Notes under the pieces: generated by a model
The model's database searches: none
Told to the model about the DNA's origin: nothing
The model's input: only the letters and a program-made list of their open reading frames with translations
Part shown: positions 1-26,909 of the stretch, one piece after another
How the letters are laid out: each line of letters begins with the position of its first letter
Numbering within the stretch: position 1 is the first letter of the stretch
Position numbers and translations under genes: made by a program
Assembly: GCA_030643545.1 (NCBI GenBank)
Contig: DAOWLE010000025.1
Location: 1 to 26,909, forward strand
DNA from: a bacterium
GTDB lineage: Bacteria; Patescibacteriota; Minisyncoccia; JAHIHE01; DAOWLE01
Reading direction: 5' to 3'
Length of the DNA stretch: 26,909 nt

Positions 1-1215
1 AACACCAACAACGATTAAAATCGCCGCGCCGCCCAAAACCATAGTAGTAATATGAGTCACCGCCTGGCCAATAAACGGCAAGACAGCGATCAATCCCAAG
101 AAAATCGCTCCGACTAAAGTAATTCTGTTCAAAACATTGTAAAGAAATTCCGCGGTCGGCTTGCCCGGACGGATTCCTGGAACAAATCCGCCCTGCTTTT
201 GCAGATTTGTTGAAACGGCTTGAGGATCAAAAACAACCGCCGTGTAAAAATAGGTGAAAAGAACAACCAAAATAAAATATAAAAATCCGTAAAAAATTTG
301 ATTTTGGAAAAGAACGGCGATTGAATTGGCGATGCTTGCCAGCCAGGAAATATCTGAATGCGAAAGCATTGTGGCAATCATTCCCGGAAAAAGCATAATT
401 GACATCGCGAAAATTATCGGAATCATTCCAGCAGAATTAACCCGTAAAGGAAGATGTGTTGAAACTCCGCCATACATTTTCGCGCCGCGCACTCGCTTAG
501 CGTAAGAAACCGGAATATTTCTCTGGGCTTCGGTAATAATAACAATCCCAGCAACAACAATAATTGAAAGAATTAAAAAAGCGACATAAGCCGGAATATT
601 CGTCGCGCTATAAGTGGCGATTGTCTGCTGGATAGACATTGGAAAGCTAGCGACAATTCCGGCAAAAATAATCAAAGAAATTCCATTGCCGATTCCCTTT
701 TCTGAAATTAGTTCGCCAAGCCACATTAAAAATATTGTCCCGGCAGTAATAACAATAATTGTTGACGCCAAAGCGAATGAATCAAGCGAGCCGATAACGC
801 CCTGGCTTCTCAACAAGCTGATCATTGCGTAGCCCTGAAGCACCGCTAAAGGAACAGTTAGATAACGGGTGTATTGATTAAATTTCTGCCGGCCCTGTTC
901 TCCGGATTCATGATACCATTCTTTGATTTGAGGAAAAATCATTGTCAATAACTGCATAATAATTGTTGCGGTAATATACGGACCGACTCCAAGCATTACG
1001 ATAGACATATTTTCCATTCCACCTCCGGTGAACATATTTAAGAGGCCCAAGAATTGGTTGCCTTCAAAAAATTCCCGCAATTTTTCAATATCCACGCCAG
1101 GCACTGGAATATGAGCGGCTAATCGAAAAACAATCAAAAGAGCAAAAACAAATAAAATTTTGTTTCTTAATTCTTTAAACTTAATTATTTGGATAATTTT
1201 GTTAAAGTTAAACAT
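1..1215 (-). CDS. secY: preprotein translocase subunit SecY (partial; C-terminal end runs off the window start)
   Basis: Minus-strand reading frame opens at the ATG at 1215 and stays open to position 1. It is absent from the ORF track because no stop lies inside the window. Manual translation gives MFNFNKIIQ...GEQGRQKFNQYTRYLTVPLAVLQGYAM...GIRPGKPTAEFLYNVLNRITLVGAIFLGLIAV. This is a multi-TM protein matching conserved SecY motifs (GExGRxKxxQYTRY). The track ORFs 129..377 and 614..832 lie in other frames inside it. Confidence 0.85.
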   Translation of the reverse strand, partial: MFNFNKIIQIIKFKELRNKILFVFALLIVFRLAAHIPVPGVDIEKLREFFEGNQFLGLLNMFTGGGMENMSIVMLGVGPYITATIIMQLLTMIFPQIKEWYHESGEQGRQKFNQYTRYLTVPLAVLQGYAMISLLRSQGVIGSLDSFALASTIIVITAGTIFLMWLGELISEKGIGNGISLIIFAGIVASFPMSIQQTIATYSATNIPAYVAFLILSIIVVAGIVIITEAQRNIPVSYAKRVRGAKMYGGVSTHLPLRVNSAGMIPIIFAMSIMLFPGMIATMLSHSDISWLASIANSIAVLFQNQIFYGFLYFILVVLFTYFYTAVVFDPQAVSTNLQKQGGFVPGIRPGKPTAEFLYNVLNRITLVGAIFLGLIAVLPFIGQAVTHITTMVLGGAAILIVVGV

Positions 1216-1221
1216 AATATT

Positions 1222-1362
1222 AAAATTTAAAGTTTAAAAATCAAAAATCAAAATGACAGTGGAAAATTCAAAATTGACTAATGTTAAAATGGTTTTTAAT
1301 TTGTTTCATTTTGACATTTTGATTTGTCATTTTACACTTTGATTTTTAAATTTTACATTTTC
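1222..1362. repeat. imperfect palindromic intergenic element, copy A (tcaaaatgacag...ttgactaatgttaaaatgg...tttgtcattttaca)
   Basis: Shares the tgtaaaatgaca / tgtcatttt(g/a) inverted cores and the ttgactaatgttaaaatggttttt block with the copies at 17496-17612, 17940-18140 and 21082-21186. Lies immediately upstream of the secY start. Confidence 0.7.
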
Positions 1363-1471
1363 TATGTGGGCCCCGTTCCAAATTTCGCAAAATAGTATAA
1401 TACATCAGAAAAACCCTAAGCATTTTAAAGTATTTGAATTGCAATAGACAGTGTTGTGAAATTTGGAACGG

Positions 1472-1556
1472 GGTGGGCGGTGAGGGACTCGAACCCCCGT
1501 AGTCCAGAGGACGCCTGATTTACAGTCAGGAGCAATTGCCACTATGCGAACCGCCC
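1472..1556 (-). tRNA. tRNA-Tyr (anticodon GTA), class II with long variable arm
   Basis: Reverse complement reads GGGCGGT-TC-GCA-TAGTGGCAAT-TGC-T-CCTGA-CTGTAAA-TCAGG-(long variable arm)-GGGGG-TTCGAGT-CCCTC-ACCGCCC-A-CC. The acceptor, D, anticodon and T stems all pair. The anticodon loop CU-GUA-AA gives Tyr. The 3-bp D stem and long variable arm are typical of bacterial tRNA-Tyr. The 3' CCA is not fully encoded. Confidence 0.85.
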
Positions 1557-1570
1557 GAATATTAGATTTA

Positions 1571-1644
1571 TGAGCCCACGGGAGGACTCGAACCACCGAC
1601 CGACGGTTTACAAAACCGTTGCTCTACCACTGAGCTACGTGGGC
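1571..1644 (-). tRNA. tRNA-Thr (anticodon TGT)
   Basis: Reverse complement reads GCCCACG-TA-GCTC-AGTGGTA-GAGC-A-ACGGT-TTTGTAA-ACCGT-CGGTC-GGTGG-TTCGAGT-CCTCC-CGTGGGC-T. This is a canonical cloverleaf with anticodon loop UU-UGU-AA, with one U·U mismatch in the T stem. CCA is not encoded. Confidence 0.8.
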
Positions 1645-2237
1645 TTATCTTTCCCTATTTCTTCCAACTTTTTTTTCGCCTCTTTATCTTTAGAATTAAT
1701 TTTAAGAATTTGCTTAAAAGATTCTTTGGCGTCTTTATAATTTTTCTGCGCTAAATATAATAAGCCCAAAGACCGATATGTTCTAACATCGCGGGGATTT
1801 TTAATAATCGTTTCAATATATTTTTTTTCCTCAACAACAAACTGCTCTTTTTTTTCTTCTTTTTTCGGTTCCAGCCGTTTTTTTTCTGCTTGCTGAATTT
1901 CGAGTTGATTTTTTGAAAAGCGCGCTTTTGCTTTAAATTCTTTTTCTTTGTTTTTTAAAATTTGAATCCATTGCTCAAACCAGCTGTCAGATTTTAAGGC
2001 AATCGCTCTTAATTTTTTCAAAATCTTTTCTAATTTTATAACAACTGACCGAATAATATTATGATAATTAATTTTTTTAATTTTTTGAGAAATTTTTCCC
2101 GGTTTTTCAGCATGCTGAGCTAAGAACTGAATATCTTCTGCCGGCATATTTTTGAATTTAGAAATCTTGCGAAGAATAATTACCAAAATTCCTCCGATTG
2201 ATAAAATAATAATTAATTTAGCTATAAATTCGTACAT
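1635..2237 (-). CDS. membrane-anchored coiled-coil/TPR-repeat protein (hypothetical)
   Basis: 200-aa ORF with an N-terminal TM helix, a Lys/Glu-rich coiled-coil stretch and one TPR-like motif (LGLLYLAQKNYKDAKESFKQILKIN). Its stop overlaps the 5' end of tRNA-Thr by a few nt. Confidence 0.6.
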   Translation of the reverse strand: MYEFIAKLIIILSIGGILVIILRKISKFKNMPAEDIQFLAQHAEKPGKISQKIKKINYHNIIRSVVIKLEKILKKLRAIALKSDSWFEQWIQILKNKEKEFKAKARFSKNQLEIQQAEKKRLEPKKEEKKEQFVVEEKKYIETIIKNPRDVRTYRSLGLLYLAQKNYKDAKESFKQILKINSKDKEAKKKLEEIGKDKPT

Positions 2238-2241
2238 AAAT

Positions 2242-3036
2242 TTATTTCAGATTTTTAATTTCTTTAACAAAAAATCTCTTTTTATTCCCGTTTTCCAATT
2301 CCACTTCAACTTTTTTTGATAAAATAAAAAGATTTGTAATTTTTCCTTTGCCTTCCGGCGTTTTAATTAAATCGCCGATATTCGGCATTTCTTTTTTAAA
2401 TTCCTCGTATTGAGCCAATTCAAAATTTAAACAGCACATTAAACGGCCGCAAATACCGGAAAGCCGCTCGCTTCCGCGATGAGTCAACTGTTGTAAAAAC
2501 ATTGCTCTGCTGGAAATGCTTTCTAAATTATTTTTTTGAAAATTGCGACAGCAAAGTTCCCGCCCGCAAGGGCCGAACGCTCCCAAATTTCTCGCTTGAT
2601 CCCGCGAACCGACTTGCTGAAGTCGAATTGACCTTTGAAAATGGCTTGACAAATCCTTAACTAATCCTCTGAAATCAATCCGTCCGTCAGCTGTAAAAGC
2701 AAAAATTATCCGTGAACCGTCAAAGCTGAATTTAACATTGATTAATTTCATCGGCAAGTTATATTTTTTAATTAATTGGCGGCAAAATTCTAAGGCCTCT
2801 GTTTTCTTTTTTTGATAATGTTTGATTGTTTCTAAATCAGAATTAGTTGCTTTTCTTAAAATCGTTCCAGAAACTTTATCTGAAGAATTATTATCTTTTT
2901 TTATTTTTTCAATTTTTCCCCAATCTAATAATCCGTCAATCTCTGTGATAACTAAGTCATCAATTTTCAAACTTGAATCTTCGTTTTTTAAAGAGCAAGC
3001 CGCCTCCCAAGAATATATTTTAACATCAGTAAACAT
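2242..3036 (-). CDS. ricT: PSP1 C-terminal domain protein (YaaT/RicT-like)
   Basis: 264-aa ORF with the hallmark PSP1 motifs GPCGRELCC and GICGRLMCC, which are the Cys-rich Fe-S ligand motifs of the YaaT/RicT family. Confidence 0.8.
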   Translation of the reverse strand: MFTDVKIYSWEAACSLKNEDSSLKIDDLVITEIDGLLDWGKIEKIKKDNNSSDKVSGTILRKATNSDLETIKHYQKKKTEALEFCRQLIKKYNLPMKLINVKFSFDGSRIIFAFTADGRIDFRGLVKDLSSHFQRSIRLQQVGSRDQARNLGAFGPCGRELCCRNFQKNNLESISSRAMFLQQLTHRGSERLSGICGRLMCCLNFELAQYEEFKKEMPNIGDLIKTPEGKGKITNLFILSKKVEVELENGNKKRFFVKEIKNLK

Positions 3037-3048
3037 AATAAAAAAAAA

Positions 3049-3498
3049 TTAAATTTCATATCTCACGAACTCTCTTATTTGAATATTTTCCCCTAATTTT
3101 GAAATTTTTTCGTTAATCAAATCTTTTATTGTTTGGTCAGAATTTTTAATATAAGATTGTTCAAGTAATTCTTTTTTATCTTTTGGATTCATCGCCGCAA
3201 TATGCATTGTTAAATTATGGGCTAATTCTTTAAAAGCGTCGTTGCGAGCGACAAAATCCGTCTCGCAAACCAATTCCAAAAGGACGCCGACTTTTCCAGA
3301 ATTATGAATATACGATTCAATAATGCCAGCTTTGGTTTCTCTGTCCGCTTTTTTTTCTATTGACTGCGAGGTTTTTTGTTTAAGAAATTGAAGCGATTTT
3401 TCAAAATCTCCATCAGAAGAATCCAGTGCTTTTTTGCATTCAACAACAGAAGCACCAGTTTCCTCGCGTAATTTTTTAATTTGATCAGAATTTATCAT
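3049..3498 (-). CDS. tsf: elongation factor Ts, short form
   Basis: 149 aa. The N-terminal UBA-like motif LREETGASVVECKKAL matches LRERTGAGMMDCKKAL of E. coli EF-Ts. Core motifs GVLLELVCETDFVARNDAF and HIAAMNP are conserved. The protein is unusually short but has parallels in small-genome lineages. Confidence 0.85.
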   Translation of the reverse strand: MINSDQIKKLREETGASVVECKKALDSSDGDFEKSLQFLKQKTSQSIEKKADRETKAGIIESYIHNSGKVGVLLELVCETDFVARNDAFKELAHNLTMHIAAMNPKDKKELLEQSYIKNSDQTIKDLINEKISKLGENIQIREFVRYEI

Positions 3499-3663
3499 AA
3501 TAAGATTAAGATTGTTTTAATTATTTCAATGATAATTTTTAACAATCAGCTAAGTGATTTTTTTAATTTCTTTTTAGTGGGTTTTTAGCATAATGAAAAA
3601 ATCAAAATTTACTTGGTGAATTTAACAAACTTTTATCTAAGAACAAAACAGTTTTGAATTGTT

Positions 3664-4479
3664 TTACTGGGCAATGAAAAATATTTCATCAGCTTTTATA
3701 ACGCCACTTTTTTCAAAAACACCTTTTACAGTAAACGGCCAAGGCGGACCATTCCAATTTTTAAGCAAAGAATAAAATTCAGAAAAAGTATAATAATTAT
3801 CTACTATAAATTTTCCTTCATCATATACGCCCCTATAAAATTTTGTAGAATCAGCAGTTAACACTTTTACATTTTTAGACTCTGATTGAGTTTGTCCTTC
3901 AAAACTTTTATTAACTAAATCAAAACTTTCAGCATCAATAAAAATGCTTATATTTTCAGATTTACTTTTTTCTTTAATGCTAAAATAATTATCACTTTCA
4001 TCGGATTCTCCTGGCTTACCCTTTCTTACAAATACTTGAATTTTATAGTTATCTCCCATCTGTATCAAGTTATCTTCTGTATCAGTAAGATCCCAATTAT
4101 ACATACCTGTATTTGGAACTGAAAAAGCAATGTAATTAGCGAGATTCCATTTTCCTTCTTTAATAAGGTAAATATCAACTTTTTTTTCTATATTAAGAGA
4201 AGATTTCCATTTAATCTCATAATTATTCCCAATTATCCACTTTTCTCCTCCGTTGGGAGAAATTACTTTAATATAAGGTTCTGTTTCATCAACAATTTCT
4301 GATTCTTCTGACTCTTTTTCAATCAACGGTTTAGTAATTTCATTTCTATTTTTTCCCAATTCAGAACCGCCACCAAAATATTTCCAGCTTGCAAAGCCAA
4401 CCGTGCTGATGGCAACAACGCCGACAATGATAGCGATGATAAGATAGAGATTTCCTTTTTGAAAATTTTGATTGCTCAT
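3664..4479 (-). CDS. hypothetical membrane-anchored/secreted protein
   Basis: 271-aa ORF with an N-terminal TM/signal anchor (LYLIIAIIVGVVAISTVGFA). It is followed by an acidic linker and a predicted beta-rich ectodomain. No recognised catalytic motif. Confidence 0.55.
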   Translation of the reverse strand: MSNQNFQKGNLYLIIAIIVGVVAISTVGFASWKYFGGGSELGKNRNEITKPLIEKESEESEIVDETEPYIKVISPNGGEKWIIGNNYEIKWKSSLNIEKKVDIYLIKEGKWNLANYIAFSVPNTGMYNWDLTDTEDNLIQMGDNYKIQVFVRKGKPGESDESDNYFSIKEKSKSENISIFIDAESFDLVNKSFEGQTQSESKNVKVLTADSTKFYRGVYDEGKFIVDNYYTFSEFYSLLKNWNGPPWPFTVKGVFEKSGVIKADEIFFIAQ

Positions 4480-4557
4480 AATTTCTTACTTTCTTTATTC
4501 TAAAACTCAAAAGTTTTAGAAAGATAAAAATGATTAATTATTTATAAATATTTAAAA

Positions 4558-4953
4558 CTAAATCGTTTTCAATAATTCATCCATCTTTTTCACAAAAATT
4601 TCTGCTTTTTCAACAGCGTCTTGCGCGTCTTTTTTATTTATTTTAACTTCTTCTCTGTAATCAGCGTCTGTTCTTGCTTCTTGAACTACTGAAAGCATTT
4701 TTGAATAATTTTTATCAACTATTCCAGTTTTTACAAAATATTTCCTCCATAACAAGCCAATTCCTTGATGAGTTTTTGGCTCTTCTTTTTTAAAAATCAA
4801 AACCGCTTTTGCCGCATAAAACATAGCGTAATAAGCCCTTGAAACAGCGTCGCGATATTTTCCGGCTTTAAATAAAATTTGGGCAGATTCTAATTTATCT
4901 TTTGCCAATTTAATTCTCAATTTAGCAAATTCTTTTTTCTTTTTTGGTTCCAT
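4558..4953 (-). CDS. hepT: HEPN domain protein (putative toxin of HEPN/MNT pair)
   Basis: 131-aa all-helical ORF. Its start overlaps the end of the upstream nucleotidyltransferase gene by 37 nt. Family assignment rests on size, the YYAMFYAAKA helix and this genetic coupling. Confidence 0.6.
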   Translation of the reverse strand: MEPKKKKEFAKLRIKLAKDKLESAQILFKAGKYRDAVSRAYYAMFYAAKAVLIFKKEEPKTHQGIGLLWRKYFVKTGIVDKNYSKMLSVVQEARTDADYREEVKINKKDAQDAVEKAEIFVKKMDELLKTI

Positions 4954-5270
4954 AATTCTATTGCGTCTTTTTTAACATTTTCTAAAAAAGGAGTCCATTT
5001 ATTAAATTCTTTCTTTGGCAAAATCCGTGGAGAAATTTCCACCTCGTATTCAAGCATCGGATCAGTAGCCATTTCAATCATTTTTTTCCATTTTTCTCGG
5101 TTCGCTTTCTTGTTTGTAATTAATAAAATATCAAGGTCTGAATATTTATGATAATTTCCTCTTGCTTTAGAGCCAAAAAGCATCATCCTTTCTATAAGAG
5201 TCGGATAATTTTTTCTCAAATTATTTTTATAATCAGTTAAGGCTTTTTTTTCTTTGATATTAAGAGACAT
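4917..5270 (-). CDS. mntA: minimal nucleotidyltransferase (MNT, putative antitoxin)
   Basis: 117 aa with the GSKARGNYHKYSDLDILLI motif (GS...DxD, the pol-beta-like nucleotidyltransferase signature). Located upstream of and overlapping the HEPN gene. Confidence 0.75.
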   Translation of the reverse strand: MSLNIKEKKALTDYKNNLRKNYPTLIERMMLFGSKARGNYHKYSDLDILLITNKKANREKWKKMIEMATDPMLEYEVEISPRILPKKEFNKWTPFLENVKKDAIELWNQKRKKNLLN

Positions 5271-5290
5271 AGTAAAAATGATTTATGAAT

Positions 5291-6013
5291 TTATTGCTTA
5301 ATTTTATTTTTTGCTTCAATAATCGTATCCGAAACAACATCCGTCATTAATTTTAAAGCGCTGATTGCGTCATCGTTGGACGGAATTGGATAATCCGCTT
5401 TTGTCGGATCAGCGTCCGTGTCAGATAAAGCGATTATTGAAACGCCGGTTTTTTTCGCTTCGGAAACAGCTAATTTATCTTTGTTGATATCAATCACAAA
5501 AATTGCTTCAGGAATTTTTTTAAGAAATAAAATTCCTTCTAATTTGCCCCTCAATTTTTTATATTTCTTATCAAAATCCAATCGTTCTTTCTTGGTGTAT
5601 TTTTTAAACTCCTCAGATTTTCTTTTTTCTTCCATTTCTTCCAGAAATTTTATCTGTTTTAATATTACTTTAAAATTAGTAAAAGTGCCGCCAAGCCAGC
5701 GTTCAACAACATACGGCATTCCGCATTTTTCCGCCGCTTGTTTAACAATATCTTTGGCTTGTTTTTTTGTGCTGACAAATAAAATAATTCCGTTTTCTTT
5801 AATTATTTTTTTAACAAATTCCAAGGCCTCTTTTAATTTCTCTTGAGTTTGTTCAAGATCAATGATGTGAATGCTATTATGGGTAGTATAAATATAAGGA
5901 GCCATTTTTGGATTCCATCTTGATTTTTGATGGCCAAAATGAACGCCTGCTTTCAACATATCAGACATTGATATTTCTTTAGTTTTATTTTCAATTTTCT
6001 TTTCTTCTGACAT
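5291..6013 (-). CDS. rpsB: 30S ribosomal protein S2
   Basis: 240 aa with MLKAGVHFGHQKSRWNPKMAPYIY, the conserved S2 N-terminus, and a Lys-rich C-terminal tail. Sits upstream of tsf on the same strand, as in the canonical rpsB-tsf operon. Confidence 0.9.
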   Translation of the reverse strand: MSEEKKIENKTKEISMSDMLKAGVHFGHQKSRWNPKMAPYIYTTHNSIHIIDLEQTQEKLKEALEFVKKIIKENGIILFVSTKKQAKDIVKQAAEKCGMPYVVERWLGGTFTNFKVILKQIKFLEEMEEKRKSEEFKKYTKKERLDFDKKYKKLRGKLEGILFLKKIPEAIFVIDINKDKLAVSEAKKTGVSIIALSDTDADPTKADYPIPSNDDAISALKLMTDVVSDTIIEAKNKIKQ

Positions 6014-6120
6014 AAAATAAAAATTAAAGTGTAAAATCTACTTTTTCAGTATAATATATTTAAAAAAATAAAGCAAGTGTTACTCGCTATATTTTAATAA
6101 AAACACGAATTTTTACAATA

Positions 6121-7035
6121 TCACAGCCATTTTTTATTTTTAAAATAAACTATCATAAAAATAAAAGTAATAATCATTATCAGAATCGCCCACCAGAAAT
6201 CGCAGAAACTTTTTATAAAAGGCATACTATGCATTAAATTCATTCCGAAAATACTGGCAATTAAAGTCAAGGGCAGCATAATCACCGAAAAAATCGTCAG
6301 AACTTTTAAGGTTTCATTAAATTTGTAATAAAACAGCGATTCGTTTGTTTTTTCAATCGCTTCAATCATTTCCTTGTGATTTTCCAAAGTATTCCAAACG
6401 CGGATATTTGATCCGATTACTTCCTGCGAATATATTTTTAAATCCACCTGACAGAATTTAGAAATAATTTTATCAAGAATTTCCAGAACCATTCTTTGCG
6501 GCTTGATTGTCTTGCGAAAATCAATTATATCTTTTTTAACAATGGAAATTTCGCTGATCATCTCTCGTTCGTTTCCCTGAAAAACCTCGTGTTCTATTTG
6601 ATCAATATTTTCGGCAATGTGGTCCAACATTGGTAAACGGGAGTCAATCATTTTGTCCAAAATTTGAAAAAGGAGAAAACCTGTTCCTTTTTCCAAATAC
6701 CGCTCTCTTAACTGATCATGAATATTACAATCGTCAAAAAATTTCCTCAATTGGGGAAGTTTTCCTGAATGGCTGGTGATAATCGTATCTTTAGTTAAAA
6801 GAATATCTAATTCAGTTGAAAAAGTTTCACGGGTTTCTTTTTCAAAAACCGGAAAATGCAAAACGATAAAAAGATAATCAGGATATTCGTCAACTTTCGG
6901 TCGCTTTAACGGCGGAAGATATTCCTTCAAAACAACCGGGGAAAAATTAAAATTTTTCCGCAAATATTCAATATCCAAATCCGTCGGCTTATTAATATCA
7001 ATCCATTTAACTTGTTTAGTTTTAATTGTTTTCAT
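6121..7035 (-). CDS. corA: CorA-family magnesium/cobalt transporter
   Basis: 304 aa. The C-terminal two TM helices carry the signature GMN motif (IFGMNLMHSMPF) and are followed by a basic tail. This is CorA architecture. Confidence 0.85.
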   Translation of the reverse strand: MKTIKTKQVKWIDINKPTDLDIEYLRKNFNFSPVVLKEYLPPLKRPKVDEYPDYLFIVLHFPVFEKETRETFSTELDILLTKDTIITSHSGKLPQLRKFFDDCNIHDQLRERYLEKGTGFLLFQILDKMIDSRLPMLDHIAENIDQIEHEVFQGNEREMISEISIVKKDIIDFRKTIKPQRMVLEILDKIISKFCQVDLKIYSQEVIGSNIRVWNTLENHKEMIEAIEKTNESLFYYKFNETLKVLTIFSVIMLPLTLIASIFGMNLMHSMPFIKSFCDFWWAILIMIITFIFMIVYFKNKKWL

Positions 7036-7041
7036 AAAACT

Positions 7042-7071
7042 GATTTACGATTTAAGATTTACGATTTAAGA
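7042..7071. repeat. gatttaYgatttaaga tandem repeat immediately upstream of the corA start
   Basis: gatttacgatttaagatttacgatttaaga lies 6 nt upstream of the corA ATG. Related copies occur at 11401-11439, 11823-11845 and 22273-22290. Confidence 0.7.
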
Positions 7072-7122
7072 ATAATTTATAACGCAATGTTTCTATTTAA
7101 ATTATACAGTAAAATTTAACCC

Positions 7123-7151
7123 TTGACAAATTTGAATTTATGTAGTAAGAT
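7123..7151 (+). promoter_or_regulatory. sigma70-like promoter candidate (TTGACA-17nt-TAAGAT) for the plus-strand SPFH operon
   Basis: TTGACA at 7123-7128 and TAAGAT at 7146-7151 with a 17-nt spacer, in the divergent intergenic region between corA and the SPFH gene. AGGAGG sequences follow at about 7210 and 7265. Confidence 0.4.
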
Positions 7152-7269
7152 AAAGTGTTGTGATAAGAACTATCATAACCTTGATTTTTACTTTAAATCA
7201 GGAAAAAAAGGAGGATGAAAAGAAAAATGGCACATTCCAAAAAGAATATTTTAGGTGGAAAAATAGGAG

Positions 7270-8757
7270 GTGAAAAAAGGAAAAATGGCAATAGATAAAA
7301 CTTTGGTAATTCTAATAATTTTAGTCATTTCGGTTATCGGAATCGCTACTTGGATTTTGGGATTGCTTGGTTTTGTAATAGCAATAATCGGGATTGGAGC
7401 TGGAATTTTAATCTGGTGGACGCAAAATAAAGAAGGAGTAACAGAAATAGAAAAAGTGACAAGTAAAAGGGATAAAAAAGCACCAATAAAAATACCGCCA
7501 GAAAAATTATTGTCTAACAAAGAACGATGGTGCCGAATTATTTATTTTGCAACGATGATATCGATTATTCCAATAATAACAGTGCTTATTCTAAAAACGA
7601 TCGCTGAATGGATTTTTCGACTTATGGCAACAGCTTCGGGAACAGAAATTCCAGACGGATTCAGTTTTGGCGGCGCTATTCTCGCAGTATGGATAATCTT
7701 GTGGATAGTTATTGCAGCAATAGAAATCAAAATAACAGTTGAGAAAGCAACGGGCATCGTTTTAGTTGAAACTTCAACAGTAGCAATTATTGAAATGATC
7801 GGAGGATACAGTTTTACAGCAAAATACAAAGCCGCTGGAAAGATAAAATTAATTGACAGAATATTTTGTTTCTATTACCCTTTTGAGAAATGCAGAATAA
7901 TATTGCCTGAAGCAAGATTATCGCCGGGAGAAAAGCCCTCAAAGAGATGTCTGCTTTCAATAAAAGAAGAAGTGCTTGACATGAAAGAACAAAAAGTTAC
8001 CACAAAGGACCAAGTGACATTACCAATAGATGCTTATATTACTGGACTTATATTTGATAGTCAAAAAGCGCTTTATGCTATTGATGACTTTTATGTAGCG
8101 ATAGAAAAACTGGCTACTTCTGCCTTAAGAGCAAAATCGGGAGATATGATATTAGACGACATGATTTCAACTGAAGGAAGAGAGTATATTGAAAAAGCAA
8201 TTGCGGAAACATTACAAGGAAGTACTGATAGATGGGGATATACCGTAACGGATACAAGAATAGAATTTGTTCATATACCGAAAAAAGTGCAAGAAGCAAT
8301 GGATAAAGTAGCCATCGCCGAAAGAGAAAAAAGAGCGCTAATAACAAAAACTGAAGGAGAAAAACAAAAGACAATACTATTAGCAGAAGGGGGGAAAAGG
8401 GAAAAAGAGCTATTAGCAGAAGGAGAACGCGCTGAAATTATGAGAATCCGTGAGGGACTTGCCGCTACTGGGCTTGAAAAAAAAGGAGTTCAAATAGATG
8501 TCAGTAGAGTTGGTCCGAACTATGTAATAGGTTATAAGTGGACAGATGAAACTATGCCTAAAGTAGCTGATGGAAAAGCAACAAAACTTGTTATTCCCGT
8601 AGAGACAACCAACTTTGCTAGTATTCTAAGTCAAGCGGCAGAATTTATCAGAGATTCTACTAATACTAAAGAATCTGTTGAAAAAGTAAAAGTGGAAGGC
8701 GAAGAAACGGAAGAAAACAAAGGAGAAGAAAAGAAAAAAGAAAAGGAGGAAGAGTAA
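7270..8757 (+). CDS. SPFH/band-7 (stomatin/prohibitin-like) membrane protein with Glu/Lys-rich C-terminal tail
   Basis: N-terminal TM helices are followed by a band-7 core (DQVTLPIDAYITGLIFDSQKALYAIDDFYVAIEKLATSALRAKSGDMILDDMI...) and a long charged coiled-coil tail. The track start is the GTG at 7270, which is embedded in an AGGAGGTG Shine-Dalgarno. The ATG at 7285 is the more likely true start. Confidence 0.75.
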   Translation: MKKGKMAIDKTLVILIILVISVIGIATWILGLLGFVIAIIGIGAGILIWWTQNKEGVTEIEKVTSKRDKKAPIKIPPEKLLSNKERWCRIIYFATMISIIPIITVLILKTIAEWIFRLMATASGTEIPDGFSFGGAILAVWIILWIVIAAIEIKITVEKATGIVLVETSTVAIIEMIGGYSFTAKYKAAGKIKLIDRIFCFYYPFEKCRIILPEARLSPGEKPSKRCLLSIKEEVLDMKEQKVTTKDQVTLPIDAYITGLIFDSQKALYAIDDFYVAIEKLATSALRAKSGDMILDDMISTEGREYIEKAIAETLQGSTDRWGYTVTDTRIEFVHIPKKVQEAMDKVAIAEREKRALITKTEGEKQKTILLAEGGKREKELLAEGERAEIMRIREGLAATGLEKKGVQIDVSRVGPNYVIGYKWTDETMPKVADGKATKLVIPVETTNFASILSQAAEFIRDSTNTKESVEKVKVEGEETEENKGEEKKKEKEEE

Positions 8758-8760
8758 AAA

Positions 8761-9696
8761 ATGGTTGCAATAGAAACATTAGCGTGGTTATCAGTAATTA
8801 TTGCGCTAATGTTAATATCTTCTTTTTCTTTGATAATCTATATGGTTCTTTTCAGAAAAAAACAACCAACTCCCCAACAACCAATTCCAGATGAAGAATC
8901 CGACCAACCCGAAGCCCAACAACCCGAACAGCAATCTGAAACAGCAACACCCAGAAAACTTCCAATTGGAAAAGTAATCGCCACGATTCTTGTGATAGCG
9001 ATAATAGCAATACCACTCGGGATATTTTTTTCTCTTCCCGGAGATACTAGCGATAAAATCGAAAAAGGGAAAGATACAATTGCAAAGATTACAGGAAAAC
9101 AAGAAATTCCAGATATTCCAGTAGAATGCGTTGATTATCTCTACGATTTCAGCAACCAGTCGCAAATGAACAAAGTGAAAACAAGCGATTATACAGAAAT
9201 ATCAGTAAAAAACGAAAAATTAATAGTAAGAGCAGAAAATAAAGACGAAACTGCAACGATATATCTTGCGCTTGACAATAAATTCCAAAAGCGAAAAGCA
9301 ATAAAAATACAAGCAATAGCAAGAATTAATGGATTAAACAACGCAAAATGCGGTCTCGGATCTGTTATTAAAGACAGTATTCTACGAAGAACAGTTTTTA
9401 ATGGAAAAGAAATAGATTTTTTTCCAGACGGAGAAAATTTTAATTTTCCAGATAATCGCGCTGAAAACGGAGAATACGAAATTGCTTTCGCAAGAATAAT
9501 CAGCAACGATAATAAAACAGCAAAACTTAGAGCTCTGGTTAATCCATCATTCGGCGAAAAATACGAAGAAATATCATCGCCATACGATTTATTTTTAGAA
9601 AAAAATCTAAGCAATATAGGAATAGATTTTTACAGCGATAACAGAGAAAGCCAGTTAGAAATTTCAGAAATAAGAATTTACGCCAGTGAGAATTAA
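8761..9696 (+). CDS. hypothetical 2-TM membrane protein, translationally coupled partner of the SPFH protein
   Basis: 311 aa. Its ATG lies 4 nt after the SPFH stop and is preceded by AGGAGG. It has two TM helices separated by a Pro/Gln/Glu-rich linker, then a ~200-aa extracytoplasmic domain. No clear NfeD OB-fold motifs were recognised. Confidence 0.6.
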   Translation: MVAIETLAWLSVIIALMLISSFSLIIYMVLFRKKQPTPQQPIPDEESDQPEAQQPEQQSETATPRKLPIGKVIATILVIAIIAIPLGIFFSLPGDTSDKIEKGKDTIAKITGKQEIPDIPVECVDYLYDFSNQSQMNKVKTSDYTEISVKNEKLIVRAENKDETATIYLALDNKFQKRKAIKIQAIARINGLNNAKCGLGSVIKDSILRRTVFNGKEIDFFPDGENFNFPDNRAENGEYEIAFARIISNDNKTAKLRALVNPSFGEKYEEISSPYDLFLEKNLSNIGIDFYSDNRESQLEISEIRIYASEN

Positions 9697-9825
9697 CGAA
9701 AATAAACCACCTAAAAATTCAACAAAGTTTAGCAGGAAATTGGTTGATCAACAAATCAATACCGCCTGCTATTTTTTTTATTTGGAAAACACAAATCCCC
9801 CTAACCCCCTTTAAAAAGGGGGAAC

Positions 9826-9880
9826 AGATTCCGAAACAAGTTCGGAATGACAGAAGAAAATTCGGAATGACAAATTAAAC
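9826..9880. repeat. palindromic GGAATGACAGAAGAA-type element, intergenic copy
   Basis: gattccgaaacaagttcggaatgacagaagaaaattcggaatgaca has palindromic arms attccgaa/ttcggaat and a duplicated ggaatgaca(gaagaa) unit. A near-identical architecture lies at 13635-13740 inside pilD. Confidence 0.7.
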
Positions 9881-9888
9881 CAAAAACA

Positions 9889-9931
9889 AAACAGATACCT
9901 AAAAAATCTCCCTTAAAGGCATCTGTTTTTA
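9889..9931. terminator. bidirectional rho-independent terminator candidate between convergent operons
   Basis: Hairpin acagatacc...ggcatctgt is flanked by an A-run upstream and a T-run downstream. It is positioned after the plus-strand SPFH operon and after the minus-strand gene ending at 9953. Additional hairpins at 9731-9770 (agcagg...cctgct followed by T8) and 9808-9826 (ccccc...ggggg) lie in the same zone. Confidence 0.5.
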
Positions 9932-9952
9932 TTTTTTAAATATTTTATTTTA

Positions 9953-10396
9953 TTACTGTGTAACAAAACCAATAATTAGTTGTACGATCGCGTAAGATAA
10001 AGCGGCAATCAATAATCCGAAAAGAGCAGAGACCAACGCCTTTTTTGCATTCTCTACCTTTGTTTCATCTCCTCCGGCAGTTAGATAAGTCAAACCTCCG
10101 TAAGCGAACATAAAGATGGACATCAGAACAATAAAACCGACCACCCATTTAACAATTTTTTCAACAATTGTTATAAAATCAGTTTCAGTGCCGGCGTACC
10201 CGACATCGCCCGGGTTTGGCATTGTTAAGCCACTTCCTGAGCTGCTTCCCGAGCCGCTTCCTGGTATGGCATTCCCATACTGATCATAAGTCACAGCCTG
10301 AATATCAGAAACTAACGATAAACCAAAAACTGGTCCGGCTAATAATCCAAACATAAAAACAACCATCATTATTTTTCCAATTTTTCCCATTTTCAT
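9953..10396 (-). CDS. small secreted protein with TrbC/VirB2-like (T4SS-pilin-like) C-terminal double-TM domain (P1)
   Basis: The track ORF starts at 10411. The GGAGGTG there is better read as the Shine-Dalgarno for the ATG at 10396 (MKMGKIGK...). The product has a signal peptide/TM, a Gly/Ser linker and a C-terminal hairpin of two hydrophobic helices. That C-terminus carries the motif AYGGLTYLTAGGDETKVENAKKALVSALFGLLIAALSYAIV. The two downstream paralogs share this motif. Confidence 0.6.
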   Translation of the reverse strand: MKMGKIGKIMMVVFMFGLLAGPVFGLSLVSDIQAVTYDQYGNAIPGSGSGSSSGSGLTMPNPGDVGYAGTETDFITIVEKIVKWVVGFIVLMSIFMFAYGGLTYLTAGGDETKVENAKKALVSALFGLLIAALSYAIVQLIIGFVTQ

Positions 10397-10517
10397 TTTA
10401 TTCACCTCCAATCGCGTAATTTATTCCCGATTTTGTCGGGACTATAAATTACAGCGTCCCGCCCTTTTGGCTTAAACCAAAAGAGCGGGGCAACATTTTT
10501 TAATTTAGAAAATAAAA

Positions 10518-11393
10518 TTATCCCGCGAGAATATCAACCAATGTATTCACAATCGCGTACGCCAGGACAACAACTAAAAGTCCTAAAATAGCGTAAGTCA
10601 ACGCTTTTTTTGCTGTATCAGCTTTCTGCTGATCCCCGGCGGAAATCATATACATTGCCCCGCTTATAATAATCATTAAAATCGCGATTAAAATTACAAT
10701 TTTTAAAAGCCACTTAATTAAATCCTCAAGAATTTCAGAAAGCGGTTTGCTCGAAAGATTTACTGTTGAACCGCTGCTTGTTGATGCCGGTTCTTGAACA
10801 GTTATTCCGCCATTGCCTGTTGGAAGTTGTGAGGTTGTAGGAGTTGTGGGAATTGTGGGAGTTGTGGGAATTGCATTTGCGTTTGTTGGAAGCTGTGGAA
10901 CAGTTGAAGCTATTTGACAAGTTCCTTCGTAGCAACAAACACCACTAGTACAATGCCTTGGACCGCTTGGTACAACACTAACACCCCCCGTACATTCACT
11001 TATATCAATGCATTCTTGACCACCTACAGATTCGCAATCAGTTAGAGGAGGAGTTGAAGACGTTTTACATTTTCCATTAATGCAACCGTTCGGACAATCA
11101 TCCACTTTAAAAAGAGATTGATTACAATCACAAGTCATCCCCCCCCATCCTTTTTTACAACCAAATCTAACTGATTTTTGATTATTTTCAACGCAAAAAG
11201 CATAATCGTAATTGTTTTCGTCGTCGCAATCATCACGGCTACCAGCGCACCAATCATTAGCTGTCATTCCATCATAAGTAATATTATTATCACTACAACG
11301 ATAATCTTTAGCAGAAACTTTCTCTCCCACTCCCAAAATTCCCAAACAACTCACCATTAAAATTAAAGTAAATAATAAAATTTTTTTGTTCAT
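10518..11393 (-). CDS. secreted Cys-rich protein with Pro/Thr linker and TrbC/VirB2-like C-terminal double-TM domain (P2)
   Basis: 291 aa with a Sec signal peptide (cleavage near VSA-KD). The ~140-aa domain has about 20 Cys (KDYRCSDNNITYDG...GCKKGWGGMTCDC...). A PT-rich linker (IPTTPTIPTTPTT) follows. The C-terminus carries GAMYMISAGDQQKADTAKKALTYAILGLLVVVLAYAIV. The N-terminal domain is paralogous to 11848..13083. Confidence 0.65.
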   Translation of the reverse strand: MNKKILLFTLILMVSCLGILGVGEKVSAKDYRCSDNNITYDGMTANDWCAGSRDDCDDENNYDYAFCVENNQKSVRFGCKKGWGGMTCDCNQSLFKVDDCPNGCINGKCKTSSTPPLTDCESVGGQECIDISECTGGVSVVPSGPRHCTSGVCCYEGTCQIASTVPQLPTNANAIPTTPTIPTTPTTSQLPTGNGGITVQEPASTSSGSTVNLSSKPLSEILEDLIKWLLKIVILIAILMIIISGAMYMISAGDQQKADTAKKALTYAILGLLVVVLAYAIVNTLVDILAG

Positions 11394-11400
11394 AAAACAA

Positions 11401-11439
11401 TGATTTATGATTTAAGATTTATGATTTACGAATGATTTA
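11401..11439. repeat. gatttaYgattta repeat between the P2 start and the 3' end of the four-helix-bundle gene
   Basis: tgatttatgatttaagatttatgatttacgaatgattta lies 7 nt upstream of the P2 ATG and overlaps the last codons (FVNHKS*) of the four-helix-bundle gene. An inverted copy lies at 11823-11845 on the other side of that gene. Confidence 0.7.
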
Positions 11440-11798
11440 GTTTTTTGAATTAATCCTTGTAAAAGTTGATGAGCTGAATTTATTTGATCTACTAATTTAT
11501 TAAAATTTTCTTCGTTAAGATAATTGACATCTTTAGCGATCAAAATTTGGTTTTTTAATTCAATCAAAGAACCTTGCGCAATATAATAAAACTGGACTTT
11601 TTCTTTATAAGTTTGTCTTCCAAATCCTTCAGCAATATTCGATGTGATAGAGACAACTGCTCTTCGCATTTGACTGACTAATCCGAATATTTCTTCTTTC
11701 GGAAATTCCTTTGTGATTTTATAAACTAAAATTACTATTTGATGTCCTTCTTGCCATGTTTTTAAATCTGTAAATGATTTTATTTTTTGATTATTCAT
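11412..11798 (-). CDS. four-helix-bundle protein (23S rRNA intervening-sequence protein family)
   Basis: 128 aa with DLKTWQEGHQIVILVYKITKEFPKEE...SQMRRAVVSITSNIAEGFGR..YKEKVQFYYIAQGSLIEL. These are the characteristic helices and the WQ..h/NIAEG motifs of the TIGR02436 / 23S_rRNA_IVP family. Confidence 0.75.
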   Translation of the reverse strand: MNNQKIKSFTDLKTWQEGHQIVILVYKITKEFPKEEIFGLVSQMRRAVVSITSNIAEGFGRQTYKEKVQFYYIAQGSLIELKNQILIAKDVNYLNEENFNKLVDQINSAHQLLQGLIQKTKSFVNHKS

Positions 11799-11822
11799 AA
11801 ATCGTCAATTCCTTAATCCTAT

Positions 11823-11845
11823 TCTTAAATCATAAATCGTAAATC
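11823..11845. repeat. inverted copy of the gatttaYgattta repeat, upstream of the four-helix-bundle gene
   Basis: tcttaaatcataaatcgtaaatc is the reverse complement of the repeat family found at 7042, 11401 and 22273. Together with 11401-11439 it brackets the four-helix-bundle gene as an inverted pair. Confidence 0.65.
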
Positions 11846-11847
11846 TT

Positions 11848-13083
11848 CTATTGAACTCCCAAAATATCTTTTAACTCCGTAATAATTGACCAAGATAAAA
11901 TAACAACTCCCAGTCCCACAACAGCGTAAAGAATTATATTTTTCGCTTTTTTAATTCTTTCCTCGTCGCCGGCAGAAGTAATATACATTAATCCGCCGAT
12001 AATTAAAAATAAAATTGCCAAAGAAACCACAATTCCCAAAATCCAATTGATAATTCCCATAATCAGCGCCTCAAAACTATCAGTGCTTAAAGGATTATTA
12101 AACCTAACCGCTCCGCCACTACCACCAGTATTGCTTCCACCCATACCACCTCCATTATTAACCGTTCCTCCGCCGCCCTCGTTACAATCAGAACCAGAAA
12201 CACAACGAATTTTTCCTTTGGATTTTCCATTACATGTTCCTTCGCAACTACTTGGTCCGCATATTTCAGCTTCTTGATTATCACATTCATCATCAGGATT
12301 ACAACCAATATTTATCCAATAACAAGGATTTGGAGTAGTTGTTGAAATAGGATTACATTGCCCTATACAACAAACTCTACTACCAGAACATCCTGATACG
12401 TCTAATTTTTCTTGCGAACATGTATTTTTATTTAAATCACAACAACTTCCTCCTGCGTCAGAACAAGTTTGAGTTTTTGGAACACAACTTTCTGGCTGAC
12501 AACAAGTACCGCTGGAACATTCTCTCGGACCTTCAAATACAACTTTTGAACAATTATTTGTTCTCAAATCACAACATATTTGACCACTTACAGATTCGCA
12601 CTTACAATATTTTTCCTTACAACAAAAACCGCTGGAACATTCTCTCGGACCACTTGCTACAAAACCGCTACAGTCTTTCTCATCACAACATACTTGACCG
12701 CTTACAGATTCGCAAGCAGTCGCCGGAGGAGTTGAAGACATTTTGCATTTTCCATTCACGCAACCGTTCGGACAATCATCCACTTTAATAAAACTACAAT
12801 CACAAGTCATCCCCCCCCATCCTTTTTTACAACCAAATTGAACTGATTTTTGATTATTTTCAACGCAAAAAGCATAATCGTAATTGTTTTCGTCGTCGCA
12901 ATCATCGCCCCAAATGCCTCCTGCGCACAAATCGTTAGCTGTCCTCCCATTATAAGTAATATTATTATTATCACAACGATAATCTTTAGCAAAAATTTCT
13001 CCCCCCACTCCCAAAATTCCGAAACAGCTCGCCATTAAAATTAAAGTAAATAAAAAGTTTTTGTTTTGAAATAAATTTTTCAT
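11848..13083 (-). CDS. secreted Cys-rich protein with duplicated Cys modules, Gly-rich segment and TrbC/VirB2-like C-terminal double-TM domain (P3)
   Basis: 411 aa. A signal peptide is followed by an N-terminal domain near-identical to P2. Nucleotide blocks around 12780-13020 and 11100-11340 are almost identical. Internal repeated modules are CESVSGQ(V/I)CCD...GPRECSSG(F/T)CC. The run GGGGTVNNGGGMGGSNTGGSGG is Gly-rich. The C-terminus carries GGLMYITSAGDEERIKKAKNIILYAVVGLGVVILSWSII. Confidence 0.65.
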   Translation of the reverse strand: MKNLFQNKNFLFTLILMASCFGILGVGGEIFAKDYRCDNNNITYNGRTANDLCAGGIWGDDCDDENNYDYAFCVENNQKSVQFGCKKGWGGMTCDCSFIKVDDCPNGCVNGKCKMSSTPPATACESVSGQVCCDEKDCSGFVASGPRECSSGFCCKEKYCKCESVSGQICCDLRTNNCSKVVFEGPRECSSGTCCQPESCVPKTQTCSDAGGSCCDLNKNTCSQEKLDVSGCSGSRVCCIGQCNPISTTTPNPCYWINIGCNPDDECDNQEAEICGPSSCEGTCNGKSKGKIRCVSGSDCNEGGGGTVNNGGGMGGSNTGGSGGAVRFNNPLSTDSFEALIMGIINWILGIVVSLAILFLIIGGLMYITSAGDEERIKKAKNIILYAVVGLGVVILSWSIITELKDILGVQ

Positions 13084-13123
13084 ATTGATATTTTATCTCT
13101 TTATTTGATTATAACTCATTTAT

Positions 13124-14026
13124 TTAAAAAATCAAACTAAAATAAATATCTTTTATAATTTCTCCCCAGAGCATCATTATAATCGTTGCCGCGACTAAGA
13201 AGGGTCCAAAAGGAATCTGGCTTTTGATAGATTTTATTTTTAAACCGATGAGAATTAAACCGATTGCCGCGCCCAAAATAAAAGCAAGGAATAGAGCAAA
13301 AAGAATATTTGGCCAACCGAGAATAAGTCCCATTAAAAAAGCCAATTTAACATCGCCAAATCCCATCCATTGACCTTTTGATATTAAAATTATTAGAAAG
13401 AAAAATCCAGCGGCGATGATAGCAGAGAAAATAGTATTTAGTATATCGTATATTGTATATTGTATAAAAATACCAGATACTAAATACCAGATACTAAATA
13501 CCAAAATAGCTGGAAAAATTATTTTGTCTGGAATAATGTAATGTTTTAAATCGTATACAAAAATTACTATTAGAGAACAAAGAATGAAAAGCAAAGAACA
13601 AAAAGCAATGAACAATGAACAGAAATTTAAAAGATTGTCATTCCCAACTTGATTGGGAATCCAGGCAGATAAGAAATGATTTGAATACTGGATTCCCGCC
13701 TGCGCGGGAATGACAGAAGAAGCGGGAATGACAGAAGAAAAAAAACCTAAAAAATTAAAAAATAAAACAAACAATATTCCTGTTCCTATTTCCACTAATG
13801 GATACTGAATTGAAATTGGTTTTCCGCAGTATCGGCATTTGCCAAAAGTGGAAATAAAACTTAAAATCGGAATCAAATCAAACCATTTCAAATTTTTTTT
13901 ACAATGCGGACAGCGCGAGCGAGAGAAAAAAAATTCTTCTTTTGTTTTCAAACGGCAGATAACAACATTTAAAAAACTGCCGACAATAAGCCCGAAGATA
14001 AAAATAAAGAAAGAAATAACAAACAT
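13124..14026 (-). CDS. pilD: prepilin peptidase (A24 family) carrying an in-frame repeat-derived insertion
   Basis: 300 aa. The N-terminal Zn-binding tetracysteine motif is CPHCKK...CRYCGK. The LNVVICRL and YPLVE motifs are present. The catalytic region VYDLKHYIIPD is followed by the downstream multi-TM A24 domain (GFGDVKL). About 45 extra residues (SSVIPASSVIPAQAGIQ...) lie between TM2 and the first catalytic Asp. These are encoded by the palindromic repeat at 13635-13740. Confidence 0.8.
   Translation of the reverse strand: MFVISFFIFIFGLIVGSFLNVVICRLKTKEEFFFSRSRCPHCKKNLKWFDLIPILSFISTFGKCRYCGKPISIQYPLVEIGTGILFVLFFNFLGFFSSVIPASSVIPAQAGIQYSNHFLSAWIPNQVGNDNLLNFCSLFIAFCSLLFILCSLIVIFVYDLKHYIIPDKIIFPAILVFSIWYLVSGIFIQYTIYDILNTIFSAIIAAGFFFLIILISKGQWMGFGDVKLAFLMGLILGWPNILFALFLAFILGAAIGLILIGLKIKSIKSQIPFGPFLVAATIIMMLWGEIIKDIYFSLIF
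13635..13740. repeat. palindromic GGAATGACAGAAGAA-type element inserted in-frame inside pilD
   Basis: ttgtcattcccaacttgattgggaatccagg...ctggattcccgcctgcgcgggaatgacagaagaagcgggaatgacagaagaa. Palindromic arms are attccca/tgggaat and ttcccgc/gcgggaa, with a duplicated gggaatgacagaagaa unit. The architecture matches the intergenic copy at 9826-9880. On the coding strand it translates as FFFSSVIPASSVIPAQAGIQ. Confidence 0.7.
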
Positions 14027-14027
14027 A

Positions 14028-14534
14028 TCAATAGTATCCTCCTTTTAAAACATAAGCTCCGCCAAATTCCAACCAACAGCCAAGATAATATCCGCAGCAT
14101 CCTTTTCCAGTGCAATCGCCGCCGATGTTTTCGTCGCAGTCCGGCTCATACCAATAATAATAAGCGGAATTATTAAAAGGATCTTTTGGAAGTATTCTAA
14201 TAATTTGATTGTCAGTAACTAATTTATCCCAAATTCCGCTGGTAACAGACCAATTATTTCCAGAGCAAGGACAAGTTCCGCATGTTCCCATACTGCTGTC
14301 GCATCCACCTTCTTCTGGATATTTTCCGGCTGCCGGATTGTCATAATAATAAATGTCTAATGCTTTTTGAATTTCTGCCAAATCAGTTTTCCGTACAGCG
14401 TCACGCGCTTTTTTCTGGGCATTGCCGACAGCAATAAAAACAACCATCGCCAGCATAGCAACAATTGTTATCACAAATAATACTTCTATAAGAGTAAAGC
14501 CAGTTTTTTTATTTGTATTTTTTTTGTTTTTCAT
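14028..14534 (-). CDS. prepilin-type (class III signal) Cys-rich pilin/pseudopilin
   Basis: 168 aa with KKTGFTLIEVLFVITIVAMLA. This is the G|FTLIE prepilin cleavage/methylation motif with Glu+5, then the hydrophobic alpha1 helix. The globular domain has 9 Cys and a Tyr-rich C-terminus. The gene abuts the pilD start by 1 nt. Confidence 0.8.
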   Translation of the reverse strand: MKNKKNTNKKTGFTLIEVLFVITIVAMLAMVVFIAVGNAQKKARDAVRKTDLAEIQKALDIYYYDNPAAGKYPEEGGCDSSMGTCGTCPCSGNNWSVTSGIWDKLVTDNQIIRILPKDPFNNSAYYYWYEPDCDENIGGDCTGKGCCGYYLGCWLEFGGAYVLKGGYY

Positions 14535-14565
14535 TTGGATTTTGAAATCTCCCCTTTTATTTAAT

Positions 14566-14595
14566 TAGCGGAGTAGGAATTTCCCCGCTCCGCTA
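14566..14595. other. GC-rich hairpin (tagcggag...ctccgcta) between the two pilin genes; possible terminator/attenuator
   Basis: 8-bp perfect stem with a 14-nt loop, downstream of pilin 14645..15079 on the minus strand. There is no clean U-run, so terminator function is uncertain. TATAAT-like sequences follow at about 14603-14612. Confidence 0.35.
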
Positions 14596-14644
14596 AATAA
14601 AAATATTATATAATCCTCGCGAGAATTTTAAATGAGAATTAAAT

Positions 14645-15079
14645 TTAATAACAAGCGCCATTAGAGCAAGTCCATGTTCCGGATTTAAGCGCTCCTGTCA
14701 GAGTATAACTAGTTACAGTTCCAGTATATTTGTAATTAGTAGCAGTTACTGGATGATCAGGCAAACGTTGGATATAAACCGTAGCGCCAGTAGAATCTTG
14801 TAATTTAAAACCGCTACAAATATTACCATTTGTAGCAGCACTGGCAATAAGACCATCAGCGCAAGTACCAACACCAGCTTCATATTCAGAATTATCCGCG
14901 TAATACATTTCCATTCCCAACATAATCTGGCTTAAATCTGATTTAACTTTCGCGTCGTTAGCTTTATTCCTCGCGTTATTTAAGGAAACCAAAACAATCG
15001 TCGCTAAAAGACCGATAATGGCGATAACAACCAAAAGCTCAATTAAAGTAAAACCTCGCTTATTTGTTTTTAACATCAT
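14645..15079 (-). CDS. pilA: type IV major pilin candidate (prepilin-type N-terminal domain)
   Basis: 144 aa with KRGFTLIELLVVIAIIGLLATIVLVSL, a canonical class III signal with G-1/F+1/E+5. Has a C-terminal disulfide loop (CSNGAC), small size and a Ser/Thr/Gly-rich domain typical of major pilins. It is the first gene after pilC. Confidence 0.8.
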   Translation of the reverse strand: MMLKTNKRGFTLIELLVVIAIIGLLATIVLVSLNNARNKANDAKVKSDLSQIMLGMEMYYADNSEYEAGVGTCADGLIASAATNGNICSGFKLQDSTGATVYIQRLPDHPVTATNYKYTGTVTSYTLTGALKSGTWTCSNGACY

Positions 15080-15107
15080 TTATTTCACCTCCCCTCGTTG
15101 AAAAATT

Positions 15108-15204
15108 AAAATCCAAAACAAAAAACAAAAAAATAAATTAAAAGTTAAAAGTTTTTGGTTTTTTGAATTTATTTTTGGCTTTTTTGTTTTTTGTTTTGGA
15201 TTTT
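15108..15204. repeat. perfect 26-bp A/T-rich inverted repeat with 46-nt spacer between the pilC stop and the pilin start
   Basis: aaaatccaaaacaaaaaacaaaaaaa at 15108-15133 is the exact reverse complement of tttttttgttttttgttttggatttt at 15180-15204. The repeat abuts the pilC stop codon at 15205. Confidence 0.8.
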
Positions 15205-16410
15205 CTACATTCCTCCCGCAATACCGTAAATCGGTAGAAGAATCGCCGAAACCATAACTCCCACTCCTATTCCCATCATAACAATTAAAACCGGTTCAAT
15301 CAATGTGGATAAATTATCAACAACATTATTTACTTCTCTTACGTAAAATCGCGCGATATTATCTAAGATTGAATCCAATTTTCCCGAGCGTTCACCGATA
15401 TTGATCATCTGAACAACTATCAGCGGAATTTCCGGACTCTCTCCTAAAACTTTGGCTATAGAGGTTCCGGACTTTACTTTTTCCGCTGTTTTAAAAATTA
15501 AATCTTTAAAAACTTCATTGCCGATAACCGATCCGGTGATTTGCAAAGAGCGGACAATCGGAACCCCGCCTTTGATTAAAGTGCTTAAATTTTCCGAAAA
15601 ACGGACTAAAGCAATTTTTCTAAAAAGTTCTCCCATTACCGGTAGTTTTAGTTTCATTTTATCCCAATTCATTTTTCCTTCCGGAGTATCAACATACCGT
15701 TTAGTTCCAATTCCCACTGTTATTCCAAAAACAATTAGAATCCATCCATAATATCTAAGAAAATGACTTGAAGCAATTAACATCTTAGTTGTGATTGGCA
15801 ATTCTTGTCCTGACTCTTCTATAATAGCGGTTAACTGAGGAATAACATAAACCATAACAATTATTCCAACGGCAAAAAACGCAAGCAAAATAAAAGCAGG
15901 GTAATACATTGCCCCTTTAATTTTATTTTCTAAATCATATTGTTTCTCTACGTGCTCAGCCAGATAAAGCAAAGATTCCTGAAGATTTCCGGAAACTTCT
16001 CCGGCTTTAATTAAATTTACATAAAATTCAGAAAATACTTTAGGATGTTTTGATAGAGAGTAAGAAAGCGATCGCCCTCCTTCTATATCATTGGCTATCT
16101 CAAAAATTTTTTCTCTAAAAAACGCATTGCTTGTCTGTTTATGCAATGTTTTCAGCGCTTCAAGCAAGGTAATTTTCGCTTCAATCAAAGTAGCCAATTG
16201 CCTTGAAAAAATCACCAAGTCCTTTGCCGGAACTTTTTGGAGAAACTTAATATTACGGAACAAAGCCGAAACTTCCACTATTGAAACAATAGAAATAACA
16301 ACTAATTTATGTGATTGAAGCGTTTCTATCGCCGCGGCTTCGTTTGAAGCTTCAACTGTGCCGCTTTGCATTTCGCCTTTTTCATTTTTTGCCTGATATT
16401 TAAATTTCAT
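15205..16410 (-). CDS. pilC: type IV pilus assembly platform protein PilC (GspF family)
   Basis: 401-aa polytopic membrane protein with two T2SSF-like cytoplasmic domains (…FSRQLATLIEAKITLLEAL…; …LSTLIKGGVPIVRSLQI…) and C-terminal GIGVGVMVSAILLPIYGIAGGM. It overlaps pilT by 4 nt. Confidence 0.85.
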   Translation of the reverse strand: MKFKYQAKNEKGEMQSGTVEASNEAAAIETLQSHKLVVISIVSIVEVSALFRNIKFLQKVPAKDLVIFSRQLATLIEAKITLLEALKTLHKQTSNAFFREKIFEIANDIEGGRSLSYSLSKHPKVFSEFYVNLIKAGEVSGNLQESLLYLAEHVEKQYDLENKIKGAMYYPAFILLAFFAVGIIVMVYVIPQLTAIIEESGQELPITTKMLIASSHFLRYYGWILIVFGITVGIGTKRYVDTPEGKMNWDKMKLKLPVMGELFRKIALVRFSENLSTLIKGGVPIVRSLQITGSVIGNEVFKDLIFKTAEKVKSGTSIAKVLGESPEIPLIVVQMINIGERSGKLDSILDNIARFYVREVNNVVDNLSTLIEPVLIVMMGIGVGVMVSAILLPIYGIAGGM

Positions 16411-17489
16411 TGTTTATTTTTCAAAAGCATTTTTAAATCCTTAGGATTAAGTGAGTAAAGCTCCGCATTTTGGCGAGATATCTCGCCTTTTTCAACAAGA
16501 TTTGCTAAAGATTTATTAAGAGGAAGCATTCCTTCTTCGGAACTTGTTTCAATAACCAAATCCAACTGGTGAGTTTTATTTTCCCTGATTAAATTTCTTA
16601 TTGCCGCGTTAGCAAGCAGAATTTCCGTTGCCGGAATTCTTCCACCGTCAACGCGGGGAACAAGCCGCTGAGAAACAATTCCCTGAAGGCTGCTGGCTAA
16701 TTGCGCTCTAATTTGAGATTGTTGATTAGCCGGAAAACTATCAATAATTCTGTCTATTGTCTGAGCGGCATTATTAGTATGAAGAGTGGCAAAAACCAAA
16801 TGACCTGTCTCCGCGGCAGTCACCGCTGTTGATATTGTTTCCGGATCTCTCATTTCTCCAACCATAATCACATTAGCGTCTTCCCTAAAAACAGATCTCA
16901 AAGCAACATGAAAAGAACGGGAATCGTGATAAATTTCCCTTTGAGAAATAATGCATCTGTCTTGAGTAAAAACATATTCAATCGGATCTTCAATAGTAAT
17001 TATACAATCATTTCGGTTATGATTAATTTCATCTATTAAAGCGGCTAAAGATGTTGATTTTCCATGGCCGGTTGGTCCGACCATCAGAACAAAACCTTGT
17101 TTAAGCTTGGTAAATTTGTGAATAATAGGCGGCAAATTTAATTCTTCAACAGTTCTAATTTCCGAAGGAATTAATCTTAAAGAAGCTCCGACATATCCTT
17201 TTTGGCGGAAAATATTAACTCTAAATCTTGCTCTTTCTTCAAAATTATAAGAAAGGTCAATTTCTTTGTCTTTTAAAAACTGGTCTTTTTGTTTTTCATC
17301 AAGCAGAGCAAAGCATAATTCCTCGGCGTGTCCCGGAGTTAAAATTTCTTTGTTTGTTAAAGGAATTAATTTGCCATCAATTCTTAAAATAGGATATCGC
17401 GCTATTGAAATATGAAGATCTGAAGCGCCTTCTTTTGCTGTCATTTCCAAAAGTTCGTTTAATTCTTTTTTAATTTCTAATGAATCCAT
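16407..17489 (-). CDS. pilT: type IV pilus retraction ATPase PilT
   Basis: 360 aa with a Walker A box GPTGHGKST, the Asp box ITIEDPIEY, Walker B MVGEMRD, the His box HLVFATLHTNNA and the PilT-type AIRNLIRE motif. Confidence 0.9.
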   Translation of the reverse strand: MDSLEIKKELNELLEMTAKEGASDLHISIARYPILRIDGKLIPLTNKEILTPGHAEELCFALLDEKQKDQFLKDKEIDLSYNFEERARFRVNIFRQKGYVGASLRLIPSEIRTVEELNLPPIIHKFTKLKQGFVLMVGPTGHGKSTSLAALIDEINHNRNDCIITIEDPIEYVFTQDRCIISQREIYHDSRSFHVALRSVFREDANVIMVGEMRDPETISTAVTAAETGHLVFATLHTNNAAQTIDRIIDSFPANQQSQIRAQLASSLQGIVSQRLVPRVDGGRIPATEILLANAAIRNLIRENKTHQLDLVIETSSEEGMLPLNKSLANLVEKGEISRQNAELYSLNPKDLKMLLKNKQ

Positions 17490-17495
17490 ATAATA

Positions 17496-17612
17496 AATTT
17501 AAATATTAAATATCAAAATGTAAAATGACAATGTAAAATTAAAAATTAAAAATTAAAAATTTTTCAATTTTGATTTGTTATTTTGATTTTTGATTTTTGC
17601 ATTTTAATTTTT
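17496..17612. repeat. imperfect palindromic intergenic element, copy B
   Basis: aaatatcaaaatgtaaaatgacaatgtaaaatt...aattttgatttgttattttgatttttgattttt. Fills the whole spacer between the pilT start and the stop of the upstream small ORF. Confidence 0.7.
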
Positions 17613-17936
17613 TTAGTACGGCAAAAATGGATTTGGTCTTCCAGTTTGGCCCGTTTTTACCGGCAAATCTCCGTGGCTGCGCAGATCTTTGAACTGCGTA
17701 CTTTCTAAAACTTTTAAATCCAATTCCGTGGAAACCAATCCTTCGCTTGGCAAAGACTCGTTCTTTCCATCTAAATAAGGAAAATTTTCATTGTTTGTTT
17801 TAGAAATTGTTTCAGCTGGTTGATTAGATGTTTTCGGCCCTGAAAAATTCCAAATAAGAACTATTGCCATTATTAAAAGGCAAGTTACTAAAATAATCGC
17901 TAAAATTTTTTGTTTTTTTTCTTCTTGAGAAGCCAT
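17613..17936 (-). CDS. small membrane protein (hypothetical), embedded in pilus operon
   Basis: 107 aa with an N-terminal TM (ILAIILVTCLLIMAIVLIW), then a Pro/Ser/Thr-containing soluble tail. It is flanked on both sides by copies of the palindromic element. No homolog recognised. Confidence 0.5.
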   Translation of the reverse strand: MASQEEKKQKILAIILVTCLLIMAIVLIWNFSGPKTSNQPAETISKTNNENFPYLDGKNESLPSEGLVSTELDLKVLESTQFKDLRSHGDLPVKTGQTGRPNPFLPY

Positions 17937-17939
17937 AAT

Positions 17940-18140
17940 ACAAATTTAAAATTTAAATATCAAAATGTAAAATGACAGTGTAAAATTCAAAATTGACTAA
18001 TGTTAAAATGGTTTTTAAGTTTACCCTGTTAAATAAAATCTTTGATTTTCTTTCACCAAAGGCGAAAGACTTAACAGGGTAAATTCCATTTTAACATTTT
18101 GATTTGTCATTTTGCATTTTGATATTTGCATTTTGATTTT
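17940..18140. repeat. imperfect palindromic intergenic element, copy C, with nested hairpin insertion
   Basis: Same outer cores as copies A, B and D, plus the ttgactaatgttaaaatggttttt block shared exactly with copy A. It contains the nested perfect palindromes tgttaaaatgg/ccattttaaca (18001-18011 with 18086-18096) and tttaccctgttaa/ttaacagggtaaa (18020-18032 with 18071-18083). Confidence 0.7.
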
Positions 18141-18141
18141 T

Positions 18142-19884
18142 CTAGTCTTTCGTCGCTTTAATCACTTCATTGATTGTCGTCGTTCCTTTCAAAACTTTTA
18201 ATACTCCATCTTGAAGCATTGACAGCATTTTCTGCCGCCGCGCTTCTTCTTTAATCGCGCTTTCAGTTAAATTTTCAATAACAACTTTTTCCAAACCAGG
18301 AGTCATCGAAAAAACTTCAAAAATAGCCATTCTGCCTTTCACTCCTTGGTTATCGCAATACTTGCATCCTTTGCCCTGATAAATTTTATAGGGCTCTTTT
18401 ATTGACAAACTGTCCTTTTGTTCTTGAGAAAGTTTATTTACTTCCCGTTCAATTAAATTTTTTACGCCCCTGTCCAGTTCAATTTCCTTGCGGCAGTACT
18501 TGCAAATTCTTCTAACTAATCTTTGAGCAATAATTAAATTAAGGGAAGAAGTAATTAAGAAAGGATCAATTCCCATGTCAATTAATCGCGGAATAACGCC
18601 AACCGCGTCATTGGTATGAAGAGTTGAAAGAACAATATGCCCGGTCAGCGCGGCATGAACAGCCAACTCAGCTGTTTCTTTATCCCTGATTTCCCCGACC
18701 ATAATAATATCCGGATCCTGCCGTAAAATTGACCTTAAACCAGAAGCGAAAGAATAACCTATTTCCGGCTTTACCTGGCTTTGATTTACTCCTTCAATAT
18801 CATATTCAATCGGATCTTCCAAAGTAATAATATTCACTCCTTCTTGATTAAGAATTGATAAAAGAGCGTAAAGAGTTGTTGATTTCCCAGAACCAGTCGG
18901 ACCGGTTATCAAAATCATTCCGTAAGGTTTTTTAATGCTTTCAATGGTGAGCTTATGGGCATTGCCTTCTAATCCTAATTCATGCAAGCTTCTTAAACCA
19001 ATTGATTTATCAAGAATTCTTAAAGCCGCTTTTTCGCCATTTAAAGTCGGTAGAGTAGAAACCCTAAAATCTAATCCTTTTCCGTCAATATCCATATGAA
19101 ATCTTCCATCTTGCGGCTTTCGGCTTTCGTCAATTTTGAGATTAGTAAGAATTTTTATTCGCGATATGACGCCTGAACAAACTTGCTTGGGCAAAGTTAA
19201 ACTTGAATGAAGCACTCCGTCAATCCTAAAACGAACTCTTAAATCAGTTTCTGTCGGTTCAATATGAATATCGCTTGCTCCGCCTTCATAAGCATGCCTT
19301 ATAATAATGTCAACTATTTTGCTTACCGGCGTTTTCTCAACTAATCGTTCAACTTTTTCCACCTTTTCTTTTTTTGAAACTGGTTTTTTGCTTTTTAAAT
19401 CTTTTTTTATTCCTTTCAGCGCTTCGCTGACTTCTAAATCCAAAACTCTGTATTGCCTTAATGTTTCTTCAAAAGAAGAAGATGAAGTGATAAAAATTCT
19501 TGTTTTAAGATTATGCCTTAAAGCAATAAATTTAAGAGCTTCTAATGATCTTATGTCTTTTGGATCAAGCATAGCAATATCTATTTGTTTGCCATGTTTA
19601 AAAAAAGGAACAAAACGATAATGCACAGCGGCCTCTTCAGGAATTTCTTTTAAAACATTGGAGGGAATTTTTTCTCCTCTTAAATCAACATAAGGTATTT
19701 TTAAAAATTCTGCTTTTGTCTGGATATAATCTTCTTCTTCAATAATTTTATTTCTAAAAACAAACTCATCAAGCGTTTGTCCGGCTTCGTTTGCTTTTTG
19801 TTTATATGATTCAATTTTTTGAGATTCAATTAAACCTTTTTCTAAAAGAAGATCAATAATTTGTTTGGACTTTTGAACAACCAT
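18142..19884 (-). CDS. pilB: type IV pilus assembly ATPase PilB (GspE family)
   Basis: 580 aa with an N-terminal GSPII_E_N-like domain. Has Walker A GPTGSGKSTT, the Asp box ITLEDPIEY, Walker B MVGEIRD, the His box HIVLSTLHTNDA and the tetracysteine Zn motif CKYC...CKYC. Confidence 0.9.
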   Translation of the reverse strand: MVVQKSKQIIDLLLEKGLIESQKIESYKQKANEAGQTLDEFVFRNKIIEEEDYIQTKAEFLKIPYVDLRGEKIPSNVLKEIPEEAAVHYRFVPFFKHGKQIDIAMLDPKDIRSLEALKFIALRHNLKTRIFITSSSSFEETLRQYRVLDLEVSEALKGIKKDLKSKKPVSKKEKVEKVERLVEKTPVSKIVDIIIRHAYEGGASDIHIEPTETDLRVRFRIDGVLHSSLTLPKQVCSGVISRIKILTNLKIDESRKPQDGRFHMDIDGKGLDFRVSTLPTLNGEKAALRILDKSIGLRSLHELGLEGNAHKLTIESIKKPYGMILITGPTGSGKSTTLYALLSILNQEGVNIITLEDPIEYDIEGVNQSQVKPEIGYSFASGLRSILRQDPDIIMVGEIRDKETAELAVHAALTGHIVLSTLHTNDAVGVIPRLIDMGIDPFLITSSLNLIIAQRLVRRICKYCRKEIELDRGVKNLIEREVNKLSQEQKDSLSIKEPYKIYQGKGCKYCDNQGVKGRMAIFEVFSMTPGLEKVVIENLTESAIKEEARRQKMLSMLQDGVLKVLKGTTTINEVIKATKD

Positions 19885-19885
19885 T

Positions 19886-20494
19886 TTATTGATAATAGAC
19901 TTTTAACCTAATACTGTAAGAAAAATTATCAGACACTTCTTCCTCTTCAGAGGAACCGGAAGAGCTGGAAAAATTAATGGATGTTATATCCATAATTCTA
20001 ATATTGTTTTCTAAACTTCTAAGATAATTTTTAAAATTTTCATAACTGCCGGTTAAATTTATATCAATAGAGACAGATCTAGTTTGTTCAATAATATTTT
20101 GCTGGTCTGCTGTTTCTAAAGAAGACGCTGCATTATTTTCAGAAGTTGTTTTGTTCTGCGCGCTCTGCTGTATTTTGCTAAAATTTGATGATTCAAATAT
20201 CATTCCATTTTCCGAAGCTAAAGCTTCAAGCTGAACTAAAACATTAGGAATTTCCGCTTTATTCGGCAAAGCGTAAAAAACTTTATTTACCCGGCCTTCT
20301 ATATCTTCATATTGATTAACTAATTTCTCAATATCAAAAACTAATTTCTGTTTTTTTTCAAGAGTATTTTCTTTTGTTTCTATTTTCTGCGCAAGATTTT
20401 TTATTTCACCATAGGTTGGCTGAACAAACCATAATAATGCCGCAATAATGCCAATCATCGCAATGGGCAAAATAAGAATTTCTACAAATTTCAT
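19886..20494 (-). CDS. pilO: type IV pilus biogenesis protein PilO-like
   Basis: 202-aa bitopic protein (N-terminal TM, coiled coil, periplasmic domain). It sits directly downstream of pilN and 1 nt upstream of pilB, in canonical pilMNO order. Confidence 0.65.
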   Translation of the reverse strand: MKFVEILILPIAMIGIIAALLWFVQPTYGEIKNLAQKIETKENTLEKKQKLVFDIEKLVNQYEDIEGRVNKVFYALPNKAEIPNVLVQLEALASENGMIFESSNFSKIQQSAQNKTTSENNAASSLETADQQNIIEQTRSVSIDINLTGSYENFKNYLRSLENNIRIMDITSINFSSSSGSSEEEEVSDNFSYSIRLKVYYQ

Positions 20495-20535
20495 AATATT
20501 TTTGTTAAAAATTTAAAAGTTATATTTCTCTGTCA

Positions 20536-21078
20536 TTATTTTTTATATTCAAACATTTCCTGTTTCAAGAAAAGAGAAAGATCAAAACCGATTCCGCCAT
20601 CAACACCTATGCTCGCTGAAGAAAAATCAACTTTACTAATTTCTTCAGCTTCTCTAAAAGCAACTACTTGTTTAGCTAAACTGCTAAAACTAATTGCTTT
20701 TCCCTTAAGCTGAATTTTTTTGCTGGGAACATCCCCGTCAAAACTTTCAAAGCTTACGGTCGGAACAGTATTTTTTTCAATCAGGTCAAAAACATTTGAA
20801 TAATAAATATGATCATTTAACATTCTTTTAAGATTATTTAAATGTTTTTGAAAACTGATTACTTCAGTATCTAATTCCTGACTAATTTTTTCATTTATCT
20901 GATCAATTTCGTTATCTAAATCAGAAACTTTATTGGACAAAGTTTTTTCGTAGAAAAAAAGTCCAGCGCAAATAATCGCTGTGATAATAATTAAAACAAT
21001 CGGAATAATAACCAATTTTTTTGAAGTTTTTTCTTTTTTTTGCCTAAAACCTTCAGGCACTAAATTAATTGTAGACAC
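20536..21078 (-). CDS. pilN: type IV pilus biogenesis protein PilN-like
   Basis: 180-aa bitopic protein with the conserved N-terminal INL(V/L)P motif (MSTINLVPEGF), then a TM, a coiled coil and a periplasmic domain. It apparently starts with GTG at 21078. Confidence 0.7.
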   Translation of the reverse strand: MSTINLVPEGFRQKKEKTSKKLVIIPIVLIIITAIICAGLFFYEKTLSNKVSDLDNEIDQINEKISQELDTEVISFQKHLNNLKRMLNDHIYYSNVFDLIEKNTVPTVSFESFDGDVPSKKIQLKGKAISFSSLAKQVVAFREAEEISKVDFSSASIGVDGGIGFDLSLFLKQEMFEYKK

Positions 21079-21081
21079 GAT

Positions 21082-21186
21082 AGTAAATTTAAAAATTAAA
21101 TATCAAAATGTAAAATGACAATGTAAAATTTAAAATTTTTTAATTTTGATTTGTCATTTTGATTTTTGATTTTTAATCTTTGATTT
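21082..21186. repeat. imperfect palindromic intergenic element, copy D
   Basis: aaatatcaaaatgtaaaatgacaatgtaaaattt...aattttgatttgtcattttgatttttgattttt. Fills the pilM-pilN spacer. Confidence 0.7.
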
Positions 21187-22269
21187 TTATACTGTTCCTC
21201 TTGTTGCCGAGCCGACAGATGAAGAAAAAAACGGAGATAATTCTTTTAATGCCGGGTTTAAAATTTCCGGATAAATCACATTAAGCCAAGGATTAGCTAA
21301 AGATACCGGAATATCAAAATTTTCAATAAAATATTCCATTAATCCGGGAAGATTTGCTGAACCGCCGCTCATTATTATCATTTTTGGCTTCTTATTAGAA
21401 CGTTGATAATATAATTCAAAAACTCTTTGTATTTCTTCAATGATTGAATTGATAAGCGGTAACATTAATTCTGAAATTTGTTTTTCAGCATCGTCCGCTT
21501 TTATTCCAATGTCTTTTTTAAGAACTTCAGCTCGTTTAAAATTAAGATTAAGTCCGTCAGCAATTACTTTAGTTAATTCATTGCCGCTCATTTCAATAGT
21601 TCTGCTCATCACCACAAACCCTCCTTCAACAACAATAATATTAGACGAACTTATTCCAATATCAACAATTACCATTGGTTCTTTTTCTTTGCCTACTAAC
21701 GCTCTTGACAAAGAAAAGGATTCTGACTCTAAAGCGACTAATTCAACTTTGGCTATCTCGGCAATCTTGGCATATTTTTGGATTAATTCTTTGGAGACAG
21801 CAACTAAAATTATTTCCAATAAATGTGAATCAGAATTTTCTTTTAATGAAAAACTTCCTGAATCTTTTTTGAGAATTTCCCAGCTTAAAATTACTTCTTC
21901 AATCGGAACAGGAATATATTTTTTCGCCTCAATCGGAATAGCTCTTTCAGCTTCTTCATCGGACATTTTTGGCATTTTTATTAAAACAGAAAAGGTTGAA
22001 GAAGCTGGAGTGGAAATAATCGCTCTTCTGGTCGTTGCTTTGCATTCTTTTAAAACCTTTTTCAAAAGCATTGCTATTGTTTTGTCAGAATAATTTATTT
22101 TTCTATTTTCAACTTCAGTTTCTTGGATAAAATCTTTAACTTTTAAATATCCGTAAGTTTCTAATTTTAATCTTTTACTCTCTTGAGTTAATTGTACCAC
22201 CTTTATGTTTTTTGCGCTAATATCAATTCCTAAACATCTATTCGATTTTTTAAAAAAAGAAAAATTCAT
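21187..22269 (-). CDS. pilM: type IV pilus assembly protein PilM (actin-like ATPase fold)
   Basis: 360 aa with LGIDISAKNIKVVQL and IVDIGISSSNIIVVEGG, the actin/FtsA-like phosphate motifs typical of PilM. It is the first gene of the pilMNO-B set. Confidence 0.85.
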   Translation of the reverse strand: MNFSFFKKSNRCLGIDISAKNIKVVQLTQESKRLKLETYGYLKVKDFIQETEVENRKINYSDKTIAMLLKKVLKECKATTRRAIISTPASSTFSVLIKMPKMSDEEAERAIPIEAKKYIPVPIEEVILSWEILKKDSGSFSLKENSDSHLLEIILVAVSKELIQKYAKIAEIAKVELVALESESFSLSRALVGKEKEPMVIVDIGISSSNIIVVEGGFVVMSRTIEMSGNELTKVIADGLNLNFKRAEVLKKDIGIKADDAEKQISELMLPLINSIIEEIQRVFELYYQRSNKKPKMIIMSGGSANLPGLMEYFIENFDIPVSLANPWLNVIYPEILNPALKELSPFFSSSVGSATRGTV

Positions 22270-22272
22270 ATT

Positions 22273-22290
22273 AAAATGATTTATGATTTA
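22273..22290. repeat. gatttaYgattta repeat immediately upstream of the pilM start
   Basis: aaatgatttatgatttac lies 4 nt upstream of the pilM ATG and overlaps the stop of the giant upstream gene. Confidence 0.6.
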
Positions 22291-25200
22291 CTATTCCTTC
22301 TTCGGTTTTACTTCTTTCCACGCTGGCATTGGTTGAGGACAGAGACATTCTCTTGTTTCTCCGGGGGCAATGCATTCACCGGGACAAAGGGCGTCATCTG
22401 TTCCGTCGCATATTTCACAAAGTCCGCTGGTATTCGGGCATTGGATATTATTATCTCCGCAGACAGTCGGACTGGCAACAGTAATTGAAACTGTGTCAGT
22501 GCTAAATCCTCCGTAAGAATCAGTGACTGTTAAATCAATGTGATAAACTCCGATAGTGTCTGGGGTGAATGCAGGTGTTGAAGAAAAAGGATCGGAAATT
22601 AATGTTCCCATTCCAAATTCATAAAGATTTTCTATTTCATCTTCTGATAAAGCTTTATTGTAAATTCTGACTTCATCTATGGAGCCGGAAAATATTTCTC
22701 CGATTATTAAATTATCTGTGTTTGTGTTTATTGCTTCTGAAAAATTTGTTTGCGCGGATTCTTCTCCATTTATGTATAAAATTTGTTTATCTCTATTATA
22801 AGTTAAAACATAATGATGCCATTCATCTAATTGCGGGACTGGCACAGACGCAGTGAGCCTGTTTCCGTTAAGAAATCCATACACTTGCGTACCATCGCCG
22901 TTTGTTTGCAATGAATACGCTCCCTGTTTTTGCAAAATTATTTGATTGGACGATTCTATTTGTTCACTCCCAGGCGCGCCAGCGCTTGGTTCTGGCGATG
23001 CGTATTTACAAACTATCACATTATCTATGTATGCTTCTCCACCATTGCCTGATGCTCCTGCACTAAAGTATATTGTATTGAGAGTTCCTGAATATGAGCC
23101 GGAATAGGTATTAAAATCATTTGATTTCAATACATCATTGACATAATAATCAAATGTTTTGTTTGTTTGGTCCGCTGTTATTTTTATGTCATACCAACTA
23201 TCTTTTGGCATATCGTAAGCAGAAGGAGTTCCTCCATTAAAAACACGAAGTTCATTTCCATTCCAAGACTTCCAGTCTGCGTGAGCAAGAGTATTTGTTC
23301 CATCAGTAAGGCTGGGAAAGCTATAAATACCCGAAGCTGCAGCTGCTTTCGGTCGAGCTTTCATAGTCATCATAAAATTATCTGAACATCCAATATTATC
23401 AGTATACACTTTCGCTCTTTGGTTAGCATAACCAAGAATATGGAGTGTTTCTGATACAATTTCTACTACTGAACCAGCTTCTTTGTCTGATAAATCCCAT
23501 TTTGATAAATCACCACTAAAATCATCAAAAAATTCAAAGGTATTTGTTCCACTACTCACAGAAGTTGCGCTTGAATTGCCATAGTACATATAAATAGCTG
23601 TTCCCGTAGAAGGAATTGACGGAATTTTGACCCAAATCTGCGTTGAAGCAGTATTGCACCCGCTTTCTAACCAAAAAGGAATTTGCGTTGTTTTATCTGA
23701 ATCCTTAATTCTAATATCTGAACAATCTGCTTTCATTTTCCCTTGAGATATTAATTCCGCTGTATCAATCGTTAAAAGCATTTGATAATCAGATAAATCA
23801 GACGATGAACCAGTGACATTTATTGGCTTATAATAGGGCCACAACGCAGGAGGGGCTACTGATTCCACTCTTGCCCATGCTTCTATGCTAATATTATCCT
23901 GGATATCCAATGAATTTGAATCAGAAATCTCAATATAATCGTCTACCCCATCAAAACTTAAAGCGTTTCCAACTTTGCCGGTTGTCCAAATTGGCGAAGC
24001 AGGTTTTAAAGTTCCGTCGTTATTATTTGCTCCAGAAGTATCATAAACAACATTTCCTAAATTCTCGTCAAAATGCCATCGACTAATCAGATTAGAAGGA
24101 GTATAATCCCAGCGATAACTAATCGTATCTCCCTCATCATGACTTCCGCTGCCGTCAAGATTGACTGAATTTCCGATAACAACAAACCGATCTAATCCAG
24201 CGTCAGCAACAGGCAATTGATTCCAAGTGGTTGCTGAAATAGAATTACTCCAATCAGAATCATAGCCATTTTTGGTTGCCATAACTTTATAAGAATAAGT
24301 TGTATTTGCGTTTAATCCGCTTCCAGATAAATCTTCTGTACTAGTTCCTGCGCCTTCCTCAAACGGAAGGTGTAACTCTAAACCAGTATCATTGCTGAAT
24401 GTGTGATTGTAGTGCTCTGCGACTTCCGTACCAGAAAGCGCGCGGTTGTATATCCGGACTTCGTCTATTTTGCCGTCAAAATCACCGTCTTGATTTACTT
24501 TTAAATTACTGCCCGAGGTTTCAATTTCATAAGAAGCTAGTTCTGAAAGGGTTTTGGTCTTCTTCAATGCCCCATTTATATACATCTTTAATTGTTTTGT
24601 TGAAGAACTATATGTTGCTAAAAGATGAGTCCATTCTGTCCCTACTGGATCTCCCCCCCAATCAGCAACCGCATGCCAATCTCCGCCAACACGCAGATAA
24701 AAATGCGCTTCATCTGCCCATGACCGAGATACATCTAAGAAGAAAGCATTTTCTTTGCGAATTATCATCTTCTGGTTATCCGCTCCCGAAGAATCTCTTT
24801 TTACCCACGCTTCAACGGTGATTTCGTCAGTGATGTTCAAACTTGCATCATTCCCGCAGTCAACATAATCATCCACTCCGTCAAATTGCAAAGCATTTCC
24901 AATTTTGCCGGTTGTCCAAACTGCATCATTATGAATAATTCCATTGTTATGATTTCCTCCTCTGTCAATTAAACCTGTATCAGGGCCGTGATAAATCCAA
25001 TCGTCTTTATCAAAACTCCAAAGATGATAAGTATCTGCCCCCCTATCAGACCAGGAAAGATTAATTGTAGAACTTGAACTAGCATTTCCATTTAACGCTG
25101 GAGCGCGAGGAATGATTTCCCAGTTTAAATCAAACCACCGTCCGCCGCAGCTGCCCCAGGCGTCATCACCGCAAGCGTCAACTGCTTTAAATTTTATTGT

Positions 25201-26802
25201 GTTCCATCCGGTGATAAATTTGTTTGTGACATCAGCCCAATCGCCATAAGCGCAACACACAAAAGGAATGTTTGCGTTACTGCTATTTATCCAAACTGTC
25301 GAAGAATCATCAACTCCGCATCGCACTTTAATATTATAATCATTTATGTCATCTATGTAAATTTTCTTTTCGCCCCATAAATCAGAAGTGCCTCCATCGC
25401 CGCCGCAACTTTCTGGTTCCCAATAAGAAGGAATGCCGTTGCATCCATCAACTGTTGCTACTCCTTCTTTAACTAAGCATCCATCATGAATATTCCAGGT
25501 GCAATAAACATCATCAATCGCGTCGCCCATTTCAGAAATACTGTTGTCTTCGGCGTCATCAGCAGAACAATTTAAAGAAAGGCAGGAACGGCAAGTGTAA
25601 TCAACACAGGAAAGAGGAGAACAGCAGGGCATTGATGAACAATCTCCGGATTCCAAAGCGCATAACATCTCTTCTTCCGTGTCTATCCCAAAACTCGCAA
25701 CCGGTTCCGGTGACGCATATTTTCTTACATACAAATCATCTATCCACAACTTCGCCTCAGCTGACAAAGATGGATTTTTGCATACTCTACATTCTTTACA
25801 ATCTCCTCCATCACAATCATGACCAGCACCACAGCCACCAATGCAACAGGGATCATGCCATGATAGTTCGTCACAATAATAATTGATTTCATTATATCCC
25901 ACAGGACAGATTGGAGCAATTACACCGGCGTCACAGTTATTTCCGTGACAATAACAATACTCAAAAGGCGCACCAGGCTCCCACCCTGTACATCTTGTTA
26001 CTGTATTTTCGCATCCTTTAGCGTAGGCGTAAAGTTTCAGTTTTAAATTATTCCCTGAAATTGTATAGCTCTTATCTGTAAAATCAGAATGTGCAGAAGA
26101 ATCCAATCCTGATTCTCCGCCGTCCTTTATAAGTTTCAATTCGTGCTTATAATCACACCTCCAATGTTGTTTATAACCTTCGCTTTTAATTTTTAAATGA
26201 GCTTTGAAATCTCCAGAACCGATTACATCTGATATTAAATCAGAAGAAACATTGCCAGGCGCTGTTTTATAAGCGCGGACATATCCGGTGCCTGTGGTGG
26301 AATGTTCAAAACCGGAGCCAGCCCATTTGCTGCTGGACGGCTCAAACTCATCAAAAAAAACAAAAGTAGCTTCTCCATTACTTACAGAATTCGCAGTTGA
26401 ATTGCCATAATACATATAAACCGTTGTTCCAGAAGAAGGAATTGAAGGAACTTTCACCCAGAATTCGGCAGTTGATGACGGTACGTATGATGCTCTCCAA
26501 TGGCTAAGCAAAGTTATATTATCAGATAACACAAATCGAATATCAGAAAAATCACTTTTCATTTTACCGCTTGCAAAGTCAACGGTAACTTTAACCTGAT
26601 AATCTGTTAAGCTCGAAGTAGAGCCGGTGATATTCACAGTATTTCTATAACTCCAAGAATAATCAAACCATTCGGAATCCGCATATGCAGGATCTGATTT
26701 AATTAATAAATTAAAACAAAGCCCGAAAAACAAAACAACTGTCAAAATAAATATTGTTGTTCTAATTGTAGTTTTAATCTTCATTGCTTTTTTTGTTTTC
26801 AT
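22291..26802 (-). CDS. giant secreted Cys-rich multidomain protein (2x DUF2341-like, 3x LamG/concanavalin-like, PKD-like modules); putative pilus-associated adhesin
   Basis: 1503 aa with a signal peptide/TM (IFILTVVLFFGLCF). Duplicated DUF2341-like modules are (SWSYRNTVNITGSTSSLTDYQVKV...FWVKVPSIPSSGTTVYMYYGNSTA) and (YYKPINVTGSSSDLSDYQMLL...IWVKIPSIPSTGTAIYMYYGNSSA). Three LamG-like modules share the G(K)xGNALxFDGVDDYxx...DEVRIYN pattern. PKD-like segments (ADAGLDRFVVIGNSVNLDGSGSHD; IDLTVTDSYGGFSTDTVSITV) and several Cys-dense stretches are present. The gene ends 22 nt before pilM on the same strand. Confidence 0.75.
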   Translation of the reverse strand: MKTKKAMKIKTTIRTTIFILTVVLFFGLCFNLLIKSDPAYADSEWFDYSWSYRNTVNITGSTSSLTDYQVKVTVDFASGKMKSDFSDIRFVLSDNITLLSHWRASYVPSSTAEFWVKVPSIPSSGTTVYMYYGNSTANSVSNGEATFVFFDEFEPSSSKWAGSGFEHSTTGTGYVRAYKTAPGNVSSDLISDVIGSGDFKAHLKIKSEGYKQHWRCDYKHELKLIKDGGESGLDSSAHSDFTDKSYTISGNNLKLKLYAYAKGCENTVTRCTGWEPGAPFEYCYCHGNNCDAGVIAPICPVGYNEINYYCDELSWHDPCCIGGCGAGHDCDGGDCKECRVCKNPSLSAEAKLWIDDLYVRKYASPEPVASFGIDTEEEMLCALESGDCSSMPCCSPLSCVDYTCRSCLSLNCSADDAEDNSISEMGDAIDDVYCTWNIHDGCLVKEGVATVDGCNGIPSYWEPESCGGDGGTSDLWGEKKIYIDDINDYNIKVRCGVDDSSTVWINSSNANIPFVCCAYGDWADVTNKFITGWNTIKFKAVDACGDDAWGSCGGRWFDLNWEIIPRAPALNGNASSSSTINLSWSDRGADTYHLWSFDKDDWIYHGPDTGLIDRGGNHNNGIIHNDAVWTTGKIGNALQFDGVDDYVDCGNDASLNITDEITVEAWVKRDSSGADNQKMIIRKENAFFLDVSRSWADEAHFYLRVGGDWHAVADWGGDPVGTEWTHLLATYSSSTKQLKMYINGALKKTKTLSELASYEIETSGSNLKVNQDGDFDGKIDEVRIYNRALSGTEVAEHYNHTFSNDTGLELHLPFEEGAGTSTEDLSGSGLNANTTYSYKVMATKNGYDSDWSNSISATTWNQLPVADAGLDRFVVIGNSVNLDGSGSHDEGDTISYRWDYTPSNLISRWHFDENLGNVVYDTSGANNNDGTLKPASPIWTTGKVGNALSFDGVDDYIEISDSNSLDIQDNISIEAWARVESVAPPALWPYYKPINVTGSSSDLSDYQMLLTIDTAELISQGKMKADCSDIRIKDSDKTTQIPFWLESGCNTASTQIWVKIPSIPSTGTAIYMYYGNSSATSVSSGTNTFEFFDDFSGDLSKWDLSDKEAGSVVEIVSETLHILGYANQRAKVYTDNIGCSDNFMMTMKARPKAAAASGIYSFPSLTDGTNTLAHADWKSWNGNELRVFNGGTPSAYDMPKDSWYDIKITADQTNKTFDYYVNDVLKSNDFNTYSGSYSGTLNTIYFSAGASGNGGEAYIDNVIVCKYASPEPSAGAPGSEQIESSNQIILQKQGAYSLQTNGDGTQVYGFLNGNRLTASVPVPQLDEWHHYVLTYNRDKQILYINGEESAQTNFSEAINTNTDNLIIGEIFSGSIDEVRIYNKALSEDEIENLYEFGMGTLISDPFSSTPAFTPDTIGVYHIDLTVTDSYGGFSTDTVSITVASPTVCGDNNIQCPNTSGLCEICDGTDDALCPGECIAPGETRECLCPQPMPAWKEVKPKKE

Positions 26803-26805
26803 TAT

Positions 26806-26860
26806 TTATTGTTCTTTGTTCATTGTTTTCTGTTCTTTGTTCATTGCCTATTCTTCTCAT
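26806..26860. repeat. tandem direct repeats (cattgttttctgttctttgtt x2) in the upstream region of the giant gene
   Basis: ttattgttctttgttcattgttttctgttctttgttcattg. A related motif (aacaatgaacagaaa / caaagaacaaaaagcaatgaac) occurs at 13590-13626 inside the pilD insertion zone. Confidence 0.6.
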
Positions 26861-26909
26861 AATACTTTGAAGTCATATGAACCTTTAAAGCAGTATTATT
26901 ATTTTTATC

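Follow-up and report, generated by a model that had tools for sequence, protein, structure and literature searches.

The protein encoded by the intervening sequences (IVS) of rRNA genes has, to our knowledge, hitherto had neither a known function nor a known origin. The 23S intervening sequence of Coxiella, which RNase III excises, is bounded by terminal inverted repeats and carries tandem heptamers 5' of its S23p ORF (PMC4990558). The family of palindromic elements analysed here resembles the rRNA IVS of Coxiella, Leptospira and others in its full-length form: about 430-445 nt, terminal inverted repeats capable of forming a stem, and a single small PF05635 ORF between them. Further common features are the tandem heptamers beside the ORF start, the number of which varies among strains, and a patchy distribution that has been ascribed to horizontal transfer (PMC4990558; PMC11270868). 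Unlike the rRNA IVS, the copies found here are located in spacers of protein-coding or tRNA genes and not in rRNA helices 9, 25 or 45; most of them have no ORF, and their arms are longer, being arrays of about 50 nt.

Tandem heptamers have also been described outside the rRNA genes. The intergenic TAACTGA repeats of Beggiatoaceae, Cyanobacteria and Bacteroidetes stand just 5' of start codons and have an unknown function (PMC4679880), and the paired heptanucleotide arrays of Geobacter metallireducens were proposed to be IHF/HU sites (PMC2700814). As in the present case, their 7-nt units are repeated in tandem a few nucleotides from starts without a Shine-Dalgarno sequence, their lengths change in 7-nt steps, and horizontal spread by an unknown mechanism is suspected (PMC4679880, PMC2700814). 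Those repeats are mostly direct and oriented toward the start codon, whereas the arrays here form inverted pairs, and no link of those heptamers with PF05635 is reported in the searchable literature.

Bacterial MITEs are a third group to be considered, since the Correia elements of Neisseria, the enterobacterial ERIC and the pneumococcal RUP and BOX sequences occupy transcribed spacers. Like the elements described below, they are imperfect palindromes of 100-200 nt, dispersed in many copies and in either orientation, within operons as well; they are internal-deletion derivatives of a longer element, receive nested insertions and carry outward promoter-like hexamers. They differ from the present family, for which a transposase-bearing parent insertion sequence is not known (PF05635 is the sole gene of the full-length form), no target-site duplication can be defined, the arms are heptamer arrays instead of simple terminal inverted repeats, and the distribution extends across phyla. 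The REP/BIME repeats mobilised by RAYT (Y1) proteins are likewise short palindromic intergenic repeats in mosaic combinations. However, a REP unit is G+C-rich and 20-40 nt long, the heptamer arms show no sequence relationship to it, and the window (the whole stretch of 26,909 nt that was analysed) lacks a RAYT gene. At another locus (L185) a PF05635 gene has in its vicinity a RAYT-like gene with GTAGGGTCWGACCCTAC palindromes on either side.

Four palindromic copies and their surroundings

A first-pass annotation of the window had reported four long imperfect palindromes in intergenic spacers, three of them in the pilus operon. All four were found in place, and their ends were refined (Table 1). 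It was recognized that each arm consists of about seven AAAATNN heptamers arrayed around the core AAAATGACA, the second arm being inverted, so that the core pair AAAATGACA / TGTCATTTT is perfectly inverted. The earlier description included neither this heptamer-array nature of the arms nor the connection with PF05635, the protein family of rRNA intervening sequences.

Table 1. Coordinates of the palindromic elements, heptamer arrays and neighbouring genes in the window
Feature	Position	Strand	Description
Copy A	1222-1362	+	19-mer arm 1222-1275, loop 1276-1309, second arm 1310-1362; arm HMM 38.2 + 36.4 bits
Copy B	17494-17612	+	whole o107-pilT spacer; arm HMM 33.4 + 25.7 bits
Copy C	17940-18141	+	whole pilB-o107 spacer; long form; arm HMM 40.7 + 36.3 bits
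Copy D	21082-21187	+	whole pilM-pilN spacer; minimal form; arm HMM 35.5 + 29.0 bits
Nested palindrome	18017-18083	.	at tip of copy C; G+C-richer, TTTACCCTGTTAA...TTAACAGGGTAAA; -27.9 kcal/mol, z = -7.3
Sister-family full-length element	11394-11847	-	PF05635 gene 11412-11798, Pfam E = 9e-39
Gene-less GATTTAC/GATTTAA heptamer array	7036-7079	-	immediately 5' of corA-like start
Short arrays resembling the 7036-7079 array	22270-22290; 5271-5290		the former before pilM
Third-type palindrome (AAAACAA/AAAATCC heptamers)	15080-15190	.	pilC-pilin spacer
Host pil genes	16407-22269	-	pilT 16407-17489, o107 17613-17936, pilB 18142-19884, pilO 19886-20494, pilN-like 20536-21078 (no Pfam match, named by operon position), pilM 21187-22269 (Pfam)
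secY	1-1215	-	runs off window; start codon downstream of copy A; Pfam SecY E = 1.6e-102

The consensus strings given previously held in part. In B, C and D the left-arm string aaatatcaaaatgtaaaatgaca(a/g)tgtaaaatt is reproduced exactly; A has a diverged form of it (aaaaatcaaaaatcaaaatgacagtggaaaatt). The right-arm string is exact in D only: in one arm of B the core is degraded to TGTTATTTT in place of TGTCATTTT, and the outer heptamers of A and C differ. The segment ttgactaatgttaaaatggttttt, which had been said to be common to A and C, is indeed present in both (1275-1298 and 17994-18017). Copy C has in addition an inner stem (CTAATGTTAAAATGG / CCATTTTAACATT) and the nested insert, the termini of which recur in a relative (L123), nested there in a different palindrome.

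The arms are far more frequent in the window than expected: the 19-mer AAAATGACARTGTAAAATT occurs seven times with up to 3 mismatches (0.15 expected), the 9-mer core also seven times (0.65 expected), always within the elements, and the arm HMM detected exactly eight arms, that is four elements. With inverted arms of about 50 nt and a total length of 92-235 nt, the gene-less members have the size and the terminal inverted repeats of MITEs. None of the four copies contains a PF05635 ORF, and all are located between protein-coding or tRNA genes, none within a 23S or 16S rRNA helix. When the loops of A and C were locally aligned with the PF05635 ORF, no score exceeded that of shuffled sequence and no remnant was recognized; an 11-nt likeness to LKWLL codons in the loops is not claimed as an ORF remnant.

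The whole intergenic spacer had been supposed to be filled in each case, which is true for B, C and D; in copy D the first heptamer is directly abutted by the pilM stop codon (21187-21189). Copy A stands 7 nt 5' of the secY start (1215, minus strand). Of the 256-nt spacer it takes up only the 147 nt nearest to secY; a separate hairpin (1371-1473) and then tRNA-Tyr make up the remainder. Other heptamer types were found in the same window. The PF05635 gene of the sister-family element is flanked by inverted GATTTAC/GATTTAT arrays at 11799-11847 and 11394-11411, and the heptamer type of the pilC-pilin palindrome also occupies spacers at another locus (L124). The pilO-pilB and pilT-pilC junctions of the window are without any array.

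Dispersal and full-length relatives

The same spacers are present in an independent assembly (L001), and relatives of the elements occur in more than 130 other contigs, so the copies are not a product of collapsed assembly, a reservation that had been raised earlier. Nor is the family confined to this genome: a search of GTDB genomes with the arm 19-mer gave true elements with full arms in 91 of the 120 matches listed, the hosts among these matches being many Patescibacteria classes as well as Omnitrophota and Planctomycetota MAGs. In 0.88 Mb of sampled loci the arm HMM detected 197 arms, which could be joined into 72 paired elements. One identical 31-mer was present in 47 metagenome contigs with a GC content of 0.32-0.49, at 28 distinct sites as judged by flank clusters, next to genes whose products start like those of rplK, serS, hisS, ruvA or yebC (names based on the N-terminal sequence only). 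Near-identical arms across such different GC contents could be due to strong selection as an alternative to transfer. The orientation of the elements relative to the flanking genes is unbiased (co-directional 18 and 16 in the two orientations, convergent 6, divergent 5), and elements from the same genome resemble each other more than elements from different genomes do (none of 1000 permutations reached the observed value). A viral vector was considered and rejected, all ten IMG/VR matches of the 19-mer being chance matches without arms. An insertion within rRNA was likewise sought: the sole examined locus that includes a 23S gene (L072) carries its element elsewhere, some 4 kb away from that gene.

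Full-length members of the family are about 445 nt long, and their loop of about 345 nt encodes a PF05635 "23S rRNA intervening-sequence protein" (L104, L005 and L078, E about 1e-17; L194 is a further example). They thus show the inverted termini around a PF05635 ORF that characterize the IVS. In two other elements (L069 and L109) only fragments of this ORF are left, and these internal-deletion intermediates, together with the longer parents having the same ends, correspond to the series known from MITEs. The parent transposase expected of a MITE is missing, as neither a transposase nor another mobility gene was found, and no transposase lies between the arms; the only ORF of the full-length form encodes the PF05635 protein, of which 2RLD, itself uncharacterised, is the one relative with a solved structure.

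The closest 120 homologues listed all start with a near-uniform N-terminus, M-x-N-D-x-(A/V)-K-F-K, and this peptide is the translation of the arm core in L104, L005, L078 and L194; for the family as a whole the arm can therefore be placed, by inference, at the gene's 5' end. Inverted arrays of short repeats flanked the PF05635 gene at all 13 distinct sites examined, the gene of the window (11412-11798) included. The type of the array largely follows the protein clade at these 13 sites, one of which is between rpoB and rpoC. At the syntenic lepB-hisS junction a full-length element is present in one lineage and gene-less copies in two others; the proteins of the lineages sharing the element family there are only 50-55% identical, and long retention or functional constraint fits this sharing equally well as repeated insertion. 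Mobility of the full-length form was also sought through identical proteins at different sites, an approach that was uninformative, as the protein concerned (P0286) occupies one stable locus in many samples.

The distribution bears directly on an explanation in which the palindrome is a TGACA/TGTCA transcription-factor operator, as the first-pass annotation had suggested, or a DNA-uptake signal recognised by the neighbouring pilus, or an array of guide RNAs (TIGR or CRISPR-like). The perfect inversion of the core pair, the type IV pilus locus itself, in which one pilin has a sub-threshold ComP_DUS match (E = 3.8e-4), and the frequent occurrence of TIGR arrays in Patescibacteria could be cited in its favour. 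Nevertheless, the core-to-core distance can be as short as about 13 nt or exceed 400 nt, and the elements adjoin unrelated housekeeping genes in many phyla, which speaks against an operator. Uptake signals were ruled out on the basis that within the window the core is confined to the elements. As to guide arrays, neither a Tas/Nop nor a cas gene is present in the window, a box C/D dual-spacer layout is missing, and the units are conserved palindromes, not spacer-bearing repeats. This group of explanations is contradicted by the present data and is hardly credible.

Junction turnover, folding and transcription signals

The pil junctions change rapidly among strains with nearly identical coding flanks. 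The pilM-pilN spacer is 108 nt here, as opposed to 35 nt (L191), 180 or 210 nt in such strains, and the pilO-pilB spacer is 1 nt here and 181-206 nt there; in near-identical strains the pilB-o107 and o107-pilT spacers are occupied by other heptamer families. Many dispersed copies that differ in presence or absence among relatives are again a property of MITEs. A clean empty site was not detected for B or C, the relatives having other elements at those junctions, and comparison of filled and short junctions revealed no clean target-site duplication, the flanks being A/T-rich, low-complexity stop/start contexts.

It has to be considered whether the copies are host regulatory modules, either selected stem-loops (for RNase III or RNase E processing, as a stabiliser or as an attenuator) or terminator-plus-promoter pairs, which tune the pil operon and the region upstream of secY. 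The filling of stop-to-start spacers between co-directional genes is in line with such a role. Long stem-loops had been predicted for all copies; in the gene sense, RNA of A, C and D folds significantly better than shuffled sequence (z = -4.7, -10.3 and -5.7, respectively), and that of B does not (z = -1.3). The gene-proximal arms of B, C and D contain the same sigma-70-like TTTACA-17-GATATT directed at the downstream gene, and no Shine-Dalgarno sequence is visible before the genes downstream of the copies. Furthermore, relatives still have the T-rich array that adjoins the start codons of pilN and o107, even where their spacers are otherwise different (L121, L191, L192), thus part of the element may act as a leader or promoter.

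Against these points stands the lack of conservation of the arrangement among near-identical pil strains described above. The arms do not co-vary: their identity is 0.764 within one element and 0.784 between arms of different elements. The mRNA-sense fold is weaker than the antisense fold in 27 of the 36 co-directional cases, whichever way the element is oriented, and the elements themselves have no strand bias in folding (33 versus 29). Missing co-variation and poorer folding of the sense strand both speak against selection for an RNA stem. Neither compensatory changes nor a match to a curated RNA model was found: in the window Rfam recognized only two tRNAs at gathering score, and at E up to 1 added just one hit, far below threshold and spurious, in which the nested insert of copy C resembles a plant microRNA hairpin. 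The elements contain no intrinsic terminator-like site (a G+C-rich stem followed by a T run), their stems being almost pure A:T, although such hairpins are used elsewhere in the genome, for example after the pilin gene. The promoter match scores only 9/12 in sequence of 87-90% A+T. The earlier proposal of RNA hairpins that set pil expression levels as a selected function is not supported by these data, and host regulatory modules in general are considered unlikely; incidental effects of the elements on the pil transcript may occur.

The independent variation of the arms is what would be expected of separate arrays, and this raises another explanation, in which the heptamers are host-beneficial, iterated sites for a host protein that binds single-stranded or duplex nucleic acid, such as a cold-shock protein, S1 of the ribosome or an IHF/HU-type factor, aiding Shine-Dalgarno-independent translation or chromosome organisation, and the palindrome is secondary. 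The arrays stand directly 5' of start codons without a Shine-Dalgarno sequence, the pilM-pilN junction of L191 consists of a 35-nt T-rich array alone, and published parallels exist in the TAACTGA repeats near starts (PMC4679880) and the paired heptanucleotide arrays of Geobacter (PMC2700814). On the other hand, sister strains carry different heptamers at one and the same junction, so no single sequence-specific factor would be served, and two pil junctions of the window manage with no array. The arrays also travel with the PF05635 gene, which points to a partner encoded by the element and not by the host. Taken together, binding arrays maintained for the benefit of the host appear quite improbable.

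Origin of the gene-less copies

The four copies are probably non-autonomous, MITE-like derivatives of an IVS-type heptamer-array element, tolerated in transcribed spacers, with any regulatory effect being incidental. Since the full-length members carry the gene of the rRNA-IVS protein, the copies look like selfish passengers and not like purpose-built pilus regulators. A MITE- or REP-like selfish nature was among the roles offered by the first-pass annotation, and it is the one favoured by the dispersal over several phyla, the occurrence in both orientations, the full-length and deletion forms and the turnover of spacers.

Gene-less palindromes of this kind, 90-200 nt in length, would arise by internal deletion of the PF05635 gene from an element of about 445 nt, and could be maintained, whether selfish or neutral, as passengers within the very short spacers that compact genomes have. 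In either orientation of the insertion the transcript is expected to run through an A-rich arm, the loop and a U-rich arm, and the insert could thus fold back on itself. Such folding would bring the upstream stop (0-6 nt from the stem base) near the downstream start (7-12 nt from the stem base), and RNase III may cut the stem, by analogy with the rRNA intervening sequences. The arrays are probably recognised arm by arm, not as a duplex, by the PF05635 protein of the element or by a host factor. Any shift in the ratios of the pilM, pilN-pilB and pilT-pilC products would then be a by-product.

A broader model may be put forward only tentatively. PF05635 genes and inverted heptamer arrays would together constitute an unrecognised class of autonomous element without a canonical transposase, in which the four-helix-bundle protein, related to Avd of the diversity-generating retroelements, may attach to the arrays in register with the heptamers and either drive the element or protect it. 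The rRNA IVS would be the special case of an insertion into rRNA, and palindromes of the present type would be the MITEs of this class, continually remodelling operon spacers in CPR, Omnitrophota and Planctomycetota.

The PF05635 gene is now placed in a widespread palindromic element which also colonises operon spacers (rpoB-rpoC, lepB-hisS, pil) and leaves gene-less copies behind, and this provides a concrete, testable model for the origin of intervening sequences. It should be emphasized that the scarce non-coding nucleotides of these ultra-small genomes are among their fastest-changing parts, whole spacers being swapped between strains with almost identical genes. The repeats could be misread as regulatory RNAs, and they probably fragment metagenome assemblies, since many of the contigs that carry homologues measure only about 1 kb.

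A diversity-generating retroelement was also considered, and rejected, for o128 of the window, which has a weak bAvd match and is flanked by long repeats. No reverse transcriptase was recognised among the scanned ORFs of the window, and the long repeats, at 10991-11387 and 12669-13065, correspond to the 5' portions of a pair of paralogous genes of T4SS-pilin-like type.

Copies A-D and the anatomy of their arms

The four palindromes that the first-pass annotation had noticed were found where it placed them, and a repeat search recognized them as one family of direct and inverted repeats, alignable across both arms. Of the two arm strings quoted there, the left one is exact in copies B, C and D and diverged in A, while the right one is exact in D and not in A, B or C. 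With up to three mismatches, the 19-mer AAAATGACARTGTAAAATT occurs seven times in the window against 0.15 expected, and the 9-mer core seven times against 0.65, every time within the elements; an HMM built from the eight arms, run on the window, recovered those eight and no others, also with E relaxed to 10. The claim that each element fills a whole stop-to-start spacer held for B, C and D, A occupying part of its spacer. The window amounts to an entire public contig (26,909 nt), and a collapsed assembly could be excluded because an independent assembly (L001) has the same spacers.

In the HMM alignment each arm consists of about seven AAAATNN heptamers around an invariant AAAATGACA; the arm bearing the 19-mer continues ...ATGTAAAATT, and the opposite one reads ...AaTTCAAAATgt. 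In every heptamer the two variable positions change independently between the arms, identity being 0.764 within one element and 0.784 between different elements, so that complementarity comes from a shared consensus and not from compensatory change. Copies of the same genome are more alike (0.846, reached by 0 of 1000 label permutations) than copies across genomes, which fits amplification or homogenisation within the genome.

For the hairpin beside copy A, Rfam gave no match, nor is it related in sequence to the heptamer family. At the tip of copy C a palindrome of higher G+C content is nested, whose termini recur with another interior in the sister strain L123; such nested small palindromes suggest a second mobile family targeting palindrome tips.

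Positions of the elements and of other features (window unless a locus from another genome or metagenome, L-number, is named)
Feature	Position	Context	Remark
Copy A	1222-1362	7 nt upstream of secY start	256-nt spacer shared with separate hairpin; bounded by tRNA-Tyr
Copy B	17494-17612	o107/pilT spacer	filled from stop to start codon
Copy C	17940-18141	pilB/o107 spacer	filled from stop to start codon
Copy D	21082-21187	pilM/pilN spacer	filled from stop to start codon
Separate strong hairpin	1371-1473	beside copy A	z = -6.6
Same hairpin, wider bounds, minus strand	1363-1480	between tRNA-Tyr and copy A	G+C-rich ends CCCCGTTCCAAATTTC...GAAATTTGGAACGGGG; -37.4 kcal/mol, z = -6.6
Nested palindrome	18017-18083	tip of copy C	termini TTTACCCTGTTAA / TTAACAGGGT(A/G)AA
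Same termini	L123, ~4640-4710	tip of unrelated TTTCTAA-type palindrome	other interior
PF05635 gene o128	11412-11798	inverted GATTTAC/GATTTAT arrays on both flanks	E = 9e-39
5' parts (~400 nt) of o291 and o411	10991-11387; 12669-13065	T4SS-pilin-like genes, on either side of o128	82-98% identical
PF05635 gene	L183, 2954-3395	between rpoB and rpoC, Patescibacteria genome	inverted AAGAATT/GGATTTA arrays
237-aa gene	L185-L190, ~1490-2470	500 nt upstream of a PF05635 gene	weak Y1 (IS200/RAYT-like) transposase match; flanked by GTAGGGTC(T/A)GACCCTAC palindromes
23S rRNA match	L072, 6239-8000	Yanofskybacteria	1,116 model positions over 1,762 nt
TGTTCTT/TGTTCAT array, plus strand	26803-26857	directly upstream of 1503-aa LamG/DUF2341 gene	78% complementary to 13575-13625
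Complementary stretch	13575-13625	inside prepilin peptidase gene	would encode hydrophobic linker
Mini-palindromes, G+C-rich	spacers 9697-9952 and 10412-10517		GTCATTCCGAA..TTCGGAAT, CCCCCTTTTTAAAGGGGG, GCCCCGCTC..GGGCGGGAC
tsf	3049-3498
Nucleotidyltransferase + HEPN genes	4558-5270		toxin-antitoxin-like pair
rpsB	5291-6013

Occurrence of the family and its full-length PF05635 form

Beyond the window, the 19-mer scan of GTDB genomes placed the family in many other genomes. An exact scan with AAAATGACARTGKAAAATT, one genome per GTDB species, gave at least 118 loci; full flanking arms were present in 91 of the 120 matches listed, the other 29 being chance, mainly in coding DNA. Among the matches listed, the true ones carry the Patescibacteria labels Saccharibacteria, Yanofsky-, Falkow-, Moran-, Portnoy-, Wolfe-, Brenner-, Doudna-, Magasanik-, Kuenen- and Niyogibacteria, Paceibacterota and Minisyncoccales, and come also from several Omnitrophota MAGs (one with four contigs), Planctomycetota MAGs (including a 1.17-Mb contig), a Chlamydiae MAG and one Pacearchaeota MAG; mis-binning may account for matches that sit on a single contig. 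In the 0.88 Mb fetched, the arm HMM detected 197 arms, which pair up into 72 elements. A 31-mer common to B, C and D was found on 47 JGI metagenome contigs (28 distinct flank clusters, GC 0.32-0.49), near genes whose products start, by N-terminal sequence, like those of rplK, serS, hisS, ruvA and yebC. Viral contigs were rejected as carriers, all ten 19-mer matches being chance. In one groundwater population (L135-L181, several contigs, GC 0.45-0.48) there is a subfamily whose second core is replaced by a UUCG-type G+C hairpin, ATTCCGACTTCGTCGGAAT, and whose conserved tail, AGCGAGCGAAGCGAGCGCAT, runs right up to the ATG of many housekeeping genes of different kinds, element and downstream gene being co-oriented in most contigs.

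The loop is about 345 nt long in three elements and holds one ORF in each, on the 19-mer strand, starting within a few nt of the 19-mer arm and ending beside the other. The ORF product belongs to PF05635, "23S rRNA intervening-sequence protein" (E ~1e-17), and its one sequence relative with a solved structure is the uncharacterised 2RLD. This protein is all that the full-length form of the family encodes; copies A-D, which lack the gene, belong to this dispersed family of palindromic heptamer arrays, whose turnover is fast. In L069 only the last 28 codons of the ORF remain, and in L109 there are pieces of its N- and C-terminal parts and a stop codon in frame; therefore internal-deletion intermediates exist between the 445-nt and 100-nt forms. 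The syntenic lepB-hisS junction carries a full-length element in one lineage and gene-less copies of 103 and 142 nt in two others, whose proteins are 50-55% identical.

A database search placed about 2,200 clusters in the PF05635 clade of the family, the best 120 of which all have the near-uniform N-terminus M-x-N-D-x-(A/V)-K-F-K. Because the arm core encodes this peptide in the full-length elements read (L104, L005, L078, L194), the arm is probably attached to the gene throughout the clade. At 13 of 13 distinct PF05635 gene sites examined, among them the rpoB/rpoC insertion (L183) and the full-length lepB-hisS element (L194), the direct flanks are inverted arrays of short tandem repeats. Array type broadly tracks protein clade: GATTTAC/AAGAATT arms accompany the o128-like clade, AAAATGACA arms that of copies A-D's family, and AAATCCT or TAATTATTC arms a third. 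Gene-less GATTTAC-type arrays precede a corA-like gene, pilM and one further gene of the window, and the pilC-pilin palindrome is of a third heptamer type (AAAACAA).

The Y1-like gene of L185-L190 has no link to heptamer arms; the G+C-rich mini-hairpins may derive from it. The extent of the 23S rRNA match in L072 implies an insertion of about 650 nt, in which heptamer arms are absent.

Spacer turnover and tests of function

Pil operons were compared with PilB at least 90% identical (L123, L191-L193), 79% (L121) and 61% (L124). Coding flanks are almost identical among the compared strains, and the spacers differ.

Intergenic spacers of the pil operon in the window and in related strains
Spacer	Window	Relatives
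pilM-pilN	108 nt (copy D)	L191 35 nt, T-rich array only; L192/L193 180 nt with G+C-rich palindrome; L123 210 nt, another heptamer family
pilO-pilB	1 nt	181-206 nt, nested heptamer palindromes
pilB-o107	205 nt (copy C)	L123, L191 72-80 nt GATTTAC palindromes, one heptamer apart; L192 92 nt; L193 186 nt
o107-pilT	123 nt (copy B)	L191 164 nt; L192/L193 174 nt
pilT-pilC	overlapping genes	L191 45 nt; L121 258 nt

L121 retains remnants of copy D's T-rich arm, broken up by several G+C-rich mini-hairpins. Conservation extends over about 20 nt adjoining the starts of pilN and o107, also where the spacer is otherwise different, and the start-proximal T-rich array could possibly have a host function.

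On either side, the median distance from element end to flanking ORF is 5 nt, and orientation is unbiased relative to neighbouring genes (18 and 16 co-directional in the two orientations, 6 convergent, 5 divergent). Folding has no strand bias intrinsic to the element (33 vs 29). Of 36 co-directional cases, 27 have their better fold on the strand antisense to the host genes (mean difference 2.4 kcal/mol, Wilcoxon p = 0.02); the ratio is 13:5 and 13:4 for the two element orientations and 23:9 without the window copies, and each of copies A-D agrees. Selection for a hairpin in the mRNA, a role previously considered, would lead one to expect the opposite, and as a selected function that role is not supported. 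In B, C and D, a promoter scan returned TTTACA-17-GATATT in the arm nearer the gene, a 9/12 match in almost pure A+T sequence. No terminator-type hairpin was found within any element, and Rfam gave no match for them.

Proposed mechanism, known systems and neighbouring genes

The MITE/REP-like reading of the first-pass annotation is borne out as to a dispersed, fast-turning-over family, and we infer that its members occupy transcribed spacers as selfish or neutral residents. Since either strand would read "A-rich arm, loop, U-rich arm", fold-back in the transcript would be possible for both insertion orientations. Predicted folds put the base of the stem at 0-6 nt from the preceding stop codon and at 7-12 nt from the next start codon; in such a model the insert would be looped out with stop and start remaining close, which would explain its tolerance by tightly packed operons. 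The stem might plausibly be cut by RNase III, by analogy with rRNA intervening sequences (IVS), for which this cleavage was shown (PMC4990558). The arms vary independently of each other, which points to a reading of each one as an array, perhaps by a host single-strand binding protein or, speculatively, by the protein that the element encodes. Folds are weaker on the sense strand, a sign that hosts may erode the hairpin once it has been inserted.

Bacterial MITEs such as Correia and ERIC behave like this family, which differs from them in being without a known transposase parent. The nearest described entities are rRNA IVS with S23p (PF05635) ORFs, which have gene, size, inverted ends and adjacent heptamers in common with it but are located in rRNA genes instead of spacers. 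A survey of CPR rRNA-gene insertions reported 23S_rRNA_IVP ORFs inside them (PMC11270868), and intergenic heptamer repeats of unknown function were described in Beggiatoaceae and Cyanobacteria (PMC4679880) and in Geobacter (PMC2700814). A full-text literature search found no description of PF05635 cassettes or gene-less derivatives in protein-gene spacers.

Nearly all genes of the window are on the minus strand. Pfam confirmed pilM, pilO, pilB, pilT, pilC, the pilins and secY, and gave no match for the 180-aa "pilN" and the 107-aa ORF (o107). A diversity-generating retroelement at o128 was rejected: the repeats of o291 and o411 are segments of paralogous genes, and the window ORFs scanned included no recognisable reverse transcriptase. 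The G+C-rich mini-palindromes of the window are of kinds that also break up heptamer arms of related genomes (CCTGCCGGCAGG and GGGGAGG types, L121). The genes rpsB and tsf, usually neighbours, are separated here by the nucleotidyltransferase/HEPN pair and a 271-aa gene.

Follow-up and report, generated by a model that had tools for sequence, protein, structure and literature searches.

Pairs of a minimal nucleotidyltransferase (MNT) and a HEPN protein are known from the type VII toxin-antitoxin (TA) system HepT/MntA of Shewanella (SO_3166/3165), Aphanizomenon and Legionella (PMC7641770, PMC11586414). The MNT gene is located upstream of a small HEPN gene and overlaps it, the MNT carries the catalytic motif GSX10DXD (PMC11586414), and in the HEPN protein a conserved Tyr stands beside a conserved Arg. 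The HEPN of type VII systems is a toxic RNase with the motif RX4HXY, which the MNT neutralises through oligo-AMPylation of the Tyr in this motif. For AF0298-type HEPN-T proteins it was described that the Arg is kept, the His of the motif is missing and a second conserved His serves as alternative active site; the conserved C-terminal Tyr of HEPN-T was proposed as target of nucleotidylation (PMC3710099). Among the PADLOC candidates, PDC-M05 consists of a nucleotidyltransferase and a HEPN protein and PDC-S09 of a single MNT-like gene (PMC12988326); their antiviral role is only proposed. A HEPN-MNT hetero-complex has been solved as PDB entry 9xbd, and a literature search on 9xbd and its companion entry 9xbc yielded no paper. 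Searches for UPF0332 in combination with HEPN, and for TA modules located between rpsB and tsf, gave nothing relevant, and the literature searched held no functional data for members of the AF0298-type HEPN-T/MNT class.

We analysed a stretch of 26,909 nucleotides (contig DAOWLE010000025.1, in the following the window) from a lineage of low-GC, small-genome, Patescibacteria-like bacteria. An MNT-HEPN pair is located here between rpsB and tsf. The pair belongs to a known kind of TA system and lies at a recurrent, unusual hotspot. As the best explanation we consider it quite likely that a promoter-less MNT-HEPN TA-like cassette was inserted between the stop codon of rpsB and the 5' module of a surface-protein gene at a hotspot for accessory genes. 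Loci used for comparison are designated by L numbers.

Gene order at the rpsB-tsf locus

The genes concerned are arranged on the minus strand in the order rpsB, MNT, HEPN, 271-aa gene, tsf, PSP1 and TPR. The positions of the first five had been given in the initial annotation and were borne out.

5291-6013, minus strand: rpsB, ribosomal protein S2 (PF00318, E 2.5e-86; TIGR01011, 289 bits)
4917-5270, minus strand: MNT, 117 aa (ORF list; PF01909)
4558-4953, minus strand: HEPN, 131 aa (ORF list; PF05168)
3664-4479, minus strand: membrane-anchored surface protein, 271 aa, upstream of tsf
3049-3498, minus strand: tsf, short EF-Ts of 149 aa (TIGR00116, 117.7 bits with a cut-off of 104; PF00889)
2242-3036, minus strand: PSP1 (PF04468, E 1.4e-29)
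1635-2237, minus strand: TPR protein (TPR_1)

The overlap of MNT and HEPN comprises 37 nt (4917-4953), as noted before. The expected adjacency of rpsB and tsf could be shown for all 24 other retrieved loci with both genes outside the clade of the window, L001 and L042, with gaps of ~15-530 nt. Two tRNAs and nothing else were detected in the Rfam search of the window.

Assignment of the MNT and HEPN proteins

The nucleotidyltransferase motif already recognised in the MNT (GSKARG...DLD) was read from the translation as G33-S34, ten residues and D45-L46-D47, i.e. GS-X10-DXD. PF01909 was matched with E 5.9e-11 (43 bits, cut-off 21) and the PADLOC profile PDLC04903 of PDC-S09 over the full length with E 2.2e-22. 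The match to PDC-M05A was weak (E 4.9e-7), and residues 15-105 matched PDB 9xbd_E with E 4.7e-6. With the NCBIfam model for MntA (NF047752) 28.4 bits were obtained, which is below the cut-off of 60. The protein is predicted to be a minimal nucleotidyltransferase with the role of an antitoxin/AMPylase.

For the second protein, the presumed HEPN-like character was confirmed by profile search with PF05168 (E 2.2e-23, 83.1 bits, cut-off 22, residues 11-125). This domain was present in 87 of 87 HEPN homologs. Among the structures, 2hsb (E 1.3e-13) and 9xbd_A (E 5.8e-10) were matched best; both partners of the solved complex 9xbd are represented by HEPN and MNT of the window. In an alignment of 25 HEPN family members S38, R39, Y41, Y42, H62 and R94 were invariant, and D98 and Y99 were conserved at >=90%. 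H62 is the sole His of the window HEPN; the stretch at the motif reads R94-T-D-A-D98-Y99, and no His follows R94. The canonical motif Rx4-6H (RX4HXY), suggested for checking in the initial annotation, is absent, and a His at the motif position was found in none of the 25 homologs. Y99 aligns to a Tyr in 2hsb and 9xbd, and 9xbc has Phe there. The residue pattern of the 25 members, with R94 kept, the motif His missing, H62 in N-terminal position and Tyr Y99, agrees with the published description (PMC3710099). The protein is of the HEPN-T / UPF0332 / AF0298 type (PF05168) and is predicted to be the toxin.

The arrangement had been regarded as classical MntA-HepT, which was not sustained. Gene order, overlap, the GS-X10-DXD motif and the Tyr beside the Arg are shared with type VII pairs, but the HEPN belongs to PF05168 and not to DUF86/PF01934, RX4HXY is absent and Y99 stands where the His would be. 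Neither the NCBIfam HepT model (NF047751) nor PF01934 was matched by the HEPN, and the MNT stayed below the MntA cut-off. The fused protein of L040, used as positive control, scored 77 for MntA and 57.8 for HepT. With 2hsb and 9xbd the pair has in common SRAYYAMF, the conserved His N-terminal to R-x3-D-Y and the minimal nucleotidyltransferase as partner. The identity is only about 30-40%, and the window comes from a bacterium whose genome is tiny and low in GC, not from an archaeon or thermophile. The module is a new member of the abundant, experimentally neglected AF0298-type HEPN-T/MNT class without canonical HEPN RNase motif. As a bacterial example with clear comparative evidence for mobility it could serve as useful test case for the R + H site and for AMPylation of the Tyr.

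With a conserved Tyr next to its conserved Arg, the HEPN would most naturally be neutralised by AMPylation; the conservation of Y99 and the Phe found in 9xbc lend this indirect support. HEPN would be a small helical RNase-type toxin with the non-canonical site R94 + H62. MNT would be made first and be translationally coupled to HEPN by the 37-nt overlap. It would bind HEPN and probably AMPylate Y99 beside R94, and HEPN would thereby be held inactive.

Alternatively, the pair may not be a growth-arresting TA system, but may act in anti-phage defence of the abortive-infection type or as two-subunit nucleotidyltransferase with HEPN as substrate-binding part. We regard this as possible, if on the unlikely side. 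The match of the MNT to the defence candidate PDC-S09 is in line with it, and an enrichment of PDCs was reported for symbionts with small genomes, Patescibacteria among them (PMC12988326). Makarova 2009 left a non-TA role open, e.g. the nucleotidylation of small molecules (PMC2701414). The lack of the canonical catalytic motif in HEPN points in the same direction, and so does L034, where an 86% identical HEPN is tolerated with no MNT adjoining; if HEPN were a strong toxin, such an orphan would be hard to explain, save by its being silent or neutralised in trans. However, PDC-S09, like PDC-M05, is only a candidate antiviral, and no PADLOC profile was matched by the HEPN. That R94 and H62, both polar, do not vary points to a catalytic protein and not to a passive subunit (PMC3710099). 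Moreover, defence and TA roles can coexist.

Surface-protein gene and TA genes at its boundaries

The product of the 271-aa gene, described before as membrane-anchored or secreted, is anchored according to its AlphaFold model (pLDDT 77.5) by one N-terminal TM helix (10-32), followed by a disordered part (33-66) and two beta domains. A Kre9_KNH Ig-like domain was detected with E 1.2e-5. The fold search with the ectodomain gave generic Ig-like matches alone, and fold matches provided no identity for the C-terminal domain. The gene and its surroundings consist of the following parts:

4480-4553, minus strand: 5' module of the family, conserved upstream of family genes
about 4283-4479, minus strand: anchor and linker, common to the family (homolog comparison)
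about 3664-4282, minus strand: ectodomain block, unique to the window (breakpoints with L001/L042)
3609-3628, minus strand: non-coding '...KFTE*' gene-end remnant (TTGTTAAATTCACCAAGTAA), aligning with coding 3' ends
3529-3591 (63 nt), minus strand: pseudogene, the 5' remnant of a second MNT gene from another subfamily, just upstream of tsf

In each of the three close genomes (window, L001 and L042) the space between rpsB and tsf is taken by a gene of this family, and the ectodomain block alone differs. The ectodomain of the window is 58% identical to P0089, which sits at another locus. The 5' module was found in the rpsB slot (L001, L042), upstream of rpsO (L036-38), in the rpsK slot (L055) and in L054, and L033 keeps a remnant of it after HEPN. 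It contains the palindrome TCTAAAAC-TTTTGA-GTTTTAGA at 4498-4520, whose stem shows no variation. A distinctive RNA structure of the module was considered and rejected; the hairpin folds no better than shuffles (z -0.98). The coding 3' ends of P0105 and P0117, and that of the gene in L001, can be aligned to the '...KFTE*' remnant, and the same remnant trails P0089 in L037. It is the end of the ancestral gene, left once the ectodomain was replaced. As judged from these comparisons, the family is a mosaic of constant 5' module and anchor with interchangeable ectodomains.

Cassette arrays with conserved boundaries are known from the orphan C-terminal modules of the polymorphic-toxin loci CDI/Rhs and from integron gene cassettes. 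The window family resembles them in the conserved 5' part, the interchangeable downstream blocks, the displaced end remnants and the small addiction-type modules at unit boundaries. In contrast to these arrays, the ectodomains examined (Ig-like, PsbP-like) contained no toxin domain, no immunity genes were identified, an integrase, transposase or attC-like site is missing from the window, and the units lie within operons for ribosomal proteins.

Family members are found inside ribosomal operons or beside them, and differing putative TA cassettes occur repeatedly at their flanks. Directly upstream of the 5' module, an MNT-HEPN pair was detected in the window, in L054, in the rpsK slot of L055 and, with only a remnant of the module left, in L033. 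Behind family genes, 5' remnants of MNT genes were detected in six loci (window, L042, L044, L037, L055 and L001), and L040 has a MntA-HepT fusion behind its family gene. The remnant in the window shares 54 of 63 nucleotides with nt 1-63 of the intact MNT gene of L055; its score was reached by 0 of 2000 shuffles, and it has three in-frame stops (MLKTH*KEIKKIT*...). A 43-nt repeat around a RelE-like pair in L001 was rejected as insertion duplication. Its core is a decayed MNT 5' end and recurs at many boundaries, so the repeat does not necessarily mark an insertion.

This association could mean that MNT-HEPN is a functional partner of the variable surface genes, stabilising or regulating the array, and that the three-gene unit is the real entity. 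The pairs upstream of the 5' module, the six remnants and the fusion in L040 would agree with such a partnership, which we nevertheless hold to be improbable. At least three MNT-HEPN subfamilies (AF0298-type, L054/55 type and fused MntA-HepT) occur near family genes, and equivalent positions also hold RelE/YafQ-like and Fic modules. L042 and L044 have family genes without intact TA, and in L035 a cassette adjoins a clpB/C-like gene without any family gene. Because of the mixed module families and the unpaired cases, a permissive hotspot fits better than a dedicated partnership.

Probable insertion of the MNT-HEPN cassette

The comparison of the window with L001 and L042 gave the following features:

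4554-5289, minus strand: strain-specific insert of 20-nt leader, MNT, HEPN and ~4 nt, missing from L001 and L042
5273-5291: left copy of a direct repeat, 19 nt (repeat search)
4525-4543: right copy of the direct repeat (repeat search)

In the blastn alignment, window 6845-5290 corresponds to L001 123-1679 and window 4553-4351 to L001 1678-1881. The same breakpoints were obtained with L042, and the empty junctions of both are alike; the flanks in L001 and L042 are ~90% identical to the window. On the rpsB side homology lasts until window 5290, where the stop codon lies, and on the tsf side it restarts at window 3526 (L001) and 3625 (L042). Relatives do not uniformly carry the pair, and with respect to L001 and L042 it is best taken as an acquired insertion specific to the strain of the window. 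The initial annotation had suspected such an origin for all three genes between rpsB and tsf, which held for MNT-HEPN. The 271-aa gene is not part of the same insertion, since the same 5' module and anchor are present in the slot of all three close genomes.

The two repeat copies are identical in 16 of 19 positions with an exact 11-mer core and a spacing of 748. In the control, p was about 0.01-0.02 for AT-rich windows. One related copy is present in the empty sites of L001 and L042, and the repeat is suggestive of a target-site duplication in the window. A clearer case of duplication is L035, where a 60%-identical pair, with MNT first and an overlap of 31 nt, has a direct repeat of 38 nt on either side (35/38 identical). 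In L033, from another organism, the cassette, 77% identical at the nt level over window 5255-4475 and again with MNT first and 37 nt overlap, is located between rpsK and rpsD. The same cassette at a different slot shows that it is mobile.

The composition of the insert equals that of its neighbours, and the deviation that the initial annotation proposed to look for was not seen. GC/GC3 was 0.285/0.263 for MNT, 0.311/0.235 for HEPN, 0.317/0.278 for rpsB and 0.322/0.253 for tsf. Acquisition is neither supported nor refuted by this result, which would agree with a donor whose composition was similar. Several vehicles were considered and rejected. An integron/attC or transposon vehicle was discarded, as no recombinase domain was detected in any ORF of the window and the insert is surrounded by the 19-nt direct repeat alone, with no inverted repeats. 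By eye, the palindrome at 4498-4520 does not agree with the R''/R' cores of attC. A phage vehicle was dismissed; the phage collection gave no match and IMG/VR only relatives with 30-35% identity. Distant homolog pairs were found on plasmids, which carry relatives of no more than 31-42% identity.

It is rather improbable that MNT-HEPN was ancestral to the clade of window, L001 and L042 and was precisely deleted in the latter two, e.g. by recombination of repeats. Window, L001 and L042 stand at nearly equal distances from one another (rpsB 91-93%, tsf 89-90% nt identity), so that in parsimony a single gain differs little from one or two losses; the polarity rests on parsimony and on an only moderately significant repeat. 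Recombination of the flanking direct repeat would cut out the cassette cleanly, and remnants of other TA genes at the boundaries show that deletion is frequent. Loss is, however, opposed by the identical-looking empty junctions with a single repeat-like copy in two of the three genomes, by the adjacency of rpsB and tsf in relatives with 62% rpsB identity, and by the movement seen in L033. An assembly chimera, in which a TA-bearing contig was joined to the rpsB operon, is hardly credible. The contig is metagenome-assembled, and an assembler might be led astray by the repetition of the 5' and 3' modules. However, the independent Logan contig L017 (SRR13892599) spans the rpsB 3' end, MNT, HEPN and 271-aa gene with 100% identity over 2,047 nt, so that the junctions do not stem from an error of a single assembler. 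L032 covers tsf-PSP1, and the breakpoints lie exactly at a stop codon and a module boundary.

Expression and possible significance

According to the preferred explanation, insertion of a promoter-less cassette, the rpsB-tsf gap would be a hotspot for accessory genes with one mosaic-family surface protein as resident, and the pair would be transcribed by read-through from rpsB. The leaders of the cassette comprise 20-23 nt after unrelated upstream genes (rpsB in the window, rpsK in L033), which leaves no space for a conserved promoter of its own. MNT begins 20 nt past rpsB and no terminator was predicted between them; hence co-transcription of rpsB and MNT-HEPN is plausible. Against this explanation stand the lack of the canonical Rx4-6H, the missing agreement with the HepT/MntA equivalogs, the orphan HEPN of L034, the near equal distances of the three genomes for the polarity, and the composition without foreign sign.

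The less ordinary part of the locus is a core translation operon split by promoter-less cassettes beside a shuffled surface gene; among related strains the TA family found at a given boundary differs. We tentatively suggest, with low confidence, that in this lineage gaps in ribosomal-protein and translation-factor operons (rpsB-tsf, rpsK-rpsD, upstream of rpsO, rplU) act as landing pads for a modular surface-gene/TA system. Its units would have the 5' module with anchor and the '...FKFTE*' 3' end, ectodomains would be exchanged by recombination, and promoter-less TA cassettes from several families would be gained and lost time and again at the boundaries. If this is true, recombination-based surface diversification, transcription by ribosomal operons and policing by addiction modules would be combined. 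If it is general, ultra-small symbiotic bacteria would diversify their surface in the shelter of those transcription units that are strongest and hardest to lose, and the adjacency of rpsB and tsf would be unsafe as an invariant synteny marker.

Downstream of tsf, PSP1 and the TPR gene had been interpreted as replacement of the usual genes. The order tsf-PSP1-TPR was also found in L001, L042, L002, L018 and L019 and is kept in relatives with 62% rpsB identity; thus it is the normal order of this lineage and not a local replacement.

Gene order around rpsB and tsf

The genes assigned in this part of the window were:

6121-7035 (-), CorA
5291-6013 (-), rpsB
4917-5270 (-), MNT, minimal nucleotidyltransferase ORF of 117 aa; NTP_transf_2 (PF01909), E 5.9e-11; G33-S34-X10-D45-L-D47
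4558-4953 (-), HEPN, ORF of 131 aa; PF05168, E 2.2e-23
3664-4479 (-), ORF of 271 aa; Kre9_KNH, E 1.2e-5
3049-3498 (-), tsf
2242-3036 (-), PSP1
1635-2237 (-), TPR protein

Beyond the TPR gene follow tRNA-Thr, tRNA-Tyr and secY, which runs off the window start. The MNT and HEPN ORFs overlap by 37 nt. In L017, a contig of a separate Logan assembly, the junctions between the rpsB 3' end, MNT, HEPN and the 271-aa gene were identical to the window (100%). Thus, the initial annotation was correct in every coordinate, and the two domain assignments were borne out by the HMM searches.

Outside the clade of the window and its relatives L001 and L042, 24 fetched loci hold both rpsB and tsf, and in every one of them the two genes are neighbours. 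The nearest outgroups (L002, L018 and L019; 62% rpsB identity) show the order rpsB-tsf-PSP1(-TPR). Therefore, PSP1/TPR after tsf is the normal order of the lineage and not a replacement of pyrH-frr, as had been supposed. With a length of just 149 aa, the EF-Ts of the window (3049-3498, -) covers no more than the first half of the TIGR00116 model (positions 4-144 of 293). L001 and L042 keep this short form at 149 aa, L002 at 148 aa, and in L018 and L020 tsf was matched over a comparable length.

Insertion of the MNT-HEPN pair

The close clade consists of the window, L001 and L042/L043, which are roughly equidistant (nucleotide identity 91-93% for rpsB, 89-90% for tsf). Alignment with L001 and L042 reaches the rpsB stop codon (window 5290) and is resumed at 4553 (L001) or 4538 (L042). 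The segment missing from both is exactly MNT-HEPN (about 736 bp, window 5289-4554). According to the junction sequences, the insert starts directly behind the rpsB TAA with a 20-nt leader and ends about 4 nt past the HEPN TAG. The empty sites of L001 and L042 resemble each other. We conclude that the pair was probably gained in the lineage of the window; an ancestral pair lost in both L001 and L042 is improbable. An insertion of three genes had been proposed; this holds for MNT and HEPN, but not for the 271-aa gene, as the same slot is occupied in both relatives.

The insert lies between two copies of a 19-nt direct repeat, which agree in 16/19 positions and share an exact 11-mer core. As an insertion trace it is only suggestive, because controls gave p ~0.01-0.02. 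In composition the insert does not deviate: its GC and GC3 match those of the neighbouring genes.

The same cassette was detected at other loci and thus moves between sites. In L033 a pair with 83% (HEPN) and 68% (MNT) amino acid identity (77% nt) and likewise a 37-nt overlap lies 23 nt behind the rpsK stop codon, upstream of rpsD. The pair of L035 (HEPN 58% identical) is located upstream of a clpB/C-like gene, between the copies of a 38-nt direct repeat (35/38 identical). Distant relatives (31-42%) occur on cyanobacterial and Mycetohabitans plasmids, overlapping annotated nucleotidyltransferase genes. The phage collection searched contained no relatives, and IMG/VR contigs only those at 30-35%. 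In L034 (684-1118) a HEPN with 86% identity and all conserved residues has no upstream MNT. Its similarity to the window begins exactly at the end of the MNT ORF, with other sequence in place of the first ~10 codons. Possibly this HEPN is a toxin gene on its own, or what is left of a cassette in decay.

Assignment of the pair and proposed mechanism

The label of a classical MntA-HepT could not be maintained. The NCBIfam HepT model gave no match, and the score for MntA (28 bits) stayed below the cut-off of 60. The solved structures closest to HEPN are AF0298 (2hsb, 'UPF0332', E 1.3e-13) and, in 9xbd, the HEPN chain (E 5.8e-10); the one closest to MNT is the MNT chain of the same complex, matched over its full length (E 4.7e-6). 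In an alignment of 25 HEPN family members S38, R39, Y41, Y42, H62, R94 and F120 are invariant, and D98 and Y99 are conserved in at least 90%. H62 is the only histidine, hence the expected Rx4-6H motif is absent. This residue pattern fits the description of the AF0298-type HEPN-T family exactly: the motif arginine is retained and the motif histidine missing, a second conserved histidine N-terminal to the motif may form an alternative active site, and nucleotidylation of a conserved C-terminal tyrosine by MNTs was proposed (PMC3710099). In DUF86-type systems the MNT (GSX10DXD) AMPylates the tyrosine of RX4HXY (PMC11586414; PMC7641770). The pair would work like type VII HepT/MntA, yet differs from it in motif and family models, both defining, whereas it shows every feature tested of the AF0298-type HEPN-T and MNT class. 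It is a further member of an already known toxin-antitoxin (TA) class.

HEPN would be an RNase-type toxin with R94 and H62 as putative site. MNT, presumably coupled translationally to HEPN, would neutralise it by binding and by AMPylation of Y99. At the position aligned with Y99, PDB 9xbc has Phe where 9xbd_A has Tyr; this is consistent with, though no proof of, the depositors having probed this tyrosine. A literature search found no experimental work on the AF0298-type HEPN/MNT subfamily. Among the PADLOC profiles MNT matches that of PDC-S09 (E 2.2e-22), a defence candidate that is itself unvalidated; no PADLOC profile matched HEPN.

The cassette leaders are short behind unrelated genes (20 nt after rpsB in the window, 23 nt after rpsK in L033), and no terminator was predicted between rpsB and tsf. 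Therefore, the cassette would most simply lack a promoter of its own and be transcribed by read-through from the ribosomal gene.

The 271-aa gene and its mosaic family

More interesting than the pair is its genomic setting: a split core translation operon, a modular surface-protein family and TA cassettes at unit boundaries. For the 271-aa protein one N-terminal TM helix (residues 10-32), a disordered linker and two beta-rich domains are predicted. The first domain is Ig-like (Kre9_KNH), with fold matches to generic Ig only. L001 and L042 share the upstream module and the first 43-65 codons with the window, and carry unrelated ectodomains at this slot (PsbP-like in L001, another type in L042). 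The gene is thus a resident of the slot, but mosaic.

A homolog search revealed the hallmark 'QKGNLYLIIAIIVG...ASWKYFGGGSELEK' common to the family, in which two kinds of linker and a wide variety of ectodomains occur; most members finish with '...QILSTFKFTE'. They are located in or beside ribosomal operons.

Family members and gene order (L040 and L001 belong to the same assembly)
Window 3664-4479 (-), L001 1753-2457, L042 1245-2366: rpsB-member-tsf
L044 6001-6933, L055 1324-2406: rpsK-member-rpsD
L036 2532-3401, also L037 and L038: member-rpsO
L040 2245-3087, also L039 and L041: member-fused MntA-HepT-rplU
L054 183-1082 and 2839-3738: two members

In front of the start codon these paralogs have a conserved 5' module, about 75 nt long, that contains TCTAAAAC-TTTTGA-GTTTTAGA and persists as a remnant behind the HEPN gene of L033; the folding energy of its hairpin was not distinctive. 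The ectodomain block of the window is 58% identical to P0089, a homologous surface protein which another organism encodes upstream of rpsO. Both genes are followed, about 40 nt past the new stop, by a non-coding '...KFTE*' remnant (3609-3628 in the window); thus, the block replaced an older ectodomain. Within the loop of the 5'-module palindrome, L054 carries a GC-rich insertion of ~90 nt (67-157, …GTCATTGCGAGCGAAGCGCGGCAATCCC…), which resembles a small MITE/REP-like element. L001 (5180-5428) has a comparable GC-rich stretch, with an ORF ending '...SCLRRNDK'.

TA cassettes at unit boundaries

Several TA types were found beside family genes. L001 carries a RelE/YafQ-like pair between family gene and tsf, a label with a weak basis (Pfam HigB 3e-3; PDB HP0894, E 0.02). 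Its ORFs of 82 and 88 aa (2565-3060) overlap, the 88-aa protein being weakly RelE/YafQ/HigB-like; on either side stands a copy of a 43-nt repeat, the two copies being 79% identical with an exact core of 20 nt. Downstream of the family gene L040 has a fused MntA-HepT (NCBIfam MntA 77 bits, HepT 57.8 bits) resembling the fused FhepTA type (PMC13000451). This 279-aa protein (3274-4113, also in L041 and L039) lies between family gene and rplU. The order is family gene end-MNT-HEPN-5' module-family gene-rpsD in L055 and family gene-(70 aa + Fic)-MNT-HEPN-family gene in L054, where copies of the '...FKFTE*' end stand behind the inserted blocks. Both pairs belong to a subfamily other than that of the window.

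The A-rich element behind family genes is the 5' end of this second MNT type. Directly upstream of tsf, window 3591-3529 (-) agrees in 54/63 positions with nt 1-63 of the MNT gene that is intact in L055, a score reached by 0/2000 shuffles. This 63-nt pseudogene remnant has three in-frame stops; hence, a further MNT(-HEPN) cassette was formerly present at the tsf end of the rpsB-tsf gap. Behind family genes of L042, L044, L037, L055, L001 and L040 there are comparable remnants, 45-75 nt long. The 20-mer CCAAAAAGAAATTAAAAAAA also occurs after secY in L042 (5823-5860) and L001 (~6770-6803), encoding there the N-terminus (MNQIYQKEIKKII...) of an SLT_2-like membrane protein gene; this gene and the MNT 5' end have an exact 20-nt stretch in common.

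TA cassettes as dedicated partners of the surface-protein units are kept as an alternative. However, several unrelated TA families hold equivalent boundary positions, and an intact TA is absent from some units; we therefore read the unit boundaries as a probable permissive hotspot with TA gain and loss.

Other genes of the window

The gene of a 23S rRNA-intervening-sequence/bAvd-like four-helix protein (11412-11798, -; PF05635, E 9e-39) has three T4SS-pilin/TrbC-like genes around it (9953-13083); the window showed no reverse transcriptase. A complete type IV pilus set (13124-26802, -) comprises prepilin peptidase, pilins, PilC, PilT, PilB, PilO and PilM; behind it a LamG/DUF2341/PKD surface protein of 1503 aa is encoded. 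Pilus set and surface protein fit an episymbiotic, possibly naturally competent lifestyle.

Follow-up and report, generated by a model that had tools for sequence, protein, structure and literature searches.

The window analysed here is a stretch of 26,909 nt (DAOWLE010000025.1, assembly GCA_030643545.1) from an uncultivated Patescibacterium (CPR bacterium). It contains three neighbouring minus-strand ORFs, P3 (11848-13083), P2 (10518-11393) and P1 (9953-10411), whose coordinates agree with the initial annotation, as does their position on the same strand as, and directly 3' of, pilD (40-nt gap) and two N_methyl-type pilins. For P1, the ATG at 10396 is the most likely start codon; it lies 7 nt past a GGAGGTG ribosome-binding site and yields a protein of 147 aa. 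The features are the following:

13124-22269, minus strand: upstream type IV pilus operon, ending 40 nt before P3 (Pfam)
11848-13083, minus strand: P3, 411-aa VirB2-like pilin with a large Cys-rich head (43 Cys; PF18895, NF045849)
12169-12984, minus strand: P3 head, about aa 34-305 (sequence and regex modules)
11851-12099, minus strand: P3 pilin module, aa 329-411, a two-helix hairpin after a Gly-rich linker (HMM envelope)
11409-11845, minus strand: inserted element with a PF05635 gene at 11412-11798 (23S_rRNA_IVP, four-helix bundle, Avd-like; Pfam 9.1e-39)
10518-11393, minus strand: P2, 291-aa VirB2-like pilin with a Cys-rich head (18 Cys) and a Thr/Pro-rich linker (PF18895, PF04956)
10991-11387, minus strand: 5' segment of P2 (signal peptide and first head domain), recently copied between P2 and P3; counterpart at 12669-13065
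10521-10766, minus strand: P2 pilin module, aa 210-291 (HMM envelope)
9953-10396, minus strand: P1, 147-aa minimal VirB2-like pilin with signal peptide, Gly/Ser linker and hairpin (PF18895, 9.9e-9)
9878-9929, minus strand: terminator-like hairpin and U-run 3' of P1 (RNA fold -20.1 kcal/mol, z = -5.4, then UUUUGUUUUUGG)

The PF05635 gene between P3 and P2 had been overlooked by the initial annotation. It is flanked by 25-nt inverted repeats (11409-11433 and 11821-11845) that are 92% complementary, and the element is absent from the syntenic loci L001, L082 and L085; a different copy occupies another spacer in L083 and L084. The element is not part of the pilin system.

P1, P2 and P3 each carry a signal peptide and end in an alignable two-helix module of ~80 aa, which runs from an amphipathic start through a first hydrophobic helix, a Y-x-x-(S/A)-(A/G)-G-D motif and a charged loop in which A-K is invariant to a second hydrophobic helix. 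The C-terminal motif originally described fits P1 and P2, and P3 departs from it slightly (AKN in place of AKK, SWSII in place of SYAIV). All three proteins exceed the gathering score of PF18895 (T4SS_pilin; cut-off 26.6 bits) with 35.6, 47.1 and 50.5 bits for P1, P2 and P3 (E = 9.9e-9, 2.5e-12 and 2.2e-13), which places them in the CPR-enriched T4SS_pilin family as had been anticipated. In addition, P2 passes the TrbC/VirB2 model PF04956 (31.5 bits, cut-off 27.9) and P3 passes NF045849, the NCBIfam Mycoplasma-ICE pilin-like model (43.6 bits, cut-off 40), for which P1 (30.6) and P2 (33.8) fall below the threshold. The order P3-P2-P1 is found in six contigs, the window and five others, and since the triad is kept in those five and the Pfam E-values range from 1e-8 to 2e-13, the pattern is far from chance. 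At the sequence level the three hairpins are just 29-40% identical to one another (39% for P2 and P3) and are most likely old, distinct paralogs. A search with the module profile yields 85,530 representative proteins. Many members of the family are tandem proteins with 3-17 hairpins, and a PKD-repeat giant also belongs to it.

The AlphaFold2 model of P1 agrees with the proposed helical hairpin and consists of a signal-peptide helix, a disordered linker and two helices (residues 71-106 and 111-146) with a pLDDT of about 90. The predicted topology is a signal peptide followed by an N-out/C-out hairpin, which would place the Cys-rich parts of P2 and P3 outside the cell. PDB sequences searched with the module profile gave no significant match. 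The best match in a fold search is the archaeal conjugation pilin of Aeropyrum pernix (8dfu), with a probability of 0.84 and a non-significant E-value of 1.4, and this search does not discriminate the VirB2 hairpin from other helical hairpins.

As initially described, P1 is a minimal, pilin-sized version of the module, and P2 and P3 carry Cys-rich extensions. P1 is a bare hairpin protein with no Cys and 17 homologs of 100-147 aa; P2 and P3 have 18 and 43 Cys, respectively. The P3 head is composed of an N-terminal 'KDYRC...NGKCK' domain, three Cys modules of ~40 aa and further Cys-rich segments. The orthologs of P3 are P0001, P0004, P0062 and the P3 protein of L085; the P3 head has no Pfam or PDB match and is known from only four database proteins, each of which contains PF18895. 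Extracellular disulfides are plausible in view of the CPR-enriched MdbA-like oxidoreductase and VKOR.

A comparison of six strain-level variants reveals that hairpins and heads evolve very differently. Between strains each hairpin is 80-95% identical, whereas the heads are 18-51% identical and vary in length from 76 to 322 aa. The P2 hairpin is 85-92% identical over five strain variants, among which at least 8 distinct head architectures occur, and the P3 hairpin is 92-95% identical across strains, compared to 26-51% for the P3 head. Nucleotide identity of the hairpins (0.87-0.91, third-position 0.75-0.86) corresponds to the housekeeping background, and they are conserved like PilB, PilC and S2, above the type IV pilus pilins (63% and 81%) and the signal peptides (53-83%). 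Within the window, a stretch of ~400 nt is duplicated in the 5' parts of P2 and P3 (direct repeats D1-D3, 82-98% nucleotide identity); their first 125 codons are 80% identical in amino acids and 88% in nucleotides, with a third-position identity of 0.92. These 5' parts are 88% identical while the corresponding hairpins are just 39% identical, which shows that a head segment was copied recently between P3 and P2. The pattern of near-constant hairpins and replaced or shuffled heads across strains, together with the copying between P2 and P3, is what is new here. It also strengthens the earlier idea of a pilin-like anchor that displays ectodomains. Since the heads are swapped between strains and the membrane hairpin stays almost constant, P2 and P3 are probably variable host-recognition proteins. 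Profile and PDB searches detect no homologs of the heads and structure prediction gives no confident model, so that we purely infer a binding function for them.

In the Mycoplasma Vsp/Vlp lipoproteins and in Neisseria pilE/pilS, conserved ends enclose middle regions that are swapped by recombination. By analogy, the conserved export signal and the anchoring or assembly part of P2 and P3 would flank a region replaced by recombination, with tandem paralogs serving as donors, as the P3-to-P2 head copy shows. Differences are that the anchor is of another type, that no silent cassettes or head copies are found in the 27-kb window or in 20 kb of L001, and that variation is seen between strains, with no evidence for high-frequency switching within a clone.

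The adjacent type IV pilus operon comprises pilM, a pilN-like gene, pilO, pilB, a 107-aa ORF, pilT, pilC, two prepilins and pilD, and the same order of operon and array occurs in L001 and L082. The 40-nt gap between pilD and P3 contains no terminator-like site. In this lineage the array is appended to the operon, and the two are probably co-transcribed, in which case the cell would produce both surface systems at the same time. The association of the module with pil loci that had been proposed does not hold in general, as T4SS-pilin modules occur in none of about 55 other patescibacterial type IV pilus loci and pil genes in none of 23 other T4SS-pilin array loci. The linkage is lineage-specific.

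Profile searches agree with the initial annotation that VirB4, VirB6 and VirD4 are absent from the 27-kb window, and none is found in the 20 kb of L001. Of 3,035 Patescibacteria assemblies, 2,417 contain VirB4, which serves as a prior that another part of the genome encodes a T4SS. Unrelated metagenomic arrays show the same layout of signal peptide, Cys-rich head, flexible linker and pilin hairpin. Some of them lie near a VirB4-like ATPase (at a distance of 1.4 kb in L093), and some hairpins elsewhere are fused to an SLT lytic transglycosylase in place of a head. As many other arrays contain pilins with heads, the locus is not unique in this respect.

Nor is the system wholly undescribed, as had been suggested, since arrays of 2-11 VirB2-like pilin genes, some split by one non-pilin gene and with low identity between members (average 25%, maximum 54%), have already been published for Patescibacteria (Quinonero-Coronel et al. 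2025, PMC12102498; PMC10633639). Like these, the array described here is chromosomal, belongs to a CPR bacterium and combines PF18895/PF04956 hairpins and signal peptides with divergent tandem paralogs (hairpins 29-40% identical) and one non-pilin interruption. Unlike them, it is joined to a type IV pilus operon, at its 3' end, and not to virB4, two of its members bear Cys-rich heads of 140-300 aa, and these heads are swapped on conserved hairpins between strains and paralogs. Neither heads nor head swapping were found described in PMC12102498 or PMC10633639, and no description of the head-bearing architecture with cassette-like head variation was found in the searchable literature, in which no pilus of PF18895 proteins has been demonstrated for any Patescibacterium.

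With VirB2 (Ti plasmid), TrbC (RP4), TraA (F) and archaeal CedA1/TedC the three proteins share a leader, two hydrophobic helices with a short charged loop, and homology at the HMM level, with P2 above the TrbC cut-off. Canonical mature conjugative pilins are about 70-120 aa long, lack ectodomains and are encoded in T4SS operons; some are cyclised or acetylated. In contrast, two of the three members here are large-headed and have no T4SS neighbours. In F-family pili both pilin termini lie outside, with the loop towards the lumen or cytoplasm, which would imply that an N-terminal head points outward. The Mbov_0395/MMCAP2_0565 pilin-like conjugal transfer protein of Mycoplasma ICEs (NF045849) likewise has a VirB2-like hairpin, and its T4SS context is wall-less or monoderm. 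It is ICE-borne, however, and its model covers the hairpin alone (80 positions) and leaves P1 and P2 under the cut-off.

P1, P2 and P3 make up an array of three VirB2-like pilins of the Patescibacteria type (PF18895). On balance it is somewhat probable that their conserved hairpins display variable adhesin-like heads. It is proposed that each protein is exported via its Sec-type signal peptide and adopts an N-out/C-out hairpin in the cytoplasmic membrane, with the Lys-rich loop in the cytoplasm. P1 would be the bare subunit, and P2 and P3 would carry outward-facing, disulfide-rich heads N-terminal to the hairpin via a flexible Thr/Pro-rich or Gly-rich linker. That each hairpin is held almost constant implies specific contacts, and the hairpins may touch one another or an assembly machine, most plausibly a patescibacterial T4SS encoded elsewhere. 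Recombination between paralogs and strains would exchange the heads, a signature expected of ligand-binding or host-recognition modules.

Alternatively, the hairpin may be reduced to a stable two-helix anchor and P2 and P3 may be ordinary tethered adhesins or receptors which neither polymerise nor depend on a T4SS, with P1 a small membrane protein in a separate role. This reading is possible though doubtful. It would fit the absence of T4SS genes nearby and the many arrays located away from virB4 (pilins lie near it in only 1,135 of 1,948 assemblies, PMC12102498), with none near L086 or L087. The proteins with 3-17 tandem hairpins, the PKD-repeat giant and the SLT fusions fit a generic membrane module; the tandem proteins look like polytopic membrane proteins and not like pilus monomers, which counts against the pilin reading, and a helical pilus may offer too little space for a head of 150-300 aa on each subunit. 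However, simple membrane anchors usually require hydrophobicity alone, and the 80-95% identity of each of the three hairpin paralogs, above that of their own signal peptides, points to specific protein contacts. Moreover, the bare P1 is always kept alongside head-bearing members, and the essential pilin series of Ca. Southlakia epibionticum ML1 is encoded inside its T4SS cluster (Wang et al. 2023, PMC10633639).

It is quite unlikely that P1-P3 serve the adjacent type IV pilus machine as anchored adhesins or assembly factors with an incidental VirB2-like fold. Despite the shared strand and the short, terminator-free gap to pilD followed by a terminator after P1, which recur in L001 and L082, the class III (G|FTLIE) prepilin signal of the two true pilins is missing from P1, P2 and P3, the L085 array is not preceded by pilD, and the module and pil genes do not co-occur in the about 55 other pilus loci and 23 other array loci compared. 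Small repeated disulfide-rich modules of ~40 aa, exposed Thr/Pro-rich or Gly-rich linkers and quick head turnover would also suit knottin-like toxins or signals that are cut at the linker, with the hairpin as an export or processing carrier. This is very unlikely given that neither a protease gene nor a cleavage motif is evident in the locus, that the linkers resemble stalks more than processing sites, that other arrays carry Cys-poor beta-rich heads and an unrelated 340-aa domain at the same position, and that Pfam and PDB searches match the heads to none of the known toxin or bacteriocin families. Programmed diversification, either by a diversity-generating retroelement marked by the Avd-like gene or by pilS-like antigenic variation from silent cassettes, has next to no probability. 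The hypervariable heads and the weak Avd/bAvd matches of the gene between P3 and P2 are set against its far better fit to PF05635 and its irregular occurrence among the syntenic loci. For the window the idea is effectively refuted, as there is no reverse transcriptase, no silent cassette and no pair of template and variable repeats, the P2/P3 repeat spanning whole 5' gene parts.

A further point against the main reading concerns the signal peptides of P2 and P3, which contain a conserved Cys in a context that loosely fits a lipobox; lipidation at this residue would tether the N-terminus too.

P1, P2 and P3, three minus-strand genes encoding VirB2-like pilins, constitute a patescibacterial VirB2-like pilin array, a kind of locus that has been published, and add features that were not found described. 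These are subunits bearing N-terminal Cys-rich heads, a cassette-like exchange of such heads on conserved C-terminal hairpins, and an unusual location, where a type IV pilus (T4P) operon ends. The system, which according to the initial annotation may be undescribed, is not wholly so. The window is AT-rich (~30-42% GC) and its genes are arranged as follows.

Genes of the window
9953-10396, minus strand: P1, 147 aa from an ATG behind a GGAGGTG site
10518-11393, minus strand: P2, 291 aa
11412-11798, minus strand: PF05635 four-helix-bundle gene, 128 aa, between P3 and P2
11848-13083, minus strand: P3, 411 aa, starting 40 nt 3' of pilD
Minus strand: T4P set of pilM, a pilN-like gene, pilO, pilB, a 107-aa ORF, pilT, pilC, two N_methyl prepilin genes and pilD
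22291-26802, minus strand: secreted LamG/DUF2341/PKD protein, 1,503 aa, with two LamG, two DUF2341 and PKD domains, directly upstream of pilM
Remaining genes, housekeeping and accessory: SPFH/Band_7, CorA, rpsB, tsf, an MNT/HEPN pair and two tRNAs

The gene order first reported, with P1-P3 on one strand directly downstream of pilD and the two prepilin genes, is correct, although the PF05635 gene had been overlooked. No terminator-like element was found between pilD and P3, a stable hairpin with a U-run lies 3' of P1 (-20.1 kcal/mol, z = -5.4), and the adjacency of pilD and array plausibly gives co-transcription. The two tRNAs are the sole matches of an Rfam scan. The 1,503-aa LamG/DUF2341/PKD protein, which we presume to resemble MshQ-type pilus-associated proteins, may be a T4P-linked adhesin. 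The second type IV prepilin (14028-14534) has a Cys-rich C-terminal half with nine Cys. The nucleotidyltransferase (MNT) and HEPN genes (4558-5270), a pair typical of toxin-antitoxin modules, are flanked by rpsB and the gene of a Kre9_KNH-like secreted protein; they are missing at the matching site of the related contig L001, where tsf directly follows rpsB.

All three pilins have a signal peptide and, at the C-terminus, an alignable module of ~80 aa, which bears out the shared domain originally noticed. The module begins with an amphipathic segment followed by hydrophobic helix 1 and the sequence Y-x-x-(S/A)-(A/G)-G-D; a charged loop, in which A-K is invariant, then leads to hydrophobic helix 2. 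P3 departs slightly from the motif as first worded. Hydropathy and alignment agree on a signal peptide followed by two hydrophobic helices with a short charged loop between them, and the flanks of this hairpin are acidic while its loop is Lys-rich. The proposed T4SS-pilin assignment stands, with P1, P2 and P3 scoring 35.6, 47.1 and 50.5 bits against PF18895 (T4SS_pilin; gathering score 26.6). PF04956 (TrbC-VirB2) recognises P2 (31.5 bits, cut-off 27.9) and scores P3 at only 11.7 bits, and P3 exceeds the cut-off of NF045849, the NCBIfam model for a pilin-like conjugal transfer protein found in Mycoplasma ICEs. The class III prepilin motif G↓F-T-L-I-E (PF07963 N_methyl) is absent from P1-P3 and present in both upstream T4P pilins (5.3e-10, 6.8e-7). 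P2, P3 and their orthologs retain '...L-M-(A/V)-S-C-(F/L)-G-I-L-G...' in the signal peptide, which loosely fits a lipobox; in P2 and P3 the Cys is followed by further hydrophobic residues and then by an A-x-A-type site (VSA↓K, IFA↓K), and head-bearing pilins of other lineages have plain A-x-A sites.

P1 is the minimal, pilin-sized version that it had been taken for, a small hairpin-only protein (orthologs 100-147 aa) without Cys. In its AF2 model, built with 17 homologs, the helix of the signal peptide is joined by a disordered linker to a two-helix hairpin predicted with confidence (H71-106/H111-146, pLDDT ~90). In a Foldseek search of the PDB this hairpin had no match at E<=1e-3; rank 2 and the highest probability went to the archaeal conjugation pilin 8dfu (probability 0.84, E = 1.4), which was listed with coiled coils and with similarly scoring ATP-synthase c subunits, and the module profile found nothing significant among PDB sequences. 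A helical hairpin is too simple for such comparisons to discriminate, which leaves the HMMs as the basis for homology to VirB2-type pilins. With a limit of E<=1e-3, the module profile matches 85,530 representative proteins, and many of the top matches are single proteins with 3-17 tandem hairpins. Tandem-hairpin examples among the database homologs P0063-P0212 are P0076 (1,775 aa, 17 modules) and P0063 (820 aa, 8 modules), and P0014, P0015 and P0017 are further cases. A scan of reference genomes with a pilin-module pattern (A4) gave 139 pattern matches, none of which was a confirmed relative.

P2 and P3 are not small hairpin-only proteins, since their heads add ~140-300 aa. P2 contains 18 Cys and P3 43, and a module of ~40 aa, C-x5-6-C(C)-D-x4-6-C-x8-12-C-x3-5-CC-x3-4-C, is present as a single copy in P2 and as three copies in P3, with variants in other heads. 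The heads match no Pfam domain, have no relative in the PDB and no homolog outside the lineage. The AF2 model of P2 was left out of the fold search because its mean pLDDT is 52.

The relationship between hairpins and heads becomes apparent from database homologs and five related contigs (L001, 193 kb; L082; L083; L084; L085), which all contain the P3-P2-P1 triad. The last 85 aa are 85-95% identical across strains in P2 and P3 and 80-92% in P1, while the heads are 18-51% identical and range from 76 to 322 aa. Between the window and L001, hairpin DNA has an identity of 0.87-0.91 (third position 0.75-0.86), and housekeeping DNA (PilB, PilC, PilT, CorA, S2) has 0.91-0.92 (third position 0.79-0.85). 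The two T4P pilins are 63% and 81% identical in the same comparison and are therefore less conserved than the VirB2-like hairpins; the signal peptides are 53-83% identical. Inheritance of the hairpins is vertical, and strong purifying selection acts on them. The three carriers themselves are anciently diverged, with hairpins that share 29-40% identity and whole P2 and P3 at 28-30% to P1. Nevertheless, the first ~125 codons of P3 and P2 in the window are 80% identical in amino acids and 88% in nucleotides (third position 0.92), which exceeds the between-strain background, and so a head has recently been copied from one carrier to another. At least eight different head architectures occur on one P2-type hairpin, some of them Cys-poor and beta-rich and one an unrelated 340-aa domain. 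A metagenome scan for further strain variants gave only distant relatives (28-55% identity), which were kept as an independent context sample. Two sources of head variation were considered and rejected. For a diversity-generating retroelement the window contains neither a reverse transcriptase nor a TR/VR-type repeat, and the intervening gene is a PF05635 gene (9e-39) with weak Avd scores; for variation from silent cassettes, no silent or extra head copies were found in the available DNA.

A similar architecture is found in more distant lineages. Twenty-one metagenomic loci have arrays of 2-8 pilin genes, and many of these contain members laid out like P2 and P3, with a signal peptide, a Cys-containing head, a Thr/Pro- or Gly-rich linker and a C-terminal hairpin (L090, 333 aa with 16 Cys; L091, 442 aa with 28 Cys; L101, L093, L089, L098, L095 and L104). 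A VirB4-like ATPase (P-loop_TraG, AAA_10, TraC_F_IV) is encoded at a distance of 1.4 kb from the head-bearing array of L093, and VirB4-like ORFs are also present in L102 and L103. In two array members Pfam places an SLT lytic transglycosylase domain C-terminal to a near-N-terminal T4SS_pilin hairpin (L088 3500-4792, 1e-10; L095 4468-5514, 1e-14). These are VirB2-like/VirB1-like fusions, lytic transglycosylase being a VirB1-type activity, and fusions of this kind were not seen mentioned in the survey of T4SS in Patescibacteria (PMC12102498). A 1,492-aa protein of the Gracilibacteria-labelled locus L086 (11157-15635) combines many PKD repeats with a weak T4SS_pilin match. Head-, SLT- and PKD-bearing members together imply that the hairpin is widely used to carry extracellular domains, in some cases with a VirB4-type ATPase nearby. 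The PKD protein of L086 adjoins two triple-hairpin pilin genes and more giant PKD and SpaA-like proteins. A gene for an extracellular solute-binding protein of ~460-490 aa (SBP_bac_1/SBP_bac_8) is located directly upstream of the pilin array on the same strand in 13 of the 21 metagenomic loci (L088-L091, L093, L095, L098-L101, L104, L105 and L108); the pairing is conserved.

Quinonero-Coronel et al. (2025, PMC12102498) defined VirB2 arrays after screening the genomes of 3,035 Patescibacteria for PF04956 and PF18895. VirB4 was found in 2,417 of these assemblies (~80%), and 1,948 of the VirB4-containing assemblies have VirB2-like pilins, which lie near virB4 in 1,135. The 441 arrays comprise 2-11 genes, in tandem or split by one non-pilin gene, whose products share 25% identity on average and 54% at most. 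P3, the PF05635 gene, P2 and P1 on one strand correspond to this arrangement, and the divergence of the hairpins falls within the published range, with the exception of the 80%-identical head segment of P2 and P3. A location near virB4 was not found for the present array. VirB4, VirB6 and VirD4 are absent from the 27-kb window, as initially stated, and from 20 kb of L001, and neither Pfam nor phmmer with the VirB4-like protein of L093 detected a VirB4-like ORF in these two sequences. The supplementary table of the survey gives VirB2 matches without protein lengths and does not include the related assembly GCA_030673465.1 (PMC12102498). The T4SS cluster of Ca. Southlakia epibionticum, the one species tested, includes several predicted pilins in series, and both the T4SS and this pilin series are essential (PMC10633639); according to a 2025 review a pilus made of Patescibacteria pilins is yet to be shown (PMC12857230). 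Large-headed pilins or head variation were not found described in these three publications or the literature searched.

The connection with the T4P is of a more local nature. A PilB probe retrieved 80 T4P loci with 10-kb flanks, ~55 of them from Patescibacteria; a close species representative of the lineage does not exist, the best-matching PilB reaching just 52% identity. Across these loci the module HMM detected hairpins solely in the window and L001 (E<=1e-27), with the best noise match at E = 0.09 and nothing further from an iterative search. Conversely, 23 loci that surround other T4SS-pilin genes and together span 200 kb contained no pil genes. Within the lineage, the array follows pilD in the window, L001 and L082 and does not do so in L085. 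Both surveys and L085 indicate that the adjacency is a lineage-specific arrangement, and a general T4P association is rejected. The earlier idea of a T4P-T4SS hybrid system is corrected accordingly: the linkage reflects how the genome is arranged locally and does not follow a general rule.

How could such proteins function? Most likely, P1-P3 would be exported by the Sec system and inserted into the membrane as hairpins with both termini outside, the acidic flanks and Lys-rich loop corresponding to this N-out/C-out orientation. The heads would be kept outside on flexible stalks, their disulfides plausibly formed by the MdbA-like/VKOR system enriched in CPR. The hairpins would then assemble together or dock to a machine, most plausibly the T4SS of ~80% of Patescibacteria, and the heads would bind variable partners, for example host surfaces; P2 and P3 are perhaps minor subunits among the P1 subunits of a filament. 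Both termini are on the outside in solved F-type pili, and an N-terminal head would therefore be compatible with display on a filament. The main alternative is that the hairpins serve as membrane anchors, which form no polymer and involve no T4SS. No T4SS genes lie nearby, the heads are sterically bulky and tandem-hairpin proteins exist, all of which is in its favour, but mere anchoring sits poorly with hairpin conservation that is both strong and paralog-specific, since the latter argues for defined protein contacts. That the heads bind variable partners is in turn suggested by their turnover. Polymerisation, T4SS dependence and an adhesin role are what we infer for P1-P3.

Cultivated Patescibacteria live attached to host bacteria. 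A far-reaching and rather unlikely extension would make the VirB2-like hairpin a modular carrier in general use among Patescibacteria, whereby strongly conserved, paralog-specific hairpins would assemble into a T4SS-dependent filament or complex and present interchangeable Cys-rich heads, PKD arrays and lytic transglycosylases, and the heads would set which host cell an epibiont attaches to or breaches. The carrier set would in this case have been wired into the T4P operon of the present lineage such that both attachment systems are deployed together. If true, this would be the first time that conjugative-type pilins are shown with adhesin domains on the subunits themselves, and host range would be predictable from head repertoires. 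A conserved hairpin with swappable heads is a concrete, testable candidate determinant of host specificity.

The spacers of the array appear to have received inserted elements. The PF05635 gene, encoding a 23S rRNA IVS protein with an Avd-like four-helix bundle, is bracketed by its own inverted repeats of 25-38 nt (11409-11845 in the window, 2335-2771 in L083 and 1749-2174 in L084). It occupies the P3/P2 spacer of the window, a different and poorly alignable copy is found in the P2/P1 spacer of L083 and L084, and L001, L082 and L085 lack the gene; these look like independent insertions of small IVS-like ORF-plus-stem elements. A 205-aa gene between the P3 and P2 orthologs of L083 (727-1344), with a weak match to Y1_Tnp (IS200/IS605-type transposase), is another insertion into an array spacer. 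Compared with its L001 ortholog, PilD of the window (13124-14026) has 20 additional aa, located in a loop (about aa 97-134) that reads SSVIPASSVIPAQAGIQ... and resembles a translated repeat element. The sequence GTCATTCCGAA occurs in two exact copies just 3' of P1 (9841-9871), and has four matches in the window compared to 0.57 expected.

Follow-up and report, generated by a model that had tools for sequence, protein, structure and literature searches.

A VirB2-like pilin array with modular, Cys-rich predicted ectodomains 3' of pilD in an uncultured patescibacterium

Arrays of genes encoding VirB2-like pilins are widespread in Patescibacteria and have already been described as such (Quinonero-Coronel et al., 2025, PMC12102498), and an array of this kind is essential in Southlakia epibionticum, a genetically tractable species (Wang et al., 2023, PMC10633639; PMC12857230). 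The published arrays consist of PF18895 or PF04956 genes lying in tandem or one non-pilin gene apart, with paralogs that share little sequence (mean identity 25%, maximum 54%; PMC12102498). The array described here has the same arrangement and similarly low paralog identity (34–43%), but the published pilins are, in the available portions of these papers, described as small, and are encoded in a virB4 cluster, whereas here two of the three pilins carry Cys-rich, modular and hypervariable ectodomains of about 185 and 295 residues, and the array lies 3' of pilD in a type IV pilus operon. Neither extended ectodomains nor segment exchange between paralogs is mentioned in the available portions of PMC12102498 and PMC10633639, and no description of extended, shuffled VirB2 ectodomains or of an ‘extended VirB2’ class was found in the literature. 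Anaplasma phagocytophilum and Bartonella also possess VirB2 paralog arrays, and their tandem divergent copies have been read as a source of antigenic or host-range variation (PMC12102498; PMC2527338). The likeness to the present locus lies in the tandem, sequence-divergent copies; these diderm pathogens have a full VirB system and short canonical pilins in which the pilin itself varies, in contrast to the conserved pilin and variable ectodomain found here.

The window (the whole stretch of DNA analysed, 26,909 nucleotides, hereafter the 27-kb contig) comes from an uncultured ultrasmall patescibacterium (CPR); the best named matches of its ribosomal protein S2 are to Portnoybacteria, Pacebacteria and Patescibacteria, at 55–63%. 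Three divergent VirB2/TrbC-like “T4SS_pilin” (PF18895) genes, P1, P2 and P3, form an array directly 3' of pilD, at the end of a complete type IV pilus operon, with one non-pilin gene (IVP) between P3 and P2, as in patescibacterial VirB2-like arrays (Table 1). A preliminary description had rightly recognized P2 and P3 as tandem paralogs, but had missed P1, the VirB2/TrbC-like C-termini and the IVP gene. The neighbours are type IV pilus genes, SPFH, CorA, rpsB and tsf; a profile search of the 27-kb contig detected none of the T4SS machinery (VirB4, VirB6 or others), and assembly of a T4SS pilus is thus unsupported here. The window was compared with related metagenome contigs or loci (L001, L002 and L008–L013). 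The order pilD-P3-P2-P1 recurs in L001, L008, L011/L012 and L013, the P3/P2/P1 trio is present in L002 and L010, and in L009 pilD-P3 is followed by the first part of P2, where the contig stops.

Table 1. Features of the pilin array and its surroundings (positions in the window)
Feature	Positions	Strand	Basis or remark
PilD prepilin peptidase	13124..14026	-	last gene of type IV pilus operon; 40 bp upstream of P3
P3, extended VirB2-like pilin, 411 aa, 42 ectodomain Cys	11848..13083	-	ORF, PF18895
P3 signal peptide, aa 1-32	12988..13083	-	hydropathy; conserved in orthologs
P3 ‘KDYRC’ N-domain, aa 33-122, 10 Cys	12718..12987	-	BLASTP against ORFs of related loci
P3 three tandem ~40-aa 8-Cys modules	12355..12714 (12598-12714, 12469-12597, 12355-12468)	-	direct repeats, Cys spacing
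P3 distal Cys-rich cassette (NPCYWINIGC...RCVSGSDC)	12184..12354	-	ortholog alignment
P3 Gly-rich linker, aa 301-325	12109..12183	-	sequence
P3 pilin hairpin, two hydrophobic helices, loop SAGDEERIKKAK	11851..12108	-	PF18895, hydropathy, AF2
G8 homopolymer in P3	12811..12818	-	homopolymer scan
Four-helix-bundle gene, 23S_rRNA_IVP / TIGR02436 family	11412..11798	-	PF05635, TIGR02436
Inverted-repeat arm, GATTTAY heptamers	11409..11433	.	pairs with 11821-11845, enclosing IVP ORF
Second inverted-repeat arm around IVP gene	11821..11845	.	complementarity, MFE fold
P2, extended VirB2-like pilin, 291 aa, 17 ectodomain Cys	10518..11393	-	ORF, PF18895, PF04956
P2 N-domain, P3-type KDYRC subtype, aa 29-118	11040..11309	-	exchanged cassette by identity matrix
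P2 single Cys module, 7 Cys	10914..11036	-	module alignment
P2 Pro/Thr-rich linker	10758..10913	-	sequence; comparison with P0015, P0036-P0038
P2 pilin hairpin	10521..10757	-	PF18895; 89-95% to P2 orthologs, 43% to P3
G8 homopolymer in P2 (coding strand)	11139..11146	-	homopolymer scan
P1, short Cys-free VirB2-like pilin, third array member	9953..10396	-	PF18895 35.6 bits
Shared-block core	11123-11234 (P2) vs 12795-12906 (P3)		112 nt, 98% identity
Shared-block flank	11242-11387 vs 12920-13065		146 nt, 85% identity
Shared-block flank	10991-11113 vs 12669-12791		123 nt, 82% identity

All three array proteins begin with a Sec-type signal peptide and end in a hairpin in which a short charged loop (SAGDEERIKKAK and SAGDQQKADTAKK) separates two hydrophobic helices; this is a VirB2-like topology, with both ends outside the cell. 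They score above the PF18895 cut-off of 26.6 bits (P2 47.1, P3 50.5, P1 as in Table 1), P2 also matches TrbC (PF04956, 31.5 bits, cut-off 27.9), and P3 matches the NCBIfam Mbov_0395 pilin-like model (NF045849, 43.6, cut-off 40), for which P1 and P2 fall just below the threshold. The Mbov_0395 family of Mycoplasma ICEs has a monoderm envelope in common with the present case, but its 80-residue model corresponds to the hairpin only, and ICE genes are not present here. The AF2 model of P3 places the helices at residues 334–370 and 374–408 (pLDDT about 65–73), and the two ectodomain predictions were of low confidence (pLDDT 42.8 and 52.7). P1 is little more than a signal peptide and a hairpin, like other small pilins, a description that does not fit P2 and P3, with about 185 and 295 extra residues predicted to be extracellular. 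Class III prepilins are defined by a Gly at -1, a Phe or Met at +1, a Glu at +5 and a match to the N_methyl profile. P2 and P3 (...NFLFTLILMASC...) have no Gly at -1 and no Glu at +5, and the profile search gave no N_methyl match for either protein; the two true pilins encoded at 14028–15079 do match. Modular type IV pilins with grafted adhesive modules, PilB and PilC, are reportedly present in Streptococcus sanguinis. The principle is the same, a conserved anchor and polymerization module joined to an extracellular functional module, beside a plain major pilin, but the S. sanguinis proteins belong to an unrelated superfamily (class III signal peptide, PilD-processed) with a C-terminal graft, whereas P2 and P3 have no prepilin motif.

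The signal peptides contain lipobox-like motifs (LMASC and LMVSC), with a canonical LLGC in the orthologs P0010 and P0034. Lipoproteins were defined by a lipobox, [LVI][ASTVI][GAS]C, ending the signal peptide h-region, with Lgt/Lsp present; here, the lipobox-like Cys is followed by further hydrophobic residues and an AxA-like SPase I site, which in P3 lies between IFA and KD, the type of cleavage being predicted from these motifs. The conserved Cys is one of several features that would suit an unlikely but not negligible alternative, in which the hairpin is a two-pass membrane anchor, perhaps complemented by an N-terminal lipid anchor, and P2 and P3 are static envelope proteins rather than polymerizing pilins. 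A VirB2-type filament would have difficulty accommodating an ectodomain of 180–300 residues on each of its subunits, no T4SS genes are found nearby, and other PF18895 arrays in distant CPR loci also lie among housekeeping genes; the hairpin may be nothing beyond a membrane anchor. P2 and P3 would then be structural, wall-associated or receptor proteins, their variability would reflect pressure from phages or predators rather than adhesion, and the exchange of cassettes would be unchanged. This alternative does not account well for the matches above cut-off to TrbC and pilin-like conjugal transfer models, or for the inclusion in the array of P1, a minimal pilin, a feature that it has in common with the published arrays inside T4SS clusters (PMC12102498, PMC10633639).

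Between signal peptide and hairpin, P2 and P3 would have a disulfide-rich extracellular region built from interchangeable pieces: an N-domain of about 90 residues with 10 Cys, one to three modules of about 40 residues with a C-CC-C-C-CC-C pattern, additional Cys-rich cassettes and a flexible Gly- or Pro/Thr-rich linker. The P3 modules follow the pattern C-x6/7-CC-x4/6-C-x9/10-C-x4/5-CC-x3/4-C, and the first two are 78% identical at nucleotide level; the duplicated modules and the Gly-rich tract noted in the preliminary description are both present, the modules as three tandem copies duplicated within P3. The Pro/Thr linker it had assigned to P2 is also there, and its sequence is of the P2 type from ‘ASTVPQLP’ on. 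The P3 N-domain is 90% identical to that of L001 P3, 82% to that of P2 in the window and 65% to that of L002 P3 (BLASTP). The distal cassette is common to L002 P3, with more distant matches in L001 P3, P0007 and P0009, and nucleotide homology to L002 extends over positions 12344–11773 of the window.

The 5' ends of P2 and P3 have about 400 nt in common. The long, nearly identical nucleotide blocks reported earlier are real, consisting of a core and two less conserved flanks (Table 1). Both nucleotide strings quoted in that report occur exactly twice (chance expectation 0) and the blocks align over long distances, so the identity does not stem from low-complexity codon runs. The two proteins align with a BLASTP E of 3e-82; identity is about 82–86% over roughly 125 N-terminal residues and decays afterwards. 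Synonymous divergence is heterogeneous along the genes, with dS rising from 0.08 in the core to 0.25–0.38 in the flanking stretches, 0.73 for the module and about 1.1 for the C-terminal domain. A dN/dS ratio of about 0.4 in the shared domain gives no signal of positive selection there. The 98% identity of the core is not a mark of recency, because the same stretch is 91–97% identical in all comparisons, across four genes from three genomes. It is hardly conceivable that the duplicated block was created by misassembly (repeat collapse or a chimera), even though the contig is metagenome-derived and repeats of 100–150 nt can mislead assemblers: L013, a second assembly record with another sample accession, is 99.96% identical over 14.4 kb and none of the six SNPs separating it from the window falls in P1–P3, so the block is not an assembly artefact. 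The locus is reproducible over its whole length, about 13% of sites differ between the two copies, in the way expected under coding constraint, and both ORFs are intact.

The anchors have a different history from the block. Hairpins of different paralogs are 34–43% identical, whereas those of close orthologs are 80–91% (P1), 89–95% (P2) and 92–96% (P3) identical. In relatives, the signal peptide and hairpin hold at about 90–96%, and the ectodomain is swapped piecemeal for non-homologous cassettes; an alignment of the P3 orthologs (P0002–P0010) has invariant ends and a variable middle. Relative to L001, nucleotide identity is about 85% in pilC-pilD and about 89% in the hairpins, with no detectable nucleotide homology over positions 12709–12176 of the window. 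P0003 and P0007 have a long cassette and an anchor in common, with unrelated N-terminal domains. The P2 orthologs (P0014, P0015 and P0033–P0040) found elsewhere lack KDYRC and instead carry a CC module alone, a beta-rich domain unrelated to it or N-domains with 19–34% identity. The N-domain and anchor of P2 are therefore incongruent: this N-domain is 86% identical to that of P3 in the window, 79% to those of P0002 and P0003, and 19–34% to other P2-anchored N-domains. A second case of similarity across anchors involves P0034 (P2 anchor) and P0004 (P3 anchor), at 53%. The ectodomain is lineage-restricted, with only 3 matches among 1.84 billion representatives.

The preliminary description had attributed the shared block to recent tandem duplication of the genes. 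Whole-gene duplication followed by rapid divergence of the 3' halves and expansion of modules in one copy would explain why P2 and P3 are adjacent, on the same strand and 82–98% identical over about 400 nt, and is compatible with the internal module duplication in P3. It is, however, very improbable, being contradicted by the orthology of the anchors: dS is saturated in the C-terminal domain, where P2 and P3 have 43% amino-acid identity, as against 89–96% to orthologs in genomes that have diverged by about 15%, the P3/P2/P1 trio, conserved 3' of pilD, is older than those genome splits, and P2 orthologs carry other ectodomains. Since these other ectodomains occur on P2 anchors and KDYRC is typical of P3 anchors, the shared block is best read as a segment exchanged between old paralogs, and the 5' ends of P2 and P3 are nearly identical because P2 carries the KDYRC subtype otherwise found on P3-type anchors. 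Our main reading, to which we give a probability of about 0.65, is therefore that of an old, conserved VirB2-like array with modular ectodomains that are candidate surface modules, and with a KDYRC segment copied between P2 and P3. The segment would have moved between the paralogs via non-allelic recombination or gene conversion, with flanking homology possibly provided by the conserved signal-peptide coding sequence and shared module sequences. At nucleotide level, the P2 N-domain is hardly nearer to the resident P3 (85–88% identity in the flanks) than P3 of the window is to L001 P3 (87–92%). The segment may therefore have come from a foreign allele, or may have been transferred earlier and lost in relatives afterwards.

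Other parts of the preliminary description fare better, as the data support secreted, Cys-rich, modular proteins with module duplication (in P3) and shuffling, and the ectodomain variability among relatives is consistent with diversifying surface proteins. We infer that this variation arises through cassette exchange and that the ectodomains are exposed at the cell surface, or on a VirB2-type filament that P1 nucleates, where they would contact host cells as variable modules with a binding or antigenic role. In this lineage, a pilin hairpin would thus serve as a conserved chassis for large, Cys-rich, rapidly exchanged extracellular modules, making the locus a source of concrete candidates for host-specificity determinants of ultrasmall Patescibacteria. 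A near-identical 5' block in neighbouring genes can, moreover, be due to a domain passing between old paralogs, and need not imply recent duplication.

Surface variation by gene conversion and at contingency loci is a feature of Neisseria (pilE/pilS and poly-G phase variation). The present locus resembles these systems in its conserved ends around variable cassettes, exchange between linked paralogs and early-coding G8 tracts, but pilS cassettes are silent, whereas here there are none, both copies being full genes. No G/C run of at least 8 nt occurs in the window apart from the G8 tracts of P2 and P3, and a slip of one nucleotide in either direction would truncate the protein at residues 85–94. 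Homopolymers of at least 7–8 nt in the 5' coding region, typical of phase-variable contingency genes, are thus found in both genes, which suggests possible phase variation; some G8 or C8 occurs in 14% of Markov-1 simulated windows. Glycine in the tract is encoded by GGG, its least used codon (8%). L001 P3 shares this G8, a G8 is also present in L008 P3 but at a non-homologous site, and the tract is interrupted in L002; G8 length is identical in the two assemblies available. If borne out on reads, these tracts would provide a simple phase-variation marker for uncultured CPR populations.

A more speculative extension, which we consider doubtful, would make the array an organelle by which an episymbiotic patescibacterium recognizes its host. 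The filament or platform, of VirB2 type, would consist of P1; P2 and P3, as ‘modular VirB2 pilins’, would display disulfide-rich binding modules, in a repertoire that cassette exchange would diversify among strains as well as among the linked paralogs, and slippage at the conserved G8 would switch each gene on or off. The invariable site behind pilD might indicate that the array is co-regulated with the type IV pilus or cooperates with it. If true, this would establish an ‘extended VirB2’ class and a contingency-locus mechanism in CPR bacteria.

The IVP gene strongly matches PF05635 (132.4 bits, cut-off 33.8) and TIGR02436 (122.6, cut-off 24); L001 lacks it and L002 retains a remnant. Its weak matches to bAvd (28.1 bits) and DGR-Avd (27.9, cut-off 80) recall diversity-generating retroelements (DGRs), which are common in CPR genomes. 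The shared block would then be a template/variable repeat pair and the bAvd-like four-helix-bundle gene an accessory factor, an explanation that is extremely improbable and was rejected: the mismatches between P2 and P3 are unbiased rather than adenine-specific (A>G 12, G>A 11, T>C 10, T>A 9, etc.), it is the 5' ends of two coding genes that resemble each other and not a 3' C-type-lectin variable repeat, the Avd score is far under its cut-off, and no reverse transcriptase was found in the window by profile search or in the L013 gene list. The inverted-repeat arms enclosing the IVP ORF are 25 nt long, 92% complementary and paired at their ends in the MFE fold, and the GATTTAY heptamer pattern has 10 matches against 0.25 expected. 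The strong HMM match and the long inverted repeat enclosing the ORF are reminiscent of 23S rRNA IVS elements, but here the gene occupies an intergenic spacer within a protein-coding operon instead of an rRNA gene.

Four plus-strand shadow ORFs (12047–12277, 12420–12788, 12850–13038 and 11178–11360) lie wholly inside P2 or P3. Their attribution to repetitive Cys codons is supported by direct codon reasoning: in the 12420 frame, an antisense stop can arise only opposite a sense codon whose second base is T or C, and Cys (TGY) and Gly (GGN) codons, having neither there, give no antisense stop.

P1, P2 and P3, three neighbouring genes, all encode a PF18895 "T4SS_pilin" domain scoring above cut-off at the C-terminus; P2 also passes the TrbC/VirB2 model, and P3 the NCBIfam Mbov_0395 pilin-like conjugal transfer model. 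By hydropathy and AlphaFold2, each of these proteins begins with a signal peptide and ends in a hairpin, in which a short Lys-rich loop joins two long hydrophobic helices; between these parts, P2 has ~185 additional residues (17 Cys) and P3 ~295 (42 Cys). The window (GC ~34%) is a CPR/Patescibacteria contig, and the closest named relatives of its ribosomal protein S2 are from Portnoybacteria, Pacebacteria and the "Patescibacteria group" (55–63% identity). A complete type IV pilus operon (PilM, a PilN-like ORF, PilO, PilB, PilT, PilC, two N_methyl pilins and PilD) lies directly upstream of P3-P2-P1 on the same strand. P2 and P3 were rejected as type IV prepilins, having neither the G(-1)/E(+5) motif nor an N_methyl match, and PilD-dependent processing, an idea prompted by an "FTLIL" string, was dropped because the same motif is missing. 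A promoter/terminator scan from pilD to P1 gave no excess over shuffled expectation, and no PDB sequence matched the P2 hairpin significantly. Immediately before pilM and co-oriented with it is a gene for a protein that contains Laminin_G_3 (concanavalin-like) and DUF2341 domains, two of each, and one PKD; it is possibly a giant surface/adhesin protein tied to the type IV pilus operon. The coordinates of these and other features are listed in the table.

Coordinates of the features discussed (in the window unless another contig is named)
Feature	Coordinates	Strand	Description
P1	9953-10396	minus	minimal Cys-free pilin
P2	10518-11393	minus	intact ORF, 291 aa
P3	11848-13083	minus	intact ORF, 411 aa
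P2 signal peptide	11310-11393		conserved Cys, lipobox-like context
P3 signal peptide	12988-13083		conserved Cys, lipobox-like context
Direct-repeat block	11242-11387 vs 12920-13065		146 nt, 85% identical
Direct-repeat block (98% core)	11123-11234 vs 12795-12906		112 nt, 98% identical
Direct-repeat block	10991-11113 vs 12669-12791		123 nt, 82% identical
G8 run, P2	11139-11146		coding strand
G8 run, P3	12811-12818		coding strand
G8 run, P3 of L008	1127-1134
Homopolymers, L001	9658-9665; 9470-9476
IVP gene	11412-11798		within 11394-11850
Inverted-repeat arms around IVP gene	11409-11433 and 11821-11845		25 nt, 92% complementary, GATTTAY heptamers
Tandem GATTTAY arrays	7042-7071; 11402-11431; 11823-11845; 22278-22293
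Tandem GATTTAY arrays, L001	2525-2538; 4384-4411; 18121-18175
Tandem GATTTAY arrays, L009	476-513; 2300-2347
No detectable nucleotide homology to L001	12709-12176		in P3
Nucleotide homology to L002 lost	12588-12344		in P3
Protein upstream of pilM	22291-26802		1503 aa
271-aa ORF	3664-4479		between rpsB and tsf
HEPN gene	4558-4953		between rpsB and tsf
MNT-type nucleotidyltransferase	4917-5270		between rpsB and tsf
rpsB-tsf region, L001	15440-16607		compared with window 3664-5270
PF18895 protein, L003	6902-8146		414 aa, 4 matched stretches

The near-identical 5' nucleotide blocks reported for P2 and P3 in the preliminary description were recovered by a repeat finder as three collinear direct-repeat blocks, and the two strings cited there as identical each occur exactly twice (0 expected by chance); the two proteins align with E = 3e-82. 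The module expansion described in P3 was also seen, as three tandem modules of ~40 residues with the Cys pattern C-CC-C-C-CC-C, of which P2 has a single copy with 7 Cys, and the Gly-rich tract of P3 and the Pro/Thr linker of P2 are both present. L013, another assembly record of the locus with its own ENA sample accession, matches the window at 99.96% identity across 14.4 kb, and all six SNPs between the two fall outside P1–P3; the duplicated 5' block is therefore real and not an assembly artefact. The exact P3 and P0001 sequences had no match in the contig index, and the exact P2 sequence is absent from the protein collection because the L013 call uses a later start.

The same description had attributed this pattern to a recent tandem duplication followed by module shuffling. 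Duplication and shuffling of modules held up on analysis, but a recent duplication of the genes did not. Along the P2/P3 alignment, synonymous divergence (dS) is far from even, rising from 0.08 in the core of the KDYRC N-domain (the ~90-residue, 10-Cys segment after the signal peptide) to 0.25–0.38 in the signal peptide and N-domain flanks, 0.73 in the module and about 1.1 in the hairpin; over the shared domain, dN/dS is about 0.4. The two hairpins have 43% amino-acid identity. The trio is found in the same order in the related contigs L001, L002 and L008–L012, with pilD immediately upstream in L001, L008, L009 and L011/L012. Hairpins are 80–96% identical to their own orthologs, whereas identity to paralogs is 34–43%, and P1, P2 and P3 were thus distinct before these genomes split; for scale, nucleotide identity between the window and L001 is ~85% over pilC-pilD.

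The relationships of the N-domains are incongruent with those of the anchors, because the N-domain of the window P2 groups with P3-anchored ones. The KDYRC N-domain is carried by the P3 of the window and by those of L001 and L002, and the window P2 is the only P2 anchor that bears it. This P2 N-domain is 86% identical to that of the window P3 and 79% to those of the P3 orthologs P0002/P0003, and only 19–34% identical to the N-domains of other P2 anchors. A second incongruent case is provided by P0034 (P2 anchor) and P0004 (P3 anchor), with N-domains 53% identical. The window P2 nevertheless starts as a P2-type gene (MNKK...), with a signal peptide 89% identical in nucleotides to that of L001 P2, and is P2-type again from "ASTVPQLP". 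The simplest reading of these sequences is that non-allelic recombination or gene conversion put a P3-type ectodomain segment in place of the matching part of P2; the 5' homology for exchange could have come from the signal-peptide coding sequence, which is 83–89% identical even between paralogs. Over the hairpins, DNA identity between paralogs is only about 60%. The donor is uncertain: in the block flanks the window P2 is slightly nearer to the resident P3 (85–88%) than to the P3 of L001/L002 (79–82%), and it shares derived features with the L002 allele, namely a ANDWCAGSRDDCD stretch without a 6-nt (Ile-Trp) insertion, NQSLF/NLNLF and informative sites.

The 98% core was considered as a recent gene-conversion tract, and this was dropped, as the same stretch is 91–97% identical in all inter-genome comparisons; a core of ~100 nt is conserved to this degree in every pairwise comparison of the four genes. 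Conservation of the core in the window, L001 and L002 extends to synonymous sites, these genomes being otherwise 78–88% identical. Possible explanations are a recent exchange between strains, a constraint tied to the G8 tract, or some other function at the nucleotide level. A diversity-generating retroelement (DGR) origin, prompted by the weak match of the four-helix-bundle gene between the copies to bAvd, was rejected: mismatches between the copies are not adenine-biased, the window has no reverse transcriptase, and this IVP gene (23S_rRNA_IVP) scores 27.9 against a cut-off of 80 with the Avd model and 122.6 with TIGR02436. It is, moreover, missing from L001 and only a remnant in L002.

The RNA fold prediction pairs the two ends around the entire IVP ORF, as in an rRNA intervening sequence, but here within a protein-coding operon. 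The gene was taken for a window-specific insertion, and this was revised, since the upstream region and the first 8 codons are still present in L002, where the sequence then jumps to the start of P2, suggesting a deletion there between AAATCATT repeats; in L001, P3 and P2 are separated by 12 bp only. The window contains 10 GATTTAY heptamer matches (0.25 expected). Between other genes of the lineage, GATTTAY arrays likewise give short hairpins, often as inverted pairs and often just upstream of start codons (CorA, PilM, P2). They look like a lineage-specific intergenic repeat, with terminator, processing site or regulator binding site as candidate roles.

Ten aligned P3 orthologs show almost no variation over the signal peptide and the final ~90 residues; the region between them is poorly alignable and varies in length and content. 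Nucleotide homology of the window to L001 and to L002 is lost over parts of P3 (see table). P0003 (the L001 P3) and P0007 have in common a Cys-rich cassette of ~190 residues and the anchor, with unrelated N-terminal domains; ectodomain cassettes recombine combinatorially. P2 orthologs diversify as much: the 191-aa L001 form has the CC module only, P0038 has two CC modules, P0014 and P0039 carry an unrelated beta-rich domain, P0015, P0033, P0036 and P0037 have divergent N-domains, and P0040 (442 aa) bears a large ectodomain that is unrelated. A phmmer search of 1.84 billion representative proteins with the P3 ectodomain gave three hits, the self-match and two close relatives, and no Pfam or NCBIfam family was matched in the ectodomains; that of P3 has no detectable relatives beyond this small clade. 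In metagenomes, P0011, P0012 and P0016 are longer proteins that combine other ectodomains with a C-terminal PF18895 hairpin, so the overall architecture also exists outside this lineage. Profile scans of genome and metagenome contigs with the P3 alignment recovered only pilin arrays from distant CPR (Andersenbacteria, Saccharibacteria, Altimarinota and two JGI contigs) and no close relatives, which were instead reached by looking up encoding contigs. AlphaFold2 runs of full-length P3 (10 sequences, pLDDT 42.8) and of P2 residues 29–165 (11 sequences, pLDDT 52.7) gave no usable ectodomain fold and only moderate confidence for the hairpin.

P2 and P3 contain the only G/C runs of at least 8 in the window, each made up of two codons of GGG, the rarest Gly codon in its other genes (8%). 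A slip of ±1 at either run would truncate the protein at residue 85–94, making the tracts plausible candidates for a slipped-strand phase-variation switch. L001 P3 has the same G8 run, the P3 of L008 has one in a non-homologous place within a different N-domain, and the run is interrupted in L002. The statistics are weak, as a G8 or C8 turns up somewhere in 14% of simulated windows, and both assemblies of the locus have G8, with no variation in length between them. In this 34% GC genome, the G8 (and G7) tracts of P2, P3 and their orthologs lie in the 5' parts coding for the ectodomains.

The VirB2 topology would place the N-terminus outside the cell, and hence the ectodomains of P2 and P3 would be extracellular; that of P3 is probably fully disulfide-bonded, given its even Cys count. 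The two proteins may either join a P1 filament or simply be seated in the membrane. Their signal peptides have a conserved Cys in a lipobox-like context (LMASC, LMVSC; in P0010 and P0034 a canonical LLGC), and N-terminal lipidation might therefore occur besides anchoring by the hairpin; this Cys is followed by more hydrophobic residues and an AxA-type site. A conserved chassis with variable modules and flexible linkers would be expected of surface-displayed binding or antigenic determinants. The locus belongs to a recently described class, the Patescibacterial VirB2-like pilin arrays. Published work shows these to be widespread in Patescibacteria, and one is required for the epibiotic growth of Southlakia epibionticum (PMC10633639, PMC12857230). 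Two things set the window array apart from published ones: its ectodomains are extended, and it follows pilD, with neither VirB4 nor VirB6 found within 27 kb. The literature searched yielded no description of Cys-rich ectodomains that are large, shuffled and exchanged between paralogs. In some distant CPR proteins (L003, P0013, P0041), one polypeptide has three or four PF18895 hairpins in tandem, so that the pilin-like unit is multiplied in a different manner. In L003 and L005, the PF18895 arrays are surrounded by housekeeping genes (gyrA, solute-binding protein, metK, LytR) and are not beside T4SS ATPases.

Other gene insertions were observed. In the window and L013, three genes separate rpsB from tsf, which directly follows rpsB in L001; the three form a toxin-antitoxin-like insertion into this conserved ribosomal gene pair. 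In L011 and L012, DUF5678 and an Asp_protease_2 gene are inserted between pilD and P3.

Follow-up and report, generated by a model that had tools for sequence, protein, structure and literature searches.

The window, which is the whole stretch of 26,909 nucleotides that was analysed, carries three successive genes on its minus strand: (i) P2 (11848..13083), a Cys-rich, T4SS-pilin-like paralog with the PF18895 domain, (ii) a four-helix-bundle (4HB) gene (11412..11798), which encodes a 128-aa protein of the PF05635/TIGR02436 family ('23S rRNA IVS protein' or S23p), and (iii) P3 (10518..11393), a second Cys-rich, T4SS-pilin-like PF18895 paralog. P2 and P3 are host genes that lie upstream and downstream, respectively, of a cassette consisting of the 4HB gene and the heptamer arrays on either side of it. 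The 5' arm of the cassette (11821..11845, minus strand; GATTTAC GATTTAT GATTTAA GA(AT), period 7, 2.9 copies) lies upstream of the 4HB gene, begins 2 nt past the stop codon of P2 (11848-11850) and is followed by a leader (11799..11820, minus strand) that extends to the 4HB ATG and includes an AAGGA (11810-11814) 11 nt before this codon. The 3' arm (11401..11439, minus strand) is composed of TAAATCA, a 4-nt spacer (TTCG) and TAAATCA TAAATCT TAAATCA TAAATCA (period 7, 4.1 copies). These four to five TAAATCN units are the reverse complement of the three GATTTAN units of the 5' arm and end 7 nt before the P3 ATG (11393), while the final 6 codons and stop of the 4HB gene (VNHKS*) are encoded within the array. 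The letters at 11401-11439 read tGATTTAtGATTTAaGATTTAtGATTTAcgaatGATTTA, and those at 11823-11845 read tcTTAAATCaTAAATCgTAAATC.

The original prediction that the 4HB gene is bracketed by inverted repeats of the gatttaYgattta type is borne out. A repeat search finds inverted arms of 25 nt that are 92% complementary (11409-11433 and 11821-11845) and a perfect inverted pair of 16 nt (11402-11417 and 11823-11838). The best flank-to-flank complementarity score of the 4HB gene is 20, a value reached in 0 of 2000 shuffles, compared to 6-12 for the other 24 genes of the window; thus, only 1 of the 25 genes has complementary flanks. Allowing at most one mismatch, TAAATCNTAAATC occurs 9 times in the window, where 0.70 occurrences are expected and 0 of 100 shuffles reach 9. 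RNA folding predicts an arm-arm stem in both the MFE and centroid structures, and this stem extends into the leader and over the 4HB start codon. There is no rRNA at the locus, as an Rfam search of the window yields two tRNAs only.

The assignment of the 128-aa protein to its family is based on profile searches with PF05635 (132.4 bits, cut-off 33.8) and TIGR02436 (122.6 bits, cut-off 24). The AlphaFold model of the monomer has four helices (pLDDT 90.9) and is matched by Foldseek to 2GSC (XCC0516; TM 0.80-0.91, rmsd ~1 Å), followed by 2RLD and Avd. The relationship to XCC0516 is also detected by phmmer (E 1.5e-18). The structural depositions of XCC0516, BT_0352 and Avd alike include five chains per entry. 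A PADLOC search for membership of the locus in a defence system gives no match.

The 4HB gene is an insertion between tandem paralogs and is able to decay, based on an empty site and a remnant in related genomes. The empty site, reached by protein search and contig look-up, is in a syntenic locus (L084) with a CorA 95% identical to that of the window; here, the P3 ortholog directly follows P2 at a distance of 12 nt, with neither a 4HB gene nor an array in the gap. In a further locus (L085), the same P2-P3 site holds an internally deleted remnant that retains only the 5' arm, the leader (88.5% identical to that of the window) and the first 8 codons. The view that the gene had been inserted between otherwise tandem paralogs thus holds, and the relative with adjacent P2 and P3 genes that had been named as a check of it exists. 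A target-site duplication is not visible when the filled and empty sites are compared. A metagenome scan for close relatives of P3 returned distant pilin-domain matches only.

The same arrangement is widespread among the relatives of the 4HB gene in Patescibacteria genomes, of which 83 ORFs (80 loci) were surveyed. Self-similarity of the flanks peaks at period 7 (scores of 8.7 upstream and 11.3 downstream, compared to ~3 for periods 4-6 and 8-11), with arrays on both sides in 60 of the 83 relatives; the other 23 are missing a clear array on one side, which counts against the cassette reading developed below. In 44 of these 60, reverse-complementing the downstream unit gives the upstream one with no more than one mismatch (9% for permuted pairs), and a stem is noted in 74 of the 83 (mean length 28 nt, 86% identity). 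The unit itself differs between loci, with 49 distinct units among the 83 relatives, and the two arms covary. The C-terminal tails of the proteins, F[VIL]N[HRLP]KS*, differ from one another precisely at the free seventh base of the heptamer. Gaps to the neighbouring genes are short (medians of 38 and 39 nt), the 4HB ORF shares its orientation with both neighbours in 62 of 79 cases (63% expected, p 0.002), and period-7 arrays are found in 69% of the 4HB-adjacent intergenic regions of the 80 loci compared to 25% of the others. None of the 80 loci has an rRNA context.

The arms are the cassette's own ends, inherited together with the ORF, rather than pre-existing recombination sites. The share of protein pairs with a common unit falls from 71% at 70-79% identity to 43% at 60-69%, 9% at 50-59% and at most 2% below 50%. 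The earlier suggestion of insertion by recombination at the repeats is upheld in its cassette-like insertion, as indicated by the empty site and the remnant, but not in its use of the repeats as pre-existing sites, as the unit co-diverges with the protein. Likewise rejected is the notion that the arms are copied from the target at each insertion, given that related proteins have units in common even where their contexts differ, and that units become less alike as protein identity drops. The alternative offered originally, of a host signal present in duplicate on either side of the insert, fares poorly, as 4HB relatives in other genomes and contexts carry inverted heptamer arms of their own.

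The polarity of the arms is fixed, with the G-rich arm at the 5' end in 45 of 46 cases and the C-rich arm at the 3' end in 57 of 60, and sets the cassettes apart from C-arm-first hairpins. Hairpins of the latter type are also present in the window. The G-rich-first order agrees with the 'convergent' pairs of Rehm et al. A strand-specific signal was considered and rejected, since the convergent order reads alike on both strands and, thus, gives no link between the arms and the strand of the ORF. Among the 74 stems, there are 53 sense-strand G:U pairs compared to 62 A:C pairs (p 0.46), and the duplex energies of sense and antisense strands do not differ; this lack of strand asymmetry does not distinguish selection on pairing at the RNA level from that at the DNA level. 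A role of the heptamers as three-frame stop insulators was also rejected: while TAAATCN has this property here, stops in all frames are provided by only 17 of 48 5' arms and 14 of 65 3' arms.

Arrays of the same unit are found unpaired elsewhere in the window. The leader of corA has four TAAATCN units (7042..7071, minus strand) that end 5 nt before the ATG, have no complementary partner nearby and are predicted to be unstructured (z 0.28). Before pilM, two TAAATCA units (22276..22290, minus strand) fill the 21-nt spacer that follows the gene for a 1503-aa protein, the first TAA serving as the stop codon of this gene. The placement of the motif before the start codons of corA, P2 and pilM, as originally described, stands for corA and pilM, while the gene named P2 is really P3 (the names were swapped); at corA, P3 and pilM, the distance from the last unit to the ATG is 5-7 nt. 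Among genomes with a CorA at least 90% identical, the number of units before corA is 4, 2 or 0. The corA and pilM arrays are unpaired copies, that of corA is dispensable, and the case for an obligatory start-codon-proximal signal is weakened. In-place slippage fits the 4/2/0 series better than the relic of a decayed cassette, for which the sole support is a 7-nt resemblance (AAACATT). The syntenic locus L084 also includes a GATTTAC/TAAATCT hairpin that is devoid of an ORF.

The inverted-heptamer build around 4HB relatives spans five bacterial phyla. Heptamer repeats of cyanobacteria have been known since 1990, and heptamer-armed 4HB cassettes are now noted in Calothrix, Trichormus, Nostoc, Picosynechococcus and Leptolyngbya, in some cases on cyanobacterial plasmids, as well as in Riemerella and Xanthomonas. 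Of the 13 loci outside of Patescibacteria, three are misfits: Pseudanabaena has direct arrays, while Nostoc 7120 gamma and Gemmatirosa are without a complementary pair. Host contexts of the 4HB cassettes include pilin paralogs, ftsI-murF, cas10-cmr3, cas6-cas4, accB-accC and 23S rRNA. The rRNA example is from Azospirillum lipoferum AZO_p2 (L098), in which an LSU rRNA (RF02541, 913 bits) contains a 4HB ORF flanked by heptamer arms of 36 nt. In Xanthomonas, XCC0516 lies between accB and accC and is flanked by GGGAATC repeats, of which the 5' arm corresponds to repeat #15 of Rehm et al. 2015 (PMC4692102). The Xanthomonas genome is described to have ~70 convergent GGGAATC pairs (PMC4692102), and the one pair locus examined here (accB-accC) holds a 4HB gene with the GGGAATC unit. 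In the rRNA intervening sequence (IVS) of Coxiella, a tandem run of GACAGAT heptamers (three or four) directly precedes the S23p ATG, and the terminal stem of 28 bp is cut by RNase III in vitro, with ends mapped by RACE (PMC4990558). In Beggiatoaceae, TAACTGA heptamers directly precede start codons, in most cases with no RBS (MacGregor 2015, PMC4679880). In the open-access literature, the description of the Coxiella IVS is the only one found to connect heptamer arrays with PF05635 genes.

The reading to which we give about even chances is that the 4HB gene and its arms form an IVS-type cassette that is carried on the transcript of the host operon, with the arms pairing into a stem for RNase III. 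Such a compact cassette would have no promoter of its own, would consist of the 4HB ORF and two terminal, mutually reverse-complementary arrays of 3-5 tandem heptamers, and would occupy the short spacer of two co-oriented host genes with which it is transcribed. On the predicted P2-4HB-P3 transcript, base pairing of the GAUUUAN and NUAAAUC arms would create a 16-25-bp stem, which would extend over the start region of the ORF and enclose this ORF in a loop of ~390 nt. RNase III would then cleave the arm stem, as it does that of the Coxiella IVS, to free the 4HB mRNA; the leader remaining on P3, made up of the outer half of the 3' arm, would be short, poor in G and unstructured. Co-transcription is consistent with the distribution of predicted signals: promoter-like sites are not found at the P2-4HB and 4HB-P3 junctions, a terminator-like site is not found on the minus strand across 10400-13300, and the best promoter-like site of this strand is upstream of P2 (13108-13135). 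Cleavage by RNase III at this locus and any benefit to the downstream gene are likewise presumed. We know of no property of RNase III that accounts for arms made of tandem heptamers, a point that counts against the IVS-type cassette.

A mobile element that acts at the DNA level is a possible, if doubtful, explanation of the same features and is compatible with RNA processing. The inverted heptamer arrays would be its working ends, either as ssDNA hairpins or cruciforms or as substrates of recombination; the 4HB protein or a host enzyme would act on the arms, and hairpins without an ORF, such as that of L084, would be non-autonomous, MITE-like derivatives. Presence, absence and decay at one site agree with such an element, as do the unrelated contexts of one cassette type (from pilin paralogs to 23S rRNA), the absence of an RNA-specific G:U bias in the stems, and the ~70 convergent pairs of Xanthomonas, with a 4HB gene in that of accB-accC (PMC4692102). 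Extra arrays are also ~10 times more common with the locus's own unit than with a foreign one (0.625 compared to 0.063 per test), and many are mini-hairpins in which the ATG and the terminal bases of the ORF persist. However, transposase, integrase and reverse transcriptase are all absent from the window (20 ORFs, Pfam), the filled and empty sites reveal no target-site duplication, copies within one genome (L041, L043 and L056) differ in their units, unlike the ends recognized by a single transposase, and the orientation bias of the ORF toward the host genes is needless for an element that operates purely on DNA.

It is unlikely that the arrays are cis-regulatory, serving as RNA sites near start codons for a factor that controls translation or stability; the putative binder would be the cognate 4HB pentamer, which would regulate its own gene as well as corA, pilM and P3. 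The position of the TAAATCN unit 5-7 nt before three ATGs, the parallel placement of TAACTGA in Beggiatoaceae (PMC4679880), the typical array of 3-5 units beside the five chains in the XCC0516, BT_0352 and Avd entries, and the presence of Avd in the ribonucleoprotein of a diversity-generating system (DGR; 8UB7) are suggestive of such a factor. Yet the dispensable corA array resembles the outcome of slippage rather than a conserved operator, the complementarity of both arms is left unaccounted for, and co-divergence of unit and protein, while expected of a binder and its site, is predicted equally by simple co-inheritance. Slippage in an AT-rich genome could also generate neutral microsatellites that flank the 4HB gene by chance, as many bacteria have an excess of heptamer repeats (work cited by PMC4692102 and PMC4679880), the array before corA varies in the manner of a variable-number repeat, and a quarter of the other intergenic regions in the 80 loci hold period-7 arrays. 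This origin is, nonetheless, extremely improbable for the cassette arms, which are complementary, covary across 49 units, are enriched next to 4HB genes, keep a fixed polarity and retain their arrangement from Patescibacteria to Xanthomonas and the rRNA IVSs.

The IVS-type cassette, if correct, suggests that three separate puzzles may concern one element: the protein-coding IVSs of 23S rRNA, the role of the very common 4HB genes and the excess of 7-base repeats. The inverted-heptamer build ties several unexplained families of 7-base repeats to one gene family, and the cassette can reside in rRNA or core operons (accBC, the dcw cluster, cas operons and pilus genes). As a more speculative extension, which we hold to be rather unlikely as a whole, PF05635 4HB genes and heptamer arrays would be the two parts of one widespread element, in which a pentameric protein recognizes its own repeat at about one heptamer per subunit. 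The ORF with its arms would be the autonomous form, while ORF-less hairpins and unpaired arrays (the Xanthomonas GGGAATC pairs, the cyanobacterial repeats, the corA and pilM arrays, and the stems of rRNA IVSs) would be its derivatives or targets, and the 4HB protein would spread, maintain or process the repeats. The cassette and its relatives also caution that 4HB genes regarded as "CRISPR-associated" or "operon-associated" may be passengers and not functional partners. These questions can be tested in tractable organisms; XCC0516, for example, has a crystal structure, and RNA-seq of Xanthomonas is public.

Several known systems share part of this design. Like Avd, the accessory protein of DGRs, the 4HB protein has a homologous four-helix-bundle fold (Foldseek 4DWL and 8UB7; phrog_3206, E 8.8e-9); however, its score with the Avd equivalog NF033474 is 27.9 bits, where the cut-off is 80. 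Membership in a DGR is rejected on this basis and by the lack of a reverse transcriptase in the window (none among 20 ORFs by Pfam, and none RT-like in the remaining translations by eye). Unlike an integron gene cassette, the element has repeats on both sides of the ORF instead of a single 3' attC, and no integron integrase is found in the window or L084. Similarly to MITEs with their autonomous partners and to REP-type hairpins, coding copies exist beside short, internally deleted hairpins with the same ends and occupy intergenic spacers inside operons. By contrast to MITEs and transposons, there is no transposase or target-site duplication, and the ends are tandem heptamers that differ between copies in one genome.

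The heptanucleotide repeats of Xanthomonas (GGGAATC, PMC4692102), cyanobacteria and Beggiatoaceae (TAACTGA, PMC4679880) are likewise tandem 7-nt units in 2-6 copies that are mainly intergenic, often abut start or stop codons and often form convergent inverted pairs. While these reports (PMC4692102, PMC4679880) regard the arrays as regulator sites or as sequences that form G-quadruplexes, unlinked to PF05635, the arrays described here are the ends of a gene cassette, with descent of ORF-less arrays from cassettes shown for a few mini-hairpins only. The closest parallel is with the ORF-bearing IVSs of 23S rRNA (Coxiella burnetii, Leptospira, Brucella and the Azospirillum L098), which have an S23p/PF05635 ORF of ~120-130 aa in an element of ~430-450 nt, complementary termini that form a stem of ~28 bp, and heptamers directly before the ORF start (GACAGAT in Coxiella, CAGAGGA/CGGAGGA in Azospirillum and GATTTAN here), and which are carried on the host transcript without a promoter of their own. 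The rRNA IVSs insert in helix 9, 25 or 45 of 23S rRNA, whereas the cassette of this study lies between two protein-coding genes, and excision by RNase III is demonstrated for the former and proposed for the latter. The ORF of the Coxiella IVS is decaying and probably not translated, and its excised RNA is labile, whereas the ORF of this cassette and those of its relatives are intact and conserved; because of this difference, cassettes in mRNA may work differently from the IVS of Coxiella.

The window, at 34% G+C, has a gene content typical of Patescibacteria (CPR): a type IV pilus operon, corA, rpsB, tsf, secY and three genes for T4SS-pilin-like proteins. Every gene near the four-helix-bundle (4HB) gene lies on the minus strand, in the transcription order P2 (13083-11848, 411 aa, Cys-rich, PF18895), 4HB gene (11798-11412, 128 aa) and P3 (11393-10518, 291 aa), with spacers of 49 nt and 18 nt, respectively; P3 is paralogous to P2. 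Neither junction of the 4HB cassette has a promoter-like site, and the coding strand lacks terminator-like sites from P2 through the 4HB gene to P3; the top promoter-like site of that strand is upstream of P2. Profile matches of the 4HB protein are PF05635 (132 bits) and TIGR02436 (123 bits); it also matches Xanthomonas XCC0516 (PDB 2GSC; E 1.5e-18), and its predicted structure is a confident four-helix bundle (pLDDT 90.9) with structural matches, best first, to 2GSC, BT_0352 (2RLD) and Avd of diversity-generating retroelements. Its relatives number 3865 at E below 1e-10, the closest being 70-88% identical, and many are carried on short contigs.

The cassette consists of the 4HB gene and its leader between two inverted heptamer arrays. 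The 5' arm (11821-11845), GATTTAN x3, occupies the post-P2 spacer (coding strand AA-GATTTAC-GATTTAT-GATTTAA-GAATAGGATTAAGGAATTGACGATTT-ATG), and the 3' arm (11401-11439), TAAATCN x4 plus a fifth unit set off by a 4-nt spacer, encodes the last six codons and stop of the 4HB gene (coding strand ...AAA TCA TTC GTA AAT CAT AAA TCT TAA-ATCATAAATCATTGTTTT-ATG of P3). The arms pair over 25 nt with 92% complementarity, including a perfect 16-mer, and the MFE and centroid folds of a 476-nt region both hold this long-range stem, which reaches over the start codon. The heptamer motif is 13-fold over-represented in the whole window, and the 4HB gene is the only one of its 25 genes with such flanks (complementarity score 20, reached by 0 of 2000 shuffles, vs 6-12 for the others). 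The original prediction gave the repeats correct coordinates and sequences; the array that it placed before P2 in fact precedes P3. Relatives of the 4HB protein end in KSF[V/I/L]N[H/R/L/P]KS*, and the variable residues coincide with the free seventh base of TAAATCN (GTA/ATA/CTA and CAT/CGT/CTT/CCT); thus, conservation is of the nucleotide repeat and not of a peptide.

Two related loci obtained by P3 protein search and contig look-ups reveal the history of the site. L084, a 193-kb JGI contig whose CorA is 95% identical to that of the window, is syntenic over pilB-pilT-pilC-pilins-pilD-P2-P3-pilin...corA-rpsB-tsf, yet only 12 nt separate the P2 stop from the P3 ATG (TAA-AATTAAAAAATT-ATG), with neither 4HB gene nor array at this junction. 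This supports a cassette-like insertion, one of the two readings offered in the original prediction. In L085 (ENA) the P2-P3 spacing is 87 nt and comprises the 5' arm (GATTTAC x3) and leader plus the eight initial 4HB codons (ATGAATAATCAAAAAATAAAATCATT), fused directly to ...ATCATTATTTTT-ATG of P3; the surviving part of the cassette is 88.5% identical to the window and the flanking genes are similar (74-83% nt). The window (filled), L084 (empty) and L085 (internally deleted) thus represent three states of one site, and the 4HB cassette is an insertion that is subject to decay. No target-site duplication is visible at the P2-P3 site.

The arms belong to the gene family as such, as judged from 83 ORFs of 80 genome loci, nearly all from Patescibacteria MAGs, with relatives 46-70% identical. 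Self-similarity at period 7 is 8.7 upstream and 11.3 downstream, compared to about 3 at periods 4-6 and 8-11. Two-sided arrays flank 60 of the 83 ORFs, and in 44 of these 60 the upstream unit is the reverse complement of the downstream unit with at most one mismatch (9% in permuted pairs); a clear stem (mean 28 nt, 86% identity) is present at 74 ORFs. The 49 distinct units include GATTTAN, GAATATG, GTAGCAT, GGACGTT, AGAGATA and GTATTTC. Polarity is fixed, the 5' arm being G-rich and C-poor (G>C in 45/46) and the 3' arm reversed in composition (C>G in 57/60). Pairs sharing a unit fall from 71% at 70-79% protein identity to 43% at 60-69% and 9% at 50-59%, with no more than 2% left under 50%, and unit similarity declines smoothly with protein identity; thus, arms and ORF are co-inherited, with both arms changing in concert. 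Median gaps to the neighboring genes are 38 nt upstream and 39 nt downstream, approximately one arm length, and arrays occur in 69% of intergenic regions beside a 4HB gene vs 25% elsewhere. Both neighbors are co-oriented in 62 of 79 cases (63% expected, p 0.002). The host contexts of the cassettes are mutually unrelated (e.g., after rmuC, before another Cys-rich pilin, or, in L012 at 2974-3375, between an ftsI-like penicillin-binding protein gene and murF). The ftsI-murF case, together with the Xanthomonas accB-accC case described below, shows that cassettes are tolerated inside essential operons. In L020, a 47-nt unit that contains a GATTTTA-type heptamer pair is repeated five times in tandem (2781-2981) just upstream of a 4HB cassette, a local amplification of the region around the 5' arm.

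Additional arrays in the fetched loci carry the locus's own unit tenfold more often than units of other loci (0.625 vs 0.063 per test). Many are short hairpins of cassette polarity that retain the ATG together with the final bases ahead of the 3' arm (e.g., L003 225-290; L041 5548-5615; L056 1046-1100 and 1632-1690; L075 2667-2719) and are, as in L085, internally deleted cassettes. L084 has an ORF-less hairpin (GATTTAC x4 / TAAATCT x4.7, z -3.7) between pilB and the next gene. No complementary partner exists for the TAAATCN arrays that the window has before corA (7042-7071) and pilM (22276-22290), and the leader of corA is unstructured. The number of units at corA differs between genomes whose CorA is 90% or more identical: four in the window, two in L102 and L103, and none in L084 and L101. 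The corA array is thus a variable-number repeat, which argues against the proposal that the motif is an essential start-proximal signal; it may have originated by slippage in place or as the end of a cassette.

Other repeats and insertions accompany these arrays. L101, a relative, shares its sample with L085; at 3922-5001 a Fic-domain gene has been inserted directly before its corA, in place of the promoter region that the window and L084 have there. A start-proximal (T/A)GAACAA heptamer / 21-nt array (26807-26857), its unit unlike TAAATCN, directly precedes the ATG of a 1503-aa LamG/DUF2341/PKD surface protein. Long intergenic hairpins in or near the pilus operon (1220-1361, 15080-15204, 17490-17612, 17937-18141 and 21079-21186; z -5.7 for the last and -3.5 for 15080-15204) have CAAAATN followed by NATTTTG units, with the C-containing arm first and the polarity thus opposite to 4HB cassettes; several share long identical stretches and so form one repeat family. 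The orthologous pilB spacer in L084 has a different hairpin, of the GATTTAC/TAAATCT type. Tandem arrays of period 7, 14 and 18 (13441-13621 and 13704-13739) encode peptide repeats (SSVIPA x2, CSLFIAF-like x3) in the prepilin peptidase linker (ORF 13124-14026), and at the corresponding position (5413-5634) the ortholog in L084 carries arrays built of other units. Between rpsB and tsf (3664-5270), the window holds a nucleotidyltransferase-HEPN pair (4917-5270, 4558-4953), with a single TAAATCA unit ahead of the nucleotidyltransferase ATG, and a 271-aa gene; tsf directly follows rpsB in L084, so this region looks like a second lineage-specific insertion.

The same build extends to other phyla. 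A tblastn search against plasmids returns 35 records, mostly cyanobacterial, with inverted arms at the 4HB genes of Calothrix (GGGTGTA / TACACCC), Trichormus and Nostoc punctiforme (CAGGAGT, CAGAATT / ACTCCTG, AATTCTG), Picosynechococcus (GGAGATA / TATCTCC), Leptolyngbya and Riemerella of the Bacteroidota (GGTTCAA / TTGAACC). Exceptions are Pseudanabaena (direct arrays), Nostoc 7120 gamma (a locus adjoining IS elements) and Gemmatirosa (array on the 3' side only). Within N. punctiforme pNPUN01 (1-50000), periods of 7 or 14 account for 11 of 20 tandem-repeat rows, the CAGGAGT unit of the nearby cassette recurs in an unpaired array (964-997), and ORF-less inverted pairs occur at 44801-44883 and 46627-46818. 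Two cassettes reside in cas operons, between cas6 and cas4 on Pseudanabaena pPg_01 ((AAAAGCT)x12 and (AAAAGCC)x9) and between cas10 and cmr3 on a Picosynechococcus PCC 7003 plasmid. Such cassettes may explain why "23S rRNA IVP" is listed among CRISPR-linked domains (PMC10910872); the gene may be a passenger and not a functional partner. In Xanthomonas arboricola, X. citri and X. sacchari, XCC0516 orthologs lie between accB and accC, flanked upstream by GGGAATC-GGGAGTG-GAGAATG-GGGAATC and downstream by CCATTCC-CCATTCT-CGACTCC-CTATTCC abutting the accC ATG. These are the GGGAATC heptamers catalogued by Rehm et al., who count about 70 convergent inverted pairs in each genome, including one between groES and groEL, and whose repeat #15, between bccP and XCC0516, overlaps the XCC0516 start; no link to the 4HB gene was drawn (PMC4692102).

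RNA processing is the best supported account of the arms, by analogy with intervening sequences (IVSs) of 23S rRNA, and we give this explanation as a whole about an even chance. The host promoter would drive transcription, the arms would pair, and RNase III would cut the stem, so that the 4HB mRNA is freed and the downstream gene keeps a short leader poor in G. The anatomy, the insertion, the co-inheritance with covarying arms and the build in common with proven RNase III substrates are demonstrated, and cleavage at this cassette is inferred from them. In lineages that use Shine-Dalgarno (SD) sequences (Nostoc, Picosynechococcus), AGGAG-like motifs of the purine-rich 5' arm lie as far from the ATG as an SD sequence would, and the pyrimidine-rich 3' arm would mask them until the stem opens. 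Counting against a purely RNA-level reading, the stems have no excess of G:U over A:C, and RNase III leaves the 7-nt periodicity unexplained. The arms may have a DNA-level role in mobility, or the pentameric 4HB protein may recognize its own repeat; both are compatible with RNA processing.

Earlier knowledge covers the protein family itself, S23p ORFs within rRNA IVSs, the Coxiella IVS heptamers and a heptamer repeat excess in several phyla. The open-access literature yielded no statement that PF05635 genes generally, in or outside rRNA, have inverted heptamer arrays, no account of arm covariation and co-divergence with the 4HB protein, and no recognition that the catalogued Xanthomonas heptamers include the XCC0516 arms. 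An IVS-type cassette in an mRNA operon and the family-wide generalization thus appear new and worth follow-up, although an earlier description in a subscription journal is possible. An Azospirillum lipoferum plasmid match falls within an LSU rRNA gene (RF02541, 913 bits) and is a real rRNA IVS, with 36-nt heptamer arrays as arms (TCAGAGGACGGATGACAGAGGACGGAGGACAGAAAG and its complement, 86% identity). The Coxiella IVS has a 28-bp terminal stem that RNase III cuts mid-stem in vitro, with RACE-mapped ends, and three tandem GACAGAT heptamers plus a degenerate fourth, varying in copy number among strains, directly upstream of the S23p ATG (Warrier et al., PMC4990558). Based on this shared build, the window cassette is the same kind of object as the ORF-bearing rRNA IVSs, including proven RNase III substrates, but resides in an mRNA operon instead.

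Follow-up and report, generated by a model that had tools for sequence, protein, structure and literature searches.

An in-frame dRS3/NTS-family repeat doublet in the prepilin peptidase gene of a Patescibacteria member

We find that the prepilin peptidase gene (pilD) of a member of the Patescibacteria carries an in-frame block of 105 nt that, by published patterns, belongs to the dRS3/NTS/SRM family of repeats. The gene lies in a stretch of 26,909 nt, called the window below. A tolerated selfish insertion, in which a small non-autonomous doublet of this family entered pilD in the manner of a Rickettsia palindromic element (RPE), is in our view the likely origin of the block. The element family and in-frame palindromic insertion as a phenomenon are already known; new are the host phylum, the in-frame PilD site with its independent insertions in opposite orientations, and the occurrence of RPE-like NTS doublets in several phyla. 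The family, whose experimental characterization has so far been confined to Neisseria and Wolbachia, is thereby extended to the Patescibacteria.

The host is Parcubacteria-like, and pilD sits within a complete type IV pilus cluster (pilM/N/O-pilB-pilT-pilC-pilin-pilD). The gene order is pilM, a 180-aa ORF, pilO, pilB, pilT, pilC, two pilins, pilD and three genes with a T4SS_pilin domain; the 180-aa ORF occupies the usual pilN position and has no family match. The Pfam models A24_N_bact (PF06750; aa 10-90, 4e-32) and Peptidase_A24 (PF01478; aa 146-257, 1e-15) both exceed their cut-offs in PilD. The best match in a homolog search is 73% identical, and the window’s own PilD is absent from the protein collection. 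The Cys4 residues C39, C42, C64 and C67, the catalytic aspartate D159, and G222-x-G224-D225, which contains the second catalytic aspartate, are invariant across 99 sequences, and every one is retained in the window protein. With both Pfam domains, the CxxC-X21-CxxC zinc motif and both catalytic aspartates, one of them in GxGD, the protein conforms to peptidase family A24; it differs from most PilD orthologs in a TM2-TM3 loop that is about 35-50 residues longer. The interdomain stretch measures 55 residues and includes the peptide SSVIPASSVIPAQAGIQYSNHFLSAWIPNQVGND. The gene and the parts of the inserted block are as follows.

13124..14026, minus strand: pilD, prepilin peptidase / N-methyltransferase; intact 300-aa ORF
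13635..13739, minus strand: whole insert, an NTS doublet plus a terminal 18-nt duplication; 105 nt, 35 codons, encoding SSVIPASSVIPAQAGIQYSNHFLSAWIPNQVGND
13688..13715, minus strand: near-canonical NTS unit TGTCATTCCCGCGCAGGCGGGAATCCAG; NTS with one mismatch, exact SRM match
13635..13664, plus strand: inverted partner hairpin, TTGTCATTCCCAACTTGATTGGGAATCCAG as read on the plus strand; 8-bp stem, 5-nt loop
13665..13687, no strand assigned: variable spacer between the hairpins; 23 nt, AT-rich
13704..13739, minus strand: perfect tandem duplication of 2 x 18 nt, TTCTTCTGTCATTCCCGC; 5′ flank plus outer half of the NTS hairpin

Read along the coding strand, the block opens with two identical 18-nt copies of ttcttctgtcattcccgc (13739-13722 and 13721-13704). 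The first hairpin, ATTCCCGC-gcag-GCGGGAAT, lies within 13715-13688 and is followed by CCAG. The second, ATTCCCAA-tcaag-TTGGGAAT followed by GACAA, spans 13664-13635; it can also be written CTGGATTCCCAA-TCAAG-TTGGGAATGACAA, and is inverted relative to the first. Both have 8-bp stems. The block termini, GTCATTCCC...GGGAATGAC, form terminal inverted repeats, and the reading frame of the functional ORF runs through them unbroken. A first-pass annotation had described two palindromes and a duplicated unit in the encoding DNA, and both are present at 13635-13739; it had put the extra residues at about 45, of which the repeat accounts for 35.

The annotation had also proposed an in-frame repeat-element insertion, and this is borne out by the intact ORF, by an intergenic relative of the block and by a marked excess of the motif GGAATGACA, which occurs six times in the window against 0.21 expected, a count reached in none of 100 shuffles. 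Compared with shuffled sequences, the block folds stably as DNA (z = -3.9) and as RNA (z = -4.7), and its GC fraction is 0.457 against 0.297 in the remainder of pilD. Both hairpins, like the 18-nt duplication, are perfect, which could reflect either a very recent event or selection that maintains them. We found no clear target-site duplication at the pilD insert, the 18-nt duplication taking in element sequence, and no empty site in the nearest relatives, which hold other sequence at the insert position. As we saw neither a target-site duplication nor a conspecific allele with an empty site, the insertion boundaries are approximate. A T-rich segment at 13575-13625 (FCSLFIAFCSLLF) resembles intergenic sequence at 26792-26842. 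We rejected it as part of the element, as its motif TTGTTCATTG occurs 8 times against 4.6 expected and is not significantly enriched, and treat it as low-complexity sequence encoding a TM helix.

Two element loci occur within the 27-kb window, in pilD and in the intergenic region at 9826-9880, which the annotation had rightly named as kin to the insert on the strength of its architecture. The second locus reads as follows.

9826..9880, plus strand: intergenic relative; hairpin ATTCCGAA-acaag-TTCGGAAT, then GACAGAAGAA, then the repeated half-site ATTCGGAATGACAA

This locus contains one hairpin only and has the GACAGAAGAA flank in common with the pilD insert. As a variant, it falls outside the strict published patterns, the SRM pattern among them. 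Its half-site duplication (9844-9878) is the second such duplication inside the window. L205, a syntenic relative, retains the flanks in its ortholog of the 9700-9950 spacer but has different hairpins there.

The annotation had left the repeat as an unnamed GGAATGACAGAAGAA-type element; we can now assign it to a published family. Chenal et al. (Nat Commun 2025; PMC11893778) describe the Neisseria Transformation Sequence (NTS), CGTCATTCCCGCGMAVGCGGGAATCYRG, a 28-nt element within which lies dRS3 (ATTCCC-N8-GGGAAT), a repeat known for far longer. The NTS in single-stranded form is the target of SsnA, a small nuclease of the GIY-YIG type that binds it and cleaves 3 nt upstream, and in N. meningitidis the SsnA-NTS pair reduces transformation by NTS-bearing DNA (PMC11893778). 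NTS copies cluster around surface-protein genes, with just 2% of them intragenic in N. meningitidis, and NTS-like Ssn-related motifs (SRM) flank ssn genes in many bacteria (PMC11893778). The published tolerance for an NTS is at most one mismatch, and the degenerate SRM pattern is HGTCWYN(0-2)YYVSBRHN(0-5)WNVSBRGN(0-2)RNCYNB (PMC11893778).

The unit at 13688-13715 on the minus strand matches the NTS at 27 of 28 positions, the lone mismatch being C to T at position 1. It is also the one exact SRM match in the window, against a mean of 0.03 in 100 dinucleotide shuffles, and it contains the dRS3 core as ATTCCCGCCTGCGCGGGAAT at 13692-13711. The partner hairpin (13640-13660) has an interval of N9 and fails the strict dRS3, NTS and SRM patterns. 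By the published patterns, the pilD insert as a whole is a member of the dRS3/NTS/SRM family. Its likeness to the Neisseria repeats extends from the 27 matching positions and the dRS3 core to a hairpin unit with an oriented 5′ flank, arrangement in inverted pairs and spread across phyla. It differs in its host, the Patescibacteria being a group not mentioned in PMC11893778, in lying in frame inside a gene, and in the variant partner hairpin with its 9-nt interval. A search of Rfam with the insert (E up to 10) returned no family beyond chance-level matches; in the window as a whole, only two tRNAs pass Rfam gathering scores. No papers turned up in a full-text literature search for peptides that the repeat encodes (VIPAKAGIQ and similar); DNA strings led to PMC11893778.

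Alignment to orthologs, which the annotation had suggested as a check, indicates on sequence evidence that the insert is lineage-specific. It is absent from the closest PilD orthologs (76-81% identity in the alignment) and from L205, which is syntenic with the window gene order from pilM through a TPR gene and in which low-complexity sequence of the TTTGGATTT type occupies the insert site. A second Patescibacteria lineage (P0027/P0032; L003-L005) carries a doublet of the same subfamily in the same PilD loop in three separate assemblies, and this doublet includes an identical 26-nt AACTTGATT-loop hairpin. There, the canonical NTS lies on the antisense strand of pilD and the spacer is unrelated to that in the window. 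Given the opposite orientation and the unrelated spacer, the insertion in this lineage is independent of the window’s.

The loop itself varies widely. The distance from QYP to YDLK is 38-84 aa in 120 orthologs and 88 aa in the window PilD, and loops elsewhere contain AT-rich tandem repeats (NFQFSIFNEFSIFNF), other GC-rich hairpins (L001, L207, L225), or GTCAT(T/C)CTGAGCG-type units (L206, L224). We did not count the L206 and L224 inserts as NTS, as they do not match the SRM pattern. Judged from these alignments, the PilD TM2-TM3 loop is a hypervariable, repeat-accepting site. Used as a query for homologs, the 41-aa insert peptide yielded a single weak match, and a synthetic query of loop plus NTS peptide recovered only truncated PilDs and spurious ORFs.

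We modeled the window PilD with AlphaFold2 from the 99 sequences (mean pLDDT 86.9, pTM 0.80). The insert is modeled as a low-confidence loop with almost no secondary structure that connects TM2 (helix 74-98) to TM3 (helix 131-162); block means of pLDDT are 52-61 over aa 100-130, versus about 90 in the flanking helices. CxxC-X21-CxxC precedes helix 74-98, and D159 stands at the end of helix 131-162. In the published topology, the Cys4 domain is cytoplasmic and both catalytic aspartates lie at the cytoplasmic membrane boundary (PMC3584216). With the Cys4 domain before TM2 and the catalytic aspartate after TM3 both on the cytoplasmic side, the TM2-TM3 loop would face outward. We infer that the insert is non-cytoplasmic, contrary to the cytoplasmic loop in which the annotation had placed it. 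For pilus biology, the insert marks the TM2-TM3 loop of PilD as a place able to take 35-50 extra residues.

In terms of coding capacity, stop codons interrupt the NTS hairpin unit in just one of six reading frames. Of the three sense frames of the pilD copy, two are open, and all its antisense frames are closed; stops in the spacer and the one closed frame of the unit account for this.

A scan for GTCATTCCC-N(8-10)-GGGAATCC-N(10-40)-GGATTCCC in a single genome of each bacterial species found at least 119 loci. The hosts listed belong to the Alpha-, Beta-, Gamma- and Deltaproteobacteria, Acidobacteria and Planctomycetes, and also to the Nitrospirae, Chloroflexi, Ignavibacteria, Armatimonadota and Patescibacteria. 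The loci listed contain at least 95 full doublets, 65-89 nt long, whose hairpin units are nearly identical and whose spacers are unrelated, and on this comparison the inverted doublet with a short variable spacer is the usual form of the NTS family. The 26-nt partner-hairpin string is identical in the L003 pilD and in two Armatimonadota loci, L037 and L062.

The same architecture marks the ssn loci, which we sought by tblastn with a GIY-YIG consensus as query: in N. gonorrhoeae (L209) and Azospirillum (L210), the ssn homolog is flanked by doublets of a forward unit, a short spacer and a reverse unit. Adjoining the N. gonorrhoeae ssnA homolog, we also found a half-hairpin-plus-flank duplication, GCGGGAATGAC-gaagagtt-GCGGGAATGAT. 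A half-site duplication occurs in 3 of the 95 listed doublets (L010, L037, L062), versus none at a control distance. The duplication noted in the first-pass annotation is real, and what had been called a duplicated unit is actually a half-hairpin plus flank that recurs beside elements elsewhere, Neisseria included.

At least four of the 95 listed doublets lie in frame inside genes that have Pfam domains to either side, and a fifth lies within a gene between hydrophobic stretches.

L012, Massilia: MurF-type ligase; in-frame doublet within the span of the middle-domain model
L032, Ignavibacteriaceae: GT4 glycosyltransferase; in-frame doublet between domains
L036, Nitrospirae: TPR-SLT transglycosylase; in-frame doublet between domains
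L078, Burkholderiaceae: tandem ABC ATPase; in-frame doublet between domains
L061: multi-pass membrane protein; in-gene doublet between hydrophobic stretches

NTS doublets can act like RPEs, entering genes in frame in either orientation and persisting where essential proteins, among them PilD, MurF, glycosyltransferases and ABC ATPases, have loops and linkers. For annotation, such insertions account for the recurrent VIPAxAGIQ, WIPAFAGMT and LDSRxRGND peptides in real proteins.

Two classes of known elements invite comparison. REPIN families are usually species-specific and linked to a RAYT gene that they flank. The doublets resemble them in consisting of two inverted hairpin repeats with a short spacer, dispersed mostly intergenically; they differ in that the NTS unit is common to several phyla and that its published gene association is with the GIY-YIG nuclease Ssn. 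With RPEs and intragenic MITEs they have in common that small palindromic repeats lie in frame in unrelated functional genes, and RPEs add a peptide segment at protein sites compatible with the fold (PMC10969869). RPEs are about 150 bp long, confined to Rickettsia and made up of their own sequence families, whereas the present element is 81-105 nt long, belongs to the NTS family and occurs in many phyla; we liken the two by behavior, not by sequence.

We propose that a dRS3/NTS/SRM doublet, acting as a small non-autonomous mobile repeat, inserted into pilD, leaving a near-consensus NTS on the coding strand of the gene. The insertion would have survived because its 105 nt are divisible by three, because the hairpin unit is free of stops in five of six frames, and because it landed in the variation-tolerant, outward TM2-TM3 loop, away from the cytoplasmic active site. 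Most likely, the 35 added residues are an unstructured passenger on a PilD that still works, and the insertion is probably near-neutral for the protein.

Among the alternatives, it is practically negligible in probability that the block is ordinary, ancient loop sequence, palindromic by chance. The loop is indeed variable in all orthologs, but chance does not readily yield 27 of 28 matches to a published consensus where 0.03 SRM matches are expected, nor the GC fraction of 0.457 in a gene that is otherwise at 0.297; with the block missing from the closest relatives, L205 included, we regard this explanation as effectively refuted. Repeats are a classic cause of misassembly, and an element misjoined into pilD during metagenome assembly would leave a chimera. 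Such an artefact would not be expected to comprise exactly 35 codons, open in the gene’s frame and with colinear pilD on both sides, and three independent assemblies of another lineage agree exactly on the analogous insert; isolate genomes, for example that of Massilia sp., likewise contain in-frame doublets in other genes. We consider an artefact highly improbable. We hold it very unlikely that the insert is kept for an effect on PilD as a protein, for example that of an outward-facing loop on its stability, partner contacts or substrate access. The preserved frame and invariant residues are compatible with such a role, as are the similar peptides (VIPxxxG... and WIPxxxG...) in the same loop of two lineages. 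However, the element is read in opposite directions in the two lineages and its spacers differ between them, orthologs show no constraint on loop length or sequence, the catalytic residues lie on the opposite face of the membrane, and the model gives the segment low confidence and nearly no secondary structure. The modulation of PilD activity suggested in the first-pass annotation is not supported.

A different function would reside in the DNA: the NTS in pilD may be retained because Ssn cutting of incoming NTS-bearing single-stranded DNA alters replacement of the pilus locus by transformation. SsnA and the NTS lower transformation in N. meningitidis, where NTS copies lie near surface-protein genes (PMC11893778), and here at least three lineages of Patescibacteria (that of the window, L003-L005 and L174) have NTS elements in or beside pilD; the stems are perfect in the window copy, and an Ssn-like GIY-YIG ORF adjoins pilD in L189. 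In L174, a doublet begins 35 nt past the pilD stop codon, and no other canonical NTS doublet occurs in the 824 kb that surround 80 pilD genes of more distant Patescibacteria. Given this rarity, recurrence in or beside pilD could reflect more than tolerance. However, an insert-containing query determined the ranking of the ortholog lists from which the in-gene cases came, so we do not claim an enrichment of NTS at pilD; the sole unbiased case, L174, is not significant alone. Moreover, no Ssn gene was found in the window, doublets also occur in unrelated genes such as that for MurF, and unrelated repeats collect in the same loop, for which tolerance is the simpler explanation. We judge retention for a DNA-level function unlikely. 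The broader proposition, that NTS elements are recruited to, and not merely tolerated at, Patescibacteria type IV pilus and competence genes, we consider quite improbable; if true, an Ssn-like single-stranded DNA nuclease would gate replacement of the pilus locus by incoming DNA, and a DNA-uptake machine would be tied to its own restriction signal in DNA-scavenging organisms.

Under the favored reading, a tolerated selfish insertion, the doublet would move as single-stranded DNA by means of an enzyme specific for hairpins: Ssn, a single-domain GIY-YIG nuclease (cd10448), or else a transposase of the Y1/RAYT type. In the window, neither the N. gonorrhoeae nor the Azospirillum Ssn homolog gave a match by tblastn, and Pfam searches of the main ORFs (all but the 1503-aa ORF at 22291-26802) identified no GIY-YIG or RAYT domain. 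A regex search for GIY-YIG ORFs in the 8-kb loci around the 95 listed doublets likewise found none. In L174, a Y1_Tnp gene adjoins pilD, and the repeats do not lie on both its sides. The co-occurrence of the elements with pilus and competence genes offers a testable lead on Ssn function beyond Neisseria. Among all loci collected, the regex identified a GIY-YIG ORF only in L189, a Patescibacteria pilus locus in which this Ssn-like ORF is fused before a pilin gene and adjoins pilD.

NTS doublets, each comprising two inverted hairpin units around a short variable spacer, also lie in frame within protein-coding genes of other phyla. We identified them in five comparison loci:

L012, 1562-1643: within a MurF-type ligase gene
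L032, 5563-5631: within a GT4 glycosyltransferase gene
L036, 2826-2894: within a TPR-SLT transglycosylase gene
L061, 3115-3184: within a multi-pass membrane protein gene
L078, 7233-7311: within a tandem ABC ATPase gene

Pfam domains flank the doublet on both sides in four of these five host genes. The doublet pattern is also present in 13 IMG/VR viral contigs (L211-L223). Phages or prophages may help the element to spread between phyla.

Candidate mobility enzymes occur in two other Patescibacteria pilus loci. In L189 (9150-9560), a GIY-YIG ORF of 80-90 aa resembles Ssn, the nuclease associated with NTS, with 36-42% identity and E = 5e-8 in a local search. This ORF is fused in frame 5' of a pilin gene, directly adjoining pilD; it is bracketed by copies of TTTATCCAGCACCACTTT, and a perfect TTTATCCAGCACCACTTT hairpin follows it. 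ORF and repeats together look like a mobile nuclease cassette carrying its own hairpin. The second locus, L174, contains the alternative candidate enzyme together with a doublet, one on each side of pilD:

L174, 9248-9949: Y1_Tnp (IS200-like) transposase gene, directly upstream of pilD
L174, 10815-10885: NTS doublet GTCATTCCCGCGAAAGCGGGAATCTAG ... TGGATCCCCGCCTGCGCGGGGATGAC, in a short spacer downstream of pilD

In N. gonorrhoeae, a half-hairpin duplication of the same kind as that in the window (tandem 2 x 18 nt, 13704-13739) is found beside the ssnA homolog:

L209, 1367-1413: NTS, then GAAGAGTT and the repeated half-site GCGGGAATGAT, adjoining the ssnA homolog

The spacer that holds the window's intergenic NTS-like copy (9826-9880, + strand) contains a further hairpin:

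Window, 9797-9822: second hairpin, CCCCCTTTAAAAAGGGGG, unlike the NTS-like copy that it adjoins

The same spacer in the syntenic relative L205 (11640-11760) has conserved flanks and other hairpins inside (CCTCTCCTTCTAAAGGAGAGG; ATTCCCCTCC..GGAGGGGAAT). This difference between the two sequences suggests that hairpin elements turn over rapidly at this site. Two further repeat types are present in the window:

1210-1370, 17483-17615, 17940-18145 and 21080-21205: a long palindromic, AT-rich repeat (AAATTTAAA..ATCAAAATGTAAAATGACA..), present four times
7021-7079, 11381-11439 and 22265-22295: short tandem GATTTACGATTTAAGATTT-type repeats, just outside minus-strand start codons

The AT-rich family, with an arm similarity of 72-91%, is unrelated to the NTS element; all four copies are intergenic, three of them within the pilus cluster. 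The GATTTACGATTTAAGATTT-type repeats may be promoter or 5'-leader elements.

PilD itself has a second hypervariable loop (window 13433-13501, residues ~176-198; columns 200-225 of the ortholog alignment A1). In the closest relatives this loop carries WDLRFIWDLGFGIWDF-type repeat peptides. The window retains SIWYLVSGIFIQYTIYDILNT, common to distant orthologs, despite a 14-nt tandem repeat in the DNA that encodes it. The T-rich stretch at 13575-13625, encoding the start of TM3 (FCSLFIAFCSLLF), shows a 78% complementary match to intergenic DNA at 26792-26842, upstream of a 1503-aa gene. The TTGTTCATTG motif common to these two stretches is not significantly enriched, and the match is therefore probably a coincidence of low-complexity sequence.

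Elsewhere in the window, we identified the following genes:

4558-5270: a HEPN gene and a nucleotidyltransferase gene that overlap, with the rpsB/tsf region on one side and a Kre9_KNH-domain gene on the other
10518-11393 and 11848-13083: two paralogous genes for Cys-rich T4SS_pilin-domain proteins
11412-11798: gene for a 23S-rRNA-intervening-sequence protein (four-helix bundle), between the two paralogs

The HEPN and nucleotidyltransferase genes form a typical toxin-antitoxin pair, inserted at this position, and the syntenic relative L205 lacks the pair between rpsB and tsf. The two T4SS_pilin-domain paralogs share segments with 82-98% DNA identity.

Follow-up and report, generated by a model that had tools for sequence, protein, structure and literature searches.

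Introduction

PilY1 carries a Sec signal and joins a variable N-terminal part to a conserved C-terminal part. In archaea, DUF2341 genes are located inside the Epd type IV pilus (T4P) loci, and a role as tip adhesins has been suggested for their products (PMC4858521). One of these genes, MMJJ_08210 of M. maripaludis, was hit by transposon insertions recovered in a loss-of-transformation screen (PMC10133366). Links between DUF2341 and T4P and giant adhesins of the Patescibacteria (CPR) are already published, and DUF2341 proteins have been suggested to be adhesins associated with T4P (PMC4858521; PMC11809585). TM7x PilX1 and PilX2 are lectin-like, non-prepilin candidates for T4P adhesins, of which PilX2 is required for efficient host binding (PMC11623550), and epibiotic growth cannot proceed without T4P and several adhesins (PMC10633639). 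Furthermore, adhesins have been described in which ligand-binding domains project from split companion domains (Graham et al. 2024, as cited in PMC13059738).

Gene, Secretion and Pilus Gene Cluster

The window (the whole stretch of 26,909 nucleotides that was analysed) has as its largest open reading frame, as an earlier note on this DNA had stated, a gene for a 1503-aa protein with a predicted mass of ~160 kDa (Table 1), and the identical sequence is present in a public protein collection. A hydropathy scan identified a Sec-type signal peptide with a basic N-region, a hydrophobic segment (aa 11-37) and a cleavage site between AYA and DS. This peptide is 85-88% identical in the relatives P0003 and P0011, despite their unrelated heads. 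A prepilin leader was ruled out for aa 1-42 (no N_methyl match, Pfam), and a lipobox reading was rejected given that the Cys is not kept in P0001. The 1503-aa sequence contains no LPXTG, in agreement with the earlier note that it lacks a cell-wall sorting motif, and no C-terminal TM segment was found in it by sequence scan. The Cys-dense stretches and the nucleotide-level internal duplication described earlier were both recovered: the 46 Cys include clusters of 14 (aa 264-341), 17 (aa 381-552) and 8 (aa 1448-1488), and there are two repeats (23518-23634 against 26344-26460, 80% over 117 nt; 23930-23993 against 24860-24923, 81%).

The gene leads a co-oriented string in the order pilM, (pilN), pilO, pilB, a 107-aa ORF, pilT, pilC, two pilins and pilD, an order shared with contigs L002, L014, L015 and L016. 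Pfam accounts for PilM, PilO, PilB, PilT, PilC, the pilins and PilD of the string proposed before (PilM_2, 1.7e-43; PilB as T2SSE, 5e-133, plus MshEN; PilC as T2SSF; two N_methyl pilins; PilD as Peptidase_A24), and the 180-aa 'PilN' is named from position only. The spacer to pilM had been given as 22 nt and is actually 21 nt; a scan of it revealed no terminator-like hairpin. No PilY1/PilC domain was found by Pfam within the window, as previously claimed, the 1503-aa protein gave no match to the beta-propeller PF05567, and the window's pil operon contains no minor-pilin set.

Domain Architecture

The domain scan proposed in the earlier note recovered DUF2341, Laminin_G_3 and PKD by Pfam. The predicted duplication of DUF2341 followed by F(V/E)FFD(E/D)F is present (two copies, 2.4e-49; 51% identity between a and b), with FVFFDEF at aa 147 and FEFFDDF at aa 1089, each following a DUF2341, and the PKD-like segment proved to be one PKD domain. 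However, the three LamG modules reported before are two Laminin_G_3 domains, since ALxFDGVDDY and DEVRIYN occur exactly twice each; the miscount probably arose because an insertion of ~300 aa splits the second LamG.

Table 1. Features of the adhesin gene and the adjoining pilus cluster (aa, residues of the 1503-aa protein).
Feature	aa	Position	Strand	Evidence
Whole gene, 1503-aa secreted multidomain protein		22291..26802	-	ORF list and translation; ATG start
Sec-type signal peptide	1-42	26677..26802	-	Hydropathy scan
DUF2341 copy a (head)	45-160	26323..26670	-	PF10102, 3.6e-24 on fragment
Jelly-roll module Xa (putative)	161-370	25693..26322	-	Both ends similar to Xb; Cys map
Constant Cys-rich core domain	376-565	25108..25677	-	Alignment of relatives
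Split fn3, N-terminal half	566-612	24967..25107	-	Splicing; contiguous in P0001/P0003/P0011
LamG domain 1, within fn3	613-800	24403..24966	-	Laminin_G_3, 8.8e-28, full length
Split fn3, C-terminal half	823-860	24223..24336	-	Splicing; DCC fn3, E=0.003
Split PKD, N-terminal half	861-904	24091..24222	-	PKD_4 1-41 of 85, native protein
LamG domain 2, N-terminal half (ALSFDGVDDY)	905-985	23848..24090	-	Splicing; resembles LamG1 N-half
DUF2341 copy b, inside LamG2 together with Xb	986-1104	23491..23847	-	PF10102, 4.8e-28
Xb, ConA-like lectin/glucanase-fold jelly roll	1105-1275	22978..23490	-	
LamG domain 2, C-terminal half (DEVRIYNKALS)	1281-1398	22609..22962	-	Internal comparison, splicing
Split PKD, C-terminal half	1399-1445	22468..22608	-	Pfam, splicing
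Constant 8-Cys tail module	1446-1490	22333..22467	-	Cys map
C-terminal motif MPAWKEVKP	1492-1500	22303..22329	-	Regex scan
Spacer, stop codon to pilM ATG, 21 nt		22270..22290	-	Sequence; terminator scan
Type IV pilus genes, co-oriented, downstream		13124..22269	-	Pfam, NCBIfam

Module Xb runs from FEFFDDF to AYIDNVIVCKYASPEP, and the preceding DUF2341 copy b was modelled at an AF2 pLDDT of ~90. Module Xa begins with FVFFDEF, ends with LWIDDLYVRKYASPEP and carries the 14-Cys cluster as an insert; it had no Pfam match, and its jelly-roll fold would follow from its resemblance to Xb. The core domain has no Pfam model and is rare, since 1.84 billion representatives yielded only 34 clusters; its resemblance to the GH2 N-terminal sugar-binding beta-sandwich is weak and non-significant (E=0.15). 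The 8-Cys tail is kept in P0001-3, P0011, P0125 and L014-L016.

Spliced constructs and natural homologues without exactly these inserts support a predicted nested layout, fn3[LamG1] and PKD[LamG2[DUF2341+ConA-like jelly roll]]. When flanking halves were joined in silico and submitted to profile search, the PKD halves (aa 861-904 + 1400-1445) matched PKD_4 over 1-85/85 (1e-11) and K319L-like_PKD over 1-84/84 (5.7e-14), and the LamG2 halves (aa 905-985 + 1281-1400) matched Laminin_G_3 over 1-150/151 (3.2e-26). The fn3 halves (aa 566-612 + 823-862) matched fn3 over 11-83 of 84 at E=7e-4, which is below threshold. P0001 lacks exactly aa ~606-827, where LamG1 is missing, and aa ~983-1258, and the DUF2341b+Xb insert is missing from P0001, P0002 and P0125. 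The LamG2 C-terminal half shares 56-61% identity with the LamG that is intact in P0001 and P0125, while the PKD C-terminal half is 85% identical to that of P0003, whose PKD, like that of P0011, is unbroken. The AF2 model of the nested region is of low confidence (pLDDT 66; N-terminal halves <50).

Conservation and Diversification of the Locus

All named relatives of the protein are Patescibacteria, and together they form a small family with a constant signal peptide, rare Cys-rich domain, fn3, PKD and Cys tail, and with heads that vary (DUF2341, GLUG or Gly-rich). The earlier note had made its proposal depend on conserved linkage to pil genes, and in all seven informative contigs (the window, L001, L002, L006, L014, L015 and L016) the gene directly upstream of pilM encodes a family member and has identical orientation. 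This adjacency is kept whatever the head type, even in L002, where PilM identity is down to 74%. Four of the seven contigs have a spacer of 21-24 nt without a terminator-like site; in L001, L002 and L006 it measures 113-226 nt, and co-transcription may therefore not be a conserved feature.

The window and L006 have PilM proteins that are 92% identical, yet the upstream protein's head differs and its core is only 48-56% identical; in general, strains with 90-98% identical pilM carry differing heads and inserts. Furthermore, the neighbour upstream of the adhesin gene differs in L006, and three contigs end inside the adhesin gene.

The pil linkage is lineage-specific and confined to a narrow lineage. 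DUF2341/LamG giants at four other CPR loci (Paceibacterota, Roizmanbacteria, WWE3) are not beside pil genes, and such giants elsewhere in CPR are sometimes in tandem arrays. P0123 and P0124, distant relatives through the core domain, are either unlinked to pil genes or separated from them by 3.8 kb. The place directly before pilM is taken, in distant CPR clusters, by a GspK/PilX-like tip pseudopilin.

The C-terminal motif, generalised as [LM]PxW[KR]E[VI]xP and located 3 residues before the stop, is common to other Patescibacteria surface proteins. Of the 164 retrieved proteins, 14 carry it at their very C-terminal end, and it recurs at more loci (chance expectation <0.01, regex), on several proteins per genome, including proteins without pil neighbours. 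Relatives that share the core domain have dockerin modules or a hydrophobic anchor at this end instead.

Function and Alternative Explanations

The protein is best described as an adhesin of lectin type that diversifies fast and is coupled to the pilus at the genomic level. A constant scaffold of signal peptide, Cys-rich beta-rich domain, fn3, PKD, disulfide-rich tail and MPAWKEVKP bears variable carbohydrate-binding-type modules, namely an N-terminal DUF2341+jelly-roll head and, in loops of the fn3/PKD stalk, LamG and DUF2341+jelly roll. A Sec-secreted multi-lectin surface adhesin that leads the T4P cluster of an uncultivated, ultrasmall Patescibacteria bacterium and takes part in pilus-linked attachment is a somewhat favoured explanation. 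On its parts, a lectin-type surface adhesin is probable from its domains, functional coupling to the pilus is slightly favoured, and a physical position at the pilus tip is unlikely. The large, presumably secreted sugar-binding protein is a good candidate for a host-attachment factor, because it always lies directly before the pil genes and its binding domains are swapped between near-identical strains. Of the attachment analogue at the pilus tip envisaged in the earlier note, the secreted, non-enzymatic character and the lineage-wide pilM linkage stand; the tip placement is unlikely, and the protein has no prepilin signal.

A secreted polysaccharide-degrading enzyme with PL7/GH16-like jelly rolls, attacking the host envelope, is highly improbable. 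The AF2 model and structure comparison place the DUF2341-associated module in a ConA-like lectin/CBM fold, and non-catalytic lectin domains and CBMs match it as well as enzymes do. None of the GH16/PL7 catalytic signatures (ExDxxE, R(S/T)EL, Q(I/V)H, YFKAG) is present in any jelly roll, and the jelly-roll interior is the module's least conserved part (mean column conservation 0.27). Together, the missing catalytic motifs and the hypervariable interior support a protein that is predicted to be secreted and non-enzymatic. A hypervariable surface protein with no part in pilus function, for instance an antigen or phage decoy associated with the envelope or S-layer and encoded at a recombination-prone site by pilM, is also improbable. 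The locus is indeed a hot spot, with variable heads and inserts, a changed neighbour in L006 and broken assemblies; related giants at other CPR loci stand apart from pil genes, at times in tandem arrays, and the best PDB sequence match of LamG1 is an S-layer domain protein (4qvs, E=4.5e-6). However, a purely accidental neighbour would not be expected to persist to 74% PilM identity with all head types, and the constant orientation and the very short, terminator-free spacer of four contigs also argue against it.

A genuine pilus-tip adhesin, functionally analogous to PilY1, whose constant tail and MPxWKEVxP dock pilins or the priming complex, seems doubtful, although it has several points in its favour. 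The gene opens the pil cluster, its spacer of 21 nt is free of terminators and its adjacency to pilM is invariant in the lineage; the window has no PilY1/PilC homologue, and the variable N-terminus, constant C-terminus and Sec rather than prepilin signal are as in PilY1. Moreover, archaeal Epd-locus proteins, one of them found in the transformation screen, are the proposed tip adhesins, and a tip pseudopilin occupies the same slot in distant CPR clusters. Against this, the DUF2341/LamG giants of the four other CPR loci are not pil-linked, the C-terminal motif recurs within a genome on several proteins and also sits on proteins far from pil genes, the dockerin or membrane-anchor C-termini of core-domain relatives are typical of envelope display, and both the beta-propeller and a nearby minor-pilin set are missing. 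A globular load of 160 kDa would also need assembly outside the membrane, for which no mechanism is evident. General surface docking is favoured over pilus docking because of the motif on non-pil proteins and the dockerin or anchor C-termini.

With pilus-linked attachment, the variable modules would bind surface glycans on a host or partner cell, and the constant C-terminal end would dock the protein to the cell envelope or pilus. Adhesin and pilus may then act together: the adhesin may be carried by the pilus, or it may lock on once the pilus has reached out and retracted.

Comparison with Known Systems

PilY1/PilC, the tip adhesins of type IVa pili in Pseudomonas, Myxococcus and Neisseria, are likewise large non-pilins with a Sec signal, a pil-cluster location and a proposed role in adhesion. 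However, the present protein lacks the beta-propeller (PF05567), a vWA domain and adjacent minor-pilin partner genes, and its tip location is only a candidate one. TM7x PilX1/PilX2 share the Patescibacteria origin, a T4P locus, lectin-like accessory domains (jelly roll or propeller) and the absence of a canonical PilD-type signal. Compared by description, in which they are minor pilins, the present protein is far larger, multi-lectin and nested, and its gene precedes pilM instead of lying with the pilin genes.

In split-domain RTX-type adhesins, ligand-binding domains project from a beta-sandwich stalk, according to the citation of Graham et al. (2024, Proteins 92:933) in PMC13059738. The parallels, as far as that citation describes the design, are LamG in fn3 and LamG[DUF2341-jelly roll] in PKD; set against the same description, the present protein is from CPR and Sec-dependent, without RTX repeats (Pfam), a T1SS signal or a long tandem Ig stalk. 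To our knowledge, these adhesins have not been described as doubly nested. The DUF2341/FhaB/ConA giants of Patescibacteria (PMC11809585; PMC13059738) resemble the present protein in domain repertoire and proposed adhesion or host-interaction role, and were reported without pilM operon linkage, strain-level head swapping or the C-terminal motif.

Finally, the Methanococcus Epd DUF2341 proteins (MJ1470 / arCOG03508) are similarly large, secreted and encoded within or beside a T4P cluster. The present protein is bacterial and similar to them at the level of the DUF2341 domain only, to which it adds LamG, PKD, fn3, a private Cys-rich domain, the C-terminal motif and nesting.

Gene Position and Downstream Pilus Genes

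The gene encoding the 1503-aa giant protein (hereafter the giant) is the largest open reading frame (ORF) of the window, as the earlier note had observed, and lies just upstream of a co-oriented string of type IV pilus (T4P) genes beginning with pilM. The distance to pilM had been put at 22 nt; the closeness holds, with the TAG stop and the pilM ATG separated by 21 nt. A scan for terminator-like hairpins between the giant-family gene and pilM found none in the window or in the retrieved contigs L002 and L006. The coupling of the giant to the T4P is genomic and probably also transcriptional. The small ORF between pilB and pilT is conserved at the equivalent position in L002 (55% identity), L014, L015 and L016, and may for that reason be an unrecognised pilus component.

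On the same strand after pilD are three T4SS_pilin/TrbC-like genes, a trio also found in L014, with a gene of the 23S rRNA-intervening-sequence family (four-helix bundle) among them. Elsewhere in the window, neighbouring HEPN and nucleotidyltransferase genes have overlapping ORFs in a typical layout of what we take to be a HEPN/MNT toxin-antitoxin module, and the GC-richer left end holds ordinary genes. The ribosomal protein S2 of the window has named relatives only among Patescibacteria (Portnoybacteria, Pacebacteria, 'Patescibacteria group'), with at most ~69% identity outside its own clade. This placement is consistent with the three PF18895 genes, the low GC and PilM, whose sole GTDB relative is a Patescibacteria MAG.

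Features of the window and of retrieved contigs, with positions and supporting matches
Feature	Contig	Position	Strand	Details
GC-richer left end	window	1-1644	-	
secY, 5' part	window	1-1233	-	runs off window
tRNA-Tyr	window	1472-1556		
tRNA-Thr	window	1572-1644		
HEPN and nucleotidyltransferase genes	window	4558-5270	-	131 aa and 117 aa
Three T4SS_pilin/TrbC-like genes	window	9953-13083	-	PF18895; 411, 291, 152 aa
23S rRNA-intervening-sequence-family gene	window	11412-11798		
pilD	window		co-oriented	Pfam A24 peptidase
Two pilin genes	window		co-oriented	Pfam N_methyl; 14645-15079 and 14028-14534
pilC	window		co-oriented	Pfam T2SSF
pilT	window		co-oriented	Pfam
ORF between pilB and pilT	window	17613-17936	-	107 aa; no family match
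pilB	window		co-oriented	Pfam T2SSE 5e-133 and MshEN
pilO	window		co-oriented	Pfam PilO
PilN-position gene	window			180 aa; no Pfam family; placed by position
pilM	window		co-oriented	first downstream gene; Pfam PilM_2, 1.7e-43
Spacer between giant gene and pilM	window	22270-22290		
Giant gene	window	22291-26802	-	ATG start
C-terminal motif of giant	window	22303-22329	-	
Nucleotide repeat, two copies	window	23518-23634; 26344-26460		
ORF with internal motif	L001	362-874		
C-terminal motif	L001	641		
C-terminal motif	L007	2104; 6391		includes a second protein
C-terminal motif	L014	2-115		
Extended P0002 ORF	L002	551-3871		ATG at 551; 1106 aa
Fic-like protein gene	L006	2-646		HPFxDGNGR
Partial gene upstream of pilM	L014	1-139		
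Partial gene upstream of pilM	L015	1-139		
Partial gene upstream of pilM	L016	1-598		
Pilin-like protein with LamG	L012	1-640		Paceibacterota
Pilin-like protein with LamG	L013	1-707		Paceibacterota
Array of three giant DUF2341/LamG genes	L019	10001-25184		WWE3; 1727, 1686, >2065 aa

Domain Content and Nested Layout

The N-terminus of the giant comprises a hydrophobic segment (aa 11-37) followed by AYA|DS. The Pfam scan proposed in the earlier note recovered Laminin_G_3 (1.1e-49) and DUF2341 (2.4e-49), each in two stretches, together with PKD_4 and K319L-like PKD. Most of what had been read from the sequence by eye was borne out. The DUF2341 module is duplicated (PF10102, 166 bits with a gathering cutoff of 23.4, covering aa 84-160 and 1026-1104) and followed by the described F(V/E)FFD(E/D)F segments (FVFFDEF at aa 147, FEFFDDF at aa 1089), the PKD models (PF18911 / PF22352) exceed the gathering score, and the Cys-dense stretches amount to 46 Cys, grouped at aa 264-341, 381-552 and 1448-1488. 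A cell-wall sorting motif is absent, given that an LPXTG regular expression found no match and that aa 11-37 form the sole hydrophobic segment. The duplication suspected at nucleotide level was recovered at 80% identity over 117 nt, and a second nucleotide repeat joins the starts of the two Laminin_G_3 domains (LamG1 and LamG2). The count of three LamG modules failed: there are two, with the signatures ALxFDGVDDY (aa 637 and 947) and DEVRIYN (aa 780 and 1376) each occurring exactly twice.

Self-comparison of the giant showed that aa 50-206 resemble aa 988-1150 (DUF2341 and the beginning of the next module) and that aa 353-369 resemble aa 1258-1274 (the module end ...IDxxxVxKYASPEP). Furthermore, the N-terminal half of LamG1 (aa 579-671) resembles aa 893-981 and its C-terminal half (aa 719-798) resembles aa 1323-1394; LamG2 is therefore interrupted by ~300 residues. 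LamG1 matches Laminin_G_3 (PF13385) over its full length (97.8 bits, profile positions 1-151), and LamG2 does so only after in silico removal of the insert (92.7 bits), the spliced aa 905-985 + 1281-1400 covering positions 1-150 of 151 in a single stretch (3.2e-26). The native PKD scores 35.7 bits (cutoff 27) over the first half of the profile only, and splicing aa 860-904 to 1400-1445 raises this to 45-52 bits over the full profile length (PKD_4 1-85/85, 1e-11; K319L-like_PKD 1-84/84, 5.7e-14). Spliced aa 562-610 + 823-862 gave a sub-threshold match to fn3 (PF00041) at positions 11-83 of 84 (7e-4; 20.2 bits, cutoff 25); the DCC fn3 domain in the PDB gave a match at E=0.003, and a precomputed fn3 annotation is present for the homologous protein P0002.

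The predicted architecture is SP-DUF2341a-Xa(14-Cys insert)-Cys-rich core-fn3[LamG1]-PKD[LamG2[DUF2341b-Xb]]-8-Cys tail-MPAWKEVKP, where Xa and Xb are the jelly rolls following each DUF2341 copy and brackets denote insertion. The putative insert borders are confirmed by natural homologues. P0001 (991 aa) has neither insert, its alignment covering aa 7-619, 817-982 and 1259-1501 of the giant, PKD is uninterrupted in P0003 and P0011, and the DNA of the window and L001 is 84-89% identical on the flanks of two clean gaps, which are LamG1 and DUF2341b-Xb. AlphaFold2 modelling of aa 860-1445 used the best workable alignment (A4), as MAFFT often misaligned fragments across the nested domains, and reached a pLDDT of 66.5, with the N-terminal halves of PKD and LamG2 below 50; the case for nesting is therefore carried only by sequence and comparative evidence. 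Other DUF2341 proteins, including P0054, P0030 and P0034, have the reverse nesting, with LamG inside DUF2341 after the first hairpin, or alternatively with LamG standing in for the jelly roll that otherwise separates DUF2341 from the ...VRKYASPEP strand. Insertion of one domain into another seems to be common in the DUF2341 superfamily.

DUF2341 and its ~170-aa jelly roll form a conserved bipartite unit, in which the jelly roll begins F-x-F-F-D-D-F and ends D-x-x-x-V-R-K-Y-x-S-x-E-P; among the retrieved homologues, 85 domain hits span >70% of aa 985-1280. The AlphaFold2 model of the unit (21-sequence alignment) is all-beta and two-lobed (pLDDT 84.4, pTM 0.85), and one module of the giant has a lectin/CBM fold. 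Within the unit, invariant residues are confined to DUF2341 and to the first and last jelly-roll strands, and mean column conservation is 0.27 in the jelly-roll interior versus 0.65 in DUF2341. The jelly roll resembles PL7 and GH16 in fold only, and the catalytic signatures of PL7 (RxEL, QxH, YFKAG) and GH16 (ExDxxE) were found in none of the jelly rolls. A PL7/GH16-type enzyme was rejected in view of the missing motifs and the conservation pattern. Given its poorly conserved interior and missing signatures, the jelly roll fits a diversifying binding module.

Exchangeable Heads Upstream of pilM

The exact sequence of the giant is present in the protein database, and full-length relatives are few. 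The giant, P0001-P0003, P0011 and P0125 form a family with a common signal peptide (85-88% identical in close relatives), Cys-rich core, predicted fn3, PKD and a Cys tail ending [LM]PxWKEVxP, encoded directly upstream of pilM in the informative contigs; the giant has all of these features. The heads differ: those of the giant, P0001 and P0002 are DUF2341, that of P0003 consists of GLUG repeats and that of P0011 is Gly-rich and beta-helix-like. The P0002 gene call is N-terminally truncated; the extended ORF gains a signal peptide and holds a scaffold gap (run of X). No Pfam model was found for the Cys-rich core, whose profile matched only 34 clusters among 1.84 billion representatives. In a PDB profile search, its best match was a GH2 sugar-binding domain, which was weak (E=0.15).

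A family member adjoins pilM upstream in all seven informative contigs (the window, L001, L002, L006, L014, L015 and L016). Thus, the linkage to pil genes that the earlier note had asked about is conserved within the lineage; beyond it, the distant core relatives P0123 and P0124 and the DUF2341/LamG giants at four other CPR loci are not adjacent to pilM. Four of the seven contigs have a spacer of 21-24 nt; in the remaining three it measures 113, 172 and 226 nt. In L001, the pilM start downstream of the family gene is 97.7% identical. L014, L015 and L016 encode PilM at least 90% identical to that of the window, and all three contigs start inside the upstream gene, which ends ...C-x-C-x-x-x-MPEWKEVKPKME and stop, 24 nt before pilM. 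The three contigs are independent, one being 193 kb long. Their starts suggest that assemblies break at the strain-variable gene upstream of pilM.

PilM identity with the window is 92% in L006 and 74% in L002. Because the L006 family protein has a different head and a core only 48-56% identical despite its closely related PilM, the locus diversifies by whole-domain exchange, insertion and deletion far faster than its neighbours, with heads swapped at strain level; this probably explains the assembly breaks. Upstream of the adhesin, L006 encodes a Fic-like protein, versus a 137-145-aa membrane protein in the window, L001 and L002, and thus the upstream boundary of the locus is also variable.

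Relation to the Pilus in Other Lineages

P0123, a distant core relative, is encoded 3.8 kb upstream of a HisKA-RR-PilB-PilC cluster, with RNase Y and HU genes in between, and no pil neighbours were found at the locus of P0124, another such relative. No pil genes were found beside the DUF2341/LamG giants of two Paceibacterota contigs, a Roizmanbacteria MAG and a WWE3 MAG; the WWE3 genes in L019 form a tandem array with no pil genes nearby. A PilM scan of genome and metagenome contigs returned only 30%-identical loci with another gene order (L003 and L004, distant Patescibacteria), which serve as an outgroup only. In these, four pilin-like genes, one encoding a 469-aa GspK/PilX-like protein, lie upstream of pilM, and a giant is absent from that position.

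The giant itself has no significant similarity to the pilin-like genes of L003 and L004, the GspK/PilX-like one included. A prepilin signal was not detected by Pfam or NCBIfam (PF07963, TIGR02532; no N_methyl match), and the N-terminus has no G|F-x-x-x-E. Identity with the TafC fimbrial protein (NF052521) is likewise poorly matched, at 82.5 bits against a cutoff of 410 with only the LamG part aligning, and a lipoprotein was rejected given that 'GLC' is not a lipobox and its Cys is Gly in P0001. Separately, L012 and L013 carry genes for pilin-like proteins in which LamG is joined to an N_methyl prepilin motif (weak match); such proteins, encoded ~9 kb from DUF2341 giants, would be modular lectin pilins.

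A Shared C-Terminal Motif

The giant ends ...CLCPQPMPAWKEVKPKKE. Among the 164 retrieved proteins, 14 carry the pattern [LMIV]PxW[KRE]E[VIML]xP in their final ~12 residues (chance expectation <0.01 occurrences), and many Patescibacteria surface proteins that otherwise differ have [LM]PxW[KR]E[VI]xP 0-4 residues ahead of the stop. Carriers include unrelated-looking Paceibacterota DUF2341 giants (P0017, P0021), PKD proteins (P0123, P0126, P0127) and P0096, P0099, P0100 and P0110, and further copies lie in L001, L007 and L014. In one L001 ORF the motif is internal and precedes a 68-aa Cys-rich extension. No hydrophobic or transmembrane segment follows the C-terminal motif, which is therefore unlike LPXTG or PEP/PGF-CTERM signals, and no description of it was found in NCBIfam or in a literature search for known sorting signals.

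Among core-domain relatives, P0321 and P0322 end in dockerin type I modules (above cutoff; P0319 just below), and P0336 and P0340 end in a PGF tripeptide, a hydrophobic helix and a basic tail. The latter tails resemble PGF-CTERM, for which NCBIfam gave no confirmation. Judged by its position, the motif occupies the place held by surface-docking modules in these relatives. It is conceivable, though we consider it unlikely, that the motif (after a PKD or Cys-knot tail) is an undescribed Patescibacteria docking or sorting signal that plugs swappable heads onto a common receptor, either the T4P tip or an envelope scaffold, in the manner of phage receptor-binding-protein swapping or cohesin-dockerin display. 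If so, the pilus operon of this lineage would carry its own exchangeable host-range cassette, and the motif would suggest an as yet unknown route of surface display in Patescibacteria.

Interpretation and Comparison with Known Systems

The best-supported reading is that the giant serves attachment to a partner cell as a Sec-secreted, lectin-type surface adhesin whose heads can be exchanged. Its variable modules would bind glycans, the constant C-terminus would dock it to the surface, and it would cooperate with the pilus in partner-cell attachment. The earlier interpretation, a lectin-type adhesin beside pil genes, is partly supported; its placement at the pilus tip found no direct support. 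The giant could sit at the tip, a claim somewhat weakened by the distribution of the C-terminal motif.

Patescibacteria account for a sizeable part of bacterial diversity, and a host-attached life is assumed for most of them. To our knowledge, host recognition in this group is largely unknown beyond a few cultured Saccharibacteria. The locus offers a testable host-recognition candidate, with one gene fixed ahead of the pilus genes and lectin modules swapped between near-identical strains. Should the variable heads determine host range, host specificity could be read from metagenomes via this locus.

Large DUF2341 proteins encoded in Methanococcus Epd pilus loci have been proposed as tip adhesins (Makarova et al., 2016; PMC4858521), and the same study asserts that PilY1 contains DUF2341. 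A screen for loss of natural transformation yielded transposon insertions in one Epd-locus DUF2341 gene (PMC10133366). In TM7x, the lectin-like PilX1 and PilX2, which have no PilD-type signals, are adhesin candidates (PMC11623550), and epibiotic growth of Southlakia requires T4P and several adhesins (PMC10633639). A passage of PMC13059738 (its reference 39) describes an adhesin design with ligand-binding domains projecting from split companion domains.

Like RTX split-domain adhesins, the giant appears to have ligand-binding-type domains inserted in split companion domains, and its nested layout carries the 'split-domain' design beyond them; it has no RTX nonapeptide repeats (no HemolysinCabind or related Pfam match) and no T1SS C-terminal signal. 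Unlike sortase substrates, it has no LPXTG-like motif, and unlike PilY1/PilC tip adhesins, whose absence the earlier note had rightly pointed out, it has no C-terminal beta-propeller (PF05567; no Pfam match in the giant at E<=0.1). This is not a new kind of system, given that DUF2341-T4P links and split-domain adhesins are already known. What is new is the conserved place heading a bacterial T4P operon combined with domain-cassette hypervariability, together with the doubly nested domains and the undescribed C-terminal motif.
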